From NCBI GenBank assembly GCA_019828565.1, contig JAHDYR010000032.1:62001-126000 (forward strand): a stretch of 64,000 nucleotides of DNA, in the 5' to 3' direction. The stretch comes from Carpediemonas membranifera BICM (taxonomy: Eukaryota > Protista > Fornicata). Shown one piece after another: positions 1 to 64,000 of the stretch (positions are counted from its first letter, which is position 1; every line of letters begins with the position of its first letter). The notes under the pieces are model-generated. The model made no database searches and was not told the DNA's origin. It worked only from the letters and a program-made list of their open reading frames with translations. The position numbers and the translations under genes are program-made.

Positions 1-706
1 GGAGATGCTGCAGCTCTTCCACCGCGTATCGTCCCGCGAGCACTTCATCGGGTGGTACAGCACGGGCAGCTCGCTCTTGGGACATGATATGCGCATCCAT
101 GACCTCTTCACGCACGATGCGAGCGACCCCCTCTACCTCCTGGTCGACATCCAGAGCGGCTCGCCGTTCCTGCCCCTCTCGGCCTACGTCTGCCGCAACA
201 ACGACGGTGAGAAGGTGTTCAAGCACGTCAACTACAACATAGGCTACCTCGAGGCCGAGGCCATCGGCGTGGAGCATCTTCTGCGAGACATCCTCCAGTT
301 CAAGCACCTTCCCATGGCCGCACAGGTCGAGAAGAAGGTGTCCGCACTCGCCGCGTTCAAGCGGTGCATGCATGAGGTGCTGGAATACATGAATCTCGTC
401 GTGGAGGGCAAGCTGCCACTCAATCAACAGATTAACATGTTGATCCAGGAGATCTTCTGCATCCTGCCCAACAGCGAGGATAAGCAGCTCATCGCAGCCG
501 TGAACGAGCGGATGAATGACTTCTACCTCTCGCTCTTCATCTCGTCGCTCGTGAGATCAGTCACCGCGTGCCACCGTTTGATTGACAATTTGATCGAATA
601 TCACGAGGACGGCAAGGTCATTGAGCACGAGAAGCCCAAGGCCGTCGTCCTGGCGGAGGGCGAGGGCGAGGTGCCCCACGTGGGAACGACGGCGGAGAGC
701 GCCTGA
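1..706 (+). CDS. RPN8: 26S proteasome lid subunit Rpn8/PSMD7 (MPN- domain), 5' part outside window
   Basis: Motifs IGWYSTG, EAEAIGVEHLLRDI, GKLPLNQQI and SSLVRSVTACHRLIDN match the Rpn8/PSMD7 family. Confidence 0.9.
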   Translation, partial: EMLQLFHRVSSREHFIGWYSTGSSLLGHDMRIHDLFTHDASDPLYLLVDIQSGSPFLPLSAYVCRNNDGEKVFKHVNYNIGYLEAEAIGVEHLLRDILQFKHLPMAAQVEKKVSALAAFKRCMHEVLEYMNLVVEGKLPLNQQINMLIQEIFCILPNSEDKQLIAAVNERMNDFYLSLFISSLVRSVTACHRLIDNLIEYHEDGKVIEHEKPKAVVLAEGEGEVPHVGTTAESA

Positions 707-984
707 TGAGTGCTGGATGAATGTAAATTGATCCTGCTAGCACTGGAACTCCGCTTGTAACCGTATCTTCGTGTTCAGATGACCTGGAAAATAATTTTGA
801 GACCGGTGACTGTGAGGAGTCGACTCCGGCAAGGAGGGTGTCTTGGGCAGTCATGGTCCGCGTGCGACGGCCCAAAGCCTGTGTACTGGGAAGCGAGGGG
901 GACTATCACGGCGGCGATTCCCACCACTACTGGGGTGTCAACTGTGGCGGGTTTGCCCGGACAACGGACGGAGCACGTATTTGA

Positions 985-2439
985 ATGAGCGATGACGGCC
1001 AAACATGCCCGGCATGCCAGAATAAGCTTGAGAAACCAATGATACTGACTTGCGGACATGTATTCTGCAAGCGATGTCTCCGCGCGGCAATGCGTCGTGT
1101 TTCGGGTGATTCCTCCGTCCCCAAATGCCCGCTGTGCAGGACACCCATCACAATCAAGCCCATTCCCATCGACGGCTTCGTAGACAAGGTTCTAGCTGCC
1201 GCTGTGCCGCCCAAGCCCGAGCCCGAGCCTGAGGCTCGCTCGAGAACGGCTTCCCTGGATGTGATCGAGCTAGACCTCGAGGACCTTCTTAGACCGCCAG
1301 TCCGCCCGAAGGAGTCCAAGCATCGTGTGCCCGAGAAGCACATTGGCGCAGTGGGTGGCACGCTCGACACGATGACGGCATGGAAGGCGCGGCTGGACCG
1401 GCATGGAATCAAGATGAGCTGGATCACACCAACAGGCAAGGACGCTGCCCAGCGCGCCCATGTACGTGCGTTCTTTGGGCACTACCGAGACCTGCACAAC
1501 GCGGAGATCGACGCGTGTGAACACGCGGCCAGGACACCTATTCGGACGCTCGTGCGGCAGGCATGGTCAAAGACGGTCAACGGGGGCCGCCAGACGACGT
1601 GGAAGTCGAACCCCCAGTCCCCCGAGGCCGCTACGTCTGCAGCAGCGTCTGCTGCGGTCACACCCGCCGCACAGCCTGCACGCCATGACATGGCACTGAG
1701 CGAGGGCACAGCGCCCCTAACCGCGGATGACCTGGGGGCGTACGGCCGGCTCGCCCGCCGTGCACTGCGGCGCCAGACCGAAGCAAGGATCCGATCAGAG
1801 ATGCGGACCGGATTTGACCGACTCCTCGCAAGTCAGGCGGATGCCGGCATGTGTGCCGCGTGTGTCAGCCGTCTGCGGGATCTGGTGTCGAACGGCGGGA
1901 TCCTCGACCGCGCGGTGAAGGCGGCCACGGCCGTTGGTGACTTCGCCCAGCACGAGGCGAGCCAGCGGGCTGACGAAGAGACTCGGGACAGGGCAGTCGA
2001 CGCGACGGTGGCCATGACCGACGCCCAGGTTGAGACGACCGTGGCAGAGGGCGTCGCCGTGCTGCCCGCCGCCCCACCGGCCCGATACAGCCGGGCCGTG
2101 CAGACGACGGTCCTGCTCCAGGGCGCGTTGGGCCGGACGAAGACCAGCCTGACCCCCAACCGGACGCCCATGAAGCCCGGGGCCCGCCGTCCGGCCCGGG
2201 ACCCCGAGCCGATGGCCGATCCTGGGCCGGTGCCCGCTGGGATCCACGTTTATTACTCAGACCTGCTCGGACGGCATATATACGTCAACGAGGAGACCGG
2301 CGTGGCTACATTGAAGAGGCAGTCCACGGAGCATAACCGGACGGTGCGTGAGGCGGACACCCTCGACCACATCGCCGGGGTCGACTACAGGTCGAGGCCA
2401 CAGGCGGAGACGGGGGCGGGGGATATTGAAATCGACTGA
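985..2439 (+). CDS. RING-finger E3 ligase, RAD18-like
   Basis: N-terminal C3HC4 RING (CPAC...CGHVFCKRC...CPLC). The segment LDRHGI...GKD...RAH..FF..Y..LHNAEID resembles the RAD18 SAP-adjacent region. Confidence 0.6.
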   Translation: MSDDGQTCPACQNKLEKPMILTCGHVFCKRCLRAAMRRVSGDSSVPKCPLCRTPITIKPIPIDGFVDKVLAAAVPPKPEPEPEARSRTASLDVIELDLEDLLRPPVRPKESKHRVPEKHIGAVGGTLDTMTAWKARLDRHGIKMSWITPTGKDAAQRAHVRAFFGHYRDLHNAEIDACEHAARTPIRTLVRQAWSKTVNGGRQTTWKSNPQSPEAATSAAASAAVTPAAQPARHDMALSEGTAPLTADDLGAYGRLARRALRRQTEARIRSEMRTGFDRLLASQADAGMCAACVSRLRDLVSNGGILDRAVKAATAVGDFAQHEASQRADEETRDRAVDATVAMTDAQVETTVAEGVAVLPAAPPARYSRAVQTTVLLQGALGRTKTSLTPNRTPMKPGARRPARDPEPMADPGPVPAGIHVYYSDLLGRHIYVNEETGVATLKRQSTEHNRTVREADTLDHIAGVDYRSRPQAETGAGDIEID

Positions 2440-2449
2440 GCCAGCTGCG

Positions 2450-3490
2450 TCGTCTGCTGGGCTGCTGTCCATGTTGTCCTGGTCCTGCAAGGCGGCACTG
2501 TTGTTGCTGTTTGTGGCCCGCCGCGTGTAGAATATAGAATTACCAGCCGTCTCTGGGACGGCGTGTGGTTGTCCGGCGTCATTACTGCCTTGCTCGACGT
2601 CCGCTGACTCGGCCGACTCGTGTAGTGCGCCCCAACCTGGTTCGCCGTCTCGATCGCACTCGCTGTAAACGTTACCATTCCTTCTTCGAGCCGGAAACCC
2701 GCCTTATGGAATGACCCGAGGAAATGGGAGTGGGTCGAGGCCAGCAAGACGTTGTTCAGGTAGTCATTAAACACCCGCAGCCATCTATTGAGCGTCTGTG
2801 TGGGGTTGTCTCGTCAGGGTGGCGAGGTGCGGGAAGTCTCGGGTTCGAGCATCTGGGTCAGGTCGAGTGGGAAGAGGGTCGTCTGGTTGAGACGAGCGAC
2901 ACCGACGACGGCAGATGTGCCATCCTCGCTCTCGGCCAGGATGTGCTCTAGGTAGGCGGTGGTGACCTCGCCTGTGAGGGTGACCCTCGTCCAAGTTGTG
3001 GGGGTCTTGGCTAGCAGGGGAGAGACAATTGAGGCGGCACCGGTCCTGATGAGCCCGGTAGGCGGCCGCATCGCGGCCGCGGTTGCGCCGCGGCAGTGCT
3101 CTTCGAGCGCGCAAGAGATGTTGCGGTCGGCTTCCTCCTGCAGAGCAGCGGTAGAGAGGGCCGACCAGTGGTTCGCCGTCCTCGCGGGTGGCAACCCGGA
3201 TTTGTTCCGCTTAGCCTTCGGCGCTCTGCGCCTTGGGCTGGCTTGGACTGACGTCGCTCGTGTCAGTGCAGCAAGATTCTGTGATCGACGAGCGCCTTAC
3301 CTGGGCTGGACCGGGCAAGGCGGCGGAGCACTGCCTCGGCGAGGAAGGTTCGAAGGTCGTCGTCGGGTTAGTAACGCTTAGACCGTGAGGCTGAGGCCCA
3401 GCCCGAGGAGGAGGGCGACGTTGATATGGAGTAAACCCAGATAGGTCGCTTCCTGCCACACTTGCCAGACCCGGGGTTGCCGTGCATTTT
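2450..3490 (-). CDS. hypothetical protein(s), probably spliced
   Basis: Consecutive minus-strand ORFs 3211-3459, 2814-3194 and 2385-2774 fill the gap between two + strand genes. No recognisable domain. Confidence 0.3.
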
Positions 3491-3522
3491 ATGGCAGAAA
3501 TTGACTTGCCAGTACAGCCACC

Positions 3523-4993
3523 ATGGACTTTGGAGAGGTTATTGGCGAGGTCGAGCTGGAAGAGTACGTGTTATGTCTGCGGGATTGTTACTCAGCATCA
3601 TCAAAAACCTGCGGGCGTTTACGTTGACACAGTATGGCTCTAAAACGACCGAGAGGAGCATCAACTGGTGGACACAGCACGAGAGGATCCAGCGCTTGAA
3701 TGTCCGCGCCCATCAGGATGTCGTTGCGAAGCGCGAGGAGCTCGTCACGCGGTATTTCGTCCACTGTCTTCAGGCTACCGCAAGCTCGGCGTCCTCATCC
3801 GCGAGCTCACCGCTGCGGCGATGGTCCGGGCCCACGTGCTAAGCAGCACGTCAGAGGTGATCGGCAAGGAGCTGGCGTCGCTGCCCGTCACGCGCATCTA
3901 CCTCCTGCTCTACCACGAGCTCTGCCTCGCTAACCTCCTCGAGGCCGTGCTCGACGACCAAAACGCCTTCGACGCGCTCGAGAAGACCGACCTGATCTCG
4001 CTGGCGGACTGGGCCGTAGCTCAAGTGCAATGGCTGGCGTCTGGGACAATAGAGTGGGACGACAACGACTTCCTGCACGGCAAGCGGTCAACCACTGGTG
4101 ACAGCGGGCTGGACGCCAAGTCGTACCCGTCCGAATCGCCGCGTGTCCAGCTGGCTCGTATGGTGAAGGAGACCCGATTCGAGTGCGCCATGTGCGCCCT
4201 TTCCGCGCTGCGCTACCTGGCCACGGCCATGTCGCAGCCGGCCCAGTTCGAGCTGAAGCGCCACCTCATGGCGGAGTGCCATCTTCTCTCGCTTGTCCGC
4301 CCGCTCGTTGAGAAGAAGCCGTGGCGCCGCGAGACGACGTTCAAGGGTCAGAGCAAGGCGTATGAGCACTTCCAGGCCGGCCAGTGGACCGAGCTCCGCG
4401 CGGTACAGCGGCAGGAGGTCACGCTGCCAGAGGTGCAGGCGTGGCTCGTGCTCTGGGCGATCGCGGCGTCGCAGTGGTTCAACGAGGACAACATGACCGA
4501 GCGCGACAGGGAGGAGCTCGTGTACATCGGCAAGAGCCTCCTCACGCCCCGCGTCATCCAGAAGATCGAGGCGATGCGCGACGTGAAGACGCAGCTGACC
4601 GCGCTCGAGATGCAGAGCAATCTGCCTCAGGCCAAGCCGCGCGACAGCTTCTTCCAGATCCATGAGATCGACGTCATGACTGCGCGCAAGGCGCTGCTCG
4701 AGGAGTTCGAGGAGGAGCTCGGCCCCTTCACCGCAGAGAAGCTCGCCGCGAAGGTCGAGGCGAATCTGAAGGCGATCAGCCACAACGACGACCTCAAGGC
4801 GCTCGGTCAGCTCTACGGCGGCGATGACTTCTCCTCGGTTGCCGAGGTCGACCGATGCGCATGCTGCGGCAGCACCGAGGGCATCAGCGGCAAGCTGCTG
4901 CGGTGCTCGCGGTGCAAAAAGGTCATGTACTGCTCGCGAGAGTGCCAGAAGGCCGACTGGAAGAGGCACAAGCTCGTGTGCGCCAAGGTGTAA
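3523..4993 (+). CDS. ZMYND10: zinc finger MYND domain protein 10 (dynein arm assembly factor)
   Basis: N-terminal WWTQHERIQRLN, LYHELCLANLLEAVL, EVQAWL and C-terminal MYND finger CACC...RCSRCKKVMYCSRECQKADWKRHKLVC. Probable 32-nt intron 3564-3595 (GTACGT...CTCAG). One unresolved frame change near 3750-3775. Confidence 0.85.
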
Positions 4994-5199
4994 ATTATCG
5001 GCAGGCCCTCTGTATTGTGTTCGTTCCGGCGCCCAGAAAGAAAGAACGCAATTTATGCTTGCTTGGTACCAGGCCCCGGTTACTTGGGCTGAGTCCCCAT
5101 TATCCTGGAGCCAGGTTCCCCGGGTGTTCCGGCGCCCACACTTTTTTCTCCATCTTTTTTTCATGCAAAAAAGATCAGCCTGCGAGAGTACTTGAAACT

Positions 5200-5718
5200 A
5201 TGCGCCAATTCACCGTTATCGGTCGTGCTGCTCCCACTGAGGAGACCCCTGTTACCCCTATCTACCGTATGCGTATCTTCGCACGTGACGAGGTTGTCGC
5301 TCGTTCCCGTTTCTGGTACTTCATGCGCAAGCTCCAGAAGCTCAAGCGCGTTAACGGCCAGCTTCTTGAATGCAAGGAGATCTTTGAGGCTCGCCCTACT
5401 GTTGCTCGTAACTATGGTGTTTGGGTGAAGTATGATTCCCGTACAAACACTCACAACATCTACAAGGAATTCCGTGATGTTTCTGCTGTTGATGCTGCTA
5501 AGCACCTTTATTCTGATATGGCTGGTCGCCACAGCTCTCGTTTCAGCAACATCCAGATTGTGAAGCTCGCCGAAATCTCTGCTTCTGAGTGCAAGCGGCC
5601 TACGACGACTGCCTTCCACAAGAGCAACCTCCGCTTCCCCCAGCCTATCCGTAAGCCCGTTAGGACCGAGAAGAAGCACCGCACCGTCTTCCAGGCTTCC
5701 CGCCCCAAGATCTTCTAA
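5200..5718 (+). CDS. RPL18A: 60S ribosomal protein L18a (eL20)
   Basis: MRQFTVIGRAAP...IYRMRIFA...ARSRFWYF...YDSRTNTHNIYKEFRD...DMAGRH; strong highly-expressed codon bias. Confidence 0.96.
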   Translation: MRQFTVIGRAAPTEETPVTPIYRMRIFARDEVVARSRFWYFMRKLQKLKRVNGQLLECKEIFEARPTVARNYGVWVKYDSRTNTHNIYKEFRDVSAVDAAKHLYSDMAGRHSSRFSNIQIVKLAEISASECKRPTTTAFHKSNLRFPQPIRKPVRTEKKHRTVFQASRPKIF

Positions 5719-5998
5719 GTGCTGTTAAACACTCCGTCCCAGTTCTTTTATTTTTGTGTCTGGACATTTGTCGTGGTCCGGAGTCCGGGTCGTGCTCAGT
5801 CCCGCTGTCTGAGCGTTCGAGTCGAGATGTGTCACGGCGGACCTGTAAACAAGGGAGCCTGGCAAGATCATGCTCGACATGGGATAATGAACCCTTTGAA
5901 GGCCTCTTCGAAGGCCCTCTTTACCGACAGCGCGCGGCAATTGTCGCTAGCATCGCAAGAGCGCACCAGAGTACTTTGCGTATTACACAAAGTACCAA

Positions 5999-8773
5999 AT
6001 GTCCGACGGCGTGATCACAGACTATAGCGTTTGTGGGACGCAATTAACAAGCGTACACTATGAAAATGCGATAGAATTGGCAGCTCTCGCCGTTGTAGAC
6101 AACGGGCTGATCCTAGGGACGACAAACGGCAGCCTACACAGCCTGACGCTCCCAAAGGTCTTATCTGGGAAGAAAATTATGCCTGAAATCTCTAACTTTG
6201 AGATTATTGGTGGAAACGCCACCATCAAGACCATGTGCGCCTTCCCACAGATCGGGAAGGTCCTTGTTGGCGTGCTCAACGTTGACGGCGCGTCAATGCG
6301 CTTTGCCCTGCACAAGCTGAAGGACCTGAAGAGTGCAGGCAGTGTTCGGATGGCCGAGGAGAGCTCCCTCGTCGCATATGACCAGGCTGGCGTCCGCTTC
6401 GCCGTGCTGACCAGCGACTCCAAGCAGCCGACCATCCGCGTCTTCACACAGGCCAAGGGCAGCTTCAGCATGGCGTGGAGCGTCCAGCTGGAGGACCACC
6501 ACGTGACGTCTGTCAACCATATCGAGTTCCAGGACAACCACGTCATCGTATCGGGCCAGGTGAACGGGATGGCGGGGTACGCCCGCCTGTCCGTGGCCGA
6601 CAGCGGGCCCCAAGTCACCATGATCTGCACGTACACAGACACGCCGCACTTCGGGATCCTGTCGCGACGGGACGTCTGGACGTTCGTCGACGCGGACTTC
6701 GCGACGGTGTGGTCGGCGGAGGCGGCGTACTACAAGCCGAACTCCCAGATCGACCGGCTCGTTATCGAGGACCTGGGCTCGTTCATCCCAGTGTACCGCG
6801 TGCTAGACGGTCTTGTCGGCGTCTCGTGCGGTGTCGACGGGTCTGATTATCTGTCGTTCACGTCGTTCAGCATCAAGGCGTCCCCCACACACCGCATGCC
6901 CCTCCCCCACACGCCCAAGTTCCTCAGTCTCGTGCCCGAGGAGGCTATCCCCGATAGCGTCGCCATTGGCCCCAAGCACCTCGCCCCCCCGGGCACCATG
7001 CTCGGGGCTGTCCTCACAGCTGGCGGCATACAGCTCATCGTCCGCAGTGACGTCCCCGTCCAGATCCGGGCGCTGCTGGGCGGGTTCTTCAGCCCGGCGG
7101 TGACCTCGGACCAGCGCTGGGACCGCCTCGACGCCGCCACAGGCCTGCTGGCCCACGCCGTGGCGAAGGACTGGGTCAACGAGACCGATGCCCGCGCGGT
7201 TCGGCTGCTGGTCGGGCTGCACCACCTCGCCGTGGGCCGGTACGACCCCGCCTTCCCCATGATCGCCGAGTCGACCGTTTCCCCGGTGGCGTTCGTCGAC
7301 TTCCTGGCGCTCGGCGAGCACATGGACCGGGACGGCTGGGCGGACAGCTCGGACATCCCCCCGCAGTTCAGGGTGGACTCCGTGGACCTGTTGGCCATGA
7401 GCGGGGCCGAGGACTGCCCCACGCCGACGGACCCCGCCATCTCGCTCGCACTGATCTCCTTCATCCGCGACGCCCTCGAGGACGGCACGCTCGACGACCA
7501 CATCGCGCAGTTTATGGTGCGGCAGCTCTTCTTGAGGCACGTCATCCTCGGACAGACATCCGAGGCCGAGGACCTCATCGCAGATAGCGGCCCCTTCCTC
7601 CTGCAGCCACACGTCGAGCAGCTCCTGTCGGACTGGGGGCGGCACGACATGATCGGCTTCCTCTACCAGGACTCTGACCCCCGTCGGGCAATGCAGCTGT
7701 GGTGCCGCGACCCCCGCCACCGCGCGGGTCTGGTCATGTCGGAGCTGCGGAAGGGCGTGATCGAGCCCTGGGAGTTCGTCCACAGCCTTGCCGCCGTCGT
7801 CCCGGCTGAGCTAGCGTGGTTGCTGCACGCCCGGAACGTCGGCCTGGGCGAACTCGGTGACCGTCTAGCCGAGGTGCCGCCATCCGTGGTGTCCCAGTAC
7901 TATGACATCTCCCTGACGCCCTCCACACGTGACCGGAACGTCGTCACCAGGGACGGGACCATGTTGCCCCGGTTTGCGGTGCGGGTCGCCACGGCCATCG
8001 TCCGGGACAAGGGCAAGTTCCTGGCGGGGGCGGACGCTGACCCGCCGCCGCATAGCTGGTACTGCAAGGAGGGCGACGACTTCCTCGCCACCAAGCTGTT
8101 GAGGTCGAGCAAGATCAAGCGGCGTTTCATTGAGTCGGACCTGGCCCAGCTGATCAAGTCGTACTCGCAGCCCGACAGGCGCGGGGTCTCCCTCCAGGCG
8201 GCCATCTTCGAGGCGTACCGGCGGCTCAAGGACCACGGTGTCGTCATCGAGCTGCTGAGCGACAACGTCACCGACGCCATCGAGTACTGTCTCGCCGTTA
8301 CTGATGATCCCGCCCACAAGAAGAAGAACGAGCGGATCCGGCAGCTGCTGGTGTTCTACATCAACTCAGGCCGCACCCCCGACGAGCTTGGTGCGATCAT
8401 CCGGCAGACGCTGGCGGCACACCCCCTATTCCCCCTCAAGTCCGTGCTCGACCAGGTCCCGCGGTTCCCCCTCAGCGGCCTCACACAGTACCTCGGGACG
8501 GTCTTCCGGACGCTGGAGAGCAGGGCGGACGAAAGCACCATGGCCGCTGCCCGACTGAGATCGACTCTGAGGCTCGCGAAGGCGGAGAAGACCACGCTCA
8601 ACCGGCAGAGCGTCGAGGTCGACACGGACTCGACGCTGTGCGGCCTGTGCCACCGCCCCCTGCTGACCCCGATGCTGGCGTTCGACCCGACCAGCAGCGG
8701 CGTGTACCATCTCGTGTGTTGGGACAGGCTCCAGGAGCAGCGGTCCCGGCCGAAGGTCAACCTCAATTTCTAG
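5999..8773 (+). CDS. Vps39/Vam6-TGFBRAP1-like vacuolar tethering protein
   Basis: 924 aa. N-terminal beta-rich CNH-like region (LILGTTNGSL), helical middle, C-terminal Vps39_2-type CGLCHRPL...GVYHLVC after a coiled coil. Confidence 0.65.
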   Translation: MSDGVITDYSVCGTQLTSVHYENAIELAALAVVDNGLILGTTNGSLHSLTLPKVLSGKKIMPEISNFEIIGGNATIKTMCAFPQIGKVLVGVLNVDGASMRFALHKLKDLKSAGSVRMAEESSLVAYDQAGVRFAVLTSDSKQPTIRVFTQAKGSFSMAWSVQLEDHHVTSVNHIEFQDNHVIVSGQVNGMAGYARLSVADSGPQVTMICTYTDTPHFGILSRRDVWTFVDADFATVWSAEAAYYKPNSQIDRLVIEDLGSFIPVYRVLDGLVGVSCGVDGSDYLSFTSFSIKASPTHRMPLPHTPKFLSLVPEEAIPDSVAIGPKHLAPPGTMLGAVLTAGGIQLIVRSDVPVQIRALLGGFFSPAVTSDQRWDRLDAATGLLAHAVAKDWVNETDARAVRLLVGLHHLAVGRYDPAFPMIAESTVSPVAFVDFLALGEHMDRDGWADSSDIPPQFRVDSVDLLAMSGAEDCPTPTDPAISLALISFIRDALEDGTLDDHIAQFMVRQLFLRHVILGQTSEAEDLIADSGPFLLQPHVEQLLSDWGRHDMIGFLYQDSDPRRAMQLWCRDPRHRAGLVMSELRKGVIEPWEFVHSLAAVVPAELAWLLHARNVGLGELGDRLAEVPPSVVSQYYDISLTPSTRDRNVVTRDGTMLPRFAVRVATAIVRDKGKFLAGADADPPPHSWYCKEGDDFLATKLLRSSKIKRRFIESDLAQLIKSYSQPDRRGVSLQAAIFEAYRRLKDHGVVIELLSDNVTDAIEYCLAVTDDPAHKKKNERIRQLLVFYINSGRTPDELGAIIRQTLAAHPLFPLKSVLDQVPRFPLSGLTQYLGTVFRTLESRADESTMAAARLRSTLRLAKAEKTTLNRQSVEVDTDSTLCGLCHRPLLTPMLAFDPTSSGVYHLVCWDRLQEQRSRPKVNLNF

Positions 8774-8816
8774 ATAAACTTATGCTACAACGGCCACACG
8801 GCAGTAGTTGAGAATA

Positions 8817-9765
8817 TTGCCCGTTAAATAAAAAATAGACTTATCGCTAAATGCATGTGAAATTACGCACAAATTAGCTAATTACATAAATGGGAAATGC
8901 GCAACAATTGCCAATGGCCTATAGCCCTGTTGATGTCGGAATTATTGTTGGTACGTTTAGAAGAGTAGGGCAGAAGATCAGTGGCTGCACTGAGAGAGAG
9001 TTTTCCAGCGCTGAGCGATCACACAGTGAAGAAGTTCATTGAGCAGTGTGACGCCGGTAAGTCAGTAGTTCCCATAAATCAGTCTCCACGTCCTCAACTC
9101 ATTGCCATGAAGGCATTCGTCACCAGGTATGCGCATAGAAACGACTTCTTCCTCTGTGAGATCGTGGAAGAGCTTGAGCGTGTTTACAAGGTGCGTTGAT
9201 CCGAGACGACAGTCTGCCGCTGGCTTAAGGAGGCTGGCTTGAAGCGGAAAGTCGCTGAGACACGCTGGATAGGGACAGATGTCCCAGCAATGCGAGCGTT
9301 CATCGCCACTCTAGCCGTAATGATCCCGGCAGACGCTACGCCAGACGTTGTCTTCCTCGACGAGGTGCACATAGAGCCTCGTGATGTGTGGCGGTCCACT
9401 GTGTGGCTCCAGGGCGGAGAGCGCTTCTATCGCCGGACGCCGACTGGTGCTACCCAGAGGTTCAGCGTACTGCTGTTCTGGACAGTGAGAGGCCCTCAGA
9501 GGTTGTTCATCACTTCTAATACTTGGGATGCAGCCGCGTTTGCCGCTATGTTGCTCGAGTTCATCCACACAAGCAGTGCACGGTACATCATCATGGATAA
9601 TGCACCTATCCACAAGGAAACTGATGTTTTCGTCAACAAGAACGGCGAAGAAGTACGTCTTCTATTCATGCCACCATATAGTCCTGTTCTTAACCCATGC
9701 GAACACGTTCTCGCATGGGTGAAAGCTAGAATGCGCACTTTAAGACTTCTTCCGGATGATGAAAG
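8817..9765 (+). mobile_element. T1: Tc1/IS630-like DD34E transposon, left part (transposase pseudogene), cut by LTR element A
   Basis: FLDE...IIMDNAPIH...PPYSPVLNPCE with 34 residues between the second D and E; in-frame TGA at 9197-9199. Putative left end TA|TTGCCCG at 8817 is inferred by analogy with T2/T3, whose ends start TA|TTG. Confidence 0.8.
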
Positions 9766-9876
9766 TGTCAGTCAGTACAATTTAAGAACATTTATGGATT
9801 GACTTCGACACCCCTGTGTCGAAGTCTTTTCCCCCAGTAAAACAGGTATAGTCAAACCACAGTAATATTACTTCAA

Positions 9877-12800
9877 ATGACTGAAAACGGCCCGTCAGTG
9901 AACGAGCCAAGCATTAGTGCCATTCTGGCATTTCACGAAAAGCTAACGAGACATGTTCAGGCCGGTGGAAAGCGCCGCCTCATTAAGCGCTTAGGCCCTG
10001 CAGTTCTAACATTCTGCAGTTCATCGGGTGTTGATGTTAAGCAGGTGTACCGCCGCGCGAGGAGACAGAAGACATCATCCTCCCTTATTTTTCGCGCACC
10101 GCAAGTCCGTATGAAAAAGTCCGGAGCGGAAGACCTAGCTTTCCAGGCCGTCGTTGACGCCATCAAACCTCAATCAGCTATCCTACAGCGCCAACTATTC
10201 CAGCTCTCTGTGAAGGGCGTCCATTCGGGGCGCTTCACACAGTACTTGGACAAGTTCCGTACAAGGTACCGCATCATCAAGCCTGATCTGGCGCCTGCTA
10301 CGATCCGCCAGATGTTCCTGAACGGAATCCTGGACGAGTTCCTCCGCGAGGAGGTCAAAGACGCCGTAGTAGGAATGTCGCTCGATGAGACCTTCATTAC
10401 CTCTCTTATGATCTGCAAGAAGCTCGAGGAAGCTCGTCTCATCTCTGAATCATACGCATCCCTCCATCCAGTGTCGTTAACACATCCTGGAAGCCGCGTC
10501 AAGTCTAGCAGAGCCCGTCCGGGCCGCCAAGAACGTCAACAGGCAAGACCTGACCAGCCTCCCCTCCAACGCCAAGCTCCTGAGCCACCGCACGCGTACA
10601 ACCACTCCAGTTTCCAGCCTGATACGAGACGGCCCGACAGAGCCAGTAAGCAGTGTCAGAACTGCGGCAAGCAAGGTCACTTCGCCCGGGACTGTAAGAG
10701 AGATAAGATCAAGTGCGCAAAGTGTGGAAAGCTGGGCCACATGGCCAAGTTCTGCCGGTCGACAGGCCCAGTTCCTGTAAACGACCGTAAGTACACCAAT
10801 TACTCGACAACGGCGCGCGTTTGGACTATGGCTGGCGAGACAACTCCATCATTGCCTGTGGTATCGGGTGCAGTGGACGGCTGCGCATGGGGACGCATAC
10901 TATTCGATTGTGGTGCGGACATCCCGCTCGTTAACCCCGCCTCAGCTCAGGAAGCGGGACTGAACGCGACGAAGCTAGCCAGCCCGATACACATCAAGTC
11001 ACCCGGAGGCAGAATCCAGACAGACACGACCTATGAGGTCCCAGTAATCATGGACAAGTCGCCGATGACCCCGAAGGGCGTCGAGGCGACGGTGACCGCG
11101 TATGCAGTTGAGATGGAGTATGACATGCTCTTGAACTATGCAGTCATGGTGGACTGGGGCATTCTTCCACATGTTGGAGCTAGGTCGAGCGACTCGTCGA
11201 TCGAAGAGGACGCCCAGCTCCCATCGACACTCGAGCGTCTTGAGAGACGACTCTACAATTTGCGAGCGGATATGAACGATAAGCAGAGTCGGATATTGGC
11301 CCGCTATGACCACTGTTTCCACGACCGGCAAGGTTTCAGCAATCTAGAACCATATGACCTTGTGCTCAAGTCGGACAGGGTGATCGCGTCACGGTCTAAC
11401 TACGTCCCATACCAGCGCGAGCACTTATTCGACCAACATCTCGCCGAGCTAATCGAGAAGAAGTACGTCGAGCAGTCTTTCAGCCCATATGCTTCGCCGG
11501 TGCTCCTGGTTCCGAAGGGTCCGGACAAGACACGCATGGTCGTAGATTTCCGTAAGATCAACGACGAGACGGAGCCGTTCGAGTACCCTATCCCGGAGAT
11601 ACAGACGTGTTTAGCGAAGTTAGGCGCATCCAAGGTGTTCGCCACCCTAGATTTATCGGCAGGGTACCACCAGATTCAGATGTCCGAACGTTCGCGCCAG
11701 TACACGGCGTTCAATACGCCGAGGGGCAAGTTCCAGTATACGGGCATGCCGTTTGGTTTGAAGAACGCGGGTGCTCACTTTCAGTACTCGATGGAGCGGG
11801 CGTTCGCAGATTTACTAGGAGCCAGTTGCCTGATTTATATCGATGACATCGTAGTCTTCGGAAGAACAGAGGCAGAGTATATCGTCAACCTGACGAAGCT
11901 CCTCAAGCGAGCGGATGAACTGAATCTTCGCCTCAATGCCGAGAAGTCACATTTCGGCCAGTCTACAGTCGAGTTCCTTGGCTGGACAGTTTCAGGTGAG
12001 GGCTACGGTATTGCTGCCGACCGGGTACATGACATCCAAGAGCTCAAGCTACCCAAGTCCCGAAAGGCGGCCCAGGCACTCATGGGATTTCTGAACTTCG
12101 TCCGTGACTTCGTGCCACACTTTTCCATGGTCACGCGACCATTGGCACTCGCAGCAGCCGGTAAGATTGGGCTAGGCACCCCAGAGCAGACCAAAGCCTT
12201 GGCCCTGGTGAAGGATCTACTGTGTTCCGCACCCATCTTACAACACTTCGACGTGACAAAGCGCCACGTGGTGATGACCGACGCGTCGGACGTAGGGATC
12301 GGAGGTGTCCTCCTGCAGGATGGCAAGCCTGTCAGTTATATGTCGAAGGCCTTCACCGATGTGCAGACAAGATGGAGCACGATAGAACAGGAGGCATATG
12401 CTATCGTCTCCGCGCTTCAACGCTGGCGCCGTTTCCTGGTCTGGACCCCTTTCACGCTGCTGACCGACCACCGTAATCTCATTTATATGGCCCGTTCATC
12501 AAACGCTAAGGTCCAAAGGTGGTATGAATCGATCGCAGACCTCCCCTTCACAATACGACACGTCCCTGGAGTAGATAATGGAGCAGCGGATGGATTGAGC
12601 AGAGTCTTTGCTGCGTCCAAGACCCCGACCGCGACAGAGAATGAGATCCATGACGCTCACCTCCACGGTCAAGCCCATCTCCCCATTTATACGACAGTCG
12701 AGCTGTTGAAGGCGAGAGGGAAGCGAGCCCCCATTGACCAAGTCGCAGAGGTAATTAACAAGTGCCCAGTCTGTCAGCTCACGGCGAAGCCAGAGGACGC

Positions 12801-13867
12801 CAAGCGGTCGTACTTGCACACAGCGAGTGTAACTCCGTTTGATAAGGTAGCGATTGACACGATTGGCCCGCTACCAGAGGTCAACGGTTTCAGCTATATC
12901 TTGGTAATGGTTGACACGGCCTCAAGGTGGACAGAGCTGGTACCCCTACGGACTACGAAGGCCCTTGAAGCAGTAAGAGCATTTACGAATACGTGGCTAC
13001 TACGGTACGGGGCGCCTAGAGTTCTCCAGTCAGACGGAGGGCGCCAGTTTGCAAAACCGTTTGTTCGAGGATCTTGCTGGTCGAGTCGGGTTCTCGACCC
13101 ATATCACAACTCCGTATCACCCGCAGTCCAATGGGATTGTAGAGCGGGCGAACTCTCGAATCGAACGAATCTTGCGCTCCAGGAAGTATGAGCTCCAGAC
13201 CGAGGATTGGGTCGACTGTTTACCAGTGGCACAATTTATTGTTAACTCAACACCCAGAGCGGCCCATCACCTCACGCCGGCTGAGATTATCTTTGGAAGC
13301 GACATGCGAGTGCCGAGTGAGATTGTCTTCACGAGCCAAGATGACAGCGCGGACTATCCGGCAGATAATGGCGAGGCGGTGAAACTCGCGAGACAGATGG
13401 CCGCGGCACGCATCCGAGCCATGCAAGAGGACGCGCGCAACCGGGTTGGGTCCCCGCCGGTTATTGATTCAGAGTGGGTGCTGGTGAAGTATCCGACTAA
13501 GCCACCTTCCAAGCTTGCGGCAGGTTGGCGAGGCCCAATGCAGCTAGTGAGCCCGGTTATCGTCGACAACTTACCGGTAGCATACAATGTGAGAGACGTG
13601 AACTCGGGTAAGGAGTTCAGGGTAGCATCCGAGCGCGTGAGGTCTTTCGAGGGTGACTTGTCACGCGACTCAGCACAGGCCCTGGCAGCGACCACTGATG
13701 CCGAGTACGTTGTCGAGTGCATTTACGATTCATCCAATGAGAAGTCGATCAAGAATAGGAAGTTCCACGTGCACTGGAAAGGGTATGAGCCATGCGAGGA
13801 CACTTGGGAGCCTTACGAGAACGTCAAGGACTGCGAAGCGTTAGATATATTTCTCGGAAAAGCATAA
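9877..13867 (+). CDS. A Gag-Pol: Gag with 2 CCHC knuckles, protease, RT, RNase H, integrase, chromodomain (1 frameshift ~13050)
   Basis: CQNCGKQGHFARDC, CAKCGKLGHMAKFC, LFDCGAD, YIDD, TDAS, QSDGG...YHPQSNGIVER, YVVECI...FHVHWKGYEPCEDTWEP. Confidence 0.95.
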
Positions 13868-13919
13868 GCCTACCACTTATACGTACCTGTAAAAAGGCAG
13901 GTAAGGCAGCCAACAGAAT

Positions 13920-15254
13920 TTATTCTTCGTCGATCGCACCAGCAGACTCGCGCAGCCGGGCCAGGAGCAGCTCAGGGTGCCACTCAGGGCGAACACGCGG
14001 CCAAAGACGGGCATTGGTGAGGTAGTTGGTGATCGGGAGGCAAGTGCACATGGATTGCGTGAGCTGAGTGAGTCCAGGCACGGCGTAATTCTGATACTTA
14101 ACCACAAGGGTGAAGCTTTCGCGGAACTGTTCGTTGTACAGCTCAATGTGCCTGAGGCACTCGACGATCACATAGTCGAGTGACGGGTCAGACACCTGCG
14201 GCACGAGCTCGGCAGCGCTGATCGTGGTCTCGATCCGTGCGATGCGATCGTTTGTGAGCAGGGCGTAGTAGTCCGTCACAAACCGTGTCGCCTCGTGAGC
14301 AGACAGACGGTCGACGCGACGGGCCTGGGCCACCATCCAACAGCAGTACAAGGAAGGGTGCGAAGAGATCATGATGATCCGCATCAGGGACTGGTTCGCC
14401 AGGGTTCGGAGATAGGATGGCTGGCGATCAGCGAGATCGGGAGTGATGCGGGTCAGGGTCGCTACCACGACGTCGACCGTAGATCGGGAGAAACAGCCGG
14501 ACGTGACAGCGTCAGAGGCGAGCAGAGCCTCGGCGAGGGCAACATCGGCAGGTGAGTCGATCTCAAAGTGGGACCGCAGTGCACGGCCCACGACGGCGTC
14601 GGTGACGAAGTCCGTCAGGAGCAAGAGGGACTGACGCGTCATGAGGTCCCCAGCCTCATCGCCAGCGCTGAAGACCTGGCCGGTCCTCAGACGGGACAGC
14701 ATGCCCTGGAGGGGCAGCTCGAAGCAGTTCGAGACGCGACCAGAGACCGAAGCGATTACGGTCTGGAAACGGGCTTCCCGCTCCGCCAGGTCCGCCCGAT
14801 GAGGTCCTTGGAGGTGCCCGCGGAGCACCTGGCGGGTGACGGGGCGGTTGGAGGTCCGGCGCTGGGCGGCCTCAACCGTGCTGACAGCATGACCAGCTTG
14901 GGCAGAACAAGTGGCGACAGCCACGACGCGTCCGGTCAAGGTGCGACGCGTACCTTCATCGTCGACGACAACACCCGTTACGCGGCGGATATCCTCAGGT
15001 GGGTGCCGGCGGGTGATCGCGCGAGCCGCAGGAACCTCGATGACGACGTCCTGTGGCGATGACGGCTCAACAATGGGTGCTGAGGAAGATTCCTCGGGAC
15101 GAGCACGTCTCTGGGGCATATCGGTGCTGTCCGGCACGAGCACGGACTGGTGTTTGCGCTTCAGAGCGCGGAGACGTTCAGCAACGGGCAGATTGCCGTC
15201 ATTGCCAGCAAGATCAGCGATCAGTGCGTCCAAATCATGCACAAGGTTCTCCAT
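13920..15254 (-). CDS. A antisense accessory protein (444 aa), C-terminal chromo-like domain
   Basis: Intact ORF inside element A, convergent with pol; homologous to the ORF at 62119-63170. Confidence 0.75.
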   Translation of the reverse strand: MENLVHDLDALIADLAGNDGNLPVAERLRALKRKHQSVLVPDSTDMPQRRARPEESSSAPIVEPSSPQDVVIEVPAARAITRRHPPEDIRRVTGVVVDDEGTRRTLTGRVVAVATCSAQAGHAVSTVEAAQRRTSNRPVTRQVLRGHLQGPHRADLAEREARFQTVIASVSGRVSNCFELPLQGMLSRLRTGQVFSAGDEAGDLMTRQSLLLLTDFVTDAVVGRALRSHFEIDSPADVALAEALLASDAVTSGCFSRSTVDVVVATLTRITPDLADRQPSYLRTLANQSLMRIIMISSHPSLYCCWMVAQARRVDRLSAHEATRFVTDYYALLTNDRIARIETTISAAELVPQVSDPSLDYVIVECLRHIELYNEQFRESFTLVVKYQNYAVPGLTQLTQSMCTCLPITNYLTNARLWPRVRPEWHPELLLARLRESAGAIDEE

Positions 15255-16217
15255 TAGGCCGTATGGAAGTATTAACCGCGGTCAAAACTTCATTTACGTG
15301 TTACATGATACAAAAACGTAGGACCTGGGTCATGACCAGGACTCCACACAGCTAAGTCAGGACGCTGAATAGCATGGTGCAACGCGTAATTTACGAAAGC
15401 AGACGGGTTAGGCAGAATTCGCCGACCGAGAAAGGGTCCGTTTGGTGAACCCCGATGAACGCTTGTTGAGGACGATAAGTCCGCAAAATCACGATATTTA
15501 TACGTCTATGAGACGAATACTGATGTTGTTAGTGTTATAGAGCAATATTCGCGGCGTCCCAACTGTCGACGAACGAGAAAAGCAAAAAAAGGCCATATCT
15601 CGGCAACGAAGAGGCTTTGAGGCCTCTAGAGGCGTTATTCGAACGCTATGTAAGAATGAGGGCTTTCAAGGCCGCATACCATGGTGGTTTCGAACTGGAA
15701 GCCATTTGTGCATTTTAAGGATCCGAATGAACTAATCGACGACCATACGGCCCAGTAATGGCCCGTGGGAGGGCGGTAAGCCCGGGTAAGACTAACCCTT
15801 GAGCGTATGACGCAATACTTACACAGTGGTACCACGAAATTCTGAGTCAATCAATTTGGAGATACGTCACCACAGAACAACTACGGTTGTACCGGACACC
15901 CTTACGTGGCAGTAAGAGTATGTCAACGGTGTTCCGGCTGCTGTGCTACCCACAGTTAGCGACGGTGAAGCAAGGGTTACCGAGCTAAGGCAGAGTACCC
16001 TTCCCGGGCACTGGGCTATTCCCCAGCCGCCAACGGTGAAGTAGGTTAGCACAGGCTTTCCCCTGTGAGGCCTACCGGCACAAGTTATTCATACTCAAGT
16101 CAGTTGAGCATGGAGGGGCAGTGTCAGTCAGTACAATTTAAGAACATTTATGGATTGACTTCGACACCCCTGTGTCGAAGTCTTTTCCCCCAGTAAAACA
16201 GGTATAGTCAAACCACA

Positions 16218-16635
16218 CAGCGATCAGATCAGCGAATTCTCCCATTCGTGCGCGGTGTACTGGAACAGAAACTATCTGGTATTCCTCCACAGTGGTTGTA
16301 CTTGTACGTTTGAAGATCGTTGGAGGGGGAGTTCGCTGTTCGGGGCTCACCTCCCCCTCCATAACCAGAATAGCCCAGTGCAGGAGCTCAACTCGTGTCA
16401 GGTTCCTTGCCCCATCTCTGTGGTCTGTTAGTATGTCGACCACATAGTCGTCGACGGACTTCTCGGCTGGTGTCATGAGGTCATTTATCTTCATGTATAT
16501 ATATATATTACGACACCCTATGTGTCGACTTTAAATACTTCACCACACTGGTGTGGGGTCGAGTCTTGCAGCGAGTTGAGGCTGGTCGCCTAGCAGCTCC
16601 TGCGACATGGCTGAGGTGTTGGCCGCCTTGGTGGT
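16218..16635 (-). pseudogene. T1 convergent partner gene fragment (interrupted by solo LTR 16471-16547)
   Basis: ARNLTRVELLHWAILVMEG and YQIVSVPV align with the partner ORFs of T2 and T3. The frame is restored on removing the solo LTR plus one TSD. Confidence 0.65.
16471..16547 (+). repeat. solo LTR, 77 bp
   Basis: TGTCATG...CACCACA flanked by 4-bp TSD CTGG; contains the CGACAC-N5-GTGTCG hairpin. Confidence 0.85.
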
Positions 16636-16967
16636 TGTGCAGTGGGTCTTACCCAATGCTACATAGGAATACCATTACATAGATTATATAGTATTGACCA
16701 TATTGACCATATCATGGGTTTTCTTATTTAAACACTCTTTCCCAAGCCATAAGGCTACATTAGTACTAATCCCACCAACATGGTATACGGGAAGGCCAAA
16801 GCGCCGATACTAAAGGGCACGTCCGTGGCTGAATTAGTCACGTTCGTGGAAGCGCTCCAAGATTATCGAGCACTCGGCGGAAAACAGCGCTCAGACCGCC
16901 TAATAGACAGCTGTGTCCGTGACTACGTTGACGGAGTACTCGGCACGGACGACGACGATCCTCCCGT

Positions 16968-19900
16968 TGTTGTAACGATGCGCTAATTTATTTCGACACA
17001 CTGGTGTCGTCTCGGACCAAGTAGGACCAAGACGACACCCATAAAATATATAAATATTAATACGGTATTGCGACACTACCCCTCCCCCCCACCGAGAGTA
17101 TTAAAGCCACTTTGCAAATTGTGTCAGAAACCCATCCGATGGTCGAGATCTTCCTTCAGGGTGGAACCGGGTTCGACCCCCGGAGTCACCATATTTTTCA
17201 TTGAATGGGTCTTAACCTGCACGACCCAGCGATGAGTCGAAAAGAAGGAGGAGGCGAAGGACGGAAAAAAATGGAAAGGGTGTACTCGATATGCCCTTGC
17301 AGCGGCCTACCTCCACCTCCTGTCTGAGGTCTGAGTACCTCGTGTGGTGGCCGAAACACGAGTCGATGGCGAAAGAGTGAACGGGGAAGATGATCGCAAC
17401 GAGAGCTGAACCCGAGGGAAATGGGGAGATATATAAAGGTGATTGTACTGCTGTAGCACTAGGTTCTCACGGGCATTGGTTCCCCCGCAATGCGCAAAAA
17501 TTTGGAATCAATCGACTATCGATTAACTGGGGAGGTTTGGACCGAAATTCCCCGCAAAAGAGGTGTAACAAGCATGTGTAGAGCGATATTGGGCGGAATA
17601 ATTACTTCCTGGGGGGTAATTGAGCATAATTGGCTGCTCGCCGATTGAGTTGCCTAATACTGCGGCTAGGACCGGGCCCGCCACCTGCGACGAATACGAG
17701 CCAGAGTCGGCTCTAGTGCAGGGTTCTCGCGCAAATATTGGTCTAGGGCCTCCAGCTGGTCGGTGTCTCTGGTAAAACTAATCCAAGAGTCTTCGCTCGG
17801 CTCGTAGCCCAGCCAGTGGACTTTGAATTCGACCGTGGACCCCTTGTTTGAGACCCTGTGCTTGTAGACATTGTCGACCACGTACTCACCGCACTCGGCG
17901 GCAAGTCTAGCGATCAGGGCTTGCTCGTCCTCTGGCGTCTCGACAGGAATGAGTCGCTCATCGCTGACCAGGACCTCTGCCAGCGACACTAAGTCGCGAA
18001 CCACGTGCGTAGCGGGCGATTCGCCGGCTCGTACAACCTTCATCGGGCCCCCGGAGGCTGGTGAGCAGCTTGGGAGCTCTGCCAACGTAGCGGAGGAGTG
18101 CGAAGGAGCCATCCGGGAAGCTCGGAGGTGTGTCGCTGTCCTCGCCGCTCTTGTTTCGTTCGCTATACCGTTGGAGATGAGCCTTGGCTTGCAGACGGCG
18201 GGTATTAAGGGCGTCGCGGAACGCCTTCAGGCAATCGGCTTGGCCCGCCGACATTTCCTTAAATAGGGCCCACGCCCGCTCGTATTGCGCGACTGAAAAC
18301 TGCTCGGAGTCGGATCCCGAATTGCCTGTCACTAGGCGTAAGGGGGCTTGCCCCGTGGCCCGTGTTGGCCGTGTATTAATGATGTACTGCACTAAAGGGA
18401 GGAAAGGAACCCAGTCATAGTCCTGGCTGTCAAATAGTAAACCCCGCAACAGACGAAGGACTTTTCCATTCGTGCGTTCAACAATTCCGTTGGAGGCTGG
18501 GTGATGTGGGGTCGAGTAACGATGCTTGAGGGAGAGGATCCGGTTGACTTCAGCGTCCACTTGGTTCCTAAATTCCGGTCCGCCATCAGTTTGAAGTAGC
18601 GCTGGTTTCCCAAATAGGGCCCAGACTTCCAGCATTGCTTGGGCTGTCTCGGCGGCCGTGGTTGATCTCACCGGCTTCAGTACCACGTATTTCGTGAAGA
18701 CATCTGTGAAGACCAAGACGCCCTTGTACTCACCGCTAGCCCCCAGGGAGAGAGTGTCGACTTGGACGCATTCAAAGGGCGTGTACCGGTGTGTGCTGTT
18801 CTTCGCCGGGGGCGTTCGCTTGTGTGCGCGCAACTTCTGGCATGTCAAGCACTGCTTGACTACCCGCTTGGCGAGTGCCGAGACGTCGGGCCAAACATGA
18901 CCCGCCTCCATCGCAAGAGTCGTAAGGCGTACTGCCTTGGGGTGGCCATTGGCGCCCTCATGCAGATCTTGAAGTATGCGCAGCTTCTCCTCCTCCGATG
19001 GTACGATCTCGGCACTGTTCACAGTCTTAGTCGACGATTCTGGCCGTGAAAGAGCGTCGGCGACCACATTATGCTCGCCTGATATGTGGGCAATGTTGAA
19101 ATTGAATTCTTGCAAAGCAATCCGCCAGCGCATCACCTTGGGGGATACGAGGGAGCGGCGCATGAGGTACACAATATTTCGGTGGTCTGTGTGGATAGTG
19201 AGCGAGTTAACCATCTTGAGCAGAGGACTCAAGTCAGGCCGGGTGAGGGTATGAAGGATTGCGTACAGCTCCTTGTCGTAGGTGGCCCAGCGCCTCTGCG
19301 TCGCGTTAAATAATTTCGAAACGAAGGCGACCAGGCGGCGATTCGCGCCCTCTCCCTGGGTGATTACGGCCCCAAGCCCCCGGTCGCTTGCGTCAGTGTA
19401 AACGTCCCATGGCAGGCTGGGATCAGGCTGAGCCAGGACGGTCTCTTGGGCTACCGCCTCTCTCAGGGCCACGAGGGCTTCCTCTTGGCGTGGTCCCCAT
19501 ACGAATGGCTCACCGGCGTTCCTGATCAGCTCATAGAGGGGGTCCACAAGGTCCGCCGCGGCTGGGATGAAGTCGATCACGTAATTAAACATCCCTAAGA
19601 GTGTTCTGACCCCTGAAACATTGCTCGGAGCCTCTATCGACGTGAGTGCTTCAATCCGTCGCTTGTCGATGCTCTTCCCCTCGCGGGAAAGGTGGAAGCC
19701 CACGATGTCTAACTCCTCCGCGCCGATCACACATTTTGCCGGGCTAAGCCGAAGGTCATACTTTGTCAGCAACTGGAAGGTTTGCTCTAAGCGTGCTATA
19801 AGTTCCTCCTCAGATTGGGCGTAGATTAAGATGTCGTCAATATAGACCAGCACCCCCCGGTGGAGTACCGGGGCGAGGATGGATTGCATGGTACGCTGGA

Positions 19901-21898
19901 AATAACTCGGAGCGTTAGTCAGCCCGAATGGGACTCGGTTGAACTCCTCGTAGTCGTCAGGTGTTACAAACGCCGTCATAGCTCTGTCTTCCTCGTGGAG
20001 GGGCATCTGATGGTACCCGGACGTCAAGTCCAAGCTGGCGAAGAATTGAGCCCCCGCCGCCTCCTGTACGAAGGTTTTCAAGTCGGGAAGGGGAAAATGG
20101 TCACGAATGGTGAGAATGTTGAGCTTTGTGTAGTCCACACAGAGGCGTATGGCGCCGTTCTTCTTATCCACTACCACGATCGGGGAGGAGAACGGTCCGA
20201 CGCTGTTCCTGGTGATGCCAAGGTGGCGTAGGCGGGTTACTTCTTCCCGCACCTGAAGGCGTCGTTCCCCTGATAGTCTCCGGGCTCGTTCCTGGACCAG
20301 GGCGTCCGGGTCATTCAATCGGATCCGCATAGGTTCAACCTTGGCTCCTTGAGCCGGAATGGGGCCGAACAACGTGGAATACTCAGCAAGTAGCGCTCGT
20401 ACCTCGCTTCGGAGCGTGGCGCTCGTGGATTCGGGAATTTCAACAGCACCAACGTCCTCCGAGACGTCTAACTGGTTCAAACTCAGCGGAATGTCGTCCC
20501 CGTCCTCCTTGCTCAGATTTTCGGCTACGAGCTGGAGGAATAAGGAATCCTTCGTGAGAAGCCCGAGTACACGAAGAATGTCGGTGCCAATAAGGATTTT
20601 CTCGCGGTCCCCACTGAGGATTGCGAACTTCGCCTTAAACCGCGTTGGGGCTCCCGCCAGCGTGAGGTGTAACCAGGCCTCAGTATAGTGGTTAGTTGTC
20701 GAAATGGAACCGTTCGCCATTCTGAAGCGGAGGGTCGGGCCGGTCACTGTCTGTAGGCCAAGGGCCTCTGCTGACGCAGCGGAGATGATAGATTTTGGTG
20801 CTTTAGTGTCAATAATAAAGGAATACTCTTGGTCGTTTATACGACCAGACACTTTGAGTGGCTCATCGGGGTCCGTGTCCAGGAGATTAGCCTCGATTGG
20901 CTCCTTCTTCTTCGGGTTGGACCGGAGGCCGCCTCCTTCTTGGCGAGAGCGCATTGGGGCCCCATTGGGGCACTGATTATCCCAATGCCATCCGCCGCAC
21001 TTGCCACAGGCACGATGGGGAGGCTTCAAAGCTGGGTTGACGTCGTTCGGCTTGAGAGTGGAAGACTTCTCCGGGGCCCCTGAGGCAACTGCGCCCGGGA
21101 CCGGGAGGCGAGGCGGTTGGCCTCCTGCGGCCGTTCCTTTCTTTCGGGTGGAGCACTTTCCGGCCTGGTAGTGACCAAAGCGAATGGCCTTAGCCCGAGC
21201 GTCGTCATCTTCTTGAGCGAGGGCAATGCTCAGCTCGTATGCATCTGCAAGTGACTTCCTCTTAGGATGCTCCTTGAGTTCAAAGTCCAGGACCTTGCGG
21301 AAAGTGGATGGGCGGATCCCCTGAAGGAAGATCTTACGCGCGTTCTTCTCAAAGGGGGAAATGTCTTCTTCGTCCTCTTCTTGTTCCTCTTCGTCCTCGT
21401 CCGAGTCGGACTCTTCGATGTCTTCGGCCTTAGAGAAAACTGCTGAGAACGCGCTGACGTACGCGCGAATGGAGGTGATTCTTTTTTCAGATACCTGGCA
21501 GGTGACGGCCTCGAGCTCTTTGACAAGGGACAATTTGTCCACCGGAGCAAGGAACTTGCTGACGTATTCGTCAATCTTGTCGTCATTTGCCTTCGCCAGG
21601 TCTACGTTGAGAGTGTCCTCGATGATGTCCTGCAGGTCATTGGGGAGGAGGACAGCCAGCTTGGCGGCGGGATACAACGCCTTGATTCGGGCGGCATCCC
21701 TCTTAAATGAGCGCCAGGTTTCGCTAGTCAATGTCTCAACGCTCAGAGTCGGCAGAGAAATATTACCGAACATGTAGCCACTAGTGAATTCACTGTAACG
21801 ATGCGCTAATTTATTTCGACACACTGGTGTCGTCTCGGACCAAGTAGGACCAAGACGACACCCATAAAATATATAAATATTAATACGGTATTGCGACA
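16968..21898 (-). mobile_element. B: full-length chromovirus
   Basis: Identical 105-bp LTRs at 16971-17075 and 21794-21898. PPT 17076-17090. TSD CCGT, with 3 extra bases (TGT) at 16968-16970. Confidence 0.95.
17666..21773 (-). CDS. B Gag-Pol with chromodomain (frameshift ~18050)
   Basis: Starts MFGNISLP; CGKCGGWHWDNQC, IIDTKA, YIDD, TDASD, QTDGG, YVVDNV...FKVHWLGYEPSEDSW. Confidence 0.92.
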
Positions 21899-22070
21899 CC
21901 GTGGCACTCATCAAGACCAAGACTACACGCCGGCGCGAACAAGACATCGCTTGTGTCAAGCGTCTCGGCAAGGCCTTTAGACCACGCCACGAGGTAGCAA
22001 GGCTTGAATACTTCCGCTTGAACGCCACCAGCAGAGGAGCGAAGGAAGCTGAGCAAGAAGCTCTGATTCC

Positions 22071-22544
22071 TGTTAAAGTAGTTCCATAATCACCAAACCC
22101 CAGTTGATGTTGCTTGTTGACACATTGCGGGATCATCCTCCCGGAAGGAAGCGAAACTGGGACAAAATTCCAAAGAAACCCCCAATCTCGAAGGAAAGGG
22201 GGGAAGAGAAACAGGAACCATCGCTAACGGAGCAGGATCGGAGAGGATACGACGCACTTAGCCATAGTTCTCTCAATCGGATAATTCTGAAAGGAGAAAT
22301 GAACCCATCAAATCGAAAAGTGAGTCCAACGGGACTCGAACCCACGAAGTTTAGGAAAATCGGCATGGGGATCACCTGGGTCGATCCTGAGATCTTGAGT
22401 CAATCATTTCATCTCTCCCCTAATACCGTTCTAATAACCCGCCTTCAGCTTGGGTGGGCAGTGTGCGTTAATTAGGGAAGTAATTTAGTGGGGACGACAC
22501 CCATGTGTCGACTTTGACTTTTGTAAAACTATTGTTCTCTCACA
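22071..22544 (+). repeat. 474-bp LTR-like/3'-end insert (TGT...ACA) replacing part of C
   Basis: TGT/ACA ends, CGACAC-N4-GTGTCG hairpin at 22495-22510, antisense tRNA-like cassette at 22316-22345. No TSD. Confidence 0.55.
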
Positions 22545-22566
22545 CCGTCTACCAGTTGAACCCCAC

Positions 22567-22680
22567 TGTAGTGGGTCTTACCCAATACTTACATAGTTTA
22601 TGACTTATAGATTACACCATATTTGCAACCATTGGGTTTTCTCTTTATTAAAGTTCTTTCCCTCCTCCAGTAGGAGCACA
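22567..22680 (+). repeat. solo LTR, 114 bp, C-related family
   Basis: TGTAGTGGGTCTTACC...GCACA with TSD CCAC; C pol frame restored on removal. Confidence 0.88.
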
Positions 22681-23709
22681 CCACTACGAGCGATACACAG
22701 GCCAAGATTCTCAAGGAGTTCAGCGCAGTGTTCGAAGATCGCAACGAGCCAAGCAAGCTCGAGCCGTACGACTTGATCCTGAAGAGTGACAGGGTCGTGA
22801 ACGCGCGACCATACTACATCCCTCCGGCGAAGGTAGCCGTCGTCAAGGAGCACATTGACGCTCTCCTGGCGAAGAGATTTATCCGTGCCTGTCAATCGCC
22901 TTACGCTTCGCCCGCGATGACAGTACCCAAGAAAGGGGGTAAGTCCCGATTCGTAGTTGACTTCAGACAATTTAACGACATCACCGAACCTTTCAACTAC
23001 CCCATACCTCGTATTGACGAGGTTATCTCCCAGCTAGCGGGGAAGAAGGTCTTCGCAACCCTCGACCTCTCCGCCGGTTACCACCAAGTCGAGCTGACCG
23101 AGCGCTGCCGCCAGTACACCGCATTTACTACGGCTCTGGGGCAGTACGAGTACTGCCGGATGCCCTTTGGGCTACGCAATGCTGGAGCCCATTTCCAGCG
23201 GGCATGGCGGGATGGAGTCCGCCTTCCGGGGGCTGGTCGGCACAGCCTGTTATATATACATTGACGACATCATCATCTTCGGGGCAAGCGAAGAGTAATA
23301 TCTCCAGAATCTCCGCAAAGTCTCCTTCGCGCACGCGAGACAAAGTTACAGCTCAATAGGGAGAAATGCCAGTTTGGCCGTGCCGAGGTCGAGTTCCTAG
23401 GTTGGGTAATCTCCGAGGGGCAGAAACACATCGCCCCCGACCGGGTAGCCGACATTGCAGAGCTCCAGTTGCCCAAGAGCGTCCGTGGGATGCAGGGCTT
23501 AGTAGGCTTTCTGAACTATTTCAGAGATCACGTGGACCGTTTCGCCGAGATCGCCCTCCCCTTGACTGAGGCAATGGCCGGGCGCAGGCCTATCGGCCAG
23601 CCTGAACAGGACGCAGCGCTGAAGAAGATCAAGGATGCTCTCACATCGGCAGACGCACTCGCAATCTTCGACGCGACTAAGGAGTACACTATTATGACTG
23701 ATGCCTCAG

Positions 23710-25174
23710 GGAAGTGCTGTGGGATGGCATACTTGTGTTTGTCTTTGAACTGGCGGTAAGGATCGCTTGTATGAGGCAATACTGTCGGCTTCTGCTTGCC
23801 AGGGGCTCGACGGCCACCCTCTTTCGGGTCGGCGGGCTGGGATGCTACCGCGAACGCCCGCCACGGGACAATAACGCGCTCGTCGTGATCAACGTCGAGG
23901 TTCTCGAGGCGAGAAAGAAGATCGTCAATTGACTCGGCCGGGTCCTCGATGACGTCCTTGTAAAGAGCCTCCGCGTCCTTGCTATAGCCTTTGAGGAATA
24001 GAGACGCGAGTAAGCGCTCGGTCGAGTTGTAGGTTAGTGCGTCAACGTCTGGGACGCATGGGTCGTAAGCGTTGAGGATTCTACGAAGCTTGAAGACGGC
24101 TAGTCGATGCTCCGCGGCTGGGCCGAAGAATCTAAGGCTGGATGCCTTGTCACGTACCATCTTCAGTCTCGAACCCATGTCGAGGGTCGGCAGGAGCGTA
24201 TAGACGATGTAGGGGGTAATTGCCTTTGCCTCTGCGCGGAGGTAAGCGTAAACGTCAGGGAAATCAGACCGCTTTGGCCAGGCGGCCGGGTCGGGCTTCT
24301 CCTCCTCGGCGGGCTCTGTGACCTTGTCGGAGAAGTCTGGGATTACCAGGTCGGTGCCGTCAGGCACGGGGACAGTCGGAGTTGCGGCGGTGAAGAGGTC
24401 GGACCACCTGTTGGCCGCGGGGTCATTCAGGTACGAGATGGCGAATTTCCTGGCCTTCTCAGTGGCCTCCGGAATGGCGCGTTGTATCTCTGCCGAGATC
24501 GCCTCCTTTGTCAGGCTAGTGCAACATGCAAGGGACTACCCAGCCTTACCAGCTGGACCCTGACGGTGATGGTGCTAACGCCCCCAACGTAGTATCAGGC
24601 TCGCTCACGAAGGGAAGTCAACACGCTAAGGCGTTCCCGGGGACATGGGGTGGTGCAAACTGGTAATTCCCTGATTTACACAGGTGTACAGGATACGTTA
24701 AATTTCTTTCTTTCTTTGTCAGGCTAGTGAGGGCCGGGTCCTTGTAGTTGGACGAGACCCGTACGCACTCTGAGAACTGCGCGCGCTTGCAGGCCGCCTC
24801 AAAGGCAGCAGCGAAACTCTTGGCGATTGCTTCTGGGGTGGAATTGTGGGTTATGGCGTGTGGTGCCTCGCTCGAGCGAGCCTGCATTCGTGCTTCGGTG
24901 TCGGACATTATTGTAGTCTGAAGGCTCTCGAGCGTTGGAAATCTGGCTGTCGGACGCCAATCGCGCTTCAGCCTTGCGATGACGTCCGCCGTGAAGGTTT
25001 GTACGAATGATGTAGGATTTCTTTCGTGAACGATTGCTGTCGTATAATCAGCGAGCGCCTCGATTGCGCTCTCCGGGTCAGATATCTGGAATTGCTTCAT
25101 CTTCTCCGGTAATATCGATATTGTACCGTGTATGGTTTAATGAAAGCAACGAACTTCCGCAGTTTAGGGTCACA
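23710..25174 (-). mobile_element. E: 5' fragment of LTR element (putative 53-bp 5' LTR 25122-25174; gag-like ORF 25100->~23710)
   Basis: ORFs 24618-25100 and 23528-24367 join in frame after removing the 192-bp insert. TGT...ACA unit followed by palindrome AATATCGATATT, 10 bp before the ATG. No second LTR to confirm the boundary. Confidence 0.6.
24522..24713. mobile_element. 192-bp retroposed insert (SINE or truncated LINE end)
   Basis: 16-bp direct repeats CTTTGTCAGGCTAGTG at 24506-24521 and 24714-24729; (TTTC)n run at the right end. Confidence 0.7.
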
Positions 25175-26216
25175 CCCGGAGACAGTATGCACACGGGAGG
25201 TCTTCGGTAGTAGGCATGTTAGCGGTGAATAGCGCCTCCGTGGGCGCCGGGCTGTGTAGCTCTTGTGCGTCGGCGAGGGTTGCAGACTCTTCGCAGAAGG
25301 GGGCAGTGAATGCCGACATGGCCTTGCCCAGGCGTCCGTGCTTGGCGAAGAACTTCGCTCTGGCCACCTGTGAGCGCTTGTGTGAGGCCGCGTCGCGCCC
25401 CTGGCTGCGCGGAACGATCGCACGGCCATACTGCTCATATAAGCTCCGGTCGCCTTCCCACTCGGGGGCGGGGGCGGACGACAGGCCGACGATGGTGCGA
25501 AGGAGTTCCTGTTCCTTGCTTCGGACTTGTCTGGAATGTAGGAGGTTCGGCGGAGCCTTGATTCTTGGGGCCGGGCTGGGGGCTGGTGGCTCGGCGTCAG
25601 CGTCCGTGGGTCGCTGTTGAGGGCGTTTTTTGGCCACGCGCTCCTGGAGACGGGGCAGGTCTTCGCCCCTTACGTGCTTGTCGTGAAGGAAGGTCGAGTA
25701 GGCCTGGGTAGCCTCGACGTTGTACTCGTTTGCGAGGTGCTGGGCACCGTGCAGATGCCGCAGTGGCACGGTCTTGCCGTGTGTGCCGGTGTCTCGTAGT
25801 ATTCTCTGGCAATGGCGGCAATAGGCAATTGTGCCTCCATCGCTCTTCGAGTAAAGCCGGATGACGTGCTGCCAAAGCTTCTTCTTTGTCGTGAGCCGCT
25901 TGATAGTGGCTTCCACACCGTTGTTCAGAATGCGCGGTGGGAAGGAGACGTCGACATGCTCCACAATGTGGTGGCCAATCCAGTTGGACGACGGGTCGTC
26001 CTCGGGCTCGGCGGCGGCCTTGGAAGAGCCGTGTTGCAGAAGCAGTCCATCACGATATGGCGCATGTCTGATCTGGTGTCTGCCTTGCTCCGCTTGACTA
26101 TCTGGAGCGATTTGGCCTTGGCCCCACGCTTGTTCACCTGCTTTGTGGAGAACGTTTTGGCGATAATCGAGCGCTGTGACGGCCTCTGAGAGCACGCGAT
26201 GGACGCTATTGGTCAC
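25175..26216 (-). mobile_element. N-terminal fragment of a CRE/R2-like non-LTR retrotransposon ORF
   Basis: BED-like zinc finger LWQHV...CRHC...LRHLHGAQH and the pre-RT motif RAKFFAKHGRLGKAM...QELH typical of CRE-like ORFs; truncated by E. Confidence 0.5.
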
Positions 26217-26495
26217 AACTCTTTACCTTAAAATGCATTCATTAAAACAACTCAAGGTCAAGGCCGAGGAGTCATCAGGGTCATTTAGTAGTGCTGGGGA
26301 GATCCGGGCTGGACCGAGCCCGAGCCGGAGGAGACCTAGACAGTAACGGCCGAAGTCGGTGTGAATGGACTGAAGAAAGTCCGTGTGGAGAGAATTATTA
26401 CCACGCTGCTCAGCGTCTGACAGTTTGTCCACTAACCAGACGATGCCAGCCTTCAGTAGAGCAACGTCCGAGTAGAGAGACATGGAAGAGAGAAT

Positions 26496-26881
26496 GTATC
26501 CAGTTGGTCGCCCTGGATTACGACTCCTACCTCGTGGAGCGGATCGTCGACCACAAGCCCGGTCGTACGAAGACTAAGATTCACAGACCAGCCTATTCTG
26601 GCAACTCATATGAGGCGTTCGCCTGGCATCCCTGCCAAGGATGTCGCCAAAGGTGTACTGAAGGGTTGGCCCCCTGACGTCCCGGAGGCCGCTTGAGTTT
26701 TAGAGCGTTCGCTCATATTCTTGTCATGGCTCTGCGAGCCATGGGGAGGCAGTGTCGTGGGTCCTACCCACATGTTACACAGAAATAGATTTACACAGTC
26801 ATCAACAGTCAAACGACACCCATTGTGTCGACTCTTCTCTTTGTAAAACCTTTTACCTTTGTTTGGCCCAAGAGGACCACA
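26496..26881 (+). mobile_element. 3' remnant of a chromovirus: chromodomain start, PPT and 129-bp 3' LTR (26753-26881)
   Basis: LVALDYDSYLVERIVDH; PPT GGGGAGGCAG|TGT; hairpin at 26814-26830; ends ACCACA. Confidence 0.75.
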
Positions 26882-27430
26882 CTTCTGGCGAACTCGGAAG
26901 AGAGTCCAGAAGGGGACAAGTCTGTCCTTTAGCGATATTTATGCGTCAATAAGACGAATACTGATGCTGTTATTCATGTATAGCGTCGTTCGCGGCAAGC
27001 CGATCGACGAAGGATGAGAAAAACAAAAACGGCCACATACCACGGCATATCCGAATCCAAGGCCATTTGTGCATTTTAAGGATCGGATCAAAACAATCAA
27101 ACACAGTACGGACCATTGACGGCCCGTGAAGGGGCGGAGAGCCCTGGTAAGATGAACCCATGCGCGCATATCATGATTTCACACAGTGGTACCACAAATA
27201 TTCGATCAATAATTTTTGACCGTCAAGAGATAGTCAAGCCAGTAGGCACCGACCAATAGGTCACATCTTTGAGGTTAGACATTTGCCTGTTCCCCTGCCA
27301 AGGGAGCAGATCCGAAACCAGCGTGGGTTGGCCCCCTCGCCGGCAGAAGATTAACACTCATCAATATCATTGTCCCTTCGTCAAGTGATGTTTCAAGGAA
27401 GCATGGAGGGGCGGTGTAGTGGGTCTTACC
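26882..27430 (+). mobile_element. 3' non-coding region, PPT and 16-bp LTR stub of an A/C-related element
   Basis: Shares blocks with A 15490-15840 (AGACGAATACTGATG, GCCATTTGTGCATTTTAAGGATC, ACACAGTGGTACCAC); GGAGGGGCGG|TGTAGTGGGTCTTACC at 27415. Confidence 0.8.
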
Positions 27431-29212
27431 TTACCTTACCAGGCTTATTCGCTGTGGTAGAACACACCCTGTCCTGTCAAATAGTCTGAACTTCACTGCC
27501 GTAGCATCAGCTCGATATCCATCAAACCAGACGATCAAATCTATCGTTTGCTCTCTGGAATCATCAGCAACAACAGAGCCCATCAAAGCCTTTTTGTAAG
27601 CCTTAATATCGCGTTCAATCCGTGAATGATGCTGCAGGCAAAACTTAACAAGCGCGAGTGGGTCATAAGTCACAGATTTGACAACAATGCGCTCTTTTCT
27701 GGCACAGATGTCAACAGCTGAAAACTTCAAATCCGTACAGATCTCCTTTGCCCGACTGAGTGTCTCTGCGTTCTCGTGGCAGACGAGCACTCGACCAGCG
27801 CCATTTCCAAGCTTCTCGTGGTGATACACGTAGGCGCACTCAAGGTGCTGCAATCTCATGTGAGATCAGGCAGCCGGGCGCTGTCATCTTCATTGTCAGA
27901 AACTTTCACAGGTAAGTAGAACACATTCGTGACGGAAACTGCCTGTGAGAATCCGGCAGCACAGTTCATCTGCAGTGACTGTGTCGTAACACCATCATGA
28001 CCAGTCACATCCTTGTGCTCAGGCGTGAACGCCATCATATCATGGATGAGCGTGGGCGTGCGCTGTAACACACACTCCATTTCATCTCTTGAAACTATGC
28101 CATAACCCAAGCTATCAAGACTCTGGACAGCAGGTGGTGTATAGGCTTCAAGGGCCGTCCTCAACCCCATGTTATCTGCCAAGTCAAGGAACACCTTTCT
28201 GAGGCGAGAAAACTTGTTGATGGCAAGATCGACGGCCAAAATCGTTGACATCGCCTTGTACAGTGGGAGCGCTTCGTCCCTGATATCCCTTCGCGTCACA
28301 TGCACATGATTGTTTGGAGTTTTTGCCAATCCTCAATAACAATCGCCTTTCGAAGCTGCATTTCTACGCCCTTTGTCGCTCTAGCTGTACGCGACAAGAA
28401 CTGAATCAGACAACGCTTGCATTGTTCTTTGGAGTCACCAGTGAAAGCTCCTTGTCTGTTCTTCCGCAAGAATTCGTCGAGAGATCTGATGCGCGGAATG
28501 TACTAGAAAACATTGCAATTACAACGCAAAGCAGCGAAAAGCGGAGAAATCAACATCAAAATAACAACATCAACACTAAAAGAACAGTATGCCAGAGAAT
28601 TGTGGGCGTTGCTGCTCTCCCCCGGCTCTTCTCCCGGCTTCTCTCTCTCGGGCTCTTCTCTAAACGTTGGTTTGAGCGCGCCTCTAATCATATTTATCAC
28701 TGTCAGATGACTCTTTGTCGATACCAGTGCCTTCTTCATCATTCTCAGTGTGCTCGGACGCTTCAGGATTGGGACAAGATATCAAATCAGCTGTGCTCAC
28801 GAACTTGTCGTTAAACAGTCTTTGACCAAGCTGAATTCGATTGAAGCATGTGACACATACAGCAACACGCTGAGATGGGCGACGTAGCATGTCAATTCCG
28901 GTATCAAAGGCCGTCTGGGCTATGTGCTCTCGGCAGAATCAATTGTTGCAGTAGTAACAGCAATGTGACACTGATCTGTCAGCCGTTAAATCCTCAGTAC
29001 AATCGTGATCAGGCGTGCGATAAAAGCATTCCCCGTTCTGATTGACAGCTGCACAGTTGTCGCACATACTCATGTTGTTTGAACGCTTCCCGTCTGAAAG
29101 GTAGCCACTCTGTATGGCAAAACATCCTGCTTCACAAGTATAATGGTAGTAGCGGTGGCATTGGTCGCACTGCAAAACATTTGGCTCGTCTTCTATTTTG
29201 AAGATCATGTTA

Positions 29213-30645
29213 TTGCAGTTTTGATCTAAAAGTGTCCAGAGGTTTGATTGGGAGAAGAACTTTTTGATGGGAAGCTGATGTCGAGAACTGTAACATGCAG
29301 TAGGTGCCGTGTTACCGGTCATAACGCCAATTGATGCCCATTCAAAAACGTATTGGAGGTGAACAGCGATCAAGCAGCCGTTGACGCGGTGTTAACGCCC
29401 CGGATGAAGGAGTTGGTACGAGACAATGAGCTCTCGCGCTCGCTGCCTGGAAAACTCATCGCGGCATGGGCATATGAAATCGACAATGCAACTGCAACCG
29501 TCGCTACGCCACCAGCCGGTCTTATGACCCCTCACACGACACCGTCATCCAGCGACTACGTCCCCCGCCGTAGAGAGGCTCAAAAGCCGACCTTCATAAG
29601 CATTCCCGTCCGCCCAGAAGTGTACTCCCGCGTTATCGCATTCGTTGCTAGCCTTGAGGAAGCTCCGCCGCCTTCTGATGTTTCCGTGGCCGAAAGCCAA
29701 GCGCTACTTGAATAAACAGCATTTACAAAGCATAGCCATGCTTGGCGTAGAGTCCGAGGATGTCAGAGTCCTTGACCAGGTCGAAGGCATGGAGGATACT
29801 GGGCAAACGGCCATCTTCCTTAAAATGCGTGGCGACATAGGCCTTGACTTGGCCGAATACTACCTCTATGGGGTTCAAGAAGGGAGAGTATGGAGGAAGG
29901 AAGACAATACGAACATCATAAATGCGGGAATCTGTGGTAGCAAAGCAATCATGAACTGCCAGAAGAGGTCAGCGTTGTAAGTGCCGCTTGTAATGTGCCT
30001 GTGAACTATCCCCGAAGTCGTGAGGGCTGCTACGACCGAGTATCGCTTACCCAGGGCAGCACCTGAGCGACGCGCGATGGTTCTCTGACCCCGCGGGCCA
30101 CGGACTCTCTTCACGAGGGTCGAATGACGTCTCATCAATGAAGCAAAGCTTGTCCAGCCCATAGTGTGGGATCGCCTCGGTAACCATAAATGAGCGGAAG
30201 CGGAGCGCCTTTTCTGGGTCATACTCCATCCACCGAGTCTCTCCGACGGTGAGGACAAGGCCCTCCTCGTGGTTAAGGACGTGGCTGAGGTATCCTGTGC
30301 TGAGGCTAACCTGGAACTTTTCGAAAATTTCTTGTTGAATATCCTTCAACTGAGCTGCTTCGTTTGATCTAACGTAGTCAACAAGGTAGTTGCGCATGTT
30401 TCTCGTTAGCTTGCGCGGTTCCACCACTCTTTTGCCCTCAGGCGCCCCGTTGCTCGCTTGAATTCTACGAAGAAAATCTAGAATGCCCATAGAGAGAGCA
30501 TAGAACGCTCTTCGGTACACCTTCGGCCATCAGACATCTCAGTTCGTTGAGTCTTTCAAGCGTGATCGTCATTTCGAGTGGCAATTTGTGTCCACAACTT
30601 TGATGGGACAATGATTAGGTGGACACTTTTAGATCAAAACTGCAA
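29213..30645 (-). mobile_element. T2: Tc1/IS630-like transposon (internally deleted transposase ~30570->29730) with partner gene
   Basis: 26-bp TIRs TTGCAGTTTTGATCTAAAAGTGTCCA (29213-29238 / 30620-30645), TA duplication. FIDETSFDP and LPPYSPFLNPIE present; second-D region missing. Confidence 0.92.
29278..29715 (+). pseudogene. T2 partner gene: zinc-knuckle protein (one internal TGA)
   Basis: MSRTVTCSRCRVTGHNAN*CPF...LIAAWAYEI...FISIPV. Confidence 0.7.
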
Positions 30646-31327
30646 TATATGGGTTAAGAAATGTCGGGCAGCACATTCTCTGTGAGTTGTGGATCTGATT
30701 ATAGGTAAACTGGTCAAGTACACTTCGTTTGTCCATCGCATTAGGCACAAGAACATTCGCCTCGGCGACACACAAAGTAAACCGCTCAGATATGCGGTCA
30801 ATATGAAGATGCATTTGTGCAGCCCGATTGGCAGCTTGCTCATCTCGGACAGTGTCAACACTACTCACTTTGTGGTGCAGAGCGCATATTGATCCTGGAG
30901 ACTGACCGCCTGTCCTGCTTTTTCGAGTAGTTTTGGAAAGAGAGATGGCGAACGACAGCCGGTGGCTCCCAGGTAATTACATGTTCACCAGGATGTAAAG
31001 CGCGCAAGGCCAGCTGCAACCGGTCGATGTTAATGTCGCAATCTCTCTTCAAGAACAATCATCGAACCTTTCCCATTGTGTTGCACATGATCTGGCTGGT
31101 TGAGCAGCTGAATGTTGATGTAATGGCAGGCTTGATGTACATCGCCATGAATCTCTTCTTCTTGAACAATTCTTGTAGATGTTCGGGAAGAATAGCCCAA
31201 ATGACCTCAGATGCAGCAAATTCCATACATTCGATGCTTTCTGGAGTAAAATAGAAGCAAGCTGCCATGATCGCTGCAACAATCTTCCGCAGAAGGTCTC
31301 TGTCACGTGTATTATCAGCCATCGTAC

Positions 31328-33165
31328 TGTCACACCATTTTGAACTCATCAAATATTGAGCGTACAATATCACGTAAAGGGGGCGTTTTTGGAGGAAATG
31401 AAGCACAAGACCGTTGCTTTAGCACTAGTTTGATATTGAAGGTTCACTTTCAAGACTTTTGCCATAAGGCATCCACGTCCGCAGTTTATGTAAATGTTCC
31501 AATCTCTTCGCCCCGGCACAGTGATCACTTTCCGAAATGAATAATTGGATTCCGCCATCACTATCGGACTTCTCTAGAGAGTCCGTCCGCGCGTTCAAAC
31601 GCGCCCTCACGTTCGCGCAGAAGCATGCTCCTACCACAACCGTCATAACGGCTTACGAGTGCCTCACCGAGGATCAATTCAGTCATGTTCGATTTGTCCG
31701 CAACGTCGACGTCGAAGCACTCAACGACGCAGAACTTCTCGCCGAAATCACCGCTCTTTCTTTCCCGAGAACCCTTGAGAAAACCATCCAAGAAATCCGG
31801 GCCCTCACGCAGGACAGAACCAAGTCCAGGATCGAGGCCGTATCTCGTCTCATGGCTGAGACCGAGGAGCTGCGCTCCCACGCCCATGCCCTCCTCAACG
31901 CCGAGCTCGGCGCCAAGCCCGAGCCCGAGCCCGCCGAGGTGGATGAAGACGAGGCCGCCCTCAGCAAGGTCATCACCCAGAAGCTAGACAGCACGCCGAG
32001 TGCAGAGCAGGACACCCCGAGAAAAGCCAGCCCCACCCGCGGACTCGATAAGATCATCGCCAAAGCTTTTATCACCGCCCTTCGCCCGGTCTCACTTGCC
32101 AACCGTATTCAGCAACAGTGGGACCTCTCTGGCGCACGGGACATCGATAGCTTATTCGTGCACACGCGTGAGCTCATACTGCACGCCATTGACGCCCGCG
32201 AAGTCCTCGGAAGCGTGATTCAAGACATATCCATCACATCCTCCAGCACGAGCTCCAGCACTGGCCCGAAGCATAGCCAGAACGCCAACACCAGATCCCG
32301 CCGCGAGCGTCGGCGCCCTCCTCCATACGCGTGCTTGTGTGGAGGCATGCACTGGAAGGCTGATTGTCCGCACCGCGGCAGCACGCCCGGACAGCCCCAG
32401 GCTACCAAAGGCCACCCCGCTGTGGCCCGCGACGCCAGACCGGCACTTCAGCCGCAACGCCAGCCCCAAGCGGCCAACAAACCGGCTCAGCCACAGCCGG
32501 CACCAGCTGCCCAGAAGCAGCAGCAACAGTCATCCCAACAGCCACAGCCTCGCCCCGACGAGAGACGCGCTGGGAACATGGTGCTCCGGGACAGATCCAA
32601 GCTGATCAACTCTCGTCCAGGAGTCCACGAAGTCGAAGTCGCACACAATGCTTCTGACGATGCCTTTATCGAAGAAGTTGCCGCTTCAACTGCATTCTCA
32701 GTTAAGGGAGCTGTGAATGACCAAGAACAGGTGATATTGATCGATAGCGGCTCCGCAATCACGATCATCTCCACAACCTCCGTTAAGACGCTCAAACTCG
32801 TCACGCATGAGCTTGAAAAGCCATTTACTGTTCAGTCCGTTACCAATGAGCCTATCCTCATCACTCACTACGTCCAAGCGCGGATCACGTTGCCCAGCAC
32901 ATCTGGCAACGTCATCGTCGATCTCATCCTCTACGTCATGACGCGCGCCACCGAACGTGTGCTCATTGGATGCTACGTGCTTCGCGTGCTCGGTTATCTC
33001 TCCGAGAGTGGCCTCCACATCCCACTTCTTCCGGATTCACGCCCGGAGGACGCCACCGATGGCCTCCCACTCCACAAGTACCTCGACTCCCCCGTCGAGG
33101 CCGTCTCCTCAAGCGAGTTTCACACCGAGGCGTGTGAGATACACGAGCTCTCCACCAAGGCCCAG
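31328..33165 (+). mobile_element. K: 5' fragment of gypsy element (LTR ending 31520, start uncertain; gag-protease 31537-33165), cut by F
   Basis: ...GGCACA followed by palindrome AGTGATCACT; knuckle CLCGGMHWKADC; protease LIDSGSA. Confidence 0.8.
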
Positions 33166-34329
33166 TGTGGCGCTATACGCGCCCTATTTATATAATTGTG
33201 TTTTAGTCAAGCTTAGTCGTGACGACACCCAAGTGTCGAATTAAAATCACTTCTCCCAGCCTTTTTGGTTCCACAGTAATTACTGCTAGCATGAACCAGC
33301 TTCAATCAATTGACCTTTTCCTTGCCCCATTCCTCACCAAAACCACCCAACGCGAGTGGGAGGAATTCCGCGAGGCCTACTATGCCTATCGCGCCAAGGG
33401 TGGAACGATCGCCATCAAGCACTTGATCGCTCGTACCGTGTGGCAGATCTTCGTCCTACGGGATCCTACCCTCGAGGCCGCACCGGCCAATCTTCCAGCC
33501 CTCGAGGCCCCAGCGGACGCTGACGACGACGACGAGGACTACGAAGACGATGATGACGACGATGACGACGATGATCAGGAACTCGAAGTGGCTGAACAGC
33601 CGCTATTCCCCGACGACCAAGAGTCCTCTCACATCCTCAAGAGGATTAACGCCATGTTCCAGCCGCTAGATCGTCGTGAAGCCCTGGATCGCTTCGAGCG
33701 TATCACTTGCCAGTCCAGAGGCTCCCTCCATGACAACGTCCTCCGGTACGTGCACGCTTACCAGACCCAGCTTGAAAACTGTGGCGAAGTGCGCCCCTCA
33801 AACAAGCAACTCGTGCGCTGCTTCGTGCAGAATATCCAGCCCGAGCGCTTGCGCGACCGCGTGACCACGTACCAGGACCGCCGCAACCTCGACGTCACCT
33901 TCAGGGCTGCCATCGAACAAGCCCGTCACGTGGAGCAAGTCACTCGCGAGGGTGACCGCTTGCGTGCCGCCGAGCGGCCCAGCAAGGGCCAGGCCCGCTC
34001 CGATGTCGTCACCTGCTCGTTCTGTGGCAAGAGCGGTCACACTGCTGACCGCTGCTTCGCCAAGAAGGACAAGGTTAAGTCCCGTAATAAACGGGCCACC
34101 TATTTTGAGCTGTTAACCATCAACCCTTCGGATTCGGGAGAACCGGTGCCTCAGGCCGTTTTCGAGGTATCAATCCCAGGGGTCCAAGTGTGGCGACAAC
34201 AGTATTTACACATAACCTGCGAAGCAGGGGTGAGTGTGCCCGTAGTTATAAATATTGTTGCCCCAGAATAAAATGACCACATCATCTCCAGCAGTTTAAA
34301 GACATTCCAGAACTGTGAACAAGAGGCTG

Positions 34330-34808
34330 ATGCCGTGTTCGCTGTGCAGCCGCCCTGGCCACAACAGGACTAGTTGTCCGTATAGGGCTCTAATCAACCG
34401 TGAGGATGGCAGAACAATCCTCTCGGTCATGATGGAGCTCATTGAAGGCAACGATCTTGCCAAAGAGCTGTCCACTGACCGGGTTGCTTCATGGGCAGTC
34501 AAAATCCTCCAAGGTAACTTCACAAACTTTTTAACACTTAGATAGGAACTGCTGTGCTCACAGAGCCGCCAATTGGCCTCTGTACTCCAGCGACGCCACG
34601 TTACTCGTCGTCCGGTCACCAGTCAAGCTCGCAAATCAGCGTGGACTCTTCTACGACCGGCAGTCATGCCCAGTACCTGTCAATTCCCGTTCCAGTTGAT
34701 CGCCTTCCTGCAATCTACTCTCTTCTCGCCGAGGCCTTCCGCCCGCCGGACACCGCGGATCATTCTCAGCCTTCAGAAGGGCTCGACGACAGCATGTTTG
34801 CCAATTAA
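34330..34808 (+). CDS. T3 partner gene: zinc-knuckle protein with predicted 32-nt intron 34514-34545
   Basis: MPCSLCSRPGHNRTSCP. Splicing GTAACT...GATAG gives WAVKILQGTAVLTEPPIGLCTP, which aligns without gaps to T2 WAYEIDNATATVATPPAGLMTP. Confidence 0.75.
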
Positions 34809-34881
34809 ATGTTATCCTATGTTTCAATGAGCTTTAGTTCGCCATAGCTGAACCCGTTGCTAGCTGACACAAAATGCACAT

Positions 34882-35895
34882 TTAGAAGAAGCCACAGTGG
34901 CGGTACGCTCCAGGCACATCGAAGAACTTGTGGAGCTGATCGAACAACCGGATGATATACTCCGCATGATTCTCGCCAGGTGGCTTGATGGCGGCCAGTT
35001 TCCGCTTGATCGCACCGAAGACAAGCTCAATAGGGTTGAGATGCGGAGCATAACCTGGAAGGAAGATAAATCCGACACCGTATAGGTCAGACAGCCGCTC
35101 ATACAGTGTGGTATCTGTTGTTCGGTGACTCCTGGCGTTGTCTAGGACAAGCACCTTGTGCTGTCCGGCGATGAGGCTGAGCGTCTTGTGTAACACAGGC
35201 ATAAAGTCCTCCGCCTTGTAGGTCCCAGTAGTGAGCGCTCGGTGTAGAATGCCCTCGTAGCCGAGTACGGCGCAGACAGAGATTCTCTTACCGTGAGTTC
35301 CCCCGCTAGTTTTGACGACGTGCTGTCCAGCCGGGAACCAGGAATACCGTCGGCTGTCATGTGGATCAAAGCTAGTCTCGTCTAGAAAGACCAGATCGGT
35401 CATTGCGTGCCTGGCACGCACGTATACGGCGTAGTTCGCCCAGAACTCCGCCTCGCGGATGGGAGAACACTCCTTCCAACGCTTGTCTCCGAGCTTGTAG
35501 CTGTATCCAAGCTTCTTGAGAGCCAGCCTAACCGTCTCCGAGGATATTGATGTCGTCGTTGCGAGTTCCAGCTCTTTCTTAATCGCAGCAACTGTTACGA
35601 CGTCATCTTGCTCCACGTGACGCATCATGATTGTCTGCAGGATTCTTCCGTCCCGTTCGAACTTTGTTATACGCTTCTTCCTCTCCTTCTTCTCTGTAGC
35701 TCCTTCTCTGGCCTTTCTGTGGGCCTTGATGATTCTACGGACTGTAGAGATGGATATGGCATGCTCTAAATGTTCCACGATCTTTGGGGCACTAACACCG
35801 TGTTCATGGAACAGTATTACTGCCGAACGGGTCTCTACAGGGCTTGTCATCCTCGTTTGAATTTTGACCATGACTCCTGACTTTGATGTGGTCAT
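34882..35895 (-). CDS. T3 DDE transposase
   Basis: HTH region ISISTVRRII and ISSETVRLALKKLGYSYK; FLDET, VLDNARSH, PGYAPHLNPIE (37 residues between D and E). Confidence 0.93.
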   Translation of the reverse strand: MTTSKSGVMVKIQTRMTSPVETRSAVILFHEHGVSAPKIVEHLEHAISISTVRRIIKAHRKAREGATEKKERKKRITKFERDGRILQTIMMRHVEQDDVVTVAAIKKELELATTTSISSETVRLALKKLGYSYKLGDKRWKECSPIREAEFWANYAVYVRARHAMTDLVFLDETSFDPHDSRRYSWFPAGQHVVKTSGGTHGKRISVCAVLGYEGILHRALTTGTYKAEDFMPVLHKTLSLIAGQHKVLVLDNARSHRTTDTTLYERLSDLYGVGFIFLPGYAPHLNPIELVFGAIKRKLAAIKPPGENHAEYIIRLFDQLHKFFDVPGAYRHCGFF

Positions 35896-36322
35896 TTTAT
35901 TCTGGGGCAACAATAGCAATAATAATAACTGAGGCACTGACACTACCCCCCTCGAGCTGTAAGTGGGGCGTATGAATGATGGTGCCGAAGATATGTTTTG
36001 ATGTCATCAAATCTTTCGGTCAGATCTCGAGGATATTCTCCACGATATTCGCCAGGAGTCTGGGTTCGAGTCCCGGGATGGTCACTTTTGTCGAACAGCG
36101 GATCAATTGATGAGCGAGTTGTTCGTGATGACGGTATGATGTCCAGAATGAGCCTGGTGTGTTCGAAACGCGAAGGATACTGTTAGAAAGTCCTTCTTCC
36201 CCCCCTTTTCCTGCTATCGGTTCTCGATGAGGGAATGCATGATGTTCCTGTTCGAACTGCGTTCGTTCGGATGAATGGTTGTACAATAAGCAACATCAAC
36301 ATCAGATTAGGATGGGCTGATG

Positions 36323-39300
36323 TTAAAGTCGCTTTTCCAGCTTTGAGCGCTCGTCGGGCGGTAGCGTCAACAAGTAACTGTCTAATGCGACGAGCTGGCG
36401 GTTCTCTGCATCTAGAGGTTCCCACGTAGCCTCTGAGCGTTCGAATCCTGCCCAGAGGATCTTGATCAGGCCTGGTTCCTTCCTCAGGTCGTGATCCAGG
36501 ATGGCTTCGACGACAAGTTCGTCGTGATCCAGGGCCGCCATTTTGAGGGCCGCCTCTGGGCTGACGGGCGCTGCGATCATGCGCTCCCCGTGGATGTGGA
36601 CCACCTTCTTCGTAATGAGGTCCTTCAGTCGGTAGACGTTGGGGTCTTCGCCACGACCCAGGACCTTAAGTGGTCCCCGGAGGAAGGGTGAGAGCTTCTG
36701 GGGCTTCCTGCTCGGGATGATAAACGCGAACTCGTGCGGCCTCCACCTGTGGGTAGTCTTGAAGTGATCTCCCCGGCGCTTAGCCGCGTTGTACTCCTCC
36801 ACAGCATGCTTGCTCAGTGCGCGGATGCGGCCGAGGGCCTCGATGTGACTGGCGAGAGCTGTAGATGCGCGATCGGGGTCGGTGTAGCTGCGTGGGGTCT
36901 TCAAGTGTCGAGGGCTGATGCCCAGTAAGGCCTCGAGGGGTGATATTCCCCCAAGAGTGCGATGTGGAGCGGAGTTGACGAGGAATTGGGCCATATAAAG
37001 CCATCGTTGCCATTCGTTGGACTCTGCTTCCATCATGAGTTTGCGTAGAGCGCGCACGGCCGTGCCATTCGCTCGCTCAACTATACCCGAGCTCTGTGGA
37101 TGGTAGGCTGTAGCAATGTGGTGCTTGAGGGTCAATTCACTCGTAAGCTTCTCCATAAGCTTGTTGCGGTACTGGGATCCTCCATCGGTGTGGATCTCCT
37201 GAGGAATGCCGAAGCGGCCAGCGAATGCGAGTAGGGCCTGTGCGGCTGAGTCTGCCGACGTGTCCCGGACTGGAACTAGGTCGACGTACTTGGTAAAGGA
37301 GTCAATGATGGTGATGATATATCGATTGCCCCTAGTGGATTCGGGCAGGGGCCCGATCGTGTCCAGCTGGACTGTCTCGAACGGCTCTACCCTCTGCGTG
37401 CTATGCCACGCGGTCTGGCGCGCTTGGATCTGTCGAGTCTTCAGACATGCCGGACAGGTCCGAACGAAGGCGTCGATGTAGGGGTCAATGGTCTCGCGTT
37501 GAGCTGGCGTTGCCAGCCTGCGGATGATTCTGGCTGATGGGTGGCCGGCGGATCCTCCATGAAGGGTCCGGAGGATGGCGCGGGCGTCTTCTGGTATGTC
37601 GTCAGTGGTCAGGAAGCAGCAGCGACTAAGAGCGTCTGCTACAGCGTTGTCCTCCCCTGCCACATGTGATATCTCCGCGGGGAACTGCTGGAGGGTGATC
37701 CTCCAGCGCATTACCTTCGGTGAGCAGTCCGAGCGCTTCATGAGGTAGACGATATTGCGATGGTCCGTGTGGACGTGTAGGTCCGTGGCCATGGTGAACA
37801 GGGGCTGCATGTCTGATCTGGTGAGTGCACTAAGGATACCATACAGTTCCTTATCATAGGTGCACCAGCGGCGTTGCACATCAGTTAGTCTCTTGGAGAA
37901 TAACGTGACGGGCTGATGTTGGCCGTCCGCAGCGATCTGGTATAGAATACCGCCGACCGCGTTGTCGGACGCGTCTGTATAGAGATGCCAGGGTAGACCC
38001 GGGTCCGGCTGGGTGAGGGTGATGGCCTCCGCTGTGGCCTCCTTGAGGCTCTGGAGGGCCTGTTCTTGTGGATCACCCCACTCCTTGGCCTTGATTGCGT
38101 CATAGAGCGGGCCAAGAAGCTCCTGTGCGCGCGGAAGGTGCTCAGCGATGTAATTGAACATGCCAGCGATGCGTCGCATGTCCTTGACAGAGGTGGGAGA
38201 TGTGATGTCGTTGAGGGCCTTGGCTCTCTCGGGGTCCACGCTGCGACCTTGCTCCGAGATGTCGAAGCCGACGACCTTGACCTTACGGGAGGCGAACTTG
38301 CACTTCGCGAGGTTAAGTCTCAAGTCATGGCGATCGAGTAGCACTAAGGTGTGCTCTAGCGTCTGGAGGAATTCCTCCTGTGTCTTTGCGTGGATGAGGA
38401 TGTCATCAATGTAGACCATAACACCCTTGTGAAGCACGGGTGCGAGGACTCCTTGCATGACTCTTTGGAAGTGAGACGGCGCATTTGCTAGGCCGAATGG
38501 CACCCGCACGAACTCGTCATACGCGTCTGGGGTGATCATAGCTGTCTTGCGGACGTCGTCCGGGTGGACTGGGACTTGATGATACCCGGACGTGAGGTCC
38601 AGCGCCGCGAAGAAGCGTGAGCCGGATGCTTCCCGTACAAACGACTTCAAGTCGGGGAGGGGGAAGTGGTCCTTGACTGTGATCCTATTGAGAGCTGTAT
38701 AGTCAATACACAGTCTGATGGCGCCGGATGCCTTGTCTACGACGACAATGGGAGAGGCAAACGGTCCCTGTGAGGCCCGTGTGATACCTGCCGATCGCAG
38801 GCGCTGCAGCTCTTCTCTGACTTGCTCACGGCGTCTGGGATTGAGGCGGCGGGGCTTGGCTTGCACGAGGTGCTGTTCGTCCACTAGCGGGATGCGCATG
38901 GCGGGCACCTTGGCTCCTCCAGGCGCCAGGCCGTCAAAAACGTGAGGGTGCTGCTCCAATATCGCTGTGATCGGTTGCTTAAGCTCCTCGATCTCAATGT
39001 TGGGCTGTACGTTGTCGGCCAGCAGTAATTCTTCTGCTGGTCTGAAAGGAATATCGTCCCCTTCGTCTGCTGCGGTTTCTTTCACGAGCTTAACAAAAAG
39101 GCCATCGGAAGTGAGGCATCCGAGGCTTCTCAGAATATCGCAGCCTATGAGGATCAGGGGTTTTTTCCCTGGTATGATGTCGAGGTTGGCAGTGAAGCGG
39201 GTCTCGTGGCCAGTTAGGGCCACTCGGAGGTCCGCGGAGGTCCGGCCATTAGCGGTGGCCACTGACTGGTCTGCCAGTAAATAATGCCGCGTAGGGCCCG

Positions 39301-40350
39301 TTGAATGGGGTAGGGCGAGATCCTTTGCTAGTCCCTCCGAAACTCCTGAACGTCTGGCGCATGAATCAATGTGGAACACGTACTCTTGGCCATTTATATG
39401 GCCCGTAGTCTTGAGCACGTCGTCCTCGGTGTCGATCTCGGCATCGTCAAGGATCATGGCCTCGAACGGGGTCTTGGCCTTGAGCTCAGATTTGGCTCTG
39501 AGGCCGCCGCCCGACTCCCCTGGAGCGTGTCTTCTCTGAACGGGGACACTCGTTCCGCCAGTGATTGCCCTGGCAGATGGGGGCAAGGGGTCTTCGGGGG
39601 CCTGTTGGTCGGATGGATGTCGTTCGGACGCGGCTTGGAGGTGGGAGCCGCTTCCTTGGCCTTGATGGGGAGGGCCTGCTTGGTGCTGGAGGATTCGTCA
39701 GTGTCGGGGTCGCTGTTGGCCTTGGTTCTGGCCTTCTTGGTGCGCACTAGATCGTAGCCGTAGCGCGTCATGTCCAGGCGAAGCTGGTCTTCAACCCGGG
39801 CGGCCTCGGTGATGAGTTTGTACACGTCCTCGAGCTTGGTTGGCTTTCGGAGGTCATACTCCGTGCGGACGACACGTTGGAAAGCGTCAGGTGCCAGATG
39901 GGAGAGGCACAGCTTGGTGGCTTTTTCGATGACGGTATCGTCGTCGCGGGAGAGGTTCTCCTCTTCGGAGAATGTGCCCTTTGTGTAGAGCTGGAAGATG
40001 TCCTGGAATGCGTTGATGTACTTGCGCACAAGGACGGTGCGGGTGTTGAGGTCGGTGATAGTGGATTCACAGCGGACCTTGCTCAGCTCGGCGAGCCATT
40101 GGCGGGATGTCTGAGGGCCGACGAGCTTGTCGAGGTGCTTGAAGAGCTCCTCTTCGGTGATGGTTTCAGCGTTGAGGTCGAACTGTCGCTGAATGAGATC
40201 CGACAAGGCGTCGGTGAGGAAAAGGGAGGCTTTCGCGTCAGGTGCGAACACCTTGAGGCGTTGGACTTGCCTCTTGAAGGAGCGGACGCTCTCGCGGTCG
40301 AGGTTAATAGCGTCGAGCTCTGGAATTGTCATTTGGGTTTTGGCAAACAT
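36323..40350 (-). CDS. G Gag-Pol with chromodomain (frameshifts around the zinc knuckle ~39510-39590)
   Basis: HIDSCA, YIDD, TDASD, HTDGG, YHPQSSGIVER, LVVEAILDH...ILWAGFERSEATWEP. Confidence 0.92.
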
Positions 40351-42004
40351 GAGTCTGTACTAGAATCGATTCTGTGGCGACAACAGTATTTACACATAAC
40401 CTGCGAAGCAGGGGTGAGTGTGCCCGTAGTTATAAATAGCAATAATAATAACTGAGGCACTGACACAAGGTGTCCGCGCGCTTTTCGACACCGGTGCAAC
40501 AGCCAACTTTATCAGTCGCGAGCTTTTGAAGCAGCTCAAACCAATTCTTACGCGACGCATTTCTCCCCGCAAGGTACAGTTCGGCAGTGGACAAATTGTG
40601 AACGTCACTGAAGAAGCCGTTCTAGAGCTCGACCTCGGGAGATGTGTTACTTCAGGACGCCAGCTCACGGCGTTGGCCCCTTGTCTGGTACTAGAACGAC
40701 TACCATATCCTGTTGTTCTGGGATACCCCCTACTTAACGAGCTAGGCGTTGTCAGGTTCGCTTTAGGCGAGCCAGATGACGTTTCCGATACCGACAGTGA
40801 GATAGACGTGGATCTCAACGTCGCAGTGACCGATGACCAGGTAGAACCCCAATGCCTGGTCCCCGAACTGACAGCGGAGATCGACGCGATCCGCAAACGA
40901 CTCCCAGATCTGTTTGGAGGTCTGACAGCCACGCCAGCACGCGTAACCCCGTTTGATATCGAACTGGAGGACGGTTCAACGACCAATTGTCCACCGTACC
41001 GATACTCAGACGCGGTACTCGAGGAGATCAGACGCCAAACGTCCGAGCAAGAGGAGTTGGGCATTATCCAACTCTCAGAGAGTCACTACAACAGTCCCAT
41101 AGTGGCAGTCACCAAACGGGACGGAACGATCAGGCTGTGTTTAGACTTTCGACGAGTCAACGACATCACTCGGCCCGACGACCACCCCCTACCGTTAATC
41201 GACGATCTCATCGGGACCCTAGAGGGCAAGCAGTTTTTCGCAGCCATTGACCTCTCCAAGGCCTTTCTTCAAATTCCGCTTACTCCTCGTGCCCGTGCAA
41301 TCACCGCGTTCGTCGCGGCAGGACGCAAGTACGAGTACCTGCGCATGCCATTCGGTTTGCGCAACGCCGCCATTCACTGCCAACGCTGCCTGGAAGAGGT
41401 ACTAGGGCCCTCTCTGTACATCCAAGCCCTTGTCTACATCGACGACGTCGTCGTCTTTGGTGAGGACAAGGAAAGCTTCTGCAGAACTTGTCGGACGTCC
41501 TTGAGCGGCTCGACGCCGCCGGCCTCCGCATCAACCCTAGAAAGACGATCCTTGCAGCCCGCAGCATCGATTACCTCGGCTGGCATGTTTCCGCCGAGGG
41601 CAAGTCCATCAGTGAAGACCGCTTGGACCCGATCCGCATTCTGAAGGCCCCAAGCAACGTCTCAGAGGCCCGGAGCTTGCTTGGCCTCGTCAACTATTTC
41701 AGGCCGATGATTCCGAGCTTCGCGGAAACGGCTGAGCCAATCCTTGCGCTCACGCGGTCTGGCGTCGCGTGGCGGTGGGACAGCACAACGAGGCTCTGGA
41801 GGCAATCAAAGCGACACTCCTGAGCGGCTCAGTGCTCGCTCACCCTCGCCCTGGTGAACCTCTCCACCTCTATACCGACGCCAGTGACATAGGCGTCGGC
41901 GCCGTACTCACGACAGGGACAGGCTCCGACATGAGGGTCGTGTCCTACTTCTCCAAGACACTGACCCCGGTCCAACGCCGCTGGTCGACTTATGACCAAG
42001 AAGG

Positions 42005-45000
42005 TGTCGCAGGCGCAGCCGGCGCAGCCCGACTCATGACGACCTTAGACTGCGCGAGTCGTGGAGTCACACAGGGTGACTCCACGTGAGTCACTTCATC
42101 AGGGAATAAACCTTTATGCACTCAGAGCTCACACCACAGATGATATCATCTGCCAAGCACGAAGGACCCCAGCAGATGATGGCCAGCGATCGGGGACGCC
42201 CGGTGCCGGCAATGGACAACACTAACAACTCGAACAACCCTGCGGAGCGTTTCTGGTGGGAGGACATCATCCTCACCGATACTATAGCACACTCCGCGGG
42301 CCGAAACATCAGCGGCGACATGACTGGGGCTGAACAGCCCACGCCGCGGGACTCGGGGGTCGCGAACCCGGGCCCCCTGGAAGATCTCATCAGCGGGACC
42401 GCTGGGCCCCTTGAAGACCTCATCACGCCGAGGGACCAGCCCCCGCACCGACCCTTACCTTACCTTACTAACACTCCAGTTACCCCAAACACCACGCCTC
42501 CAGGTCCCCCTCAGGGGATGCCTCACGGGATGCCACCCGCACCCTGGGGAGCCAACTGGGTTCCACCCTGGGGGATGCCGTGGGCTGGATATGCCTACCC
42601 GCCGCCCATGTGGCAGGTGCCGGGCGCACCGGGAGCCACGAGCGCACCGCAACAGGACACAGCACCCGCGCTCCCGATATCGGCGCCGTGGAACCGTCCG
42701 ACCGTCTCGAGCACGCTTCCGAAGTATCCCGAGCTGCTCGTGTCGCTGGAGGACCGCTCCAGGATCGAGACGTTCCTCGACGAGCACGAAACATACGCGA
42801 ACGCATGCAGAGCAATCGGACAGAGCGCACCTCACATCTCGCATTTCGTCCAGGGCACTCTATACACGTTCCTGGTCCAAAGAAGCCCCGACGTGCTCGC
42901 TACGATCAAGTCTTTGATCGCTCCGAAGACGTTCGACTCGTCTTGGAGTCGCCTGAAGGCAATCCAGTTCAACCACAACGCAAACACCGAGACCCTCAGT
43001 CTCCGTGTGGCCTCGTACACCGCCAAGGTCGCCCAAGTCCTGGACATCACGCCGATGGATGCCAGACCGACTGAGAAGGCGGTCCGTCAACTCGTCATGC
43101 GCAAGCTGCCGAGCAAGGTCAAGGAACGCATCCAAGACAAGTTCGGGCCCGGATCCCTCGCGGAGCTGCTCAAGATCGCCCCGGACGCGGCAGACGAGAT
43201 TGCACGGGCGACGCTCGTTGCGGCCCACAGAGAAGGTCGCGCTGAACGTGAAGATCTACAACGCGGCAACCGGCGCAACGGCCGGGACCACGGCCAGAAC
43301 AGCGGCCAGAGCAGTGGACGCACGCAGCCGAAGTGCTTCGCGTGCGGCCAACCGGGTCACAAAGCGACGAAGTGCAAGTCCACCAAGCTTCTCGATGGCT
43401 GGGAGAGGAAGAAGGAAGGGGAACCGCCGACACGTATCACTCGCCAGGCGAAAGCGGCAACAGAAACGAGCAACAGCTGGCACACTCAGTTAACGCTGCT
43501 CCGGAAGGACCGCACGCCGTTGATGAGCTTCGATGCATTCTGCGACAGCGGGTGCACCTCAACACTGATCCTGCCGAGCGAATGGCAGCCCATCTTCAGA
43601 GAAGCCGGCTTCAAGACTGCCAGAAGCGCACTGAAATTTGAAGGGTTCAACCACCAGCCCCTAGAAACCGAGGCCTCCAGCGAACCCATATTCATGGAGA
43701 CCCCCGCGGGCCCGACACGCACGGCCGCGCGGGCGAGGACGCACCTCCCGGTGCATTTCGCAAGCTGGGTCGACGAGCCCACCCTCGGGCTTGACGCGCT
43801 TGCGGCGCTCGGGATGATAGACCATAGCACGGGGAACGCCGCGGCGTCCACAGACATAGGAGACCCATCGGCCGAGCCCCGGCGGCGACGTCAAGAACTC
43901 CCGCCGAAGTATCAAAAACTCGTCGAGAACTGGAGACTATTTAGTGACCAGACGGCGGACGGCGACAAGACGCTCCCCGCATACCCAATCGAGCTCATCG
44001 ACGGAGACACCACGCTACGAGAGAACGCGAGGCAGCTAAGCCCGCCGATGAGGGAGGTCGCCGCCGAGGAGATCAGACGGATGCTCCACGAGAAGGTGAT
44101 CCGCCGCGCAAGAGGGAATGACACCTACGCATCGCCGATCGTCATCGTTAGACAGAAGGGCAAGTATCGCTTCTGCATCGATTACAGGAAGCTGAACGCC
44201 GCCACACGATCGATGAGCTTGCCGACAGAGAACATAGAGGCGATGCTGGCAGCAACCCACGGGTTCTCGCACTTCGCGACGCTTGACCTGCGTCGTGGAT
44301 ACAACCAAGTCCCAATTCGGGAGGAGGACATCAGCAAGACGGCCTTCACCACACCGATGGGGCTGTTCGAGGCCACGCGGCTGCCTTTTGGGCTGAAAAA
44401 CGCCCCAGCGTTCTTTCAAGACGCGATGAACACGATCTTTCGCGAACTGATCGACACGGGAAAACTGCACATATACATAGACGACTTCCTCGTCAAGGCC
44501 CACAGCGATAAGGAACGCCTAGAGACACTCAAGCGCCTACTCCAGATCGCCGCCGAATACGACCTCCGATTCAACTTAGACAAGTGCGACCTCGCGAGCG
44601 AGGAGGTGAACTGCGTCGGATACTTGATATCCAAGGACGGGATCAGGATGGATCCAGCGAGGATCGCGGCAGTCCGCGACATGGCCAAACCGACTGACCT
44701 CGCGAGCCTGCGCCGTTTCCTCGGCGTGGCCATATTCTTCACGAGGTTCGTGCCCGACCTGGCCTCCATACTCGCGCCACTCACAGCACTTACGAGCAAG
44801 TCGAAGATGGTCAAGCGAGACTGGGACGACACTCACGACACCGCGTTCACACGGGCGAAGGAGGCGATCTCAGGCACACGCATTCTGGCCGCCCCAGATT
44901 ACACACAACCCCTCGTCGTCCGGACGGATGCCAGCAACATAGGCGTCGGCGGAGTCCTGCTACAGATCATCGACGGCGAGGAGCGACCCATCACATTTAT

Positions 45001-46861
45001 GTCGAAGAAACTCACGGCAGCCGAGCAAAACTGGACCGTGGGGGAACGTGAAGCATTCGCGATAGTCCACGCCGTCCGCCTGTGGAAGCCATATCTAGCA
45101 GGGACGCAGTTCGTCATCCAGACGGACCACGCAAACCTGCGCTTCACTGAGAGATCAGCCTCTGAAAAGATCACCGGAGGATGGAACTCCAGCAACACGA
45201 TTTCATCATAGAATACATCCCAGGCAAGCTTAACGACGTAGCAGACTGCCTCTCGAGGGCATTCCGCCTCCAACGGGTAAGGAAGCCACCACAGCGTCTA
45301 ATGGACGACGAATTCGTCTCCTTCGGGGAATCCGCGGACGCAGACGAGGAACAGGAGACAGAAGAGACGCCTACGAGGGCACAGACGCGGAAGACGGCGA
45401 CGAACAAGCGCTGGACGACGAGGCGTCGAACATCATCCAGGACGCGGCCCGTCCAACCGCAGCGACGCTCGAGGAGACCCTGGCCCAGGCGCACGGCATC
45501 GAGACGGGGCACCAAGGAGTCAACGCGACCATACGCCTCATGAAAGACGCCGGCCACTCATGGCCGGGGATGCGAGCCGCAGTCGTCGACTTCATCCTCC
45601 GGTGCCCAGTATGCCAAAAGAACATGGCCCGAGGAAACATCAAGGTCCGGCAGGGTAAGATCCCCCGCGACACACCATTCGCACGGGTTGCGATCGATAC
45701 TGTCAAGGTCACGCCGACATCCCGCTCCGGCCACAAGTACATCATGGTGATGGTGGATCACGCCACACGCTACACCGAGATATACTCGACAACCAACAAG
45801 ACAGCCGAGGACGCCGCGGCAGCCTTGCTCCACTGGATCGGACACCACGGACCCATGGAGACCCTCCACAGCGACCAGGGCACAGAGTTCAAAAACAGAG
45901 TGGTCGCAGCCCTACTGAAGCCGCTCGACGCGTCACATCACACAACCTTCAGCTATCATCCACAGGCAAATGGGATTAACGAACGAACGAACCAGACCGT
46001 GGTGAAGCTTCTCAGAAGAGTTTGCAGCGACTGGGGCACATGGGAGGATTGGCCGATAGCACTGCCCATCATACAACGCCAAGTCAACACAAGCTACCAC
46101 AGGTCCATAGGAACGACCCCGGACCAGGCGGCGCACGGCATAACGTGGAGACCGACGAACGCACTCCAGCTCATCGGTATACCGACGACGCTCGAGACGG
46201 AAGACCTCGACTCACTCAACGAAGAGATCCGACAGCTGATGCTGAAGAAGACCGCGATGATCGCCGAGAGAGAGGAAGGAAGAGGACGAGACCGAGGACG
46301 CTGAAACGATCGAGACAGGCGACTATGTGCTCCTGCTTCCGCCCCACGGCGACGGAAAGATTCGGAACATCTGGAAGGGACCTTTCCAAGTCAAGGAGCC
46401 ACACGGGCCCTTCGGATTCACCATATCCGACTTGACAGACCCGCAGAGAGAGCTGACCGTCCACCGCGAGCGAATCCGCAAGTTCCACGCTGGACCGCTT
46501 TCAGTCGAAGACCTGGTGCAGCTCGCAGCCACCGACGGCAACGAACGGCTGATTGACTCCATCCAAGACCACCGCACGACTCCCGAGGGACGTCGCGAGT
46601 TCCAGGTACGCTGGTTCGGACTCGCCGACGGTGAGGAGACCTGGGAGGACTTCGACACCCTCCGGGACACCCAGCCACTCGCGGACTACCTTGAGGCTCA
46701 TCCTGAGTCGGTCGTGGGGAGGGCATCTGTCGCAGGCGCAGCCGGCGCAGCCCGACTCATGACGACCTTAGACTGCGCGAGTCGTGGAGTCACACAGGGT
46801 GACTCCACGTGAGTCACTTCATCAGGGAATAAACCTTTATGCACTCAGAGCTCACACCACA
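42005..46861 (+). mobile_element. H: full-length chromovirus (gag-pol ~42212-46727, several frameshifts)
   Basis: Identical 134-bp LTRs at 42005-42138 and 46728-46861; TSD AAGG; PPT GGGGAGGG. CFACGQPGHKATKC, FCDSG, YIDD, TDAS, HSDQG, FQVRWFGLADGEETWE. Confidence 0.95.
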
Positions 46862-48399
46862 AAGGTTACGCCATCATCTCGGCAATAGCCAAGGCCCAAC
46901 ACTTCCTACGCGGTCGGAAATTTACACTCCACACCGATCATCGGAATCTGGTGTTCATCTCGACTGCCACCAGCCCCAAAGTCCAACGTTGGAGACTTCA
47001 GCTACAGACCTACGACTTCGACGTCGTACACGTCGCCGGCACAGACAATGGAGCAGCAGATGCCCTCAGCCGTCTACTTGCTGTTGATCTGCTTCCCCAA
47101 GAGCGAGATGAGCTCATCATGCAGACACACGGCGCCATGGAGGGCCACCTAAGCTACAAGACAGTCGTGGAACGCCTACGCGAGGCGGGACATCACTGGC
47201 GCGGCATGGTAGCTGACACCCGTCGTTTCATCGCCTCCTGTCCCACTTGCCAGATCACAAACCCCGCCTGCCCACCACAGACGAGCCAAGGTCGAACCGC
47301 GGCCCACGCCCCGTTCGAGAGGATACAAATGGACACCCTAGGCCCACTACCTCGCGCCACGACCGGTGAGGCATACATCCTCGTCCTCATAGATACCTTT
47401 TCCAAGTACACCAAACTGTACCCAACCACAACATGCTCGGCCCGAGAGGCCGCTGATGCAATAATTGACTGGTCAGCCCACTTTGGTCGACCCAAGGAGA
47501 TCCAGTCAGATAACGCCTCCCAGTTTACTGCTCGCACGATCCACGCGCTTCACGATCGCCTCCACATCGATCATCGTTTTTCCGCACCATATCATCCAGC
47601 CGCCAACGGCATAGTTGAACGACAGAACGCCGAAATTATCAAATACATGCGCGCGTTACTCTTTGACGCACGTGAGGAACAGACAAACTGGCCCAAGCTG
47701 ATCCCCGCTGTCACTCATATCCTGAATAGCACGCCCAACACCCGCAGCAAGCTCTCCCCGTTGAAACTCTTATTCAACGCCAACTTCAGCCCGGTAGATC
47801 CGTCCACGCTCATCGAGGACGAACAACTCGCGCAGGAGGTGGTGCAGTTCAACGAAGACATACGCAAATGGCACGCCATACAGGAGGAAATGTTGGCCGC
47901 CCAGCAACGCCAACGCCCAGCGACCGGTCACAAGTACCAACCAGACGATTATGTCCTCCTTCATCCGACCAACAGGCCTTCTAAGCTGGACCGCAGAGTA
48001 CGCGGCCCCCTGTTGGTCGTGGGGGCAGGCAATGTCCGCGACACGGTCGAACTCCAAGACCTGGTGTCACTGGCCACATTTACGGTGCATGCGGACCGCC
48101 TCACGCCGTTCCAGACGAACCTCCCAAGAGACGCGCTCACAGACTACGCCACGAGACAGACTGGCGAGTTCATCGTGGACAGGATCCGAGACATGAACGA
48201 GACCAAGGGCGAGCTCTATCTCACCATCGAGTGGAGCGGCTACGAGCCCGAGGAAGCTACCGTCGAGCGATACAACCTCGATCTCGACCAGCTCGCCGCC
48301 CTCGATAAGTATCTCGAGGAACACCCAGAGGCAGTGGAGGTGGTGAGCAGGCACCGCAGACGGCTCCGGGGTCAACGCCAACATCGACGCCGCACCAAG

Positions 48400-50567
48400 T
48401 CGGCGGAATCGTCTCAAGTCGAGGGGATCGGTTTAGTGGTGTGGTGGGCGCCGAGCCGTCCGGCAGCCCTGAGGCTGGCCTGGGCGACTCTGGCTCTCCC
48501 GGGGATGTTCCACCACTACCACTTCGACCGATATACCTGCGGGCGGCTTCCATGGTCGACTGACCCAGACGCCGCATCACCGGGCTCAGCCTGCCCGTGA
48601 GCTGGTGCTCTGCGTCGGCGACCGAGCGCCTGAAGGCGTGCGATGTGACGCCCGGCTGCACCTCCTTCGTTGCGTCCGAGACGAGCTTCGCCCATGATCG
48701 GCGCTGCATGATCCTGCCGTCGACCTTGGGGAAGAGGATGAGGCGCTTGTCCGCTGTGCGGCCCGTACCCTTCTTGTCCCACTCCGCCTGCTTGACCTTG
48801 CGAGCCTGGCAGTATCTGACCAGTTCCTTGCCCTGATCCGACTCGAGTTGTGACTCGGTGAACTGGAAAGGCTCGTATTCGACGCCGTTGCTGCCGACTT
48901 GCTTCGGTTGCGACAAATGAATGGAGATGGACGATAGATCGTCCAAATCTTCCTCTCGGACGACGATATTGGCCTCGTTCGCACGGGAGCCCACGAAACT
49001 GAGCAACAAAGCGACCGCCACGTTGCGGAAAGGCGCCGACCAGCTCTCATGCTCACGTGCCTTCATCACGAGACCGACAATGAGTTCATCGGTGACTGGC
49101 TGGAGCGATTTCGTCTTCGCGTCCGTTCTCGCAGCCCGCTTCCGTTCCGAAATCTTGTGGCCCAGCGCACGCCAGATCGGGTCCTCATCCGACACGACGA
49201 CTCCACGAGACCGTGCGAACTCCCGCACGTTCGCACGATACTGGGCTACCGTCTCACCTCGAAGCCCCTTCGTCTCGGCGGAGTCGACAACAAACTCAAC
49301 GAGCTGGGCAACCGTCGGTACCCAGGCATCCGCGCCATCCTGCGTCCAGCCACGCTCGGCAGCGAAGCGGATTATGGCCTTCTCAGCACTGACGCGCTTC
49401 CGAGCCGTTGCGTCCGTCAGCCCGGTCGCGAGGAAACTGGCAGACCGCGCAGACAGATCCGGTCCTGCGACTCGCTGCAGCCGCAGAGCCAGCTGCTCCT
49501 GGCTCTTCGACCGGGGCCGACCTGATGCACCCTCGCCCGCCTCCTCCTGTGACTCAGAGAGGACCAAGGTGTGGGATTCCGCGCCGAGGGTGAGGTGGAC
49601 GCGTATGCCGCTGTCCCGCATGAGGTTCCACCACGGAGGGAGATGCGCCGAGGCTGGGATCGTCACCTTCAACGTGGCCGGGCGAACACCTGTGGGTCGG
49701 TCGAACCACGCCCTGACGGCCTCATCCGCGGTTCCACCTGCGAACAGCACCCAGGACGCACCGGTCCATCGGGGCATGACCGGCGACACGGCCCCGTACT
49801 GTTCACGAACACCGCTGATCGCTGTGTTGGCCAGCTTGTCCTCTCCGGCCAAGTCTGCCTGTCCGGTGACCTCGTCCAGCTGGGCCACCGACCCCTCTGT
49901 CACAGGCTGCCCCGACTCGTGGGCGGTGATGATGATGTCGCGCACGAGTGACGACCGCCCCTGGAAGTACGACGCGCCGCTCTCGTTCCTGGGCCGGCCC
50001 ACCCACTCTGCGGGCGGGACCATCAGTGGGACAAGGTGCGGCTGCTGGGTTGAGAAGAACCTGGTGGTGAGGTCCCTCACGTCGCACTGTGCGGGGCGCC
50101 ATGCCTTCAACGCGCTCGCCCGCTCCGACTCACACTCCGCGTACTGGAGCCGGGAGACGGCGTCTGCGATGTTCTCCGTTGTCGGGACGTAGAATACTAG
50201 AAGGTCAAGGTCCAGACGCTGGACGGTCGACCACACCTCCTCGCAGCGCTTCAGGATGGGGGACGACTTGGTGAACCCCTTCCTCAGCGCATGATACGCG
50301 TTGGTGTTGTCGATGTACAGCGCTACGCTGGTGCCCGGGCGGACGTCGAGACGGTCGAGCGCCATGGAGACTGCCTGCACCTCCTTCGCCGCGATGATCT
50401 CGTCGGGGTCGGCCCCCTCCTGGGCCATCATACCAGTCCCAAGATCGATCGCTCCGAGTTGGCCATCCGAAGCATCTGTGGCCAGGACAAGGCCGAGCGG
50501 CCTGACGGCTAGGCGCCGCCAGGCGTTTGCCTTCGCCGCGTCTACGATCATAGCCGCCGCTGCCTTG
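48400..50567 (-). CDS. DIRS-like RNase H + degenerate methyltransferase-like region + tyrosine recombinase
   Basis: LATDAS, YIDNTNA, YVPTTENIADAVSR (RH); VMPRWTGASW (MT-like); VGSRANE, SHAFRR, ARRYI (YR catalytic R, HxxR, Y). Confidence 0.85.
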
Positions 50568-53500
50568 TGTGGTCAGTCCTGGACACAAGGGAACCAATAA
50601 AGACTTTAGAGAGAATACTGCCATATCCTGCACCAAATGTGCAGGATAATACCTGTTGTGACCTGAGTCACACCACACTGCCCCTCCAAGGGTCATCTTG
50701 ATAGAGATGAGCCTTGACAAAAGTATGTAAGGTGAGCTGTTGCGTCTGGTGACGCGACATGTGACGGAACCTTCGTTGCTCGATGTCATAATGTTTTGAG
50801 ATATCAAAAAGATATTCCGACACCACATGTGGACCGCACGGCCGACCGTTCGGCTCTAAGCTGTCCGATGTACTTGCTGCGATGAAGGAACTGATGTGGT
50901 GGCTGGGTTGTAGATGTTACTGCCCCTCCACGGTCGTCTAAGTGACGGCCGTAACACATGTAGGCAATGATTGGGAAGTTGCTGCGGCGGCGAAGAAACT
51001 GATCGAATCAGAAAGAGAAACCACCTGGTGAAGACTAAAAAAAACCCCGAAACCGGAAGAAAAAAGGTCATTGCTGAGTAAAATCTGAGCTGTCTGAAGC
51101 GCTCAAAGGGGTTTGGGAAGAGAACCACCCGGCGCTCACGTAAAGGTGAAGCCGGAGAAAGCCACACTAGTTCGATTTGTGGCGACAGATGACTGCGCTG
51201 TGCATGCGCAACATTTCGTGTCGGGCTCAAGGTCCAGACGAAGCGGCCAAACCTGTCGAAAGACTGGTCAGGCGCGTTTGTTCTGACGGCTCTATAATAG
51301 CCACGTATGGCATGACGCTGTACGTCTTTGAAAAGGGACTGTCTCTTGGGACGTATCCAACCACACTTAAGCAAAAGCTTAAGGTAGCAGGCTACTCTAT
51401 TACTGACACTCATCTATAGGACAACTCGGTCCTCGATGCAGGGTCTCATCGGTCAAGCCTCTAACCGTAAGCTTGGCCACCCCATCGCCTCCAACTGTGG
51501 TCTTGGGGCCGGTCTAACCCGTCCACCATTTGGACATATACCATTCAAACGACGGTACTGCTCCGAACACAACCGTTCTCCGGGATGACGTGTCGGACTG
51601 CGGGTTTCAACCCTGGCCCACTGACTCGTTGCGGCTCATGTTCCATCATAGTCTATCATAGACTGCCTGCCGTGTATTCAGGCTTATGAATGAGTCGGGC
51701 TTACCTATCGAACGATGGCCTAGGCTCACAACCATTCAAGACAACAGCACAGCGATGAGCACCCGACTGGGCTCAGCTCTAACTCGCTGGTGTGTAATCA
51801 TGACTAATCGCTGTCAGCGAGCGCCGTTAATCGGCCTGGCTCAGACCTGATAGCTTAATAGAAGAGTGTTGAACGACACTCGTGTGCTAGGAGCATACAT
51901 GCTCGCTCAGAACATGCTCCGTAACAACCGTACTTGCCACATGGCCTTTCCGGACGCTCAGGTGTGCAGAGCCCGTCGGCAAAGCATCCATTACCCGAAC
52001 CTTAGATGGCGGTCCCAAGGTGTCACACACAGCCGTGTTGTCGTCGGGCGTGCACTCCCTCAGACTCACCGCACCGTGGATCAACGCTCAGCTGACCACT
52101 ACCACCCGTCCACAGACCTACTGGTCTGGATCGCGATATATATCAAGTTGTTGGGATCCCTATGTAAGTAAGCGACACCCCTATACTGGCTAACTGCCAA
52201 GCCGGTGCAAAATAGAGATGTCGAACGACAGCTCAAAGGCTTGTAGACACTCATGTGCTATACAAAACCTACCTGGCCTCTGCGCCTACTCAGAGCATGC
52301 AAGATGCTCCGTTGTTCGACACAGCTCACTGGCCGTCTCCACCGAGGATTAACCTCCTGGTGAGACCGATTGGATGAACTACGAACGTAGTTTCGACGAG
52401 TTATAAATGTACATGTAACGTTAAAGCGCACCGGTGCTGACTGAACATGGGTAACCTACCTTCCGGTACAGGTTGGGTGTTAGGCTGAGTACGCTTGACT
52501 CAGGATACTATGAAGTGCTTCTTGCACTAGTAGATGACTGTCGGCACAGCTTATGTCACAAGCCTGGCTGACATTGCGAAGGCTTGACTGCTGTGACGGC
52601 TATTCGGCACTAGAACTGTCCGCTTCGAGATGAGCGACGACTCATTGGCCACTCGATCGTGTGTCGCATCACTACATGATGCTGTCAATTGACGGTAGCT
52701 GGACATTGCTCAGGCGGCTGGGGATGTCTCTCGTACTTGCGGGTGGACTCACTCGCTCGGCCGAGGCGGATGGTTAAACATCGGGTGTGTACTGCTTGGG
52801 CTAACCCTTGCTCGCGGGCACGGCTCCTACGTAGCATAAGTATACGCGGTTGATTAGGTCATCCGCTGATGACTGTCGACCTAGGCTGGCTGTCTAGTGT
52901 CCGGGACATGGGTAGCAGAGTGCTCGGGAGACAGACCTGTCTCAGGGGCATACGGAAACTCTGCAACGTTTGCTTAGTGTAAACGACGATACAATCCACG
53001 ATAAGTGGAGACTCTAGGAAGTGGGTGAACCACGGGTTGAGATGCATCGACACTACCCTCCATCTGGCTGAGTCTCTAGTTGCTGGCTGACCTGACGGGT
53101 CGCAAGTATTGTGCTAAACGCGCTTGGTTCGTCTCTCGCTGGCGCGAATGAGAGTCATTACGACCTCTCTCGAGTGTCCTGTGACACCGAGTAACATGCA
53201 AGGTTGATTGAAGAGGCTGTAGGGCACTGTCACCCCGACTGGGTGGTGCCTGAAGATCCCACAGATGTGAAAGGAAGGTTAAGTTCGTGAGGCAAGGCGC
53301 TGCCAAGCTCTTAGTTCCACTGCTAGTCAGCAGGCGTCGAAGGTGTATCCGCCCTCCTGTGGCGGAGACTTATGGGTAACCGGTGCGAACACGCACGGTG
53401 GGTGGACTTTTAGTCCTGGTGTTGGCCTCGTATGTCAGTACGAGAGGGCTTATCTGGCTTAGTGTTGATACTGCGGACGTCTTCGAGGGTGACTGCTGGG

Positions 53501-55468
53501 TCTACCGCTCGTCAAGAAGGTTATCAGCCTCCTCCATAGCTCTGTCTCCTAGTAGAGATATCATGTGGCGACGTGACGACATGAGTTAGATACGATATGA
53601 GTACTCTGCAGCATGACATGACGGATGATCTCCGGGTCTGCCCGAAGGTACCATTGATGACTAAGTGTTAGGGTGCCAGAGGCTGCTCGCCTCTATTGGC
53701 CTGAAGGTGTTGTACTGAGAGGATGGGCGCATCGCTGGAGGACGGGCCGACATGTGTTCGAGCTGCAACATGCTCGCGATACCCGTGAGTTGCTCGTCAC
53801 GGGATGAGGTGATAAAATACGACCATACTAGACTGGTCGTGGTTTCGGTACAAGTCTCACAGAGGAAGGGACCCGTGAAACTACTATCTAAACTCGTTGA
53901 AGAGCTGCTATGCGCGGTAACGCTGCCCCTCCGCGGCTCTGAAGTACTTTGTGTTGTCGCCGCGTTGTTGTCTGATGACTGTTGGTCTCGTGTCTACTAA
54001 ATTGACTTCAAGCAAGGATGCCGGTCATGATAAGTGGAAGCTAAGTAATTACCTTACCTGAGTTTGGCGGGTAGCACAGCTAGCCTTGACAAAAGTGCGA
54101 GCCATTGTTGCTCAAATGGAGATGCTCGCGCCATGGGGTGAACGATGGCAAGCGCGATACAGTTGACAGCAGATGGGGTGTCTGCCCAGGCTGTCGCGTA
54201 CTGAGGATGTGGATGAGCAGCGGTCGAGCTTATCGTTGCTCTATGACGCTGGTTGCCCCTGACAGGGAATTGCGGAGACGGTGGCGTGCTAGCTCTATTG
54301 GTTCATGCCGTGTTGCTGTACGTGGAAGGGACCTGCAAGCTGGCGAGTTCGCACATGTTCGGGGATAACTGGAGAGCAAACCTTGAAGCTGCTCAATACG
54401 GGTGCTGTTTCAGCACTGTGTGGATAGAAGGATATAACTGGCCGTCTAGGACCCACTGCTAGCAGTTACGTGCTCCACATGCTCTGCTGAGCATTTGTTA
54501 GGAAGGTATACATGGCCTCATGTAGACATATAAATAGTGTGGATCGCTCCCACGACTGTAGGAACCGAGCTTGGTGTCCCCAGATGGGTCGTTACCTCTT
54601 TCGGTTTTTCATCGTCGATGATGGTAGTTGCCTGTCTGGCTTGGGCCATTGGCCCTGTGCCACTCTTGCTCATGGTCTGCTGGATGACCCGAATGATGTA
54701 TGACTTGCTCTGGGCGCATGTGGCCAAGCTGCTACTCTCTAGGTAGCTCTGGATGATGGTTGGGGACGATGATTCTGGAGGTCTACGTTGGTCAAAGTCG
54801 TGCGTGGGTCTGTCAGTGAGTCTACTGGGGTCACTGCCCCTTCTTGGCTTCTTCTCGCACTGTCTCGGGGTGTTCGATTTGGCTGGAAGTGGAAGTGGCT
54901 GGCTCCTCGGCGTGGTTTCGGTTTGTTTTGCCTTTTGGCGGCTTTGGTGGTGCTTATTCCTGGTGCTATCTGCACTGTATCGGCTTGTGCTTGGCCTGGC
55001 CACTGGTCTCGTTGCTGGTCTCGGTCGATTGCCCTGAAGGAGCTTGATTGGCGCTCCAGAGCTGGTATTGCGGTGCTGTATCGTTTGTTGGAGCTTATTG
55101 AAGCTTGGTTACTGGTATTGGCCTGTTGTTTGCTTGTATGCTATAGTGCATTGGTGGAAGTTGATGGTCTTGTTGAACTAAACGCTCTAGACTTGTTGTT
55201 GCTTGCGAATTTCAGTTGAACTGTCGACACCGCGGAGACATTTGCATTGCGCTAACGGAAGAAATTGGTTCTGGTGAAAATGTCAATTGATGTTGCTTAT
55301 ATTGATTCTCCTGCGCCAGGACCGTTGAGCTCATCTCCTCCGGAAGAAATGATATCATTGTGGTCAGTCCTGGACACAAGGGAACCAATAAAGACTTTAG
55401 AGAGAATACTGCCATATCCTGCACCAAATGTGCAGGATAATACCTGTTGTGACCTGAGTCACACCACA
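50568..55468 (-). mobile_element. L: non-autonomous LTR element with decayed interior
   Basis: Identical 110-bp LTRs at 50568-50677 and 55359-55468; TSD CTTG; PPT GGAGGGGCAG. No ORF over 190 aa in the 4.7-kb interior. Confidence 0.92.
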
Positions 55469-56974
55469 CTTGGCAACCTCGTCGAGGTGGACCCTGGCAC
55501 GCGTCCTGTGACCAGCTTCAGTCGCTTCTAGGCAGTGTCTGATGGGGGCTGCCCAGACGCGGACCATCGGGTAGGCCCAGTAAGCGAACTCCAACTTGCC
55601 TAGCAGCGTGCGAGCCTCCTGCATGCTGAGGGCAGCGCCGGGACGTAGCCATCCCTCCAGTGCCTGGACCAGGCACTCTGCCTTATCCGCCGGCAGCCTG
55701 ACCATCTGCTCCGGGTCCGCCTGCCACTCCAACCCTCGGAACACGACCTGGTGGGCTGGCTGCCTGGTCTTCCGGGCCGACTCGGCGAACCCCGCAAGAC
55801 GGAATGCGCCGATCGCCACGTGGGTATCCGTTGCGGCGGCGTCATCGATGAGGTGGTCGACGGAGACGCCGAGGGCCCGCACTAGACCCACGACCGGCTG
55901 GGTGAGCATCGTGAAGGCCTCCGGAGAGGTGGAAGACCCCATGCTCAGCACCTTGAAGCGCCAGACGTCATCACCCAGGCGGAAGGCGAACCGATTGCAC
56001 TCACCCTCGGCGAGCGGCACTTGGAAGAACCCTTTCTCGAGGTCCATAGTGCCCGCCTCACCTGCGCGGAGGAAGAGCGGCGGAAGCGGCTCGTAGGAGT
56101 AGCACCTGCGGCCCAGGTAGGTATTCTGATGTCGAGCATTGAGGATAGGACGCATTGTGCCGTCCTTCTTCATCTCAAGCCGGAATCGTCCAGTGACGAT
56201 ATCCCCTAGCTCGACATCCGGGACCCTCTCGGTGAACCCTGCCTCCTCGAGCTCGCGCGCCACCGCGAGCGCCTTGGGCAGCATGTCTTCCGTGAGGTAC
56301 CCCGCAGAGTCCTCATCGAATGGGGGCGGGGGTGCCACCCACGGCGGCGTGTAGCCGCTCATGGCCCACTCGACGACCTCCTCTGGTGCGTTCATGGCGT
56401 CTAGGAAGTCGGGGTCCAAGGCGCCACCCGGGCGGAAGGGGACCTGAGGCGCCACCCTCAGTGTCTGCTTGAGCGTCTCCACGCACAATGGATCTGCTCC
56501 CTTCCACCGGTCCGCCATCACCGCATGGACCAGTTCCAACACGGCAGCCCGACCCTCTACGGTGGCGAGGGCCTGGGCGACTTCGGCGGGCTCGACGGGG
56601 ACCCTGAGGTCTCCGGAGGCTTCATTCGGCTCTACGGGGGCTTGACCCCCGGAGACTGCGTCCTGAGATGCCTCGGCGCTGGGCTCGAGGACTCGCGGCT
56701 GCTCGACGCCCAGCTGGGCGGAGACTGATGCCGGCTCGACTGGACCCATACTCGTGGCGGACCCGGAAGGTCGGAGCATGCGCGCGCTCGACGGTGGTAG
56801 TCGACCCACCGGAGACTGAGGCCATCCCAGGCCGCTCGACGTTGTTTCCAACGGAGACTTCGGCGTCTTGGGCTGACACCGGCTCAACAGAGGCCGACGT
56901 AGGTCCTCTGGAGACTTTCCCCCGCCTTCTCCTGTTCTTCTTCCGTTCTCGTGACGCGGCCCGCGTATCTCCAC
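55469..56974 (-). CDS. DIRS-like reverse transcriptase (5' part of the RT-RH-YR ORF)
   Basis: RPILNAR, MDLEKGFFQV, FKVLSMGSSTSPEAF, HLIDD, VVFRGLEW, LLGKLEFA. Confidence 0.88.
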
Positions 56975-57488
56975 AACCTAACTCAACTCGGCTCGGCTCA
57001 ACACAATACGGTTGGCGTTTACTCTTCATTCGGGAATACTTCCTCGGGATCTCGTGAAGAGAGTCGGAGGTGAGCCCAGCTGCTGCACCGACCTCTCCAC
57101 GGAGCTCCCTCAGGTTCTCCACCGTCAGAGCAAACCCATCGATATCGAACCTGCGCATGCGGCTAGCAAGGAGGTTAACGACGTAGGAGACCCCCTTGGC
57201 GTCAGGGACCTTGCGGAGTAGCTCGAGAGTGTCTAGCATCAACCACAGCTGCTGGGAGTCACAGCTGGGCGGCTCGTCGTAGAGGGGAGTACGCTCGTCC
57301 TCCCATTTGATGGCTGTCGGGGCCTTGCCACCATTGGCGATGGTAAGTCGGGCGTCGCGCACGGAAGAGCGGCCAAGCACCGCGGAGGATATTACGGACA
57401 TGAAGGACTGCGATGTCTGAGGATTCTGGGACCACAGCCCCGCCCCCTCGCGGGCACTCTGGGGCTCGCGCTCGACTCGGGAATTCTG

Positions 57489-60400
57489 TGAAGTCTGGAA
57501 ACAACAAGTGTGAAGTGTTTAAGGGGTATACCTCCTACTGGTGATAATGGCTCTAACTGCGTCTACATAATCATGTAAATACCACACTACCCCTCCTCCA
57601 TCAGAGCCATGCTTCTATTTCCGACTCTGACCGACTTTGCGCAAATGCTCGTCAACGCACTTTGCAAGTTGGCTATGGTCCTCCATGTACTTCAATAACA
57701 CGATGTTGGACCGCATGTCTTCGTCTGTTGCCACTCTCCAGGTGTCTTCGCTGGCTTCGAATCCCAGCCACCTGCACCTCACTTCCGGTGTCCTGTTGGC
57801 GTCTCTTCTAATCCTCCAGTCCACTATCTTCTTGATATACGCCTGGCTTCTATCTAAGGCGCATGCTACCTTGGCCTTCTCTTCGCTCCACTCTCCCTCG
57901 GCGACTTTCAGGTGAGAGACGTGCTTCTGATACGTCTTCTTCGTCTCTGGGTCTCGCACAACGTACGAGTTCGCCTTCCCGGGGACCTTCCTGACCACCA
58001 TCAACGGTCCGCGCCACTTGAGGTCGTACTTCTTGCGAATCTCCGCGTCGCGATCCACGAAGACCCAGTAACCCGCTGCCACGCGCGACTCAGGGTGCTG
58101 CCGCTGAATGTCAGCCGCTCGCTTCTGGCTGTCCTGCTTCTTCTTCGCCGCTGTCTGCTCCATATTCCTTCTTCTATTTTCTTCGTTCTGGATCATCCTG
58201 CGCGCAGCCTCCACCTCCTCCATCCTCTGTTCCTTGAGCTTGTCCACGGTCGCTCTGGTTCCATCCGCCACTACCAGTCTCCACGCCGACGACCCGGTCG
58301 CCCTCGAACGCGCCGAGTTGATGATGTTCTGGATCGACGGGAGCAGACCCTTCCATCTCCTGGTCTGCCGTTCATACATCTCGCACCGCAGGTGGCGGTT
58401 GACCTCTTTGTTCCACCGCTCGACCACGCCGTTCTCCTCGTGGTAGTACGGCGTCGTGTGGTTGACCCGCGCCCCGGTCTCCCTGGCCCACGCGTGAAAC
58501 TCGGTCGATGCGAACTGCGACCCGTTATCTGCTACCCACTCGACCGGCATCGGGAAGTGGGTGAGGTAGAACCTCTGCAATGCCTCGATGGTTTCTCGTG
58601 ACGACACCGTCTTCAGCGGGACCAGGGTGACCCATCGCGACGTTTCTTCCACAACTGTCAGGATGTTCCGGTACTCGCCGTCGGCCTCTTTCATGACGAT
58701 GGTGTCCACGAACACTCGACCATACGGTCCCAGCGGCTCGCGCGGCGCCGACTGGTACGGGTCGCCCCCCATACCCGACTTCTGGCACACGGGGCATCGT
58801 TTGACCATCGTTGACACGTCAGCTTCGGCTCCGTCCCAAGACAGTCCGATGTCCTCAAGCTTCCACAGGGTCTGTTGCACCCCATGGTGGCCCTTCCCAG
58901 CGCCGTGTACCTCCTTGAACCTCGCTTCCTTCTGACTCTCCGGCAGTGTCGGGCTCGCCTCCTGTGTCGTCCTGAACTCGTCTACTCTGAACAGCAGTTG
59001 CCCCTGCGGTCTCGGCTTGCTCTCTTCTGTCTCAGCGCCGGCTGCCGCTGGGCCATCCTCGTCTGACTCCGTCCGACTCTGGTCCGGAATGTCCTCCTGC
59101 TCCTGCTTCGCTTGCTCTCTGCGAGCGCCGCCCTCGATAGCCCGTCGGCGATCTCGTTAAGGCTGCCCGGCACGTGCTCCACGTCGAATTTGTAGTTGGC
59201 GAGCTCGAGTGCCCACCGCTGCACCATGTCGTCATTGGCGCCCCACACGTACGCGAGGTTCCTGTGGTCACACCACACCTTGAACTCCTGCGTTGCCAGC
59301 AGACGCCGAGCCTTGCGGATCGCGTGGACAATGGCGAATGCCTCCTTCCTATACGTGCTCCACCTGCGCTGCGAGCCGGACAGTGCCTTCGACAAGAACA
59401 TAATCGGCCGCTTGCCGCCCTCGTCCTCCTGCATCAGCACCGCGCCGACCCCCTTGTCCGACGCGTCCGTGTACAGCGCGAGTCTCTTCGCCGGGTCCGG
59501 GTGTGTCAGCACCGGCGCGCTCGTGACCGCCTTCTTCAATGCCTCGAGCGCCCTGTCCTGGTCCGGCCCCCACGGCGGCGCGTCCTTGAGCTCCATCCTC
59601 CTGATCGGCTCGGCCAGGTCCGCGTACGCCGGGATGAACTTCGCGAAGAAGTTGAAGATACCCAGGAGAGCCCTGACATCGCTGACGTTGTGCGCCGGGG
59701 CGAGCTTCTGTACACCCTCCACCCTCCACTCAGGCACGGACCGTCCCTCCTTCGACACAGTCCAGCCCAAGTACTCTACCTCGTCAAGGTTGAAAGCGCA
59801 CTTCTTCTCGTTAAGCTTGATCTTCCGCTCCCTCACCCGGTCCATGACATGCCGGAGGTTGGCCTCGTACTCCTCCACCGTCTCCCCGAACACCAGGATG
59901 TCGTCAACGTAGATGAGGCAGGCCGTCCCCAACATGTCCGCGAACGCCTCCTACAGCGCTGCCTGCATATGGCCCGCCGCCGTCGACAACCCGAACGGCA
60001 TCGTGTTATAGGTGAAGTGGCCGTCGGGTGTGGTGAACGCCAACAGCTCCTGCGTCCCCTCCTCGACCGGCACCTGGTGGAACGCGCTGCTCGCGTCCAA
60101 GGCTGCGAACTTGACCTTGCCCTCCAGCATCGTCATGATGTCGTCGATGGCCGGGAGGTCGTGCTGGGGATCCTCGATGAACTTGGTCAAGCGGATATAG
60201 TTGATACACGGGCGCCACTCCCCACCCTTCTTCTTCGCCATGACCACGCGCGACGACCAGGGCGACTTCGACCTACGGATGATCTTCGCCTCTTCCAGCT
60301 TCTTGAGGTGCTCCGACAGTGCCTGCTCAATCTCCGGCTGCCGCCTCCTCGGCAATTCGAAGTAGGGCACCGCATCATCACTCAGACTGATCTTGTACGG

Positions 60401-61813
60401 CTTCAGGTCTGCCGCGCCGTCGGCCGGGCCGAAGCAATCGGCATACTCCTCGCGGATCTGCTCGTCCATCGTGGCCAGCAACTCCTCATCGCCGTCGACG
60501 TCGGTCGTGGTGGCCTCCACGTTGATCAGGCCCAGCTCGGCAAGGGTCCTGAAGCAGATTGTGGGTTTGCAGCCAGCGATCACGTCCCAGTGGAGCGTGA
60601 CGTCGACGTCTTTCTTCAATGCGAGTCTGACCTTCTTCGATCCTCCCGTCAGCACTCTCGCCGTCGAGTTGTCGCCCAGCTTGACCCACCGGTCGGCCCA
60701 CTTCGTCCGGATGCCCCACTCTCTGGCCAACTCCGGCGGGATGAAATTGCTGCTAGCACAAGTATCGAGCCGCACCACATGCTCCTTCAGCCCGACACTC
60801 ATGCTGCACTCCCAAACCTTGCTTTCCACCCCCGAGGCAAAGACTAAACACTGATCGGGTTTACTGGCGTCCGGACAGTCCTTCGCGACGTGCCCCACCT
60901 TACCACACCGATAACAGCGACGGGTGCCTCCGGCTATCTTCGGCTCTGGGCAGTCCTTGGCCATGTGGCCCCCACCCCCGCAGTTATAGCAGTGCAACTT
61001 CTTCTGCCCCTGCTCTTGCTTCTGCACGTCTTTCTTCGATGTAGACGATGTGGGGGGCTCCAACAGCCCAAACTGCTTCATTGCCTCGCGCTTCTTCCTC
61101 TCCCACAGCATTACTGATTGCATGACTCCGGCTGAGTCAGTGCATGCGTCAACGACGCCCTGGAGTATTGCGTGTTGTCCTTCGTGCTTGCACGCCTCCA
61201 AGATCAGCCTCTTCGTTGCATCTATCGGGATGTCCTCTATCTTCTGGAACAACACCGCCGCTCTCGCTGAAATCCTGTTGAGCACTTCGCTTACGCTCTT
61301 CTCAGGTCCATTCGTCAAAAGCTTCGTCCGTGCGAACACTTCAGTGGGTAGGACGTGCTTTTCTATGCTCTTCTTCCAAAATGCGTCCTCCTTCTTCTGG
61401 TGTGCGCGTCGTGCCTTCTTGACGTCGTCTTGATGCTTCATGTACTGCTGAGTCGACACCGATCCGTTACCGTTCGTCGCACATGTCGGCTCCACGAACT
61501 CGTCGATCCTGGACTTCCCTGTCTCGCGTAAAACCTGTCTCTTCAACGCAGGCTTGACCAGGGAGTGAAAAGGCTTACGGTGCTTGCCGTCGTCTGCCTC
61601 CAGGCTGTACTCGTCGTAGATGTCTCGTACTCGCATATACTCTTCGATCGTGAGGTCCTTCATCGGTGGACCTATCGTTACGTCTTCTCCCATTGCGTCA
61701 AACCGTAGTAATTACTGAAGTCTGGAAACAACAAGTGTGAAGTGTTTAAGGGGTATACCTCCTACTGGTGATAATGGCTCTAACTGCGTCTACATAATCA
61801 TGTAAATACCACA
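57489..61813 (-). mobile_element. J: full-length chromovirus (gag-pol 61693->57615; stop at 59951, frameshift ~59050)
   Basis: Identical 98-bp LTRs at 57489-57586 and 61716-61813; 5-bp TSD TTCTG; PPT 57587-57599. Two CCHC knuckles, LDTCA, YVDD, TDASD, VADNG, VRCRWLGFEASEDTW. Confidence 0.95.
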
Positions 61814-62118
61814 TTCTGGCCCCGAGCATTTTTAGGCATTTCGCCATCGCTCATACAGAAAGTTCTGGTACGTTGGGCTGATCCGCCCCATTCTTACACA
61901 GTGCCCGAAAAAGGGGTTTTCAAGCCCCAATTCGGCTTCGTTAGCGAGTTCTGGCTCTTTTTGTTCTGCGCTGTACCGAAAGTTAACCAACATCATAAGC
62001 ACTGCTCCACGGACGGTAGAAGTCTCGTGAACTGTGTTTGAGATATAAATATTGTGAATAGTCCGTCATGGGGATCACTATGGGCACTTCCATTCGTCAT
62101 TTGGGAAAAGTGCAGGAT

Positions 62119-63170
62119 ATGTCGCTTTTTCCTGAGGAAAAGCGGCCAAACATGGCGGATACGCGTGCGCTCGACCAAATTCGTGAGCTTTCGATGGAGT
62201 TAACTGATGACGATTATCGCAAGGTGCTCGAAAATGCCCTTGCGACGATTGCTCGGACGCAACGCTATAAGGCCCGCACGATGAGCGCCCTGCAGAAGAA
62301 GGCCATCCGCAAGAGCGGCGGGAATGCCTCCCAGATGCCCATGATGCGGTTTGTGCGCCTCTATTCTTCTTACCTAGGATCTTCACCGTGCCGGCAACTT
62401 CCGCTCGGGAGCTCTGCCGTGTGCCGGTGGGGGGTGTGATGGAGGGGTGCTTCACGAAGCAGGCAGACCAGCTCGCCGATGTGGTTCGACGGTGCTTGGC
62501 TGGCTACGTTAACTTCGTTGAGGTGCCCCTCGAGGGGATCTTCGATCACCTCTCCACCGGCACGCTGTGGAGCAAGGACGCAGGCGGCTTGCTCGATCTG
62601 TCAGCCGGCCTGCTGGTCCAGCTCCAGCGAGAGCATCGTGCGCTCCGCTTCCTGCGGGAGGCGTCTCGCAGCCGTGCCGAAACCGACTCCGGCATAGTCC
62701 GCGACGCCGTTGACGCCGGCGTTTTCGATCTCAAGGGCAACGGCTCAAACAGGTACGTCACCCCGGAGACCCTGTTCTCGCTCTCCCGCGCTCTCGGCTG
62801 CGGCCAGAGCCTGGCCCGCCGCACCCTGTACCGGGTCGCCGTCTTGGCCCTCGCCCCAGACTACTACCGCTTGTTCCTCCACGGGGAGCGTAGCGAGAAC
62901 GTCTCAGTCACCGCCACTCACTGGGCCGCCCTGGTCGCTAACCTCCGCGCCATGGACGAGCTTCCGTCCCTGCCGGAGCGGCTCGGTCTGGCCATGCAGG
63001 TCTCTGACCCTGAGCGCGAGTACGAGGTCCTTGACGTGCTGGGTCACGAGATCCTGACGGCTGGATCCGACCGCCGACTCATTCTTCACGTTCAGTACGC
63101 GGGCACACTGCCCCTACCTGCACTGGTCTGGAGACCCTCGCTGCCGTCAGCGTGGCTCGCGAGTATCTGA
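62119..63170 (+). CDS. M antisense accessory protein (frameshift ~62375), homolog of 13920-15254
   Basis: EVPLEGIFDHLSTGTLWS ~ ELPLQGMLSRLRTGQVFS; QVSDPEREYEVLDVLGHE ~ QVSDPSLDYVIVECLRHI. Confidence 0.72.
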
Positions 63171-63254
63171 TCGACTTTGAGCTCGAGGACTGGATCAAGG
63201 GCCCTGACGACGAGTCCGATGACGACTACCAATAAATCTTGATTGAGAATCCGT

Positions 63255-64000
63255 TTACTGCCTGGAGTGCGCAGCACGGTGTAGTTCTCTCTGCTCAAGA
63301 AAGTCCTCAAACTTGTCACAGCCATCGACATTCTCGAATGGCTCCCACGAAGCTTCGTCCGGCTCATAGCCCAGCCACTCAACCAAGTATTCGCGATTCT
63401 CGACCGGACCGGAGTCGGGCCGGGACTTCACAATCTTGCTCGGTATATACTCGGCCGCAACAGTGTTAGCCAAGCGAGTAACTTGCTCCACGGACATGTC
63501 GCCGTGATCGAACGGGAGGACCCGGGAAGCGTCGACCCTGAACTGCTTCAGAGATTCAAGGTCACGCACAGTATAGGCAACAACCTTGTTGTACTCCTGG
63601 TGCACCGACACTAGTGCCATTGGGCCACGCAGGCCGGCGGCGAATTTGTCGGGTGGTCGATCGGGGTAAGCCACCAGGACGTATGGAGTCGAAACCGTGG
63701 CACGGGCGTCCGGCCTGTACTGCTGTAGGAGCCGCTTGCTCTTAATGCGCTCGGCAGCCATGAGCCGGTACGCCTTGGCCTCGGACAGCCAGTCCTCTTG
63801 CTGGTCAACGATATACGTCTCACCCGGCGCGATAACGGTAATGTCCTTTGGCACTCGCATCTCGGTGCCATACAGGATCTCGGCTGGGGAGAGTCGAGGA
63901 GGGACTCGAGGGGTCGAGTTAACAAGGTATTGGGCAATCGGTAAGCTGTGGACCCAATCATTGGATCTAAACTGGTAACGACGTGCTGTCAAGATGGACT
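63255..64000 (-). mobile_element. M: integrase C-terminus + chromodomain of an A-related chromovirus (continues beyond window)
   Basis: QYLVNSTPR...AEILYGTEMRVP, AAGLRGPM (GPY/F), YLVEWLGYEPDEASWEPFENV. Confidence 0.9.

What the first reader, a model, noticed from the sequence alone, without database searches (positions are those of the whole stretch)
9861..61716. Palindromes replace the tRNA primer-binding site in 10 of 10 LTR retrotransposons: candidate new priming mechanism
Seen: every identifiable 5' LTR is followed not by TGG (tRNA PBS) but by a perfect palindrome that includes the LTR's terminal A. A 9861-9872 AGTAATATTACT; C 16759-16770 ATTAGTACTAAT; B 21783-21794 AGTGAATTCACT; E 25111-25122 AATATCGATATT; K 31520-31529 AGTGATCACT; F 33274-33285 CAGTAATTACTG; G 40362-40373 AGAATCGATTCT; H 42137-42152 CAGATGATATCATCTG; L 55348-55359 AATGATATCATT; J 61707-61716 AGTAATTACT. 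The sequences differ between families while symmetry and register are kept (covariation). 3' and solo LTRs lack the palindrome, and gag usually starts within ~12 nt of it. Established: gypsy elements prime minus-strand synthesis with tRNA or, in the Tf1/sushi group, with the cleaved 5' end of their own transcript. I see no copy of the complement inside these LTRs, so the Tf1 geometry does not fit. Inference: an RNA ending at the palindrome's 3' edge could fold back, or pair with the second packaged RNA, so that its 3' end sits on the LTR terminus, ready to extend into U5. That would be tRNA-independent snap-back or dimer priming; alternatively the site is a dimerisation signal.
Basis: partly seen in the sequence, partly recalled or inferred. 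Interest (0 to 1): 0.92.

Follow-up and report, generated by a model that had tools for sequence, protein, structure and literature searches.

The report
Self-complementary primer site in gypsy retrotransposons
A whole lineage of Ty3/gypsy retrotransposons, abundant in the free-living protist Carpediemonas membranifera and in environmental DNA, has a perfect 10-16 base palindrome exactly where the tRNA primer-binding site should be, which suggests they start reverse transcription by pairing two copies of their own RNA rather than by borrowing a host tRNA.

Summary
The window comes from Carpediemonas membranifera (metamonad) and is a nest of Ty3/gypsy elements with very short LTRs (83-141 nt). 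All six elements whose 5' LTR edge is fixed by an LTR pair carry a perfect palindrome of at least 10 nt starting on the LTR's terminal A; none of the six 3' LTR edges does (P about 3e-16). C, F and K are confirmed by gag homology. E is unverified. The same architecture occurs in two further C. membranifera families and in 12 elements from other assemblies and metagenomes. These elements group together on an RT tree, apart from relatives with an ordinary tRNA site. Close relatives differ by compensatory pair changes, and no palindrome has a mismatch. No Tf1-type complement exists in the LTRs. Monomer hairpins are unstable (0 to -3 kcal/mol), whereas homodimers are stable (-9 to -19). A non-autonomous element keeps the site. 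My best explanation is a self-complementary primer-binding site used in trans between two genomic RNAs; this is inferred, not shown. It is not entirely new: fungal GalEa copia elements were reported in 2017 with a palindrome that includes the LTR's final A, mechanism unknown. I rate it a new variant of a known kind.

The parts
9766..9861 (+). Element A, 5' LTR (96 nt, TGT..ACA), identical to the 3' LTR at 16122-16217
9861..9872 (+). Element A palindrome (12 nt). Its first base is the LTR's terminal A. The gag-pol ORF starts at 9877.
16759..16770 (+). Element C palindrome (12 nt). The gag ATG is at 16780. C is interrupted by B at 16971, and its RT fragment resumes at 22689-23735.
   Evidence: (gag matches L002, E=7e-7)
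16971..21898 (-). Element B, complete. 3' LTR 16971-17076, gag-pol ORF 17958-21773, 5' LTR 21794-21898.
21783..21794 (-). Element B palindrome (12 nt). Base 21794 is the terminal A of the 5' LTR. The gag ATG is at 21773.
   Evidence: the same palindrome is in B copy 2 (L082)
25111..25122 (-). Site E palindrome (12 nt), UNVERIFIED. No LTR partner and no gag homology. A short LTR of about 72 nt at 25122-25192 is possible. The 160-aa ORF after it is cut by another repeat at about 24719.
31520..31529 (+). Element K palindrome (10 nt), followed by the gag-protease ORF 31537-33195
33274..33285 (+). Element F palindrome (12 nt counting the C..G pair; 10 nt from the A). The gag ATG is at 33291. F is interrupted by G and by H, and its integrase-chromodomain part lies at 46951-48597.
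   Evidence: (gag matches L003, E=1e-22)
34189..40466 (-). Element G. 5' LTR 40373-40466 (94 nt). The 3' LTR is split into 35912-35945 and 34189-34254 by a DNA transposon. TSD is CTTG in G's orientation. It carries pol with a chromodomain.
40362..40373 (-). Element G palindrome (12 nt). Base 40373 is the terminal A of the 5' LTR. The gag ATG is at 40350.
   Evidence: the same palindrome is in G copy 2 (L083)
42005..46861 (+). Element H. LTRs 42005-42138 and 46728-46861, TSD AAGG.
42137..42152 (+). Element H palindrome (16 nt including the LTR's terminal CA). A second copy of its first 8 nt lies 21 nt downstream; H is the only element with such a copy.
50568..55468 (-). Element L. Identical LTRs (50568-50677 and 55359-55468), TSD CAAG, no recognisable gag or pol, so it is non-autonomous.
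55348..55359 (-). Element L palindrome (12 nt), kept in a non-coding element
57489..61813 (-). Element J. Identical 98-nt LTRs (57489-57586 and 61716-61813), TSD CAGAA.
61707..61716 (-). Element J palindrome (10 nt). Base 61716 is the terminal A of the 5' LTR. The gag ATG is at 61693.

Best explanation
The palindrome is the primer-binding site of these elements, and it is a self-complementary one.

Shown: it sits exactly where the minus-strand primer must anneal. Its first base is the last base of U5 in every element whose LTR edge is independently defined. It replaces the tRNA-type site in a whole clade of Ty3/gypsy elements.

Inferred mechanism:
1. The palindromes of two co-packaged genomic RNAs (or of a genomic RNA and a fragment of one) pair into a 10-16 bp RNA duplex.
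2. The element's RNase H nicks one strand at the 3' edge of the duplex, as Tf1's RNase H nicks an RNA duplex between bases 11 and 12.
3. The new 3'-OH then faces the partner's U5 end and is extended through U5 and R as minus-strand strong-stop DNA.
4. RNase H degrades the copied leader, which leaves only the short palindrome RNA as the primer remnant.
5. Plus-strand strong-stop DNA copies that remnant and regenerates the site.

A primer taken from the same site of a sister RNA can pair with that site only if the site is its own reverse complement. This explains why every family has a different sequence yet all are perfect palindromes. If the cut falls one base inside the 3' end of a 12-nt palindrome, the primer is 11 nt and the first base copied is the LTR's terminal A. 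The cDNA would then end in CA without further trimming. That detail is speculative.
For: Position: 6 of 6 LTR-pair-defined 5' edges in the window have the palindrome and 0 of 6 3' edges do, P about 3e-16. The same exact register holds in L003, L087, L088 and L083 element N2, each fixed by an LTR pair.

Generality: 23 elements carry it.
- Window.
- Other C. membranifera contigs.
- Other sources, L002-L005, L009 and L084-L091.
- 5 of 6 sampled distant gag relatives have it, P = 1.6e-11.

Clade: all ten palindrome elements then identified (six from the window plus L002-L004 and L009) lie on one side of a branch with SH-aLRT 98. All eight tRNA-site elements lie on the other side. In 13 control elements outside the clade, the junction palindrome is at most 6 nt and 9 have TGG.

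Selection on pairing: none of the palindromes has a mismatch. Close relatives differ by changes on both sides of a pair: A vs L009 one pair, B vs G four pairs, L002/L003/L004 one to two pairs.

Cis-acting role: the non-autonomous element L keeps the site.

Trans rather than cis: homodimer -9 to -19 kcal/mol against monomer hairpin 0 to -3. There is no downstream second copy except in H, and no Tf1-type complement in the LTR.

Activity: LTR pairs are 100% identical in A, B, L, J, N2 and L088, so recently mobile elements carry the site.

Precedent for an RT-associated RNase H cutting an RNA duplex to make a primer: Tf1 (PMC7175516).
Against: No RNA ends, primer-tagged strong-stop DNA or transposition data exist, so every step after 'it sits at the PBS position' is inference.

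If both packaged RNAs were cut after the palindrome, neither would keep a site for the minus strand to copy, so the model needs asymmetric or partial cleavage.

A palindromic site would also let plus-strand strong-stop DNAs pair with each other, which is a cost.

The duplexes are AT-rich and short (10-12 bp, as weak as -9 kcal/mol).

The overlap with the LTR's terminal A needs an extra assumption: either a cut one base inside the palindrome or one ribonucleotide left behind.

Host tRNAs could not be examined.

The fungal GalEa elements pair their palindrome with a downstream copy in cis, so a cis solution exists in nature.
Confidence: 0.45

Rival explanations
1. Dimerisation or packaging signal only. 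The palindrome links the two genomic RNAs, like retroviral dimer initiation sites, and priming is done by something else not yet recognised.
For: Perfect palindromes that form stable homodimers are what a dimer linkage site looks like. The site lies in the short leader next to gag. Donnart et al. raise the DIS comparison for GalEa.
Against: A dimer site need not sit in exact register with the LTR end, yet 10 of 10 LTR-pair-defined elements have it there. Only 2-56 nt separate the palindrome from the gag ATG, and no TGG or other shared motif lies in that stretch, so there is no room for a separate primer site adjacent to U5. By the logic of LTR formation, the base after U5 is where the primer's 3' end pairs.
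Confidence: 0.2
2. Snap-back priming in cis. An RNA cut at the palindrome's 3' edge folds on itself, or pairs with a nearby downstream copy as proposed for the fungal GalEa hairpin, and primes on its own U5.
For: In monomer folds the palindrome forms a small hairpin. H has an 8-nt second copy 21 nt downstream (P<0.002). The fungal elements have such a copy 12-41 bp downstream.
Against: Monomer hairpins have 0 to -3 kcal/mol, and most are predicted not to form. 12 of the 13 elements tested lack any second copy beyond chance. Pairing between the two halves of a perfect palindrome does not need the central bases to be symmetric, because they would form the loop, yet they are always symmetric.
Confidence: 0.12
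3. Host RNA primers. Each family uses a different host tRNA fragment or other small RNA that happens to match its site.
For: Internal tRNA fragments prime some copia-type elements (established knowledge). Host tRNAs could not be checked here.
Against: There are about 20 different sequences and all are perfect palindromes without a loop. tRNA hairpins have loops of 7 nt or more, so a 10-16 nt perfect palindrome is not expected in a tRNA. No site starts with TGG. The compensatory changes between close relatives point to self-pairing, not to tracking of a host RNA.
Confidence: 0.04
4. DNA-level or translational element. The site binds a dimeric protein, or acts as an initiator or translation signal for gag.
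For: It lies 2-56 nt upstream of the gag ATG and is AT-rich in a GC-rich genome, like metamonad initiator elements (my own knowledge).
Against: The sequence is not conserved and only the symmetry is, which fits base pairing rather than protein recognition. The non-autonomous element L, which has no gag, keeps it. The exact register with the LTR end is unexplained.
Confidence: 0.04

Closest known systems
Conserved Hairpin Site (CHSeq1/CHSeq2) of fungal GalEa Ty1/copia retrotransposons (Donnart et al. 2017, PMC5445492)
   Same: Both lack a tRNA-type site. In both, a short sequence directly after the 5' LTR is palindromic only when the LTR's final A is included (10 nt in GalEa). Neither has a Tf1-type complement in the LTR. 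The mechanism is unknown.
   Different: GalEa elements are copia-type and live in Pezizomycotina; these are Ty3/gypsy in a metamonad and in environmental DNA. GalEa has two nearly fixed sequences plus a conserved downstream partner, CHSeq2, that forms a hairpin. Here the sequences differ between families, the modal length is 12 nt, and 12 of the 13 elements tested have no downstream partner. The two could be cis and trans versions of one mechanism; that is inference.
Tf1/sushi self-priming
   Same: Both are tRNA-independent. The primer would be a piece of the element's own RNA, made by RNase H cutting an RNA duplex, and is about 11-12 nt long. Both occur in chromodomain-bearing gypsy elements.
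   Different: [quoted passage not shown] No such complement exists here, and the site is its own complement.
Retroviral dimer initiation sites (HIV-1 DIS, MLV palindromes) and Ty1 palindromes
   Same: Short self-complementary sequences in the 5' leader that pair two genomic RNAs (my own knowledge; DIS is discussed in PMC5445492).
   Different: Those sit in hairpin loops or elsewhere in the leader, in addition to a tRNA primer site. Here the palindrome is the only element between U5 and gag and is in fixed register with the LTR end.
Skipper (Dictyostelium) and SM-Tcn1 elements without a canonical site
   Same: Chromodomain gypsy elements that lack TGG and lack a Tf1 complement; novel priming is suspected (PMC5006619; PMC2864245).
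   Different: Those carry a polypyrimidine or T-rich tract, not a palindrome.

Membership tests
Ty3/gypsy (Metaviridae) LTR retrotransposon | Domain order protease - RT - RNase H - integrase in pol | tested here: met
   Pfam hits in that order in B and G, and partly in A and H. The best solved-structure match is Ty3 Gag-Pol, E=7e-66.
Ty3/gypsy (Metaviridae) LTR retrotransposon | Direct LTRs with TG..CA ends, a short target-site duplication, and a polypurine tract before the 3' LTR | tested here: met
   TSDs: H AAGG, L CAAG, J CAGAA, G CTTG, N2 AGCT. A has no clear TSD.
Chromovirus branch of Ty3/gypsy | Chromodomain at the integrase C-terminus | tested here: inconclusive
   Chromo hits fall below Pfam's cut-off in G (22.1 bits) and F (17.4 bits). 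Precomputed Chromo hits exist in relatives L084, L087, L089 and L092. No tree with reference chromoviruses was made.
tRNA-primed LTR element | Site complementary to a tRNA 3' end (TGG...) within a few bases of the 5' LTR | tested here: not met
   No TGG at any of the junctions. Control loci from the same scan show TGGTATCAGAGC. A match to internal tRNA fragments could not be tested, because no host tRNA genes are held.
Tf1/sushi self-primed elements | The site is complementary to a sequence inside the LTR (the 5' end of the transcript) | tested here: not met
   The longest complement and the duplex energy of LTR against site are no better than shuffles in all six elements (P 0.15-1.0).
GalEa-type Conserved Hairpin Site | Sequence after the 5' LTR that is palindromic when the LTR's final A is included | tested here: met
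   definition from PMC5445492
GalEa-type Conserved Hairpin Site | A second, inverse-complementary sequence (CHSeq2) 12-41 bp downstream that forms a hairpin | tested here: not met
   Only H has a second copy (8 nt at +21). The other 12 tested do not exceed shuffles.
GalEa-type Conserved Hairpin Site | The host element is a GalEa Ty1/copia element | tested here: not met
   The domain order and the Ty3 match show gypsy, not copia.
Retroviral-type dimer initiation site | Palindrome presented in a hairpin loop, in addition to a separate primer site | tested here: not met
   In the folds the palindrome pairs only with itself and is not in a loop. No separate primer site lies between U5 and gag.

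The most novel reading that the evidence does not exclude
Reverse transcription in this gypsy clade is primed in trans by the sister genome. The palindromes of two packaged RNAs pair, RNase H nicks at the duplex edge, and each RNA can prime on the other. Genome dimerisation and primer selection would then be one and the same event, needing no host RNA. The fungal GalEa hairpin would be the cis version of the same mechanism, reached independently in copia elements.
Probability: 0.4. Interest if true: 0.9.

Novelty: new variant of a known kind. Interest (0 to 1): 0.72.

Why it matters
Only two ways of priming LTR-element reverse transcription are experimentally established: host tRNA, and Tf1-type cis self-priming.

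Several lineages lack both kinds of site, and how they prime has been open for years. Examples are Skipper, Tcn-like elements and fungal GalEa.

This work defines a large natural series. The gag family has 454 cluster representatives. The 23 junctions examined carry about 20 different sequences, all with perfect symmetry in a fixed register. Recently active copies sit in a culturable organism that has a genome and RNA-seq data.

That makes the question directly testable, and it gives a clear prediction: rescue by complementary half-sites supplied in trans.

A tRNA-independent site would also make these elements immune to host defences that target the tRNA primer site with tRNA fragments (reviewed in PMC7472051, listed).

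LTR-annotation software that requires a tRNA site, or LTRs longer than 100 nt, would miss or misclassify these elements.

Tried and rejected
1. Overall palindrome excess. The window has 81 palindromes of at least 10 nt against about 67 expected, so counts alone prove nothing. I switched to a positional test.

2. LTR partners for C, E, K and F. None was found by sensitive blastn or local alignment. C, F and K were confirmed through gag instead. E could not be confirmed.

3. Tf1 geometry. Rejected.

4. A downstream CHSeq2-like copy. Absent except in H.

5. Rfam and tRNA scans of the window. Nothing found.

6. Host tRNA comparison. Not possible, because none of the fetched C. membranifera loci holds a tRNA gene.

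7. Transcript ends. I looked for Logan or RNA-seq-derived contigs of the window's elements through protein searches. Only annotated genomic copies turned up, so no RNA ends were obtained.

8. The full-length polyprotein search gave only relatives at about 31% identity with an unrelated gag. A clade-specific gag profile worked far better.

9. GTGGTACCAC after ...CACACA at 15826 and 27186 looked like two more cases. It lies in a 76%-similar non-coding repeat with no gag after it, and the palindrome does not include the A. I did not count it.

10. L040 was a false positive of my signature scan: a plant-type element with the palindrome in coding sequence.

11. L021 could not be resolved, and L092 has no palindrome.

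12. The organism behind assembly GCA_002919055.1 (L009, L084, L085) could not be named with the tools. It may be Carpediemonas frisia, but that is a guess.
Full report
SOURCE AND CONTEXT

The RING-finger ORF at 985-2436 is encoded exactly in NCBI assembly GCA_019828565.1, contig JAHDYR010000032.1. The deposit paper identifies that accession as Carpediemonas membranifera, a free-living metamonad (PMC8516963). A protein hit carries the species name. The paper does not mention retrotransposons.

The window has 57% G+C and no tRNA genes or Rfam families. From about 9.7 kb onward it is a nest of Ty3/gypsy elements inserted into one another:
- A (+)
- C (+), interrupted by B (-)
- K (+)
- F (+), interrupted by G (-) and by H (+)
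- L (-)
- J (-)
- the 3' part of one more element at the right edge

The LTRs are very short, 94-141 nt in the window. They have TGT..ACA ends and a G-rich polypurine tract 1-3 nt before the 3' LTR. TSDs of 4-5 bp are seen in G, H, L and J.

CHECKING THE OBSERVATION

All ten palindromes exist as stated. Perfect palindromes of at least 10 nt are common by chance in this window: 81 observed against about 67 expected, and 32 against 17 for 12 nt or more. Only their position can carry information.

For A, B, G, H, L and J, an LTR pair defines the inner edge of the 5' LTR independently. In all six a perfect palindrome of 10-16 nt begins on the LTR's terminal A (on the CA in H). None of the six outer edges of the 3' LTRs has one. 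Such a palindrome occurs at 0.26% of CA dinucleotides in the window, so six of six has P of about 3e-16.

C, F and K have no LTR partner in the window. Even so, the first ATG after each palindrome opens a protein that is homologous from its first residues to the gag of the other elements: C-L002 E=7e-7, F-L003 E=1e-22, G-K E=0.004. A gag profile finds A, B, C, F, G, J and K, and also H, which was not used to build it.

E has no partner and no gag match. Its upstream sequence could be a 72-nt LTR, but that is not proof. The score is therefore nine verified and one open.

The gag ATG follows the palindrome by 4-24 nt in all window elements.

BEYOND THE WINDOW

Second genomic copies of B (L082) and G (L083) keep their palindromes.

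L083 also holds two further C. membranifera families:
- One has an identical 83-nt LTR pair and TSD AGCT. Its terminal A is the first base of a 12-nt palindrome.
- The other is on the minus strand, with a 12-nt palindrome 2 nt before its ATG.

A scan of metagenome contigs with the window's polyproteins returned 80 loci. L002, L003 and L004, the three that match the query polyprotein over most of its length, all have a 12-nt palindrome after ...CAC and just before gag. In L003 an LTR pair fixes the edge. L009 and L005 are further cases.

In the same scan, eight plant- or fungus-type loci show the ordinary TGGTATCAGAGC site, or a near variant of it. Thirteen control junctions outside the clade have no palindrome longer than 6 nt.

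On an RT tree of 86 sequences, all ten palindrome elements then known lie on one side of a branch with SH-aLRT 98. All eight tRNA-site elements lie on the other side. This was a quick search, and some branches are long.

A gag profile found 454 cluster representatives in 1.84 billion proteins. I sampled six full-length ones down the ranking:
- Five have a perfect 12-nt palindrome anchored on CA within 60 nt upstream of gag (P = 1.6e-11 against the background rate).
- In L087 and L088, LTR pairs show the LTR ending exactly on the palindrome's first A.
- L092 has no palindrome and may have a TGG-type site. That would mark the edge of the trait, but it is unverified.

Three more loci from assembly GCA_002919055.1 and a Logan run share a 14-nt palindrome.

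In total, 23 elements carry the feature, and ten of them have the LTR edge fixed by an LTR pair.

PROPERTIES THAT BEAR ON MECHANISM

1. Symmetry is perfect in every case, while the sequence varies.
   - The outermost pair is always A-T. The second is G-C in 11 of the 15 palindromes tabulated, and the third is T-A in 13 of those 15. Inner pairs vary freely.
   - Close relatives differ by changes on both sides of a pair: A vs L009 (63% RT identity) one pair, B vs G four pairs, L002/L003/L004 one or two.
   - This is the signature of selection on base pairing.

2. The modal length counted from the A is 12 nt, with a range of 10-14.

3. No LTR holds a complement of the site beyond chance, so Tf1 geometry is excluded.

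4. Apart from H, there is no second copy downstream, so the fungal hairpin geometry is absent.

5. Homodimers are predicted at -9 to -19 kcal/mol and monomer hairpins at 0 to -3.

6. L has identical LTRs and a TSD but no gag or pol, and it keeps the site. This fits a cis-acting replication signal rather than a gag expression signal.

7. Many carriers have 100% identical LTRs, so they moved recently.

INTERPRETATION

By the logic of LTR formation, the 3' boundary of U5 is set by where the minus-strand primer's 3' end pairs. The palindrome therefore occupies the primer-binding position (inference from established retroviral reverse transcription).

The primer's 3' end must be complementary to the start of the palindrome. 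The only sequence in the element that meets this requirement is the end of the same palindrome. No single host RNA could serve about 20 different sites, and tRNAs are not expected to contain loop-free palindromes of this length.

I therefore favour priming by the palindrome of a second RNA copy. In this model the element's RNase H cuts at the 3' edge of the RNA duplex, as Tf1's RNase H cuts its RNA duplex between bases 11 and 12 (PMC7175516). RNase H removal of the copied leader would trim the primer to the palindrome remnant.

The overlap with the LTR's terminal A fits either of two details:
- a cut one base inside the palindrome, giving an 11-nt primer on a 12-nt site;
- or retention of one ribonucleotide, as known for HIV-1 (my own knowledge).

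None of these steps is shown. The model needs asymmetric or partial cleavage, because otherwise no template would keep the site.

The rivals are a pure dimerisation signal, cis snap-back, host RNA primers and a DNA-level site. They are weighed in their own sections.

COMPARISON WITH WHAT IS KNOWN

The closest precedent is the Conserved Hairpin Site of fungal GalEa copia elements. These have no tRNA site, a 9-bp sequence that is palindromic when the final A of the 5' LTR is included, no Tf1 complement, and an unknown mechanism (PMC5445492). One later paper cites it and also leaves the mechanism unresolved (PMC6934838).

The present elements share the palindrome and its register. They differ in superfamily, in host, in sequence diversity, and in lacking the downstream partner.

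Full-text searches for palindromic or self-complementary primer sites found nothing else. The library does not cover most subscription journals or Repbase notes, so an earlier mention cannot be excluded.

VERDICT

It is not wholly new.

I file it as a new variant of a known kind, the first for Ty3/gypsy and for a non-fungal host. It comes with a large comparative series that makes the mechanism testable.

To check the continuity of F's reading frame, I cut G and H out in memory only.

Noticed in passing
window 34255-35911 (- strand ORF 34885-35943): A 1.65-kb DNA transposon with 21-23 bp terminal inverted repeats and an apparent TA duplication sits inside the 3' LTR of element G. Its ORF has a DDE_3 transposase domain (E=8e-27) plus HTH domains, so it is Tc1/mariner-like. 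This is why G's LTR repeat first appeared to be only 66 nt.
   Followed up: yes
window 21794 and 16968-16971; L082 9975-9985: Element B shows a 3-nt heterogeneity exactly at the U5/palindrome junction. The window copy's 5' LTR ends ..TTACA before the palindrome. Its 3' LTR ends ..TTACAACA before the TSD, and a TSD can be found only if the extra ACA is counted as LTR. The 5' LTR of copy 2 also ends ..TTACAACA. This could be slippage at initiation or a later deletion.
   Followed up: partly
window 15440-15860 and 26880-27215: Two copies (76% identical) of a non-coding repeat of about 350-420 nt end in ..CACACA followed by the 10-nt palindrome GTGGTACCAC. The palindrome does not include the A and no gag follows. 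There is no Rfam match. They may be remnants of another short-LTR family or a different kind of repeat. The first copy lies inside element A, between pol and the 3' LTR.
   Followed up: partly
L082 12351-19271 and 19988-20181; window 24522-24719 (- strand): A 6.9-kb insertion with a 13-bp target duplication and no gypsy pol interrupts B copy 2. Read on the opposite strand, it begins with an A/G-rich run (AAAAGAAGAAAGAAATTT). A near-identical terminus (AGAAAGAAAGAAATTT) starts a second insertion in L082, and that second insertion is 100% identical over 198 nt to the repeat that cuts the ORF after site E in the window. It is probably a non-LTR retrotransposon or another mobile element family.
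   Followed up: partly
window LTRs of A (about 9801-9826), B, H and L: These LTRs contain a strong internal hairpin of 10-13 bp (leader fold z-scores -2.2 to -4.8 for A, B, H and L; not for G or J). Most LTRs carry an AGTAAA, AATAAA or TTAAA-like motif 19-35 nt before their end. AGTAAA resembles the Giardia polyadenylation signal (my own knowledge). If so, U5 is only about 5-20 nt long.
   Followed up: partly
window 50568-55468: Element L has identical LTRs, a TSD, a polypurine tract and the palindrome, but no detectable gag or pol and only short ORFs. It is a recently mobilised non-autonomous element that must use proteins supplied in trans.
   Followed up: partly
window 9764-16217: Element A has no matching target-site duplication and carries about 2.2 kb between the end of pol and its 3' LTR. 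That stretch includes a 444-aa ORF on the opposite strand (13920-15254) with no Pfam match. It may be a recombinant, or it may carry nested material.
   Followed up: no
L092 about 205-221: This is the one sampled gag relative without a palindrome. It has TGGTGTTCGTGCAACCC 45 nt upstream of its ATG, which looks like an ordinary tRNA primer site. If that is real, the gag family spans both priming types and the switch could be dated on a tree.
   Followed up: no
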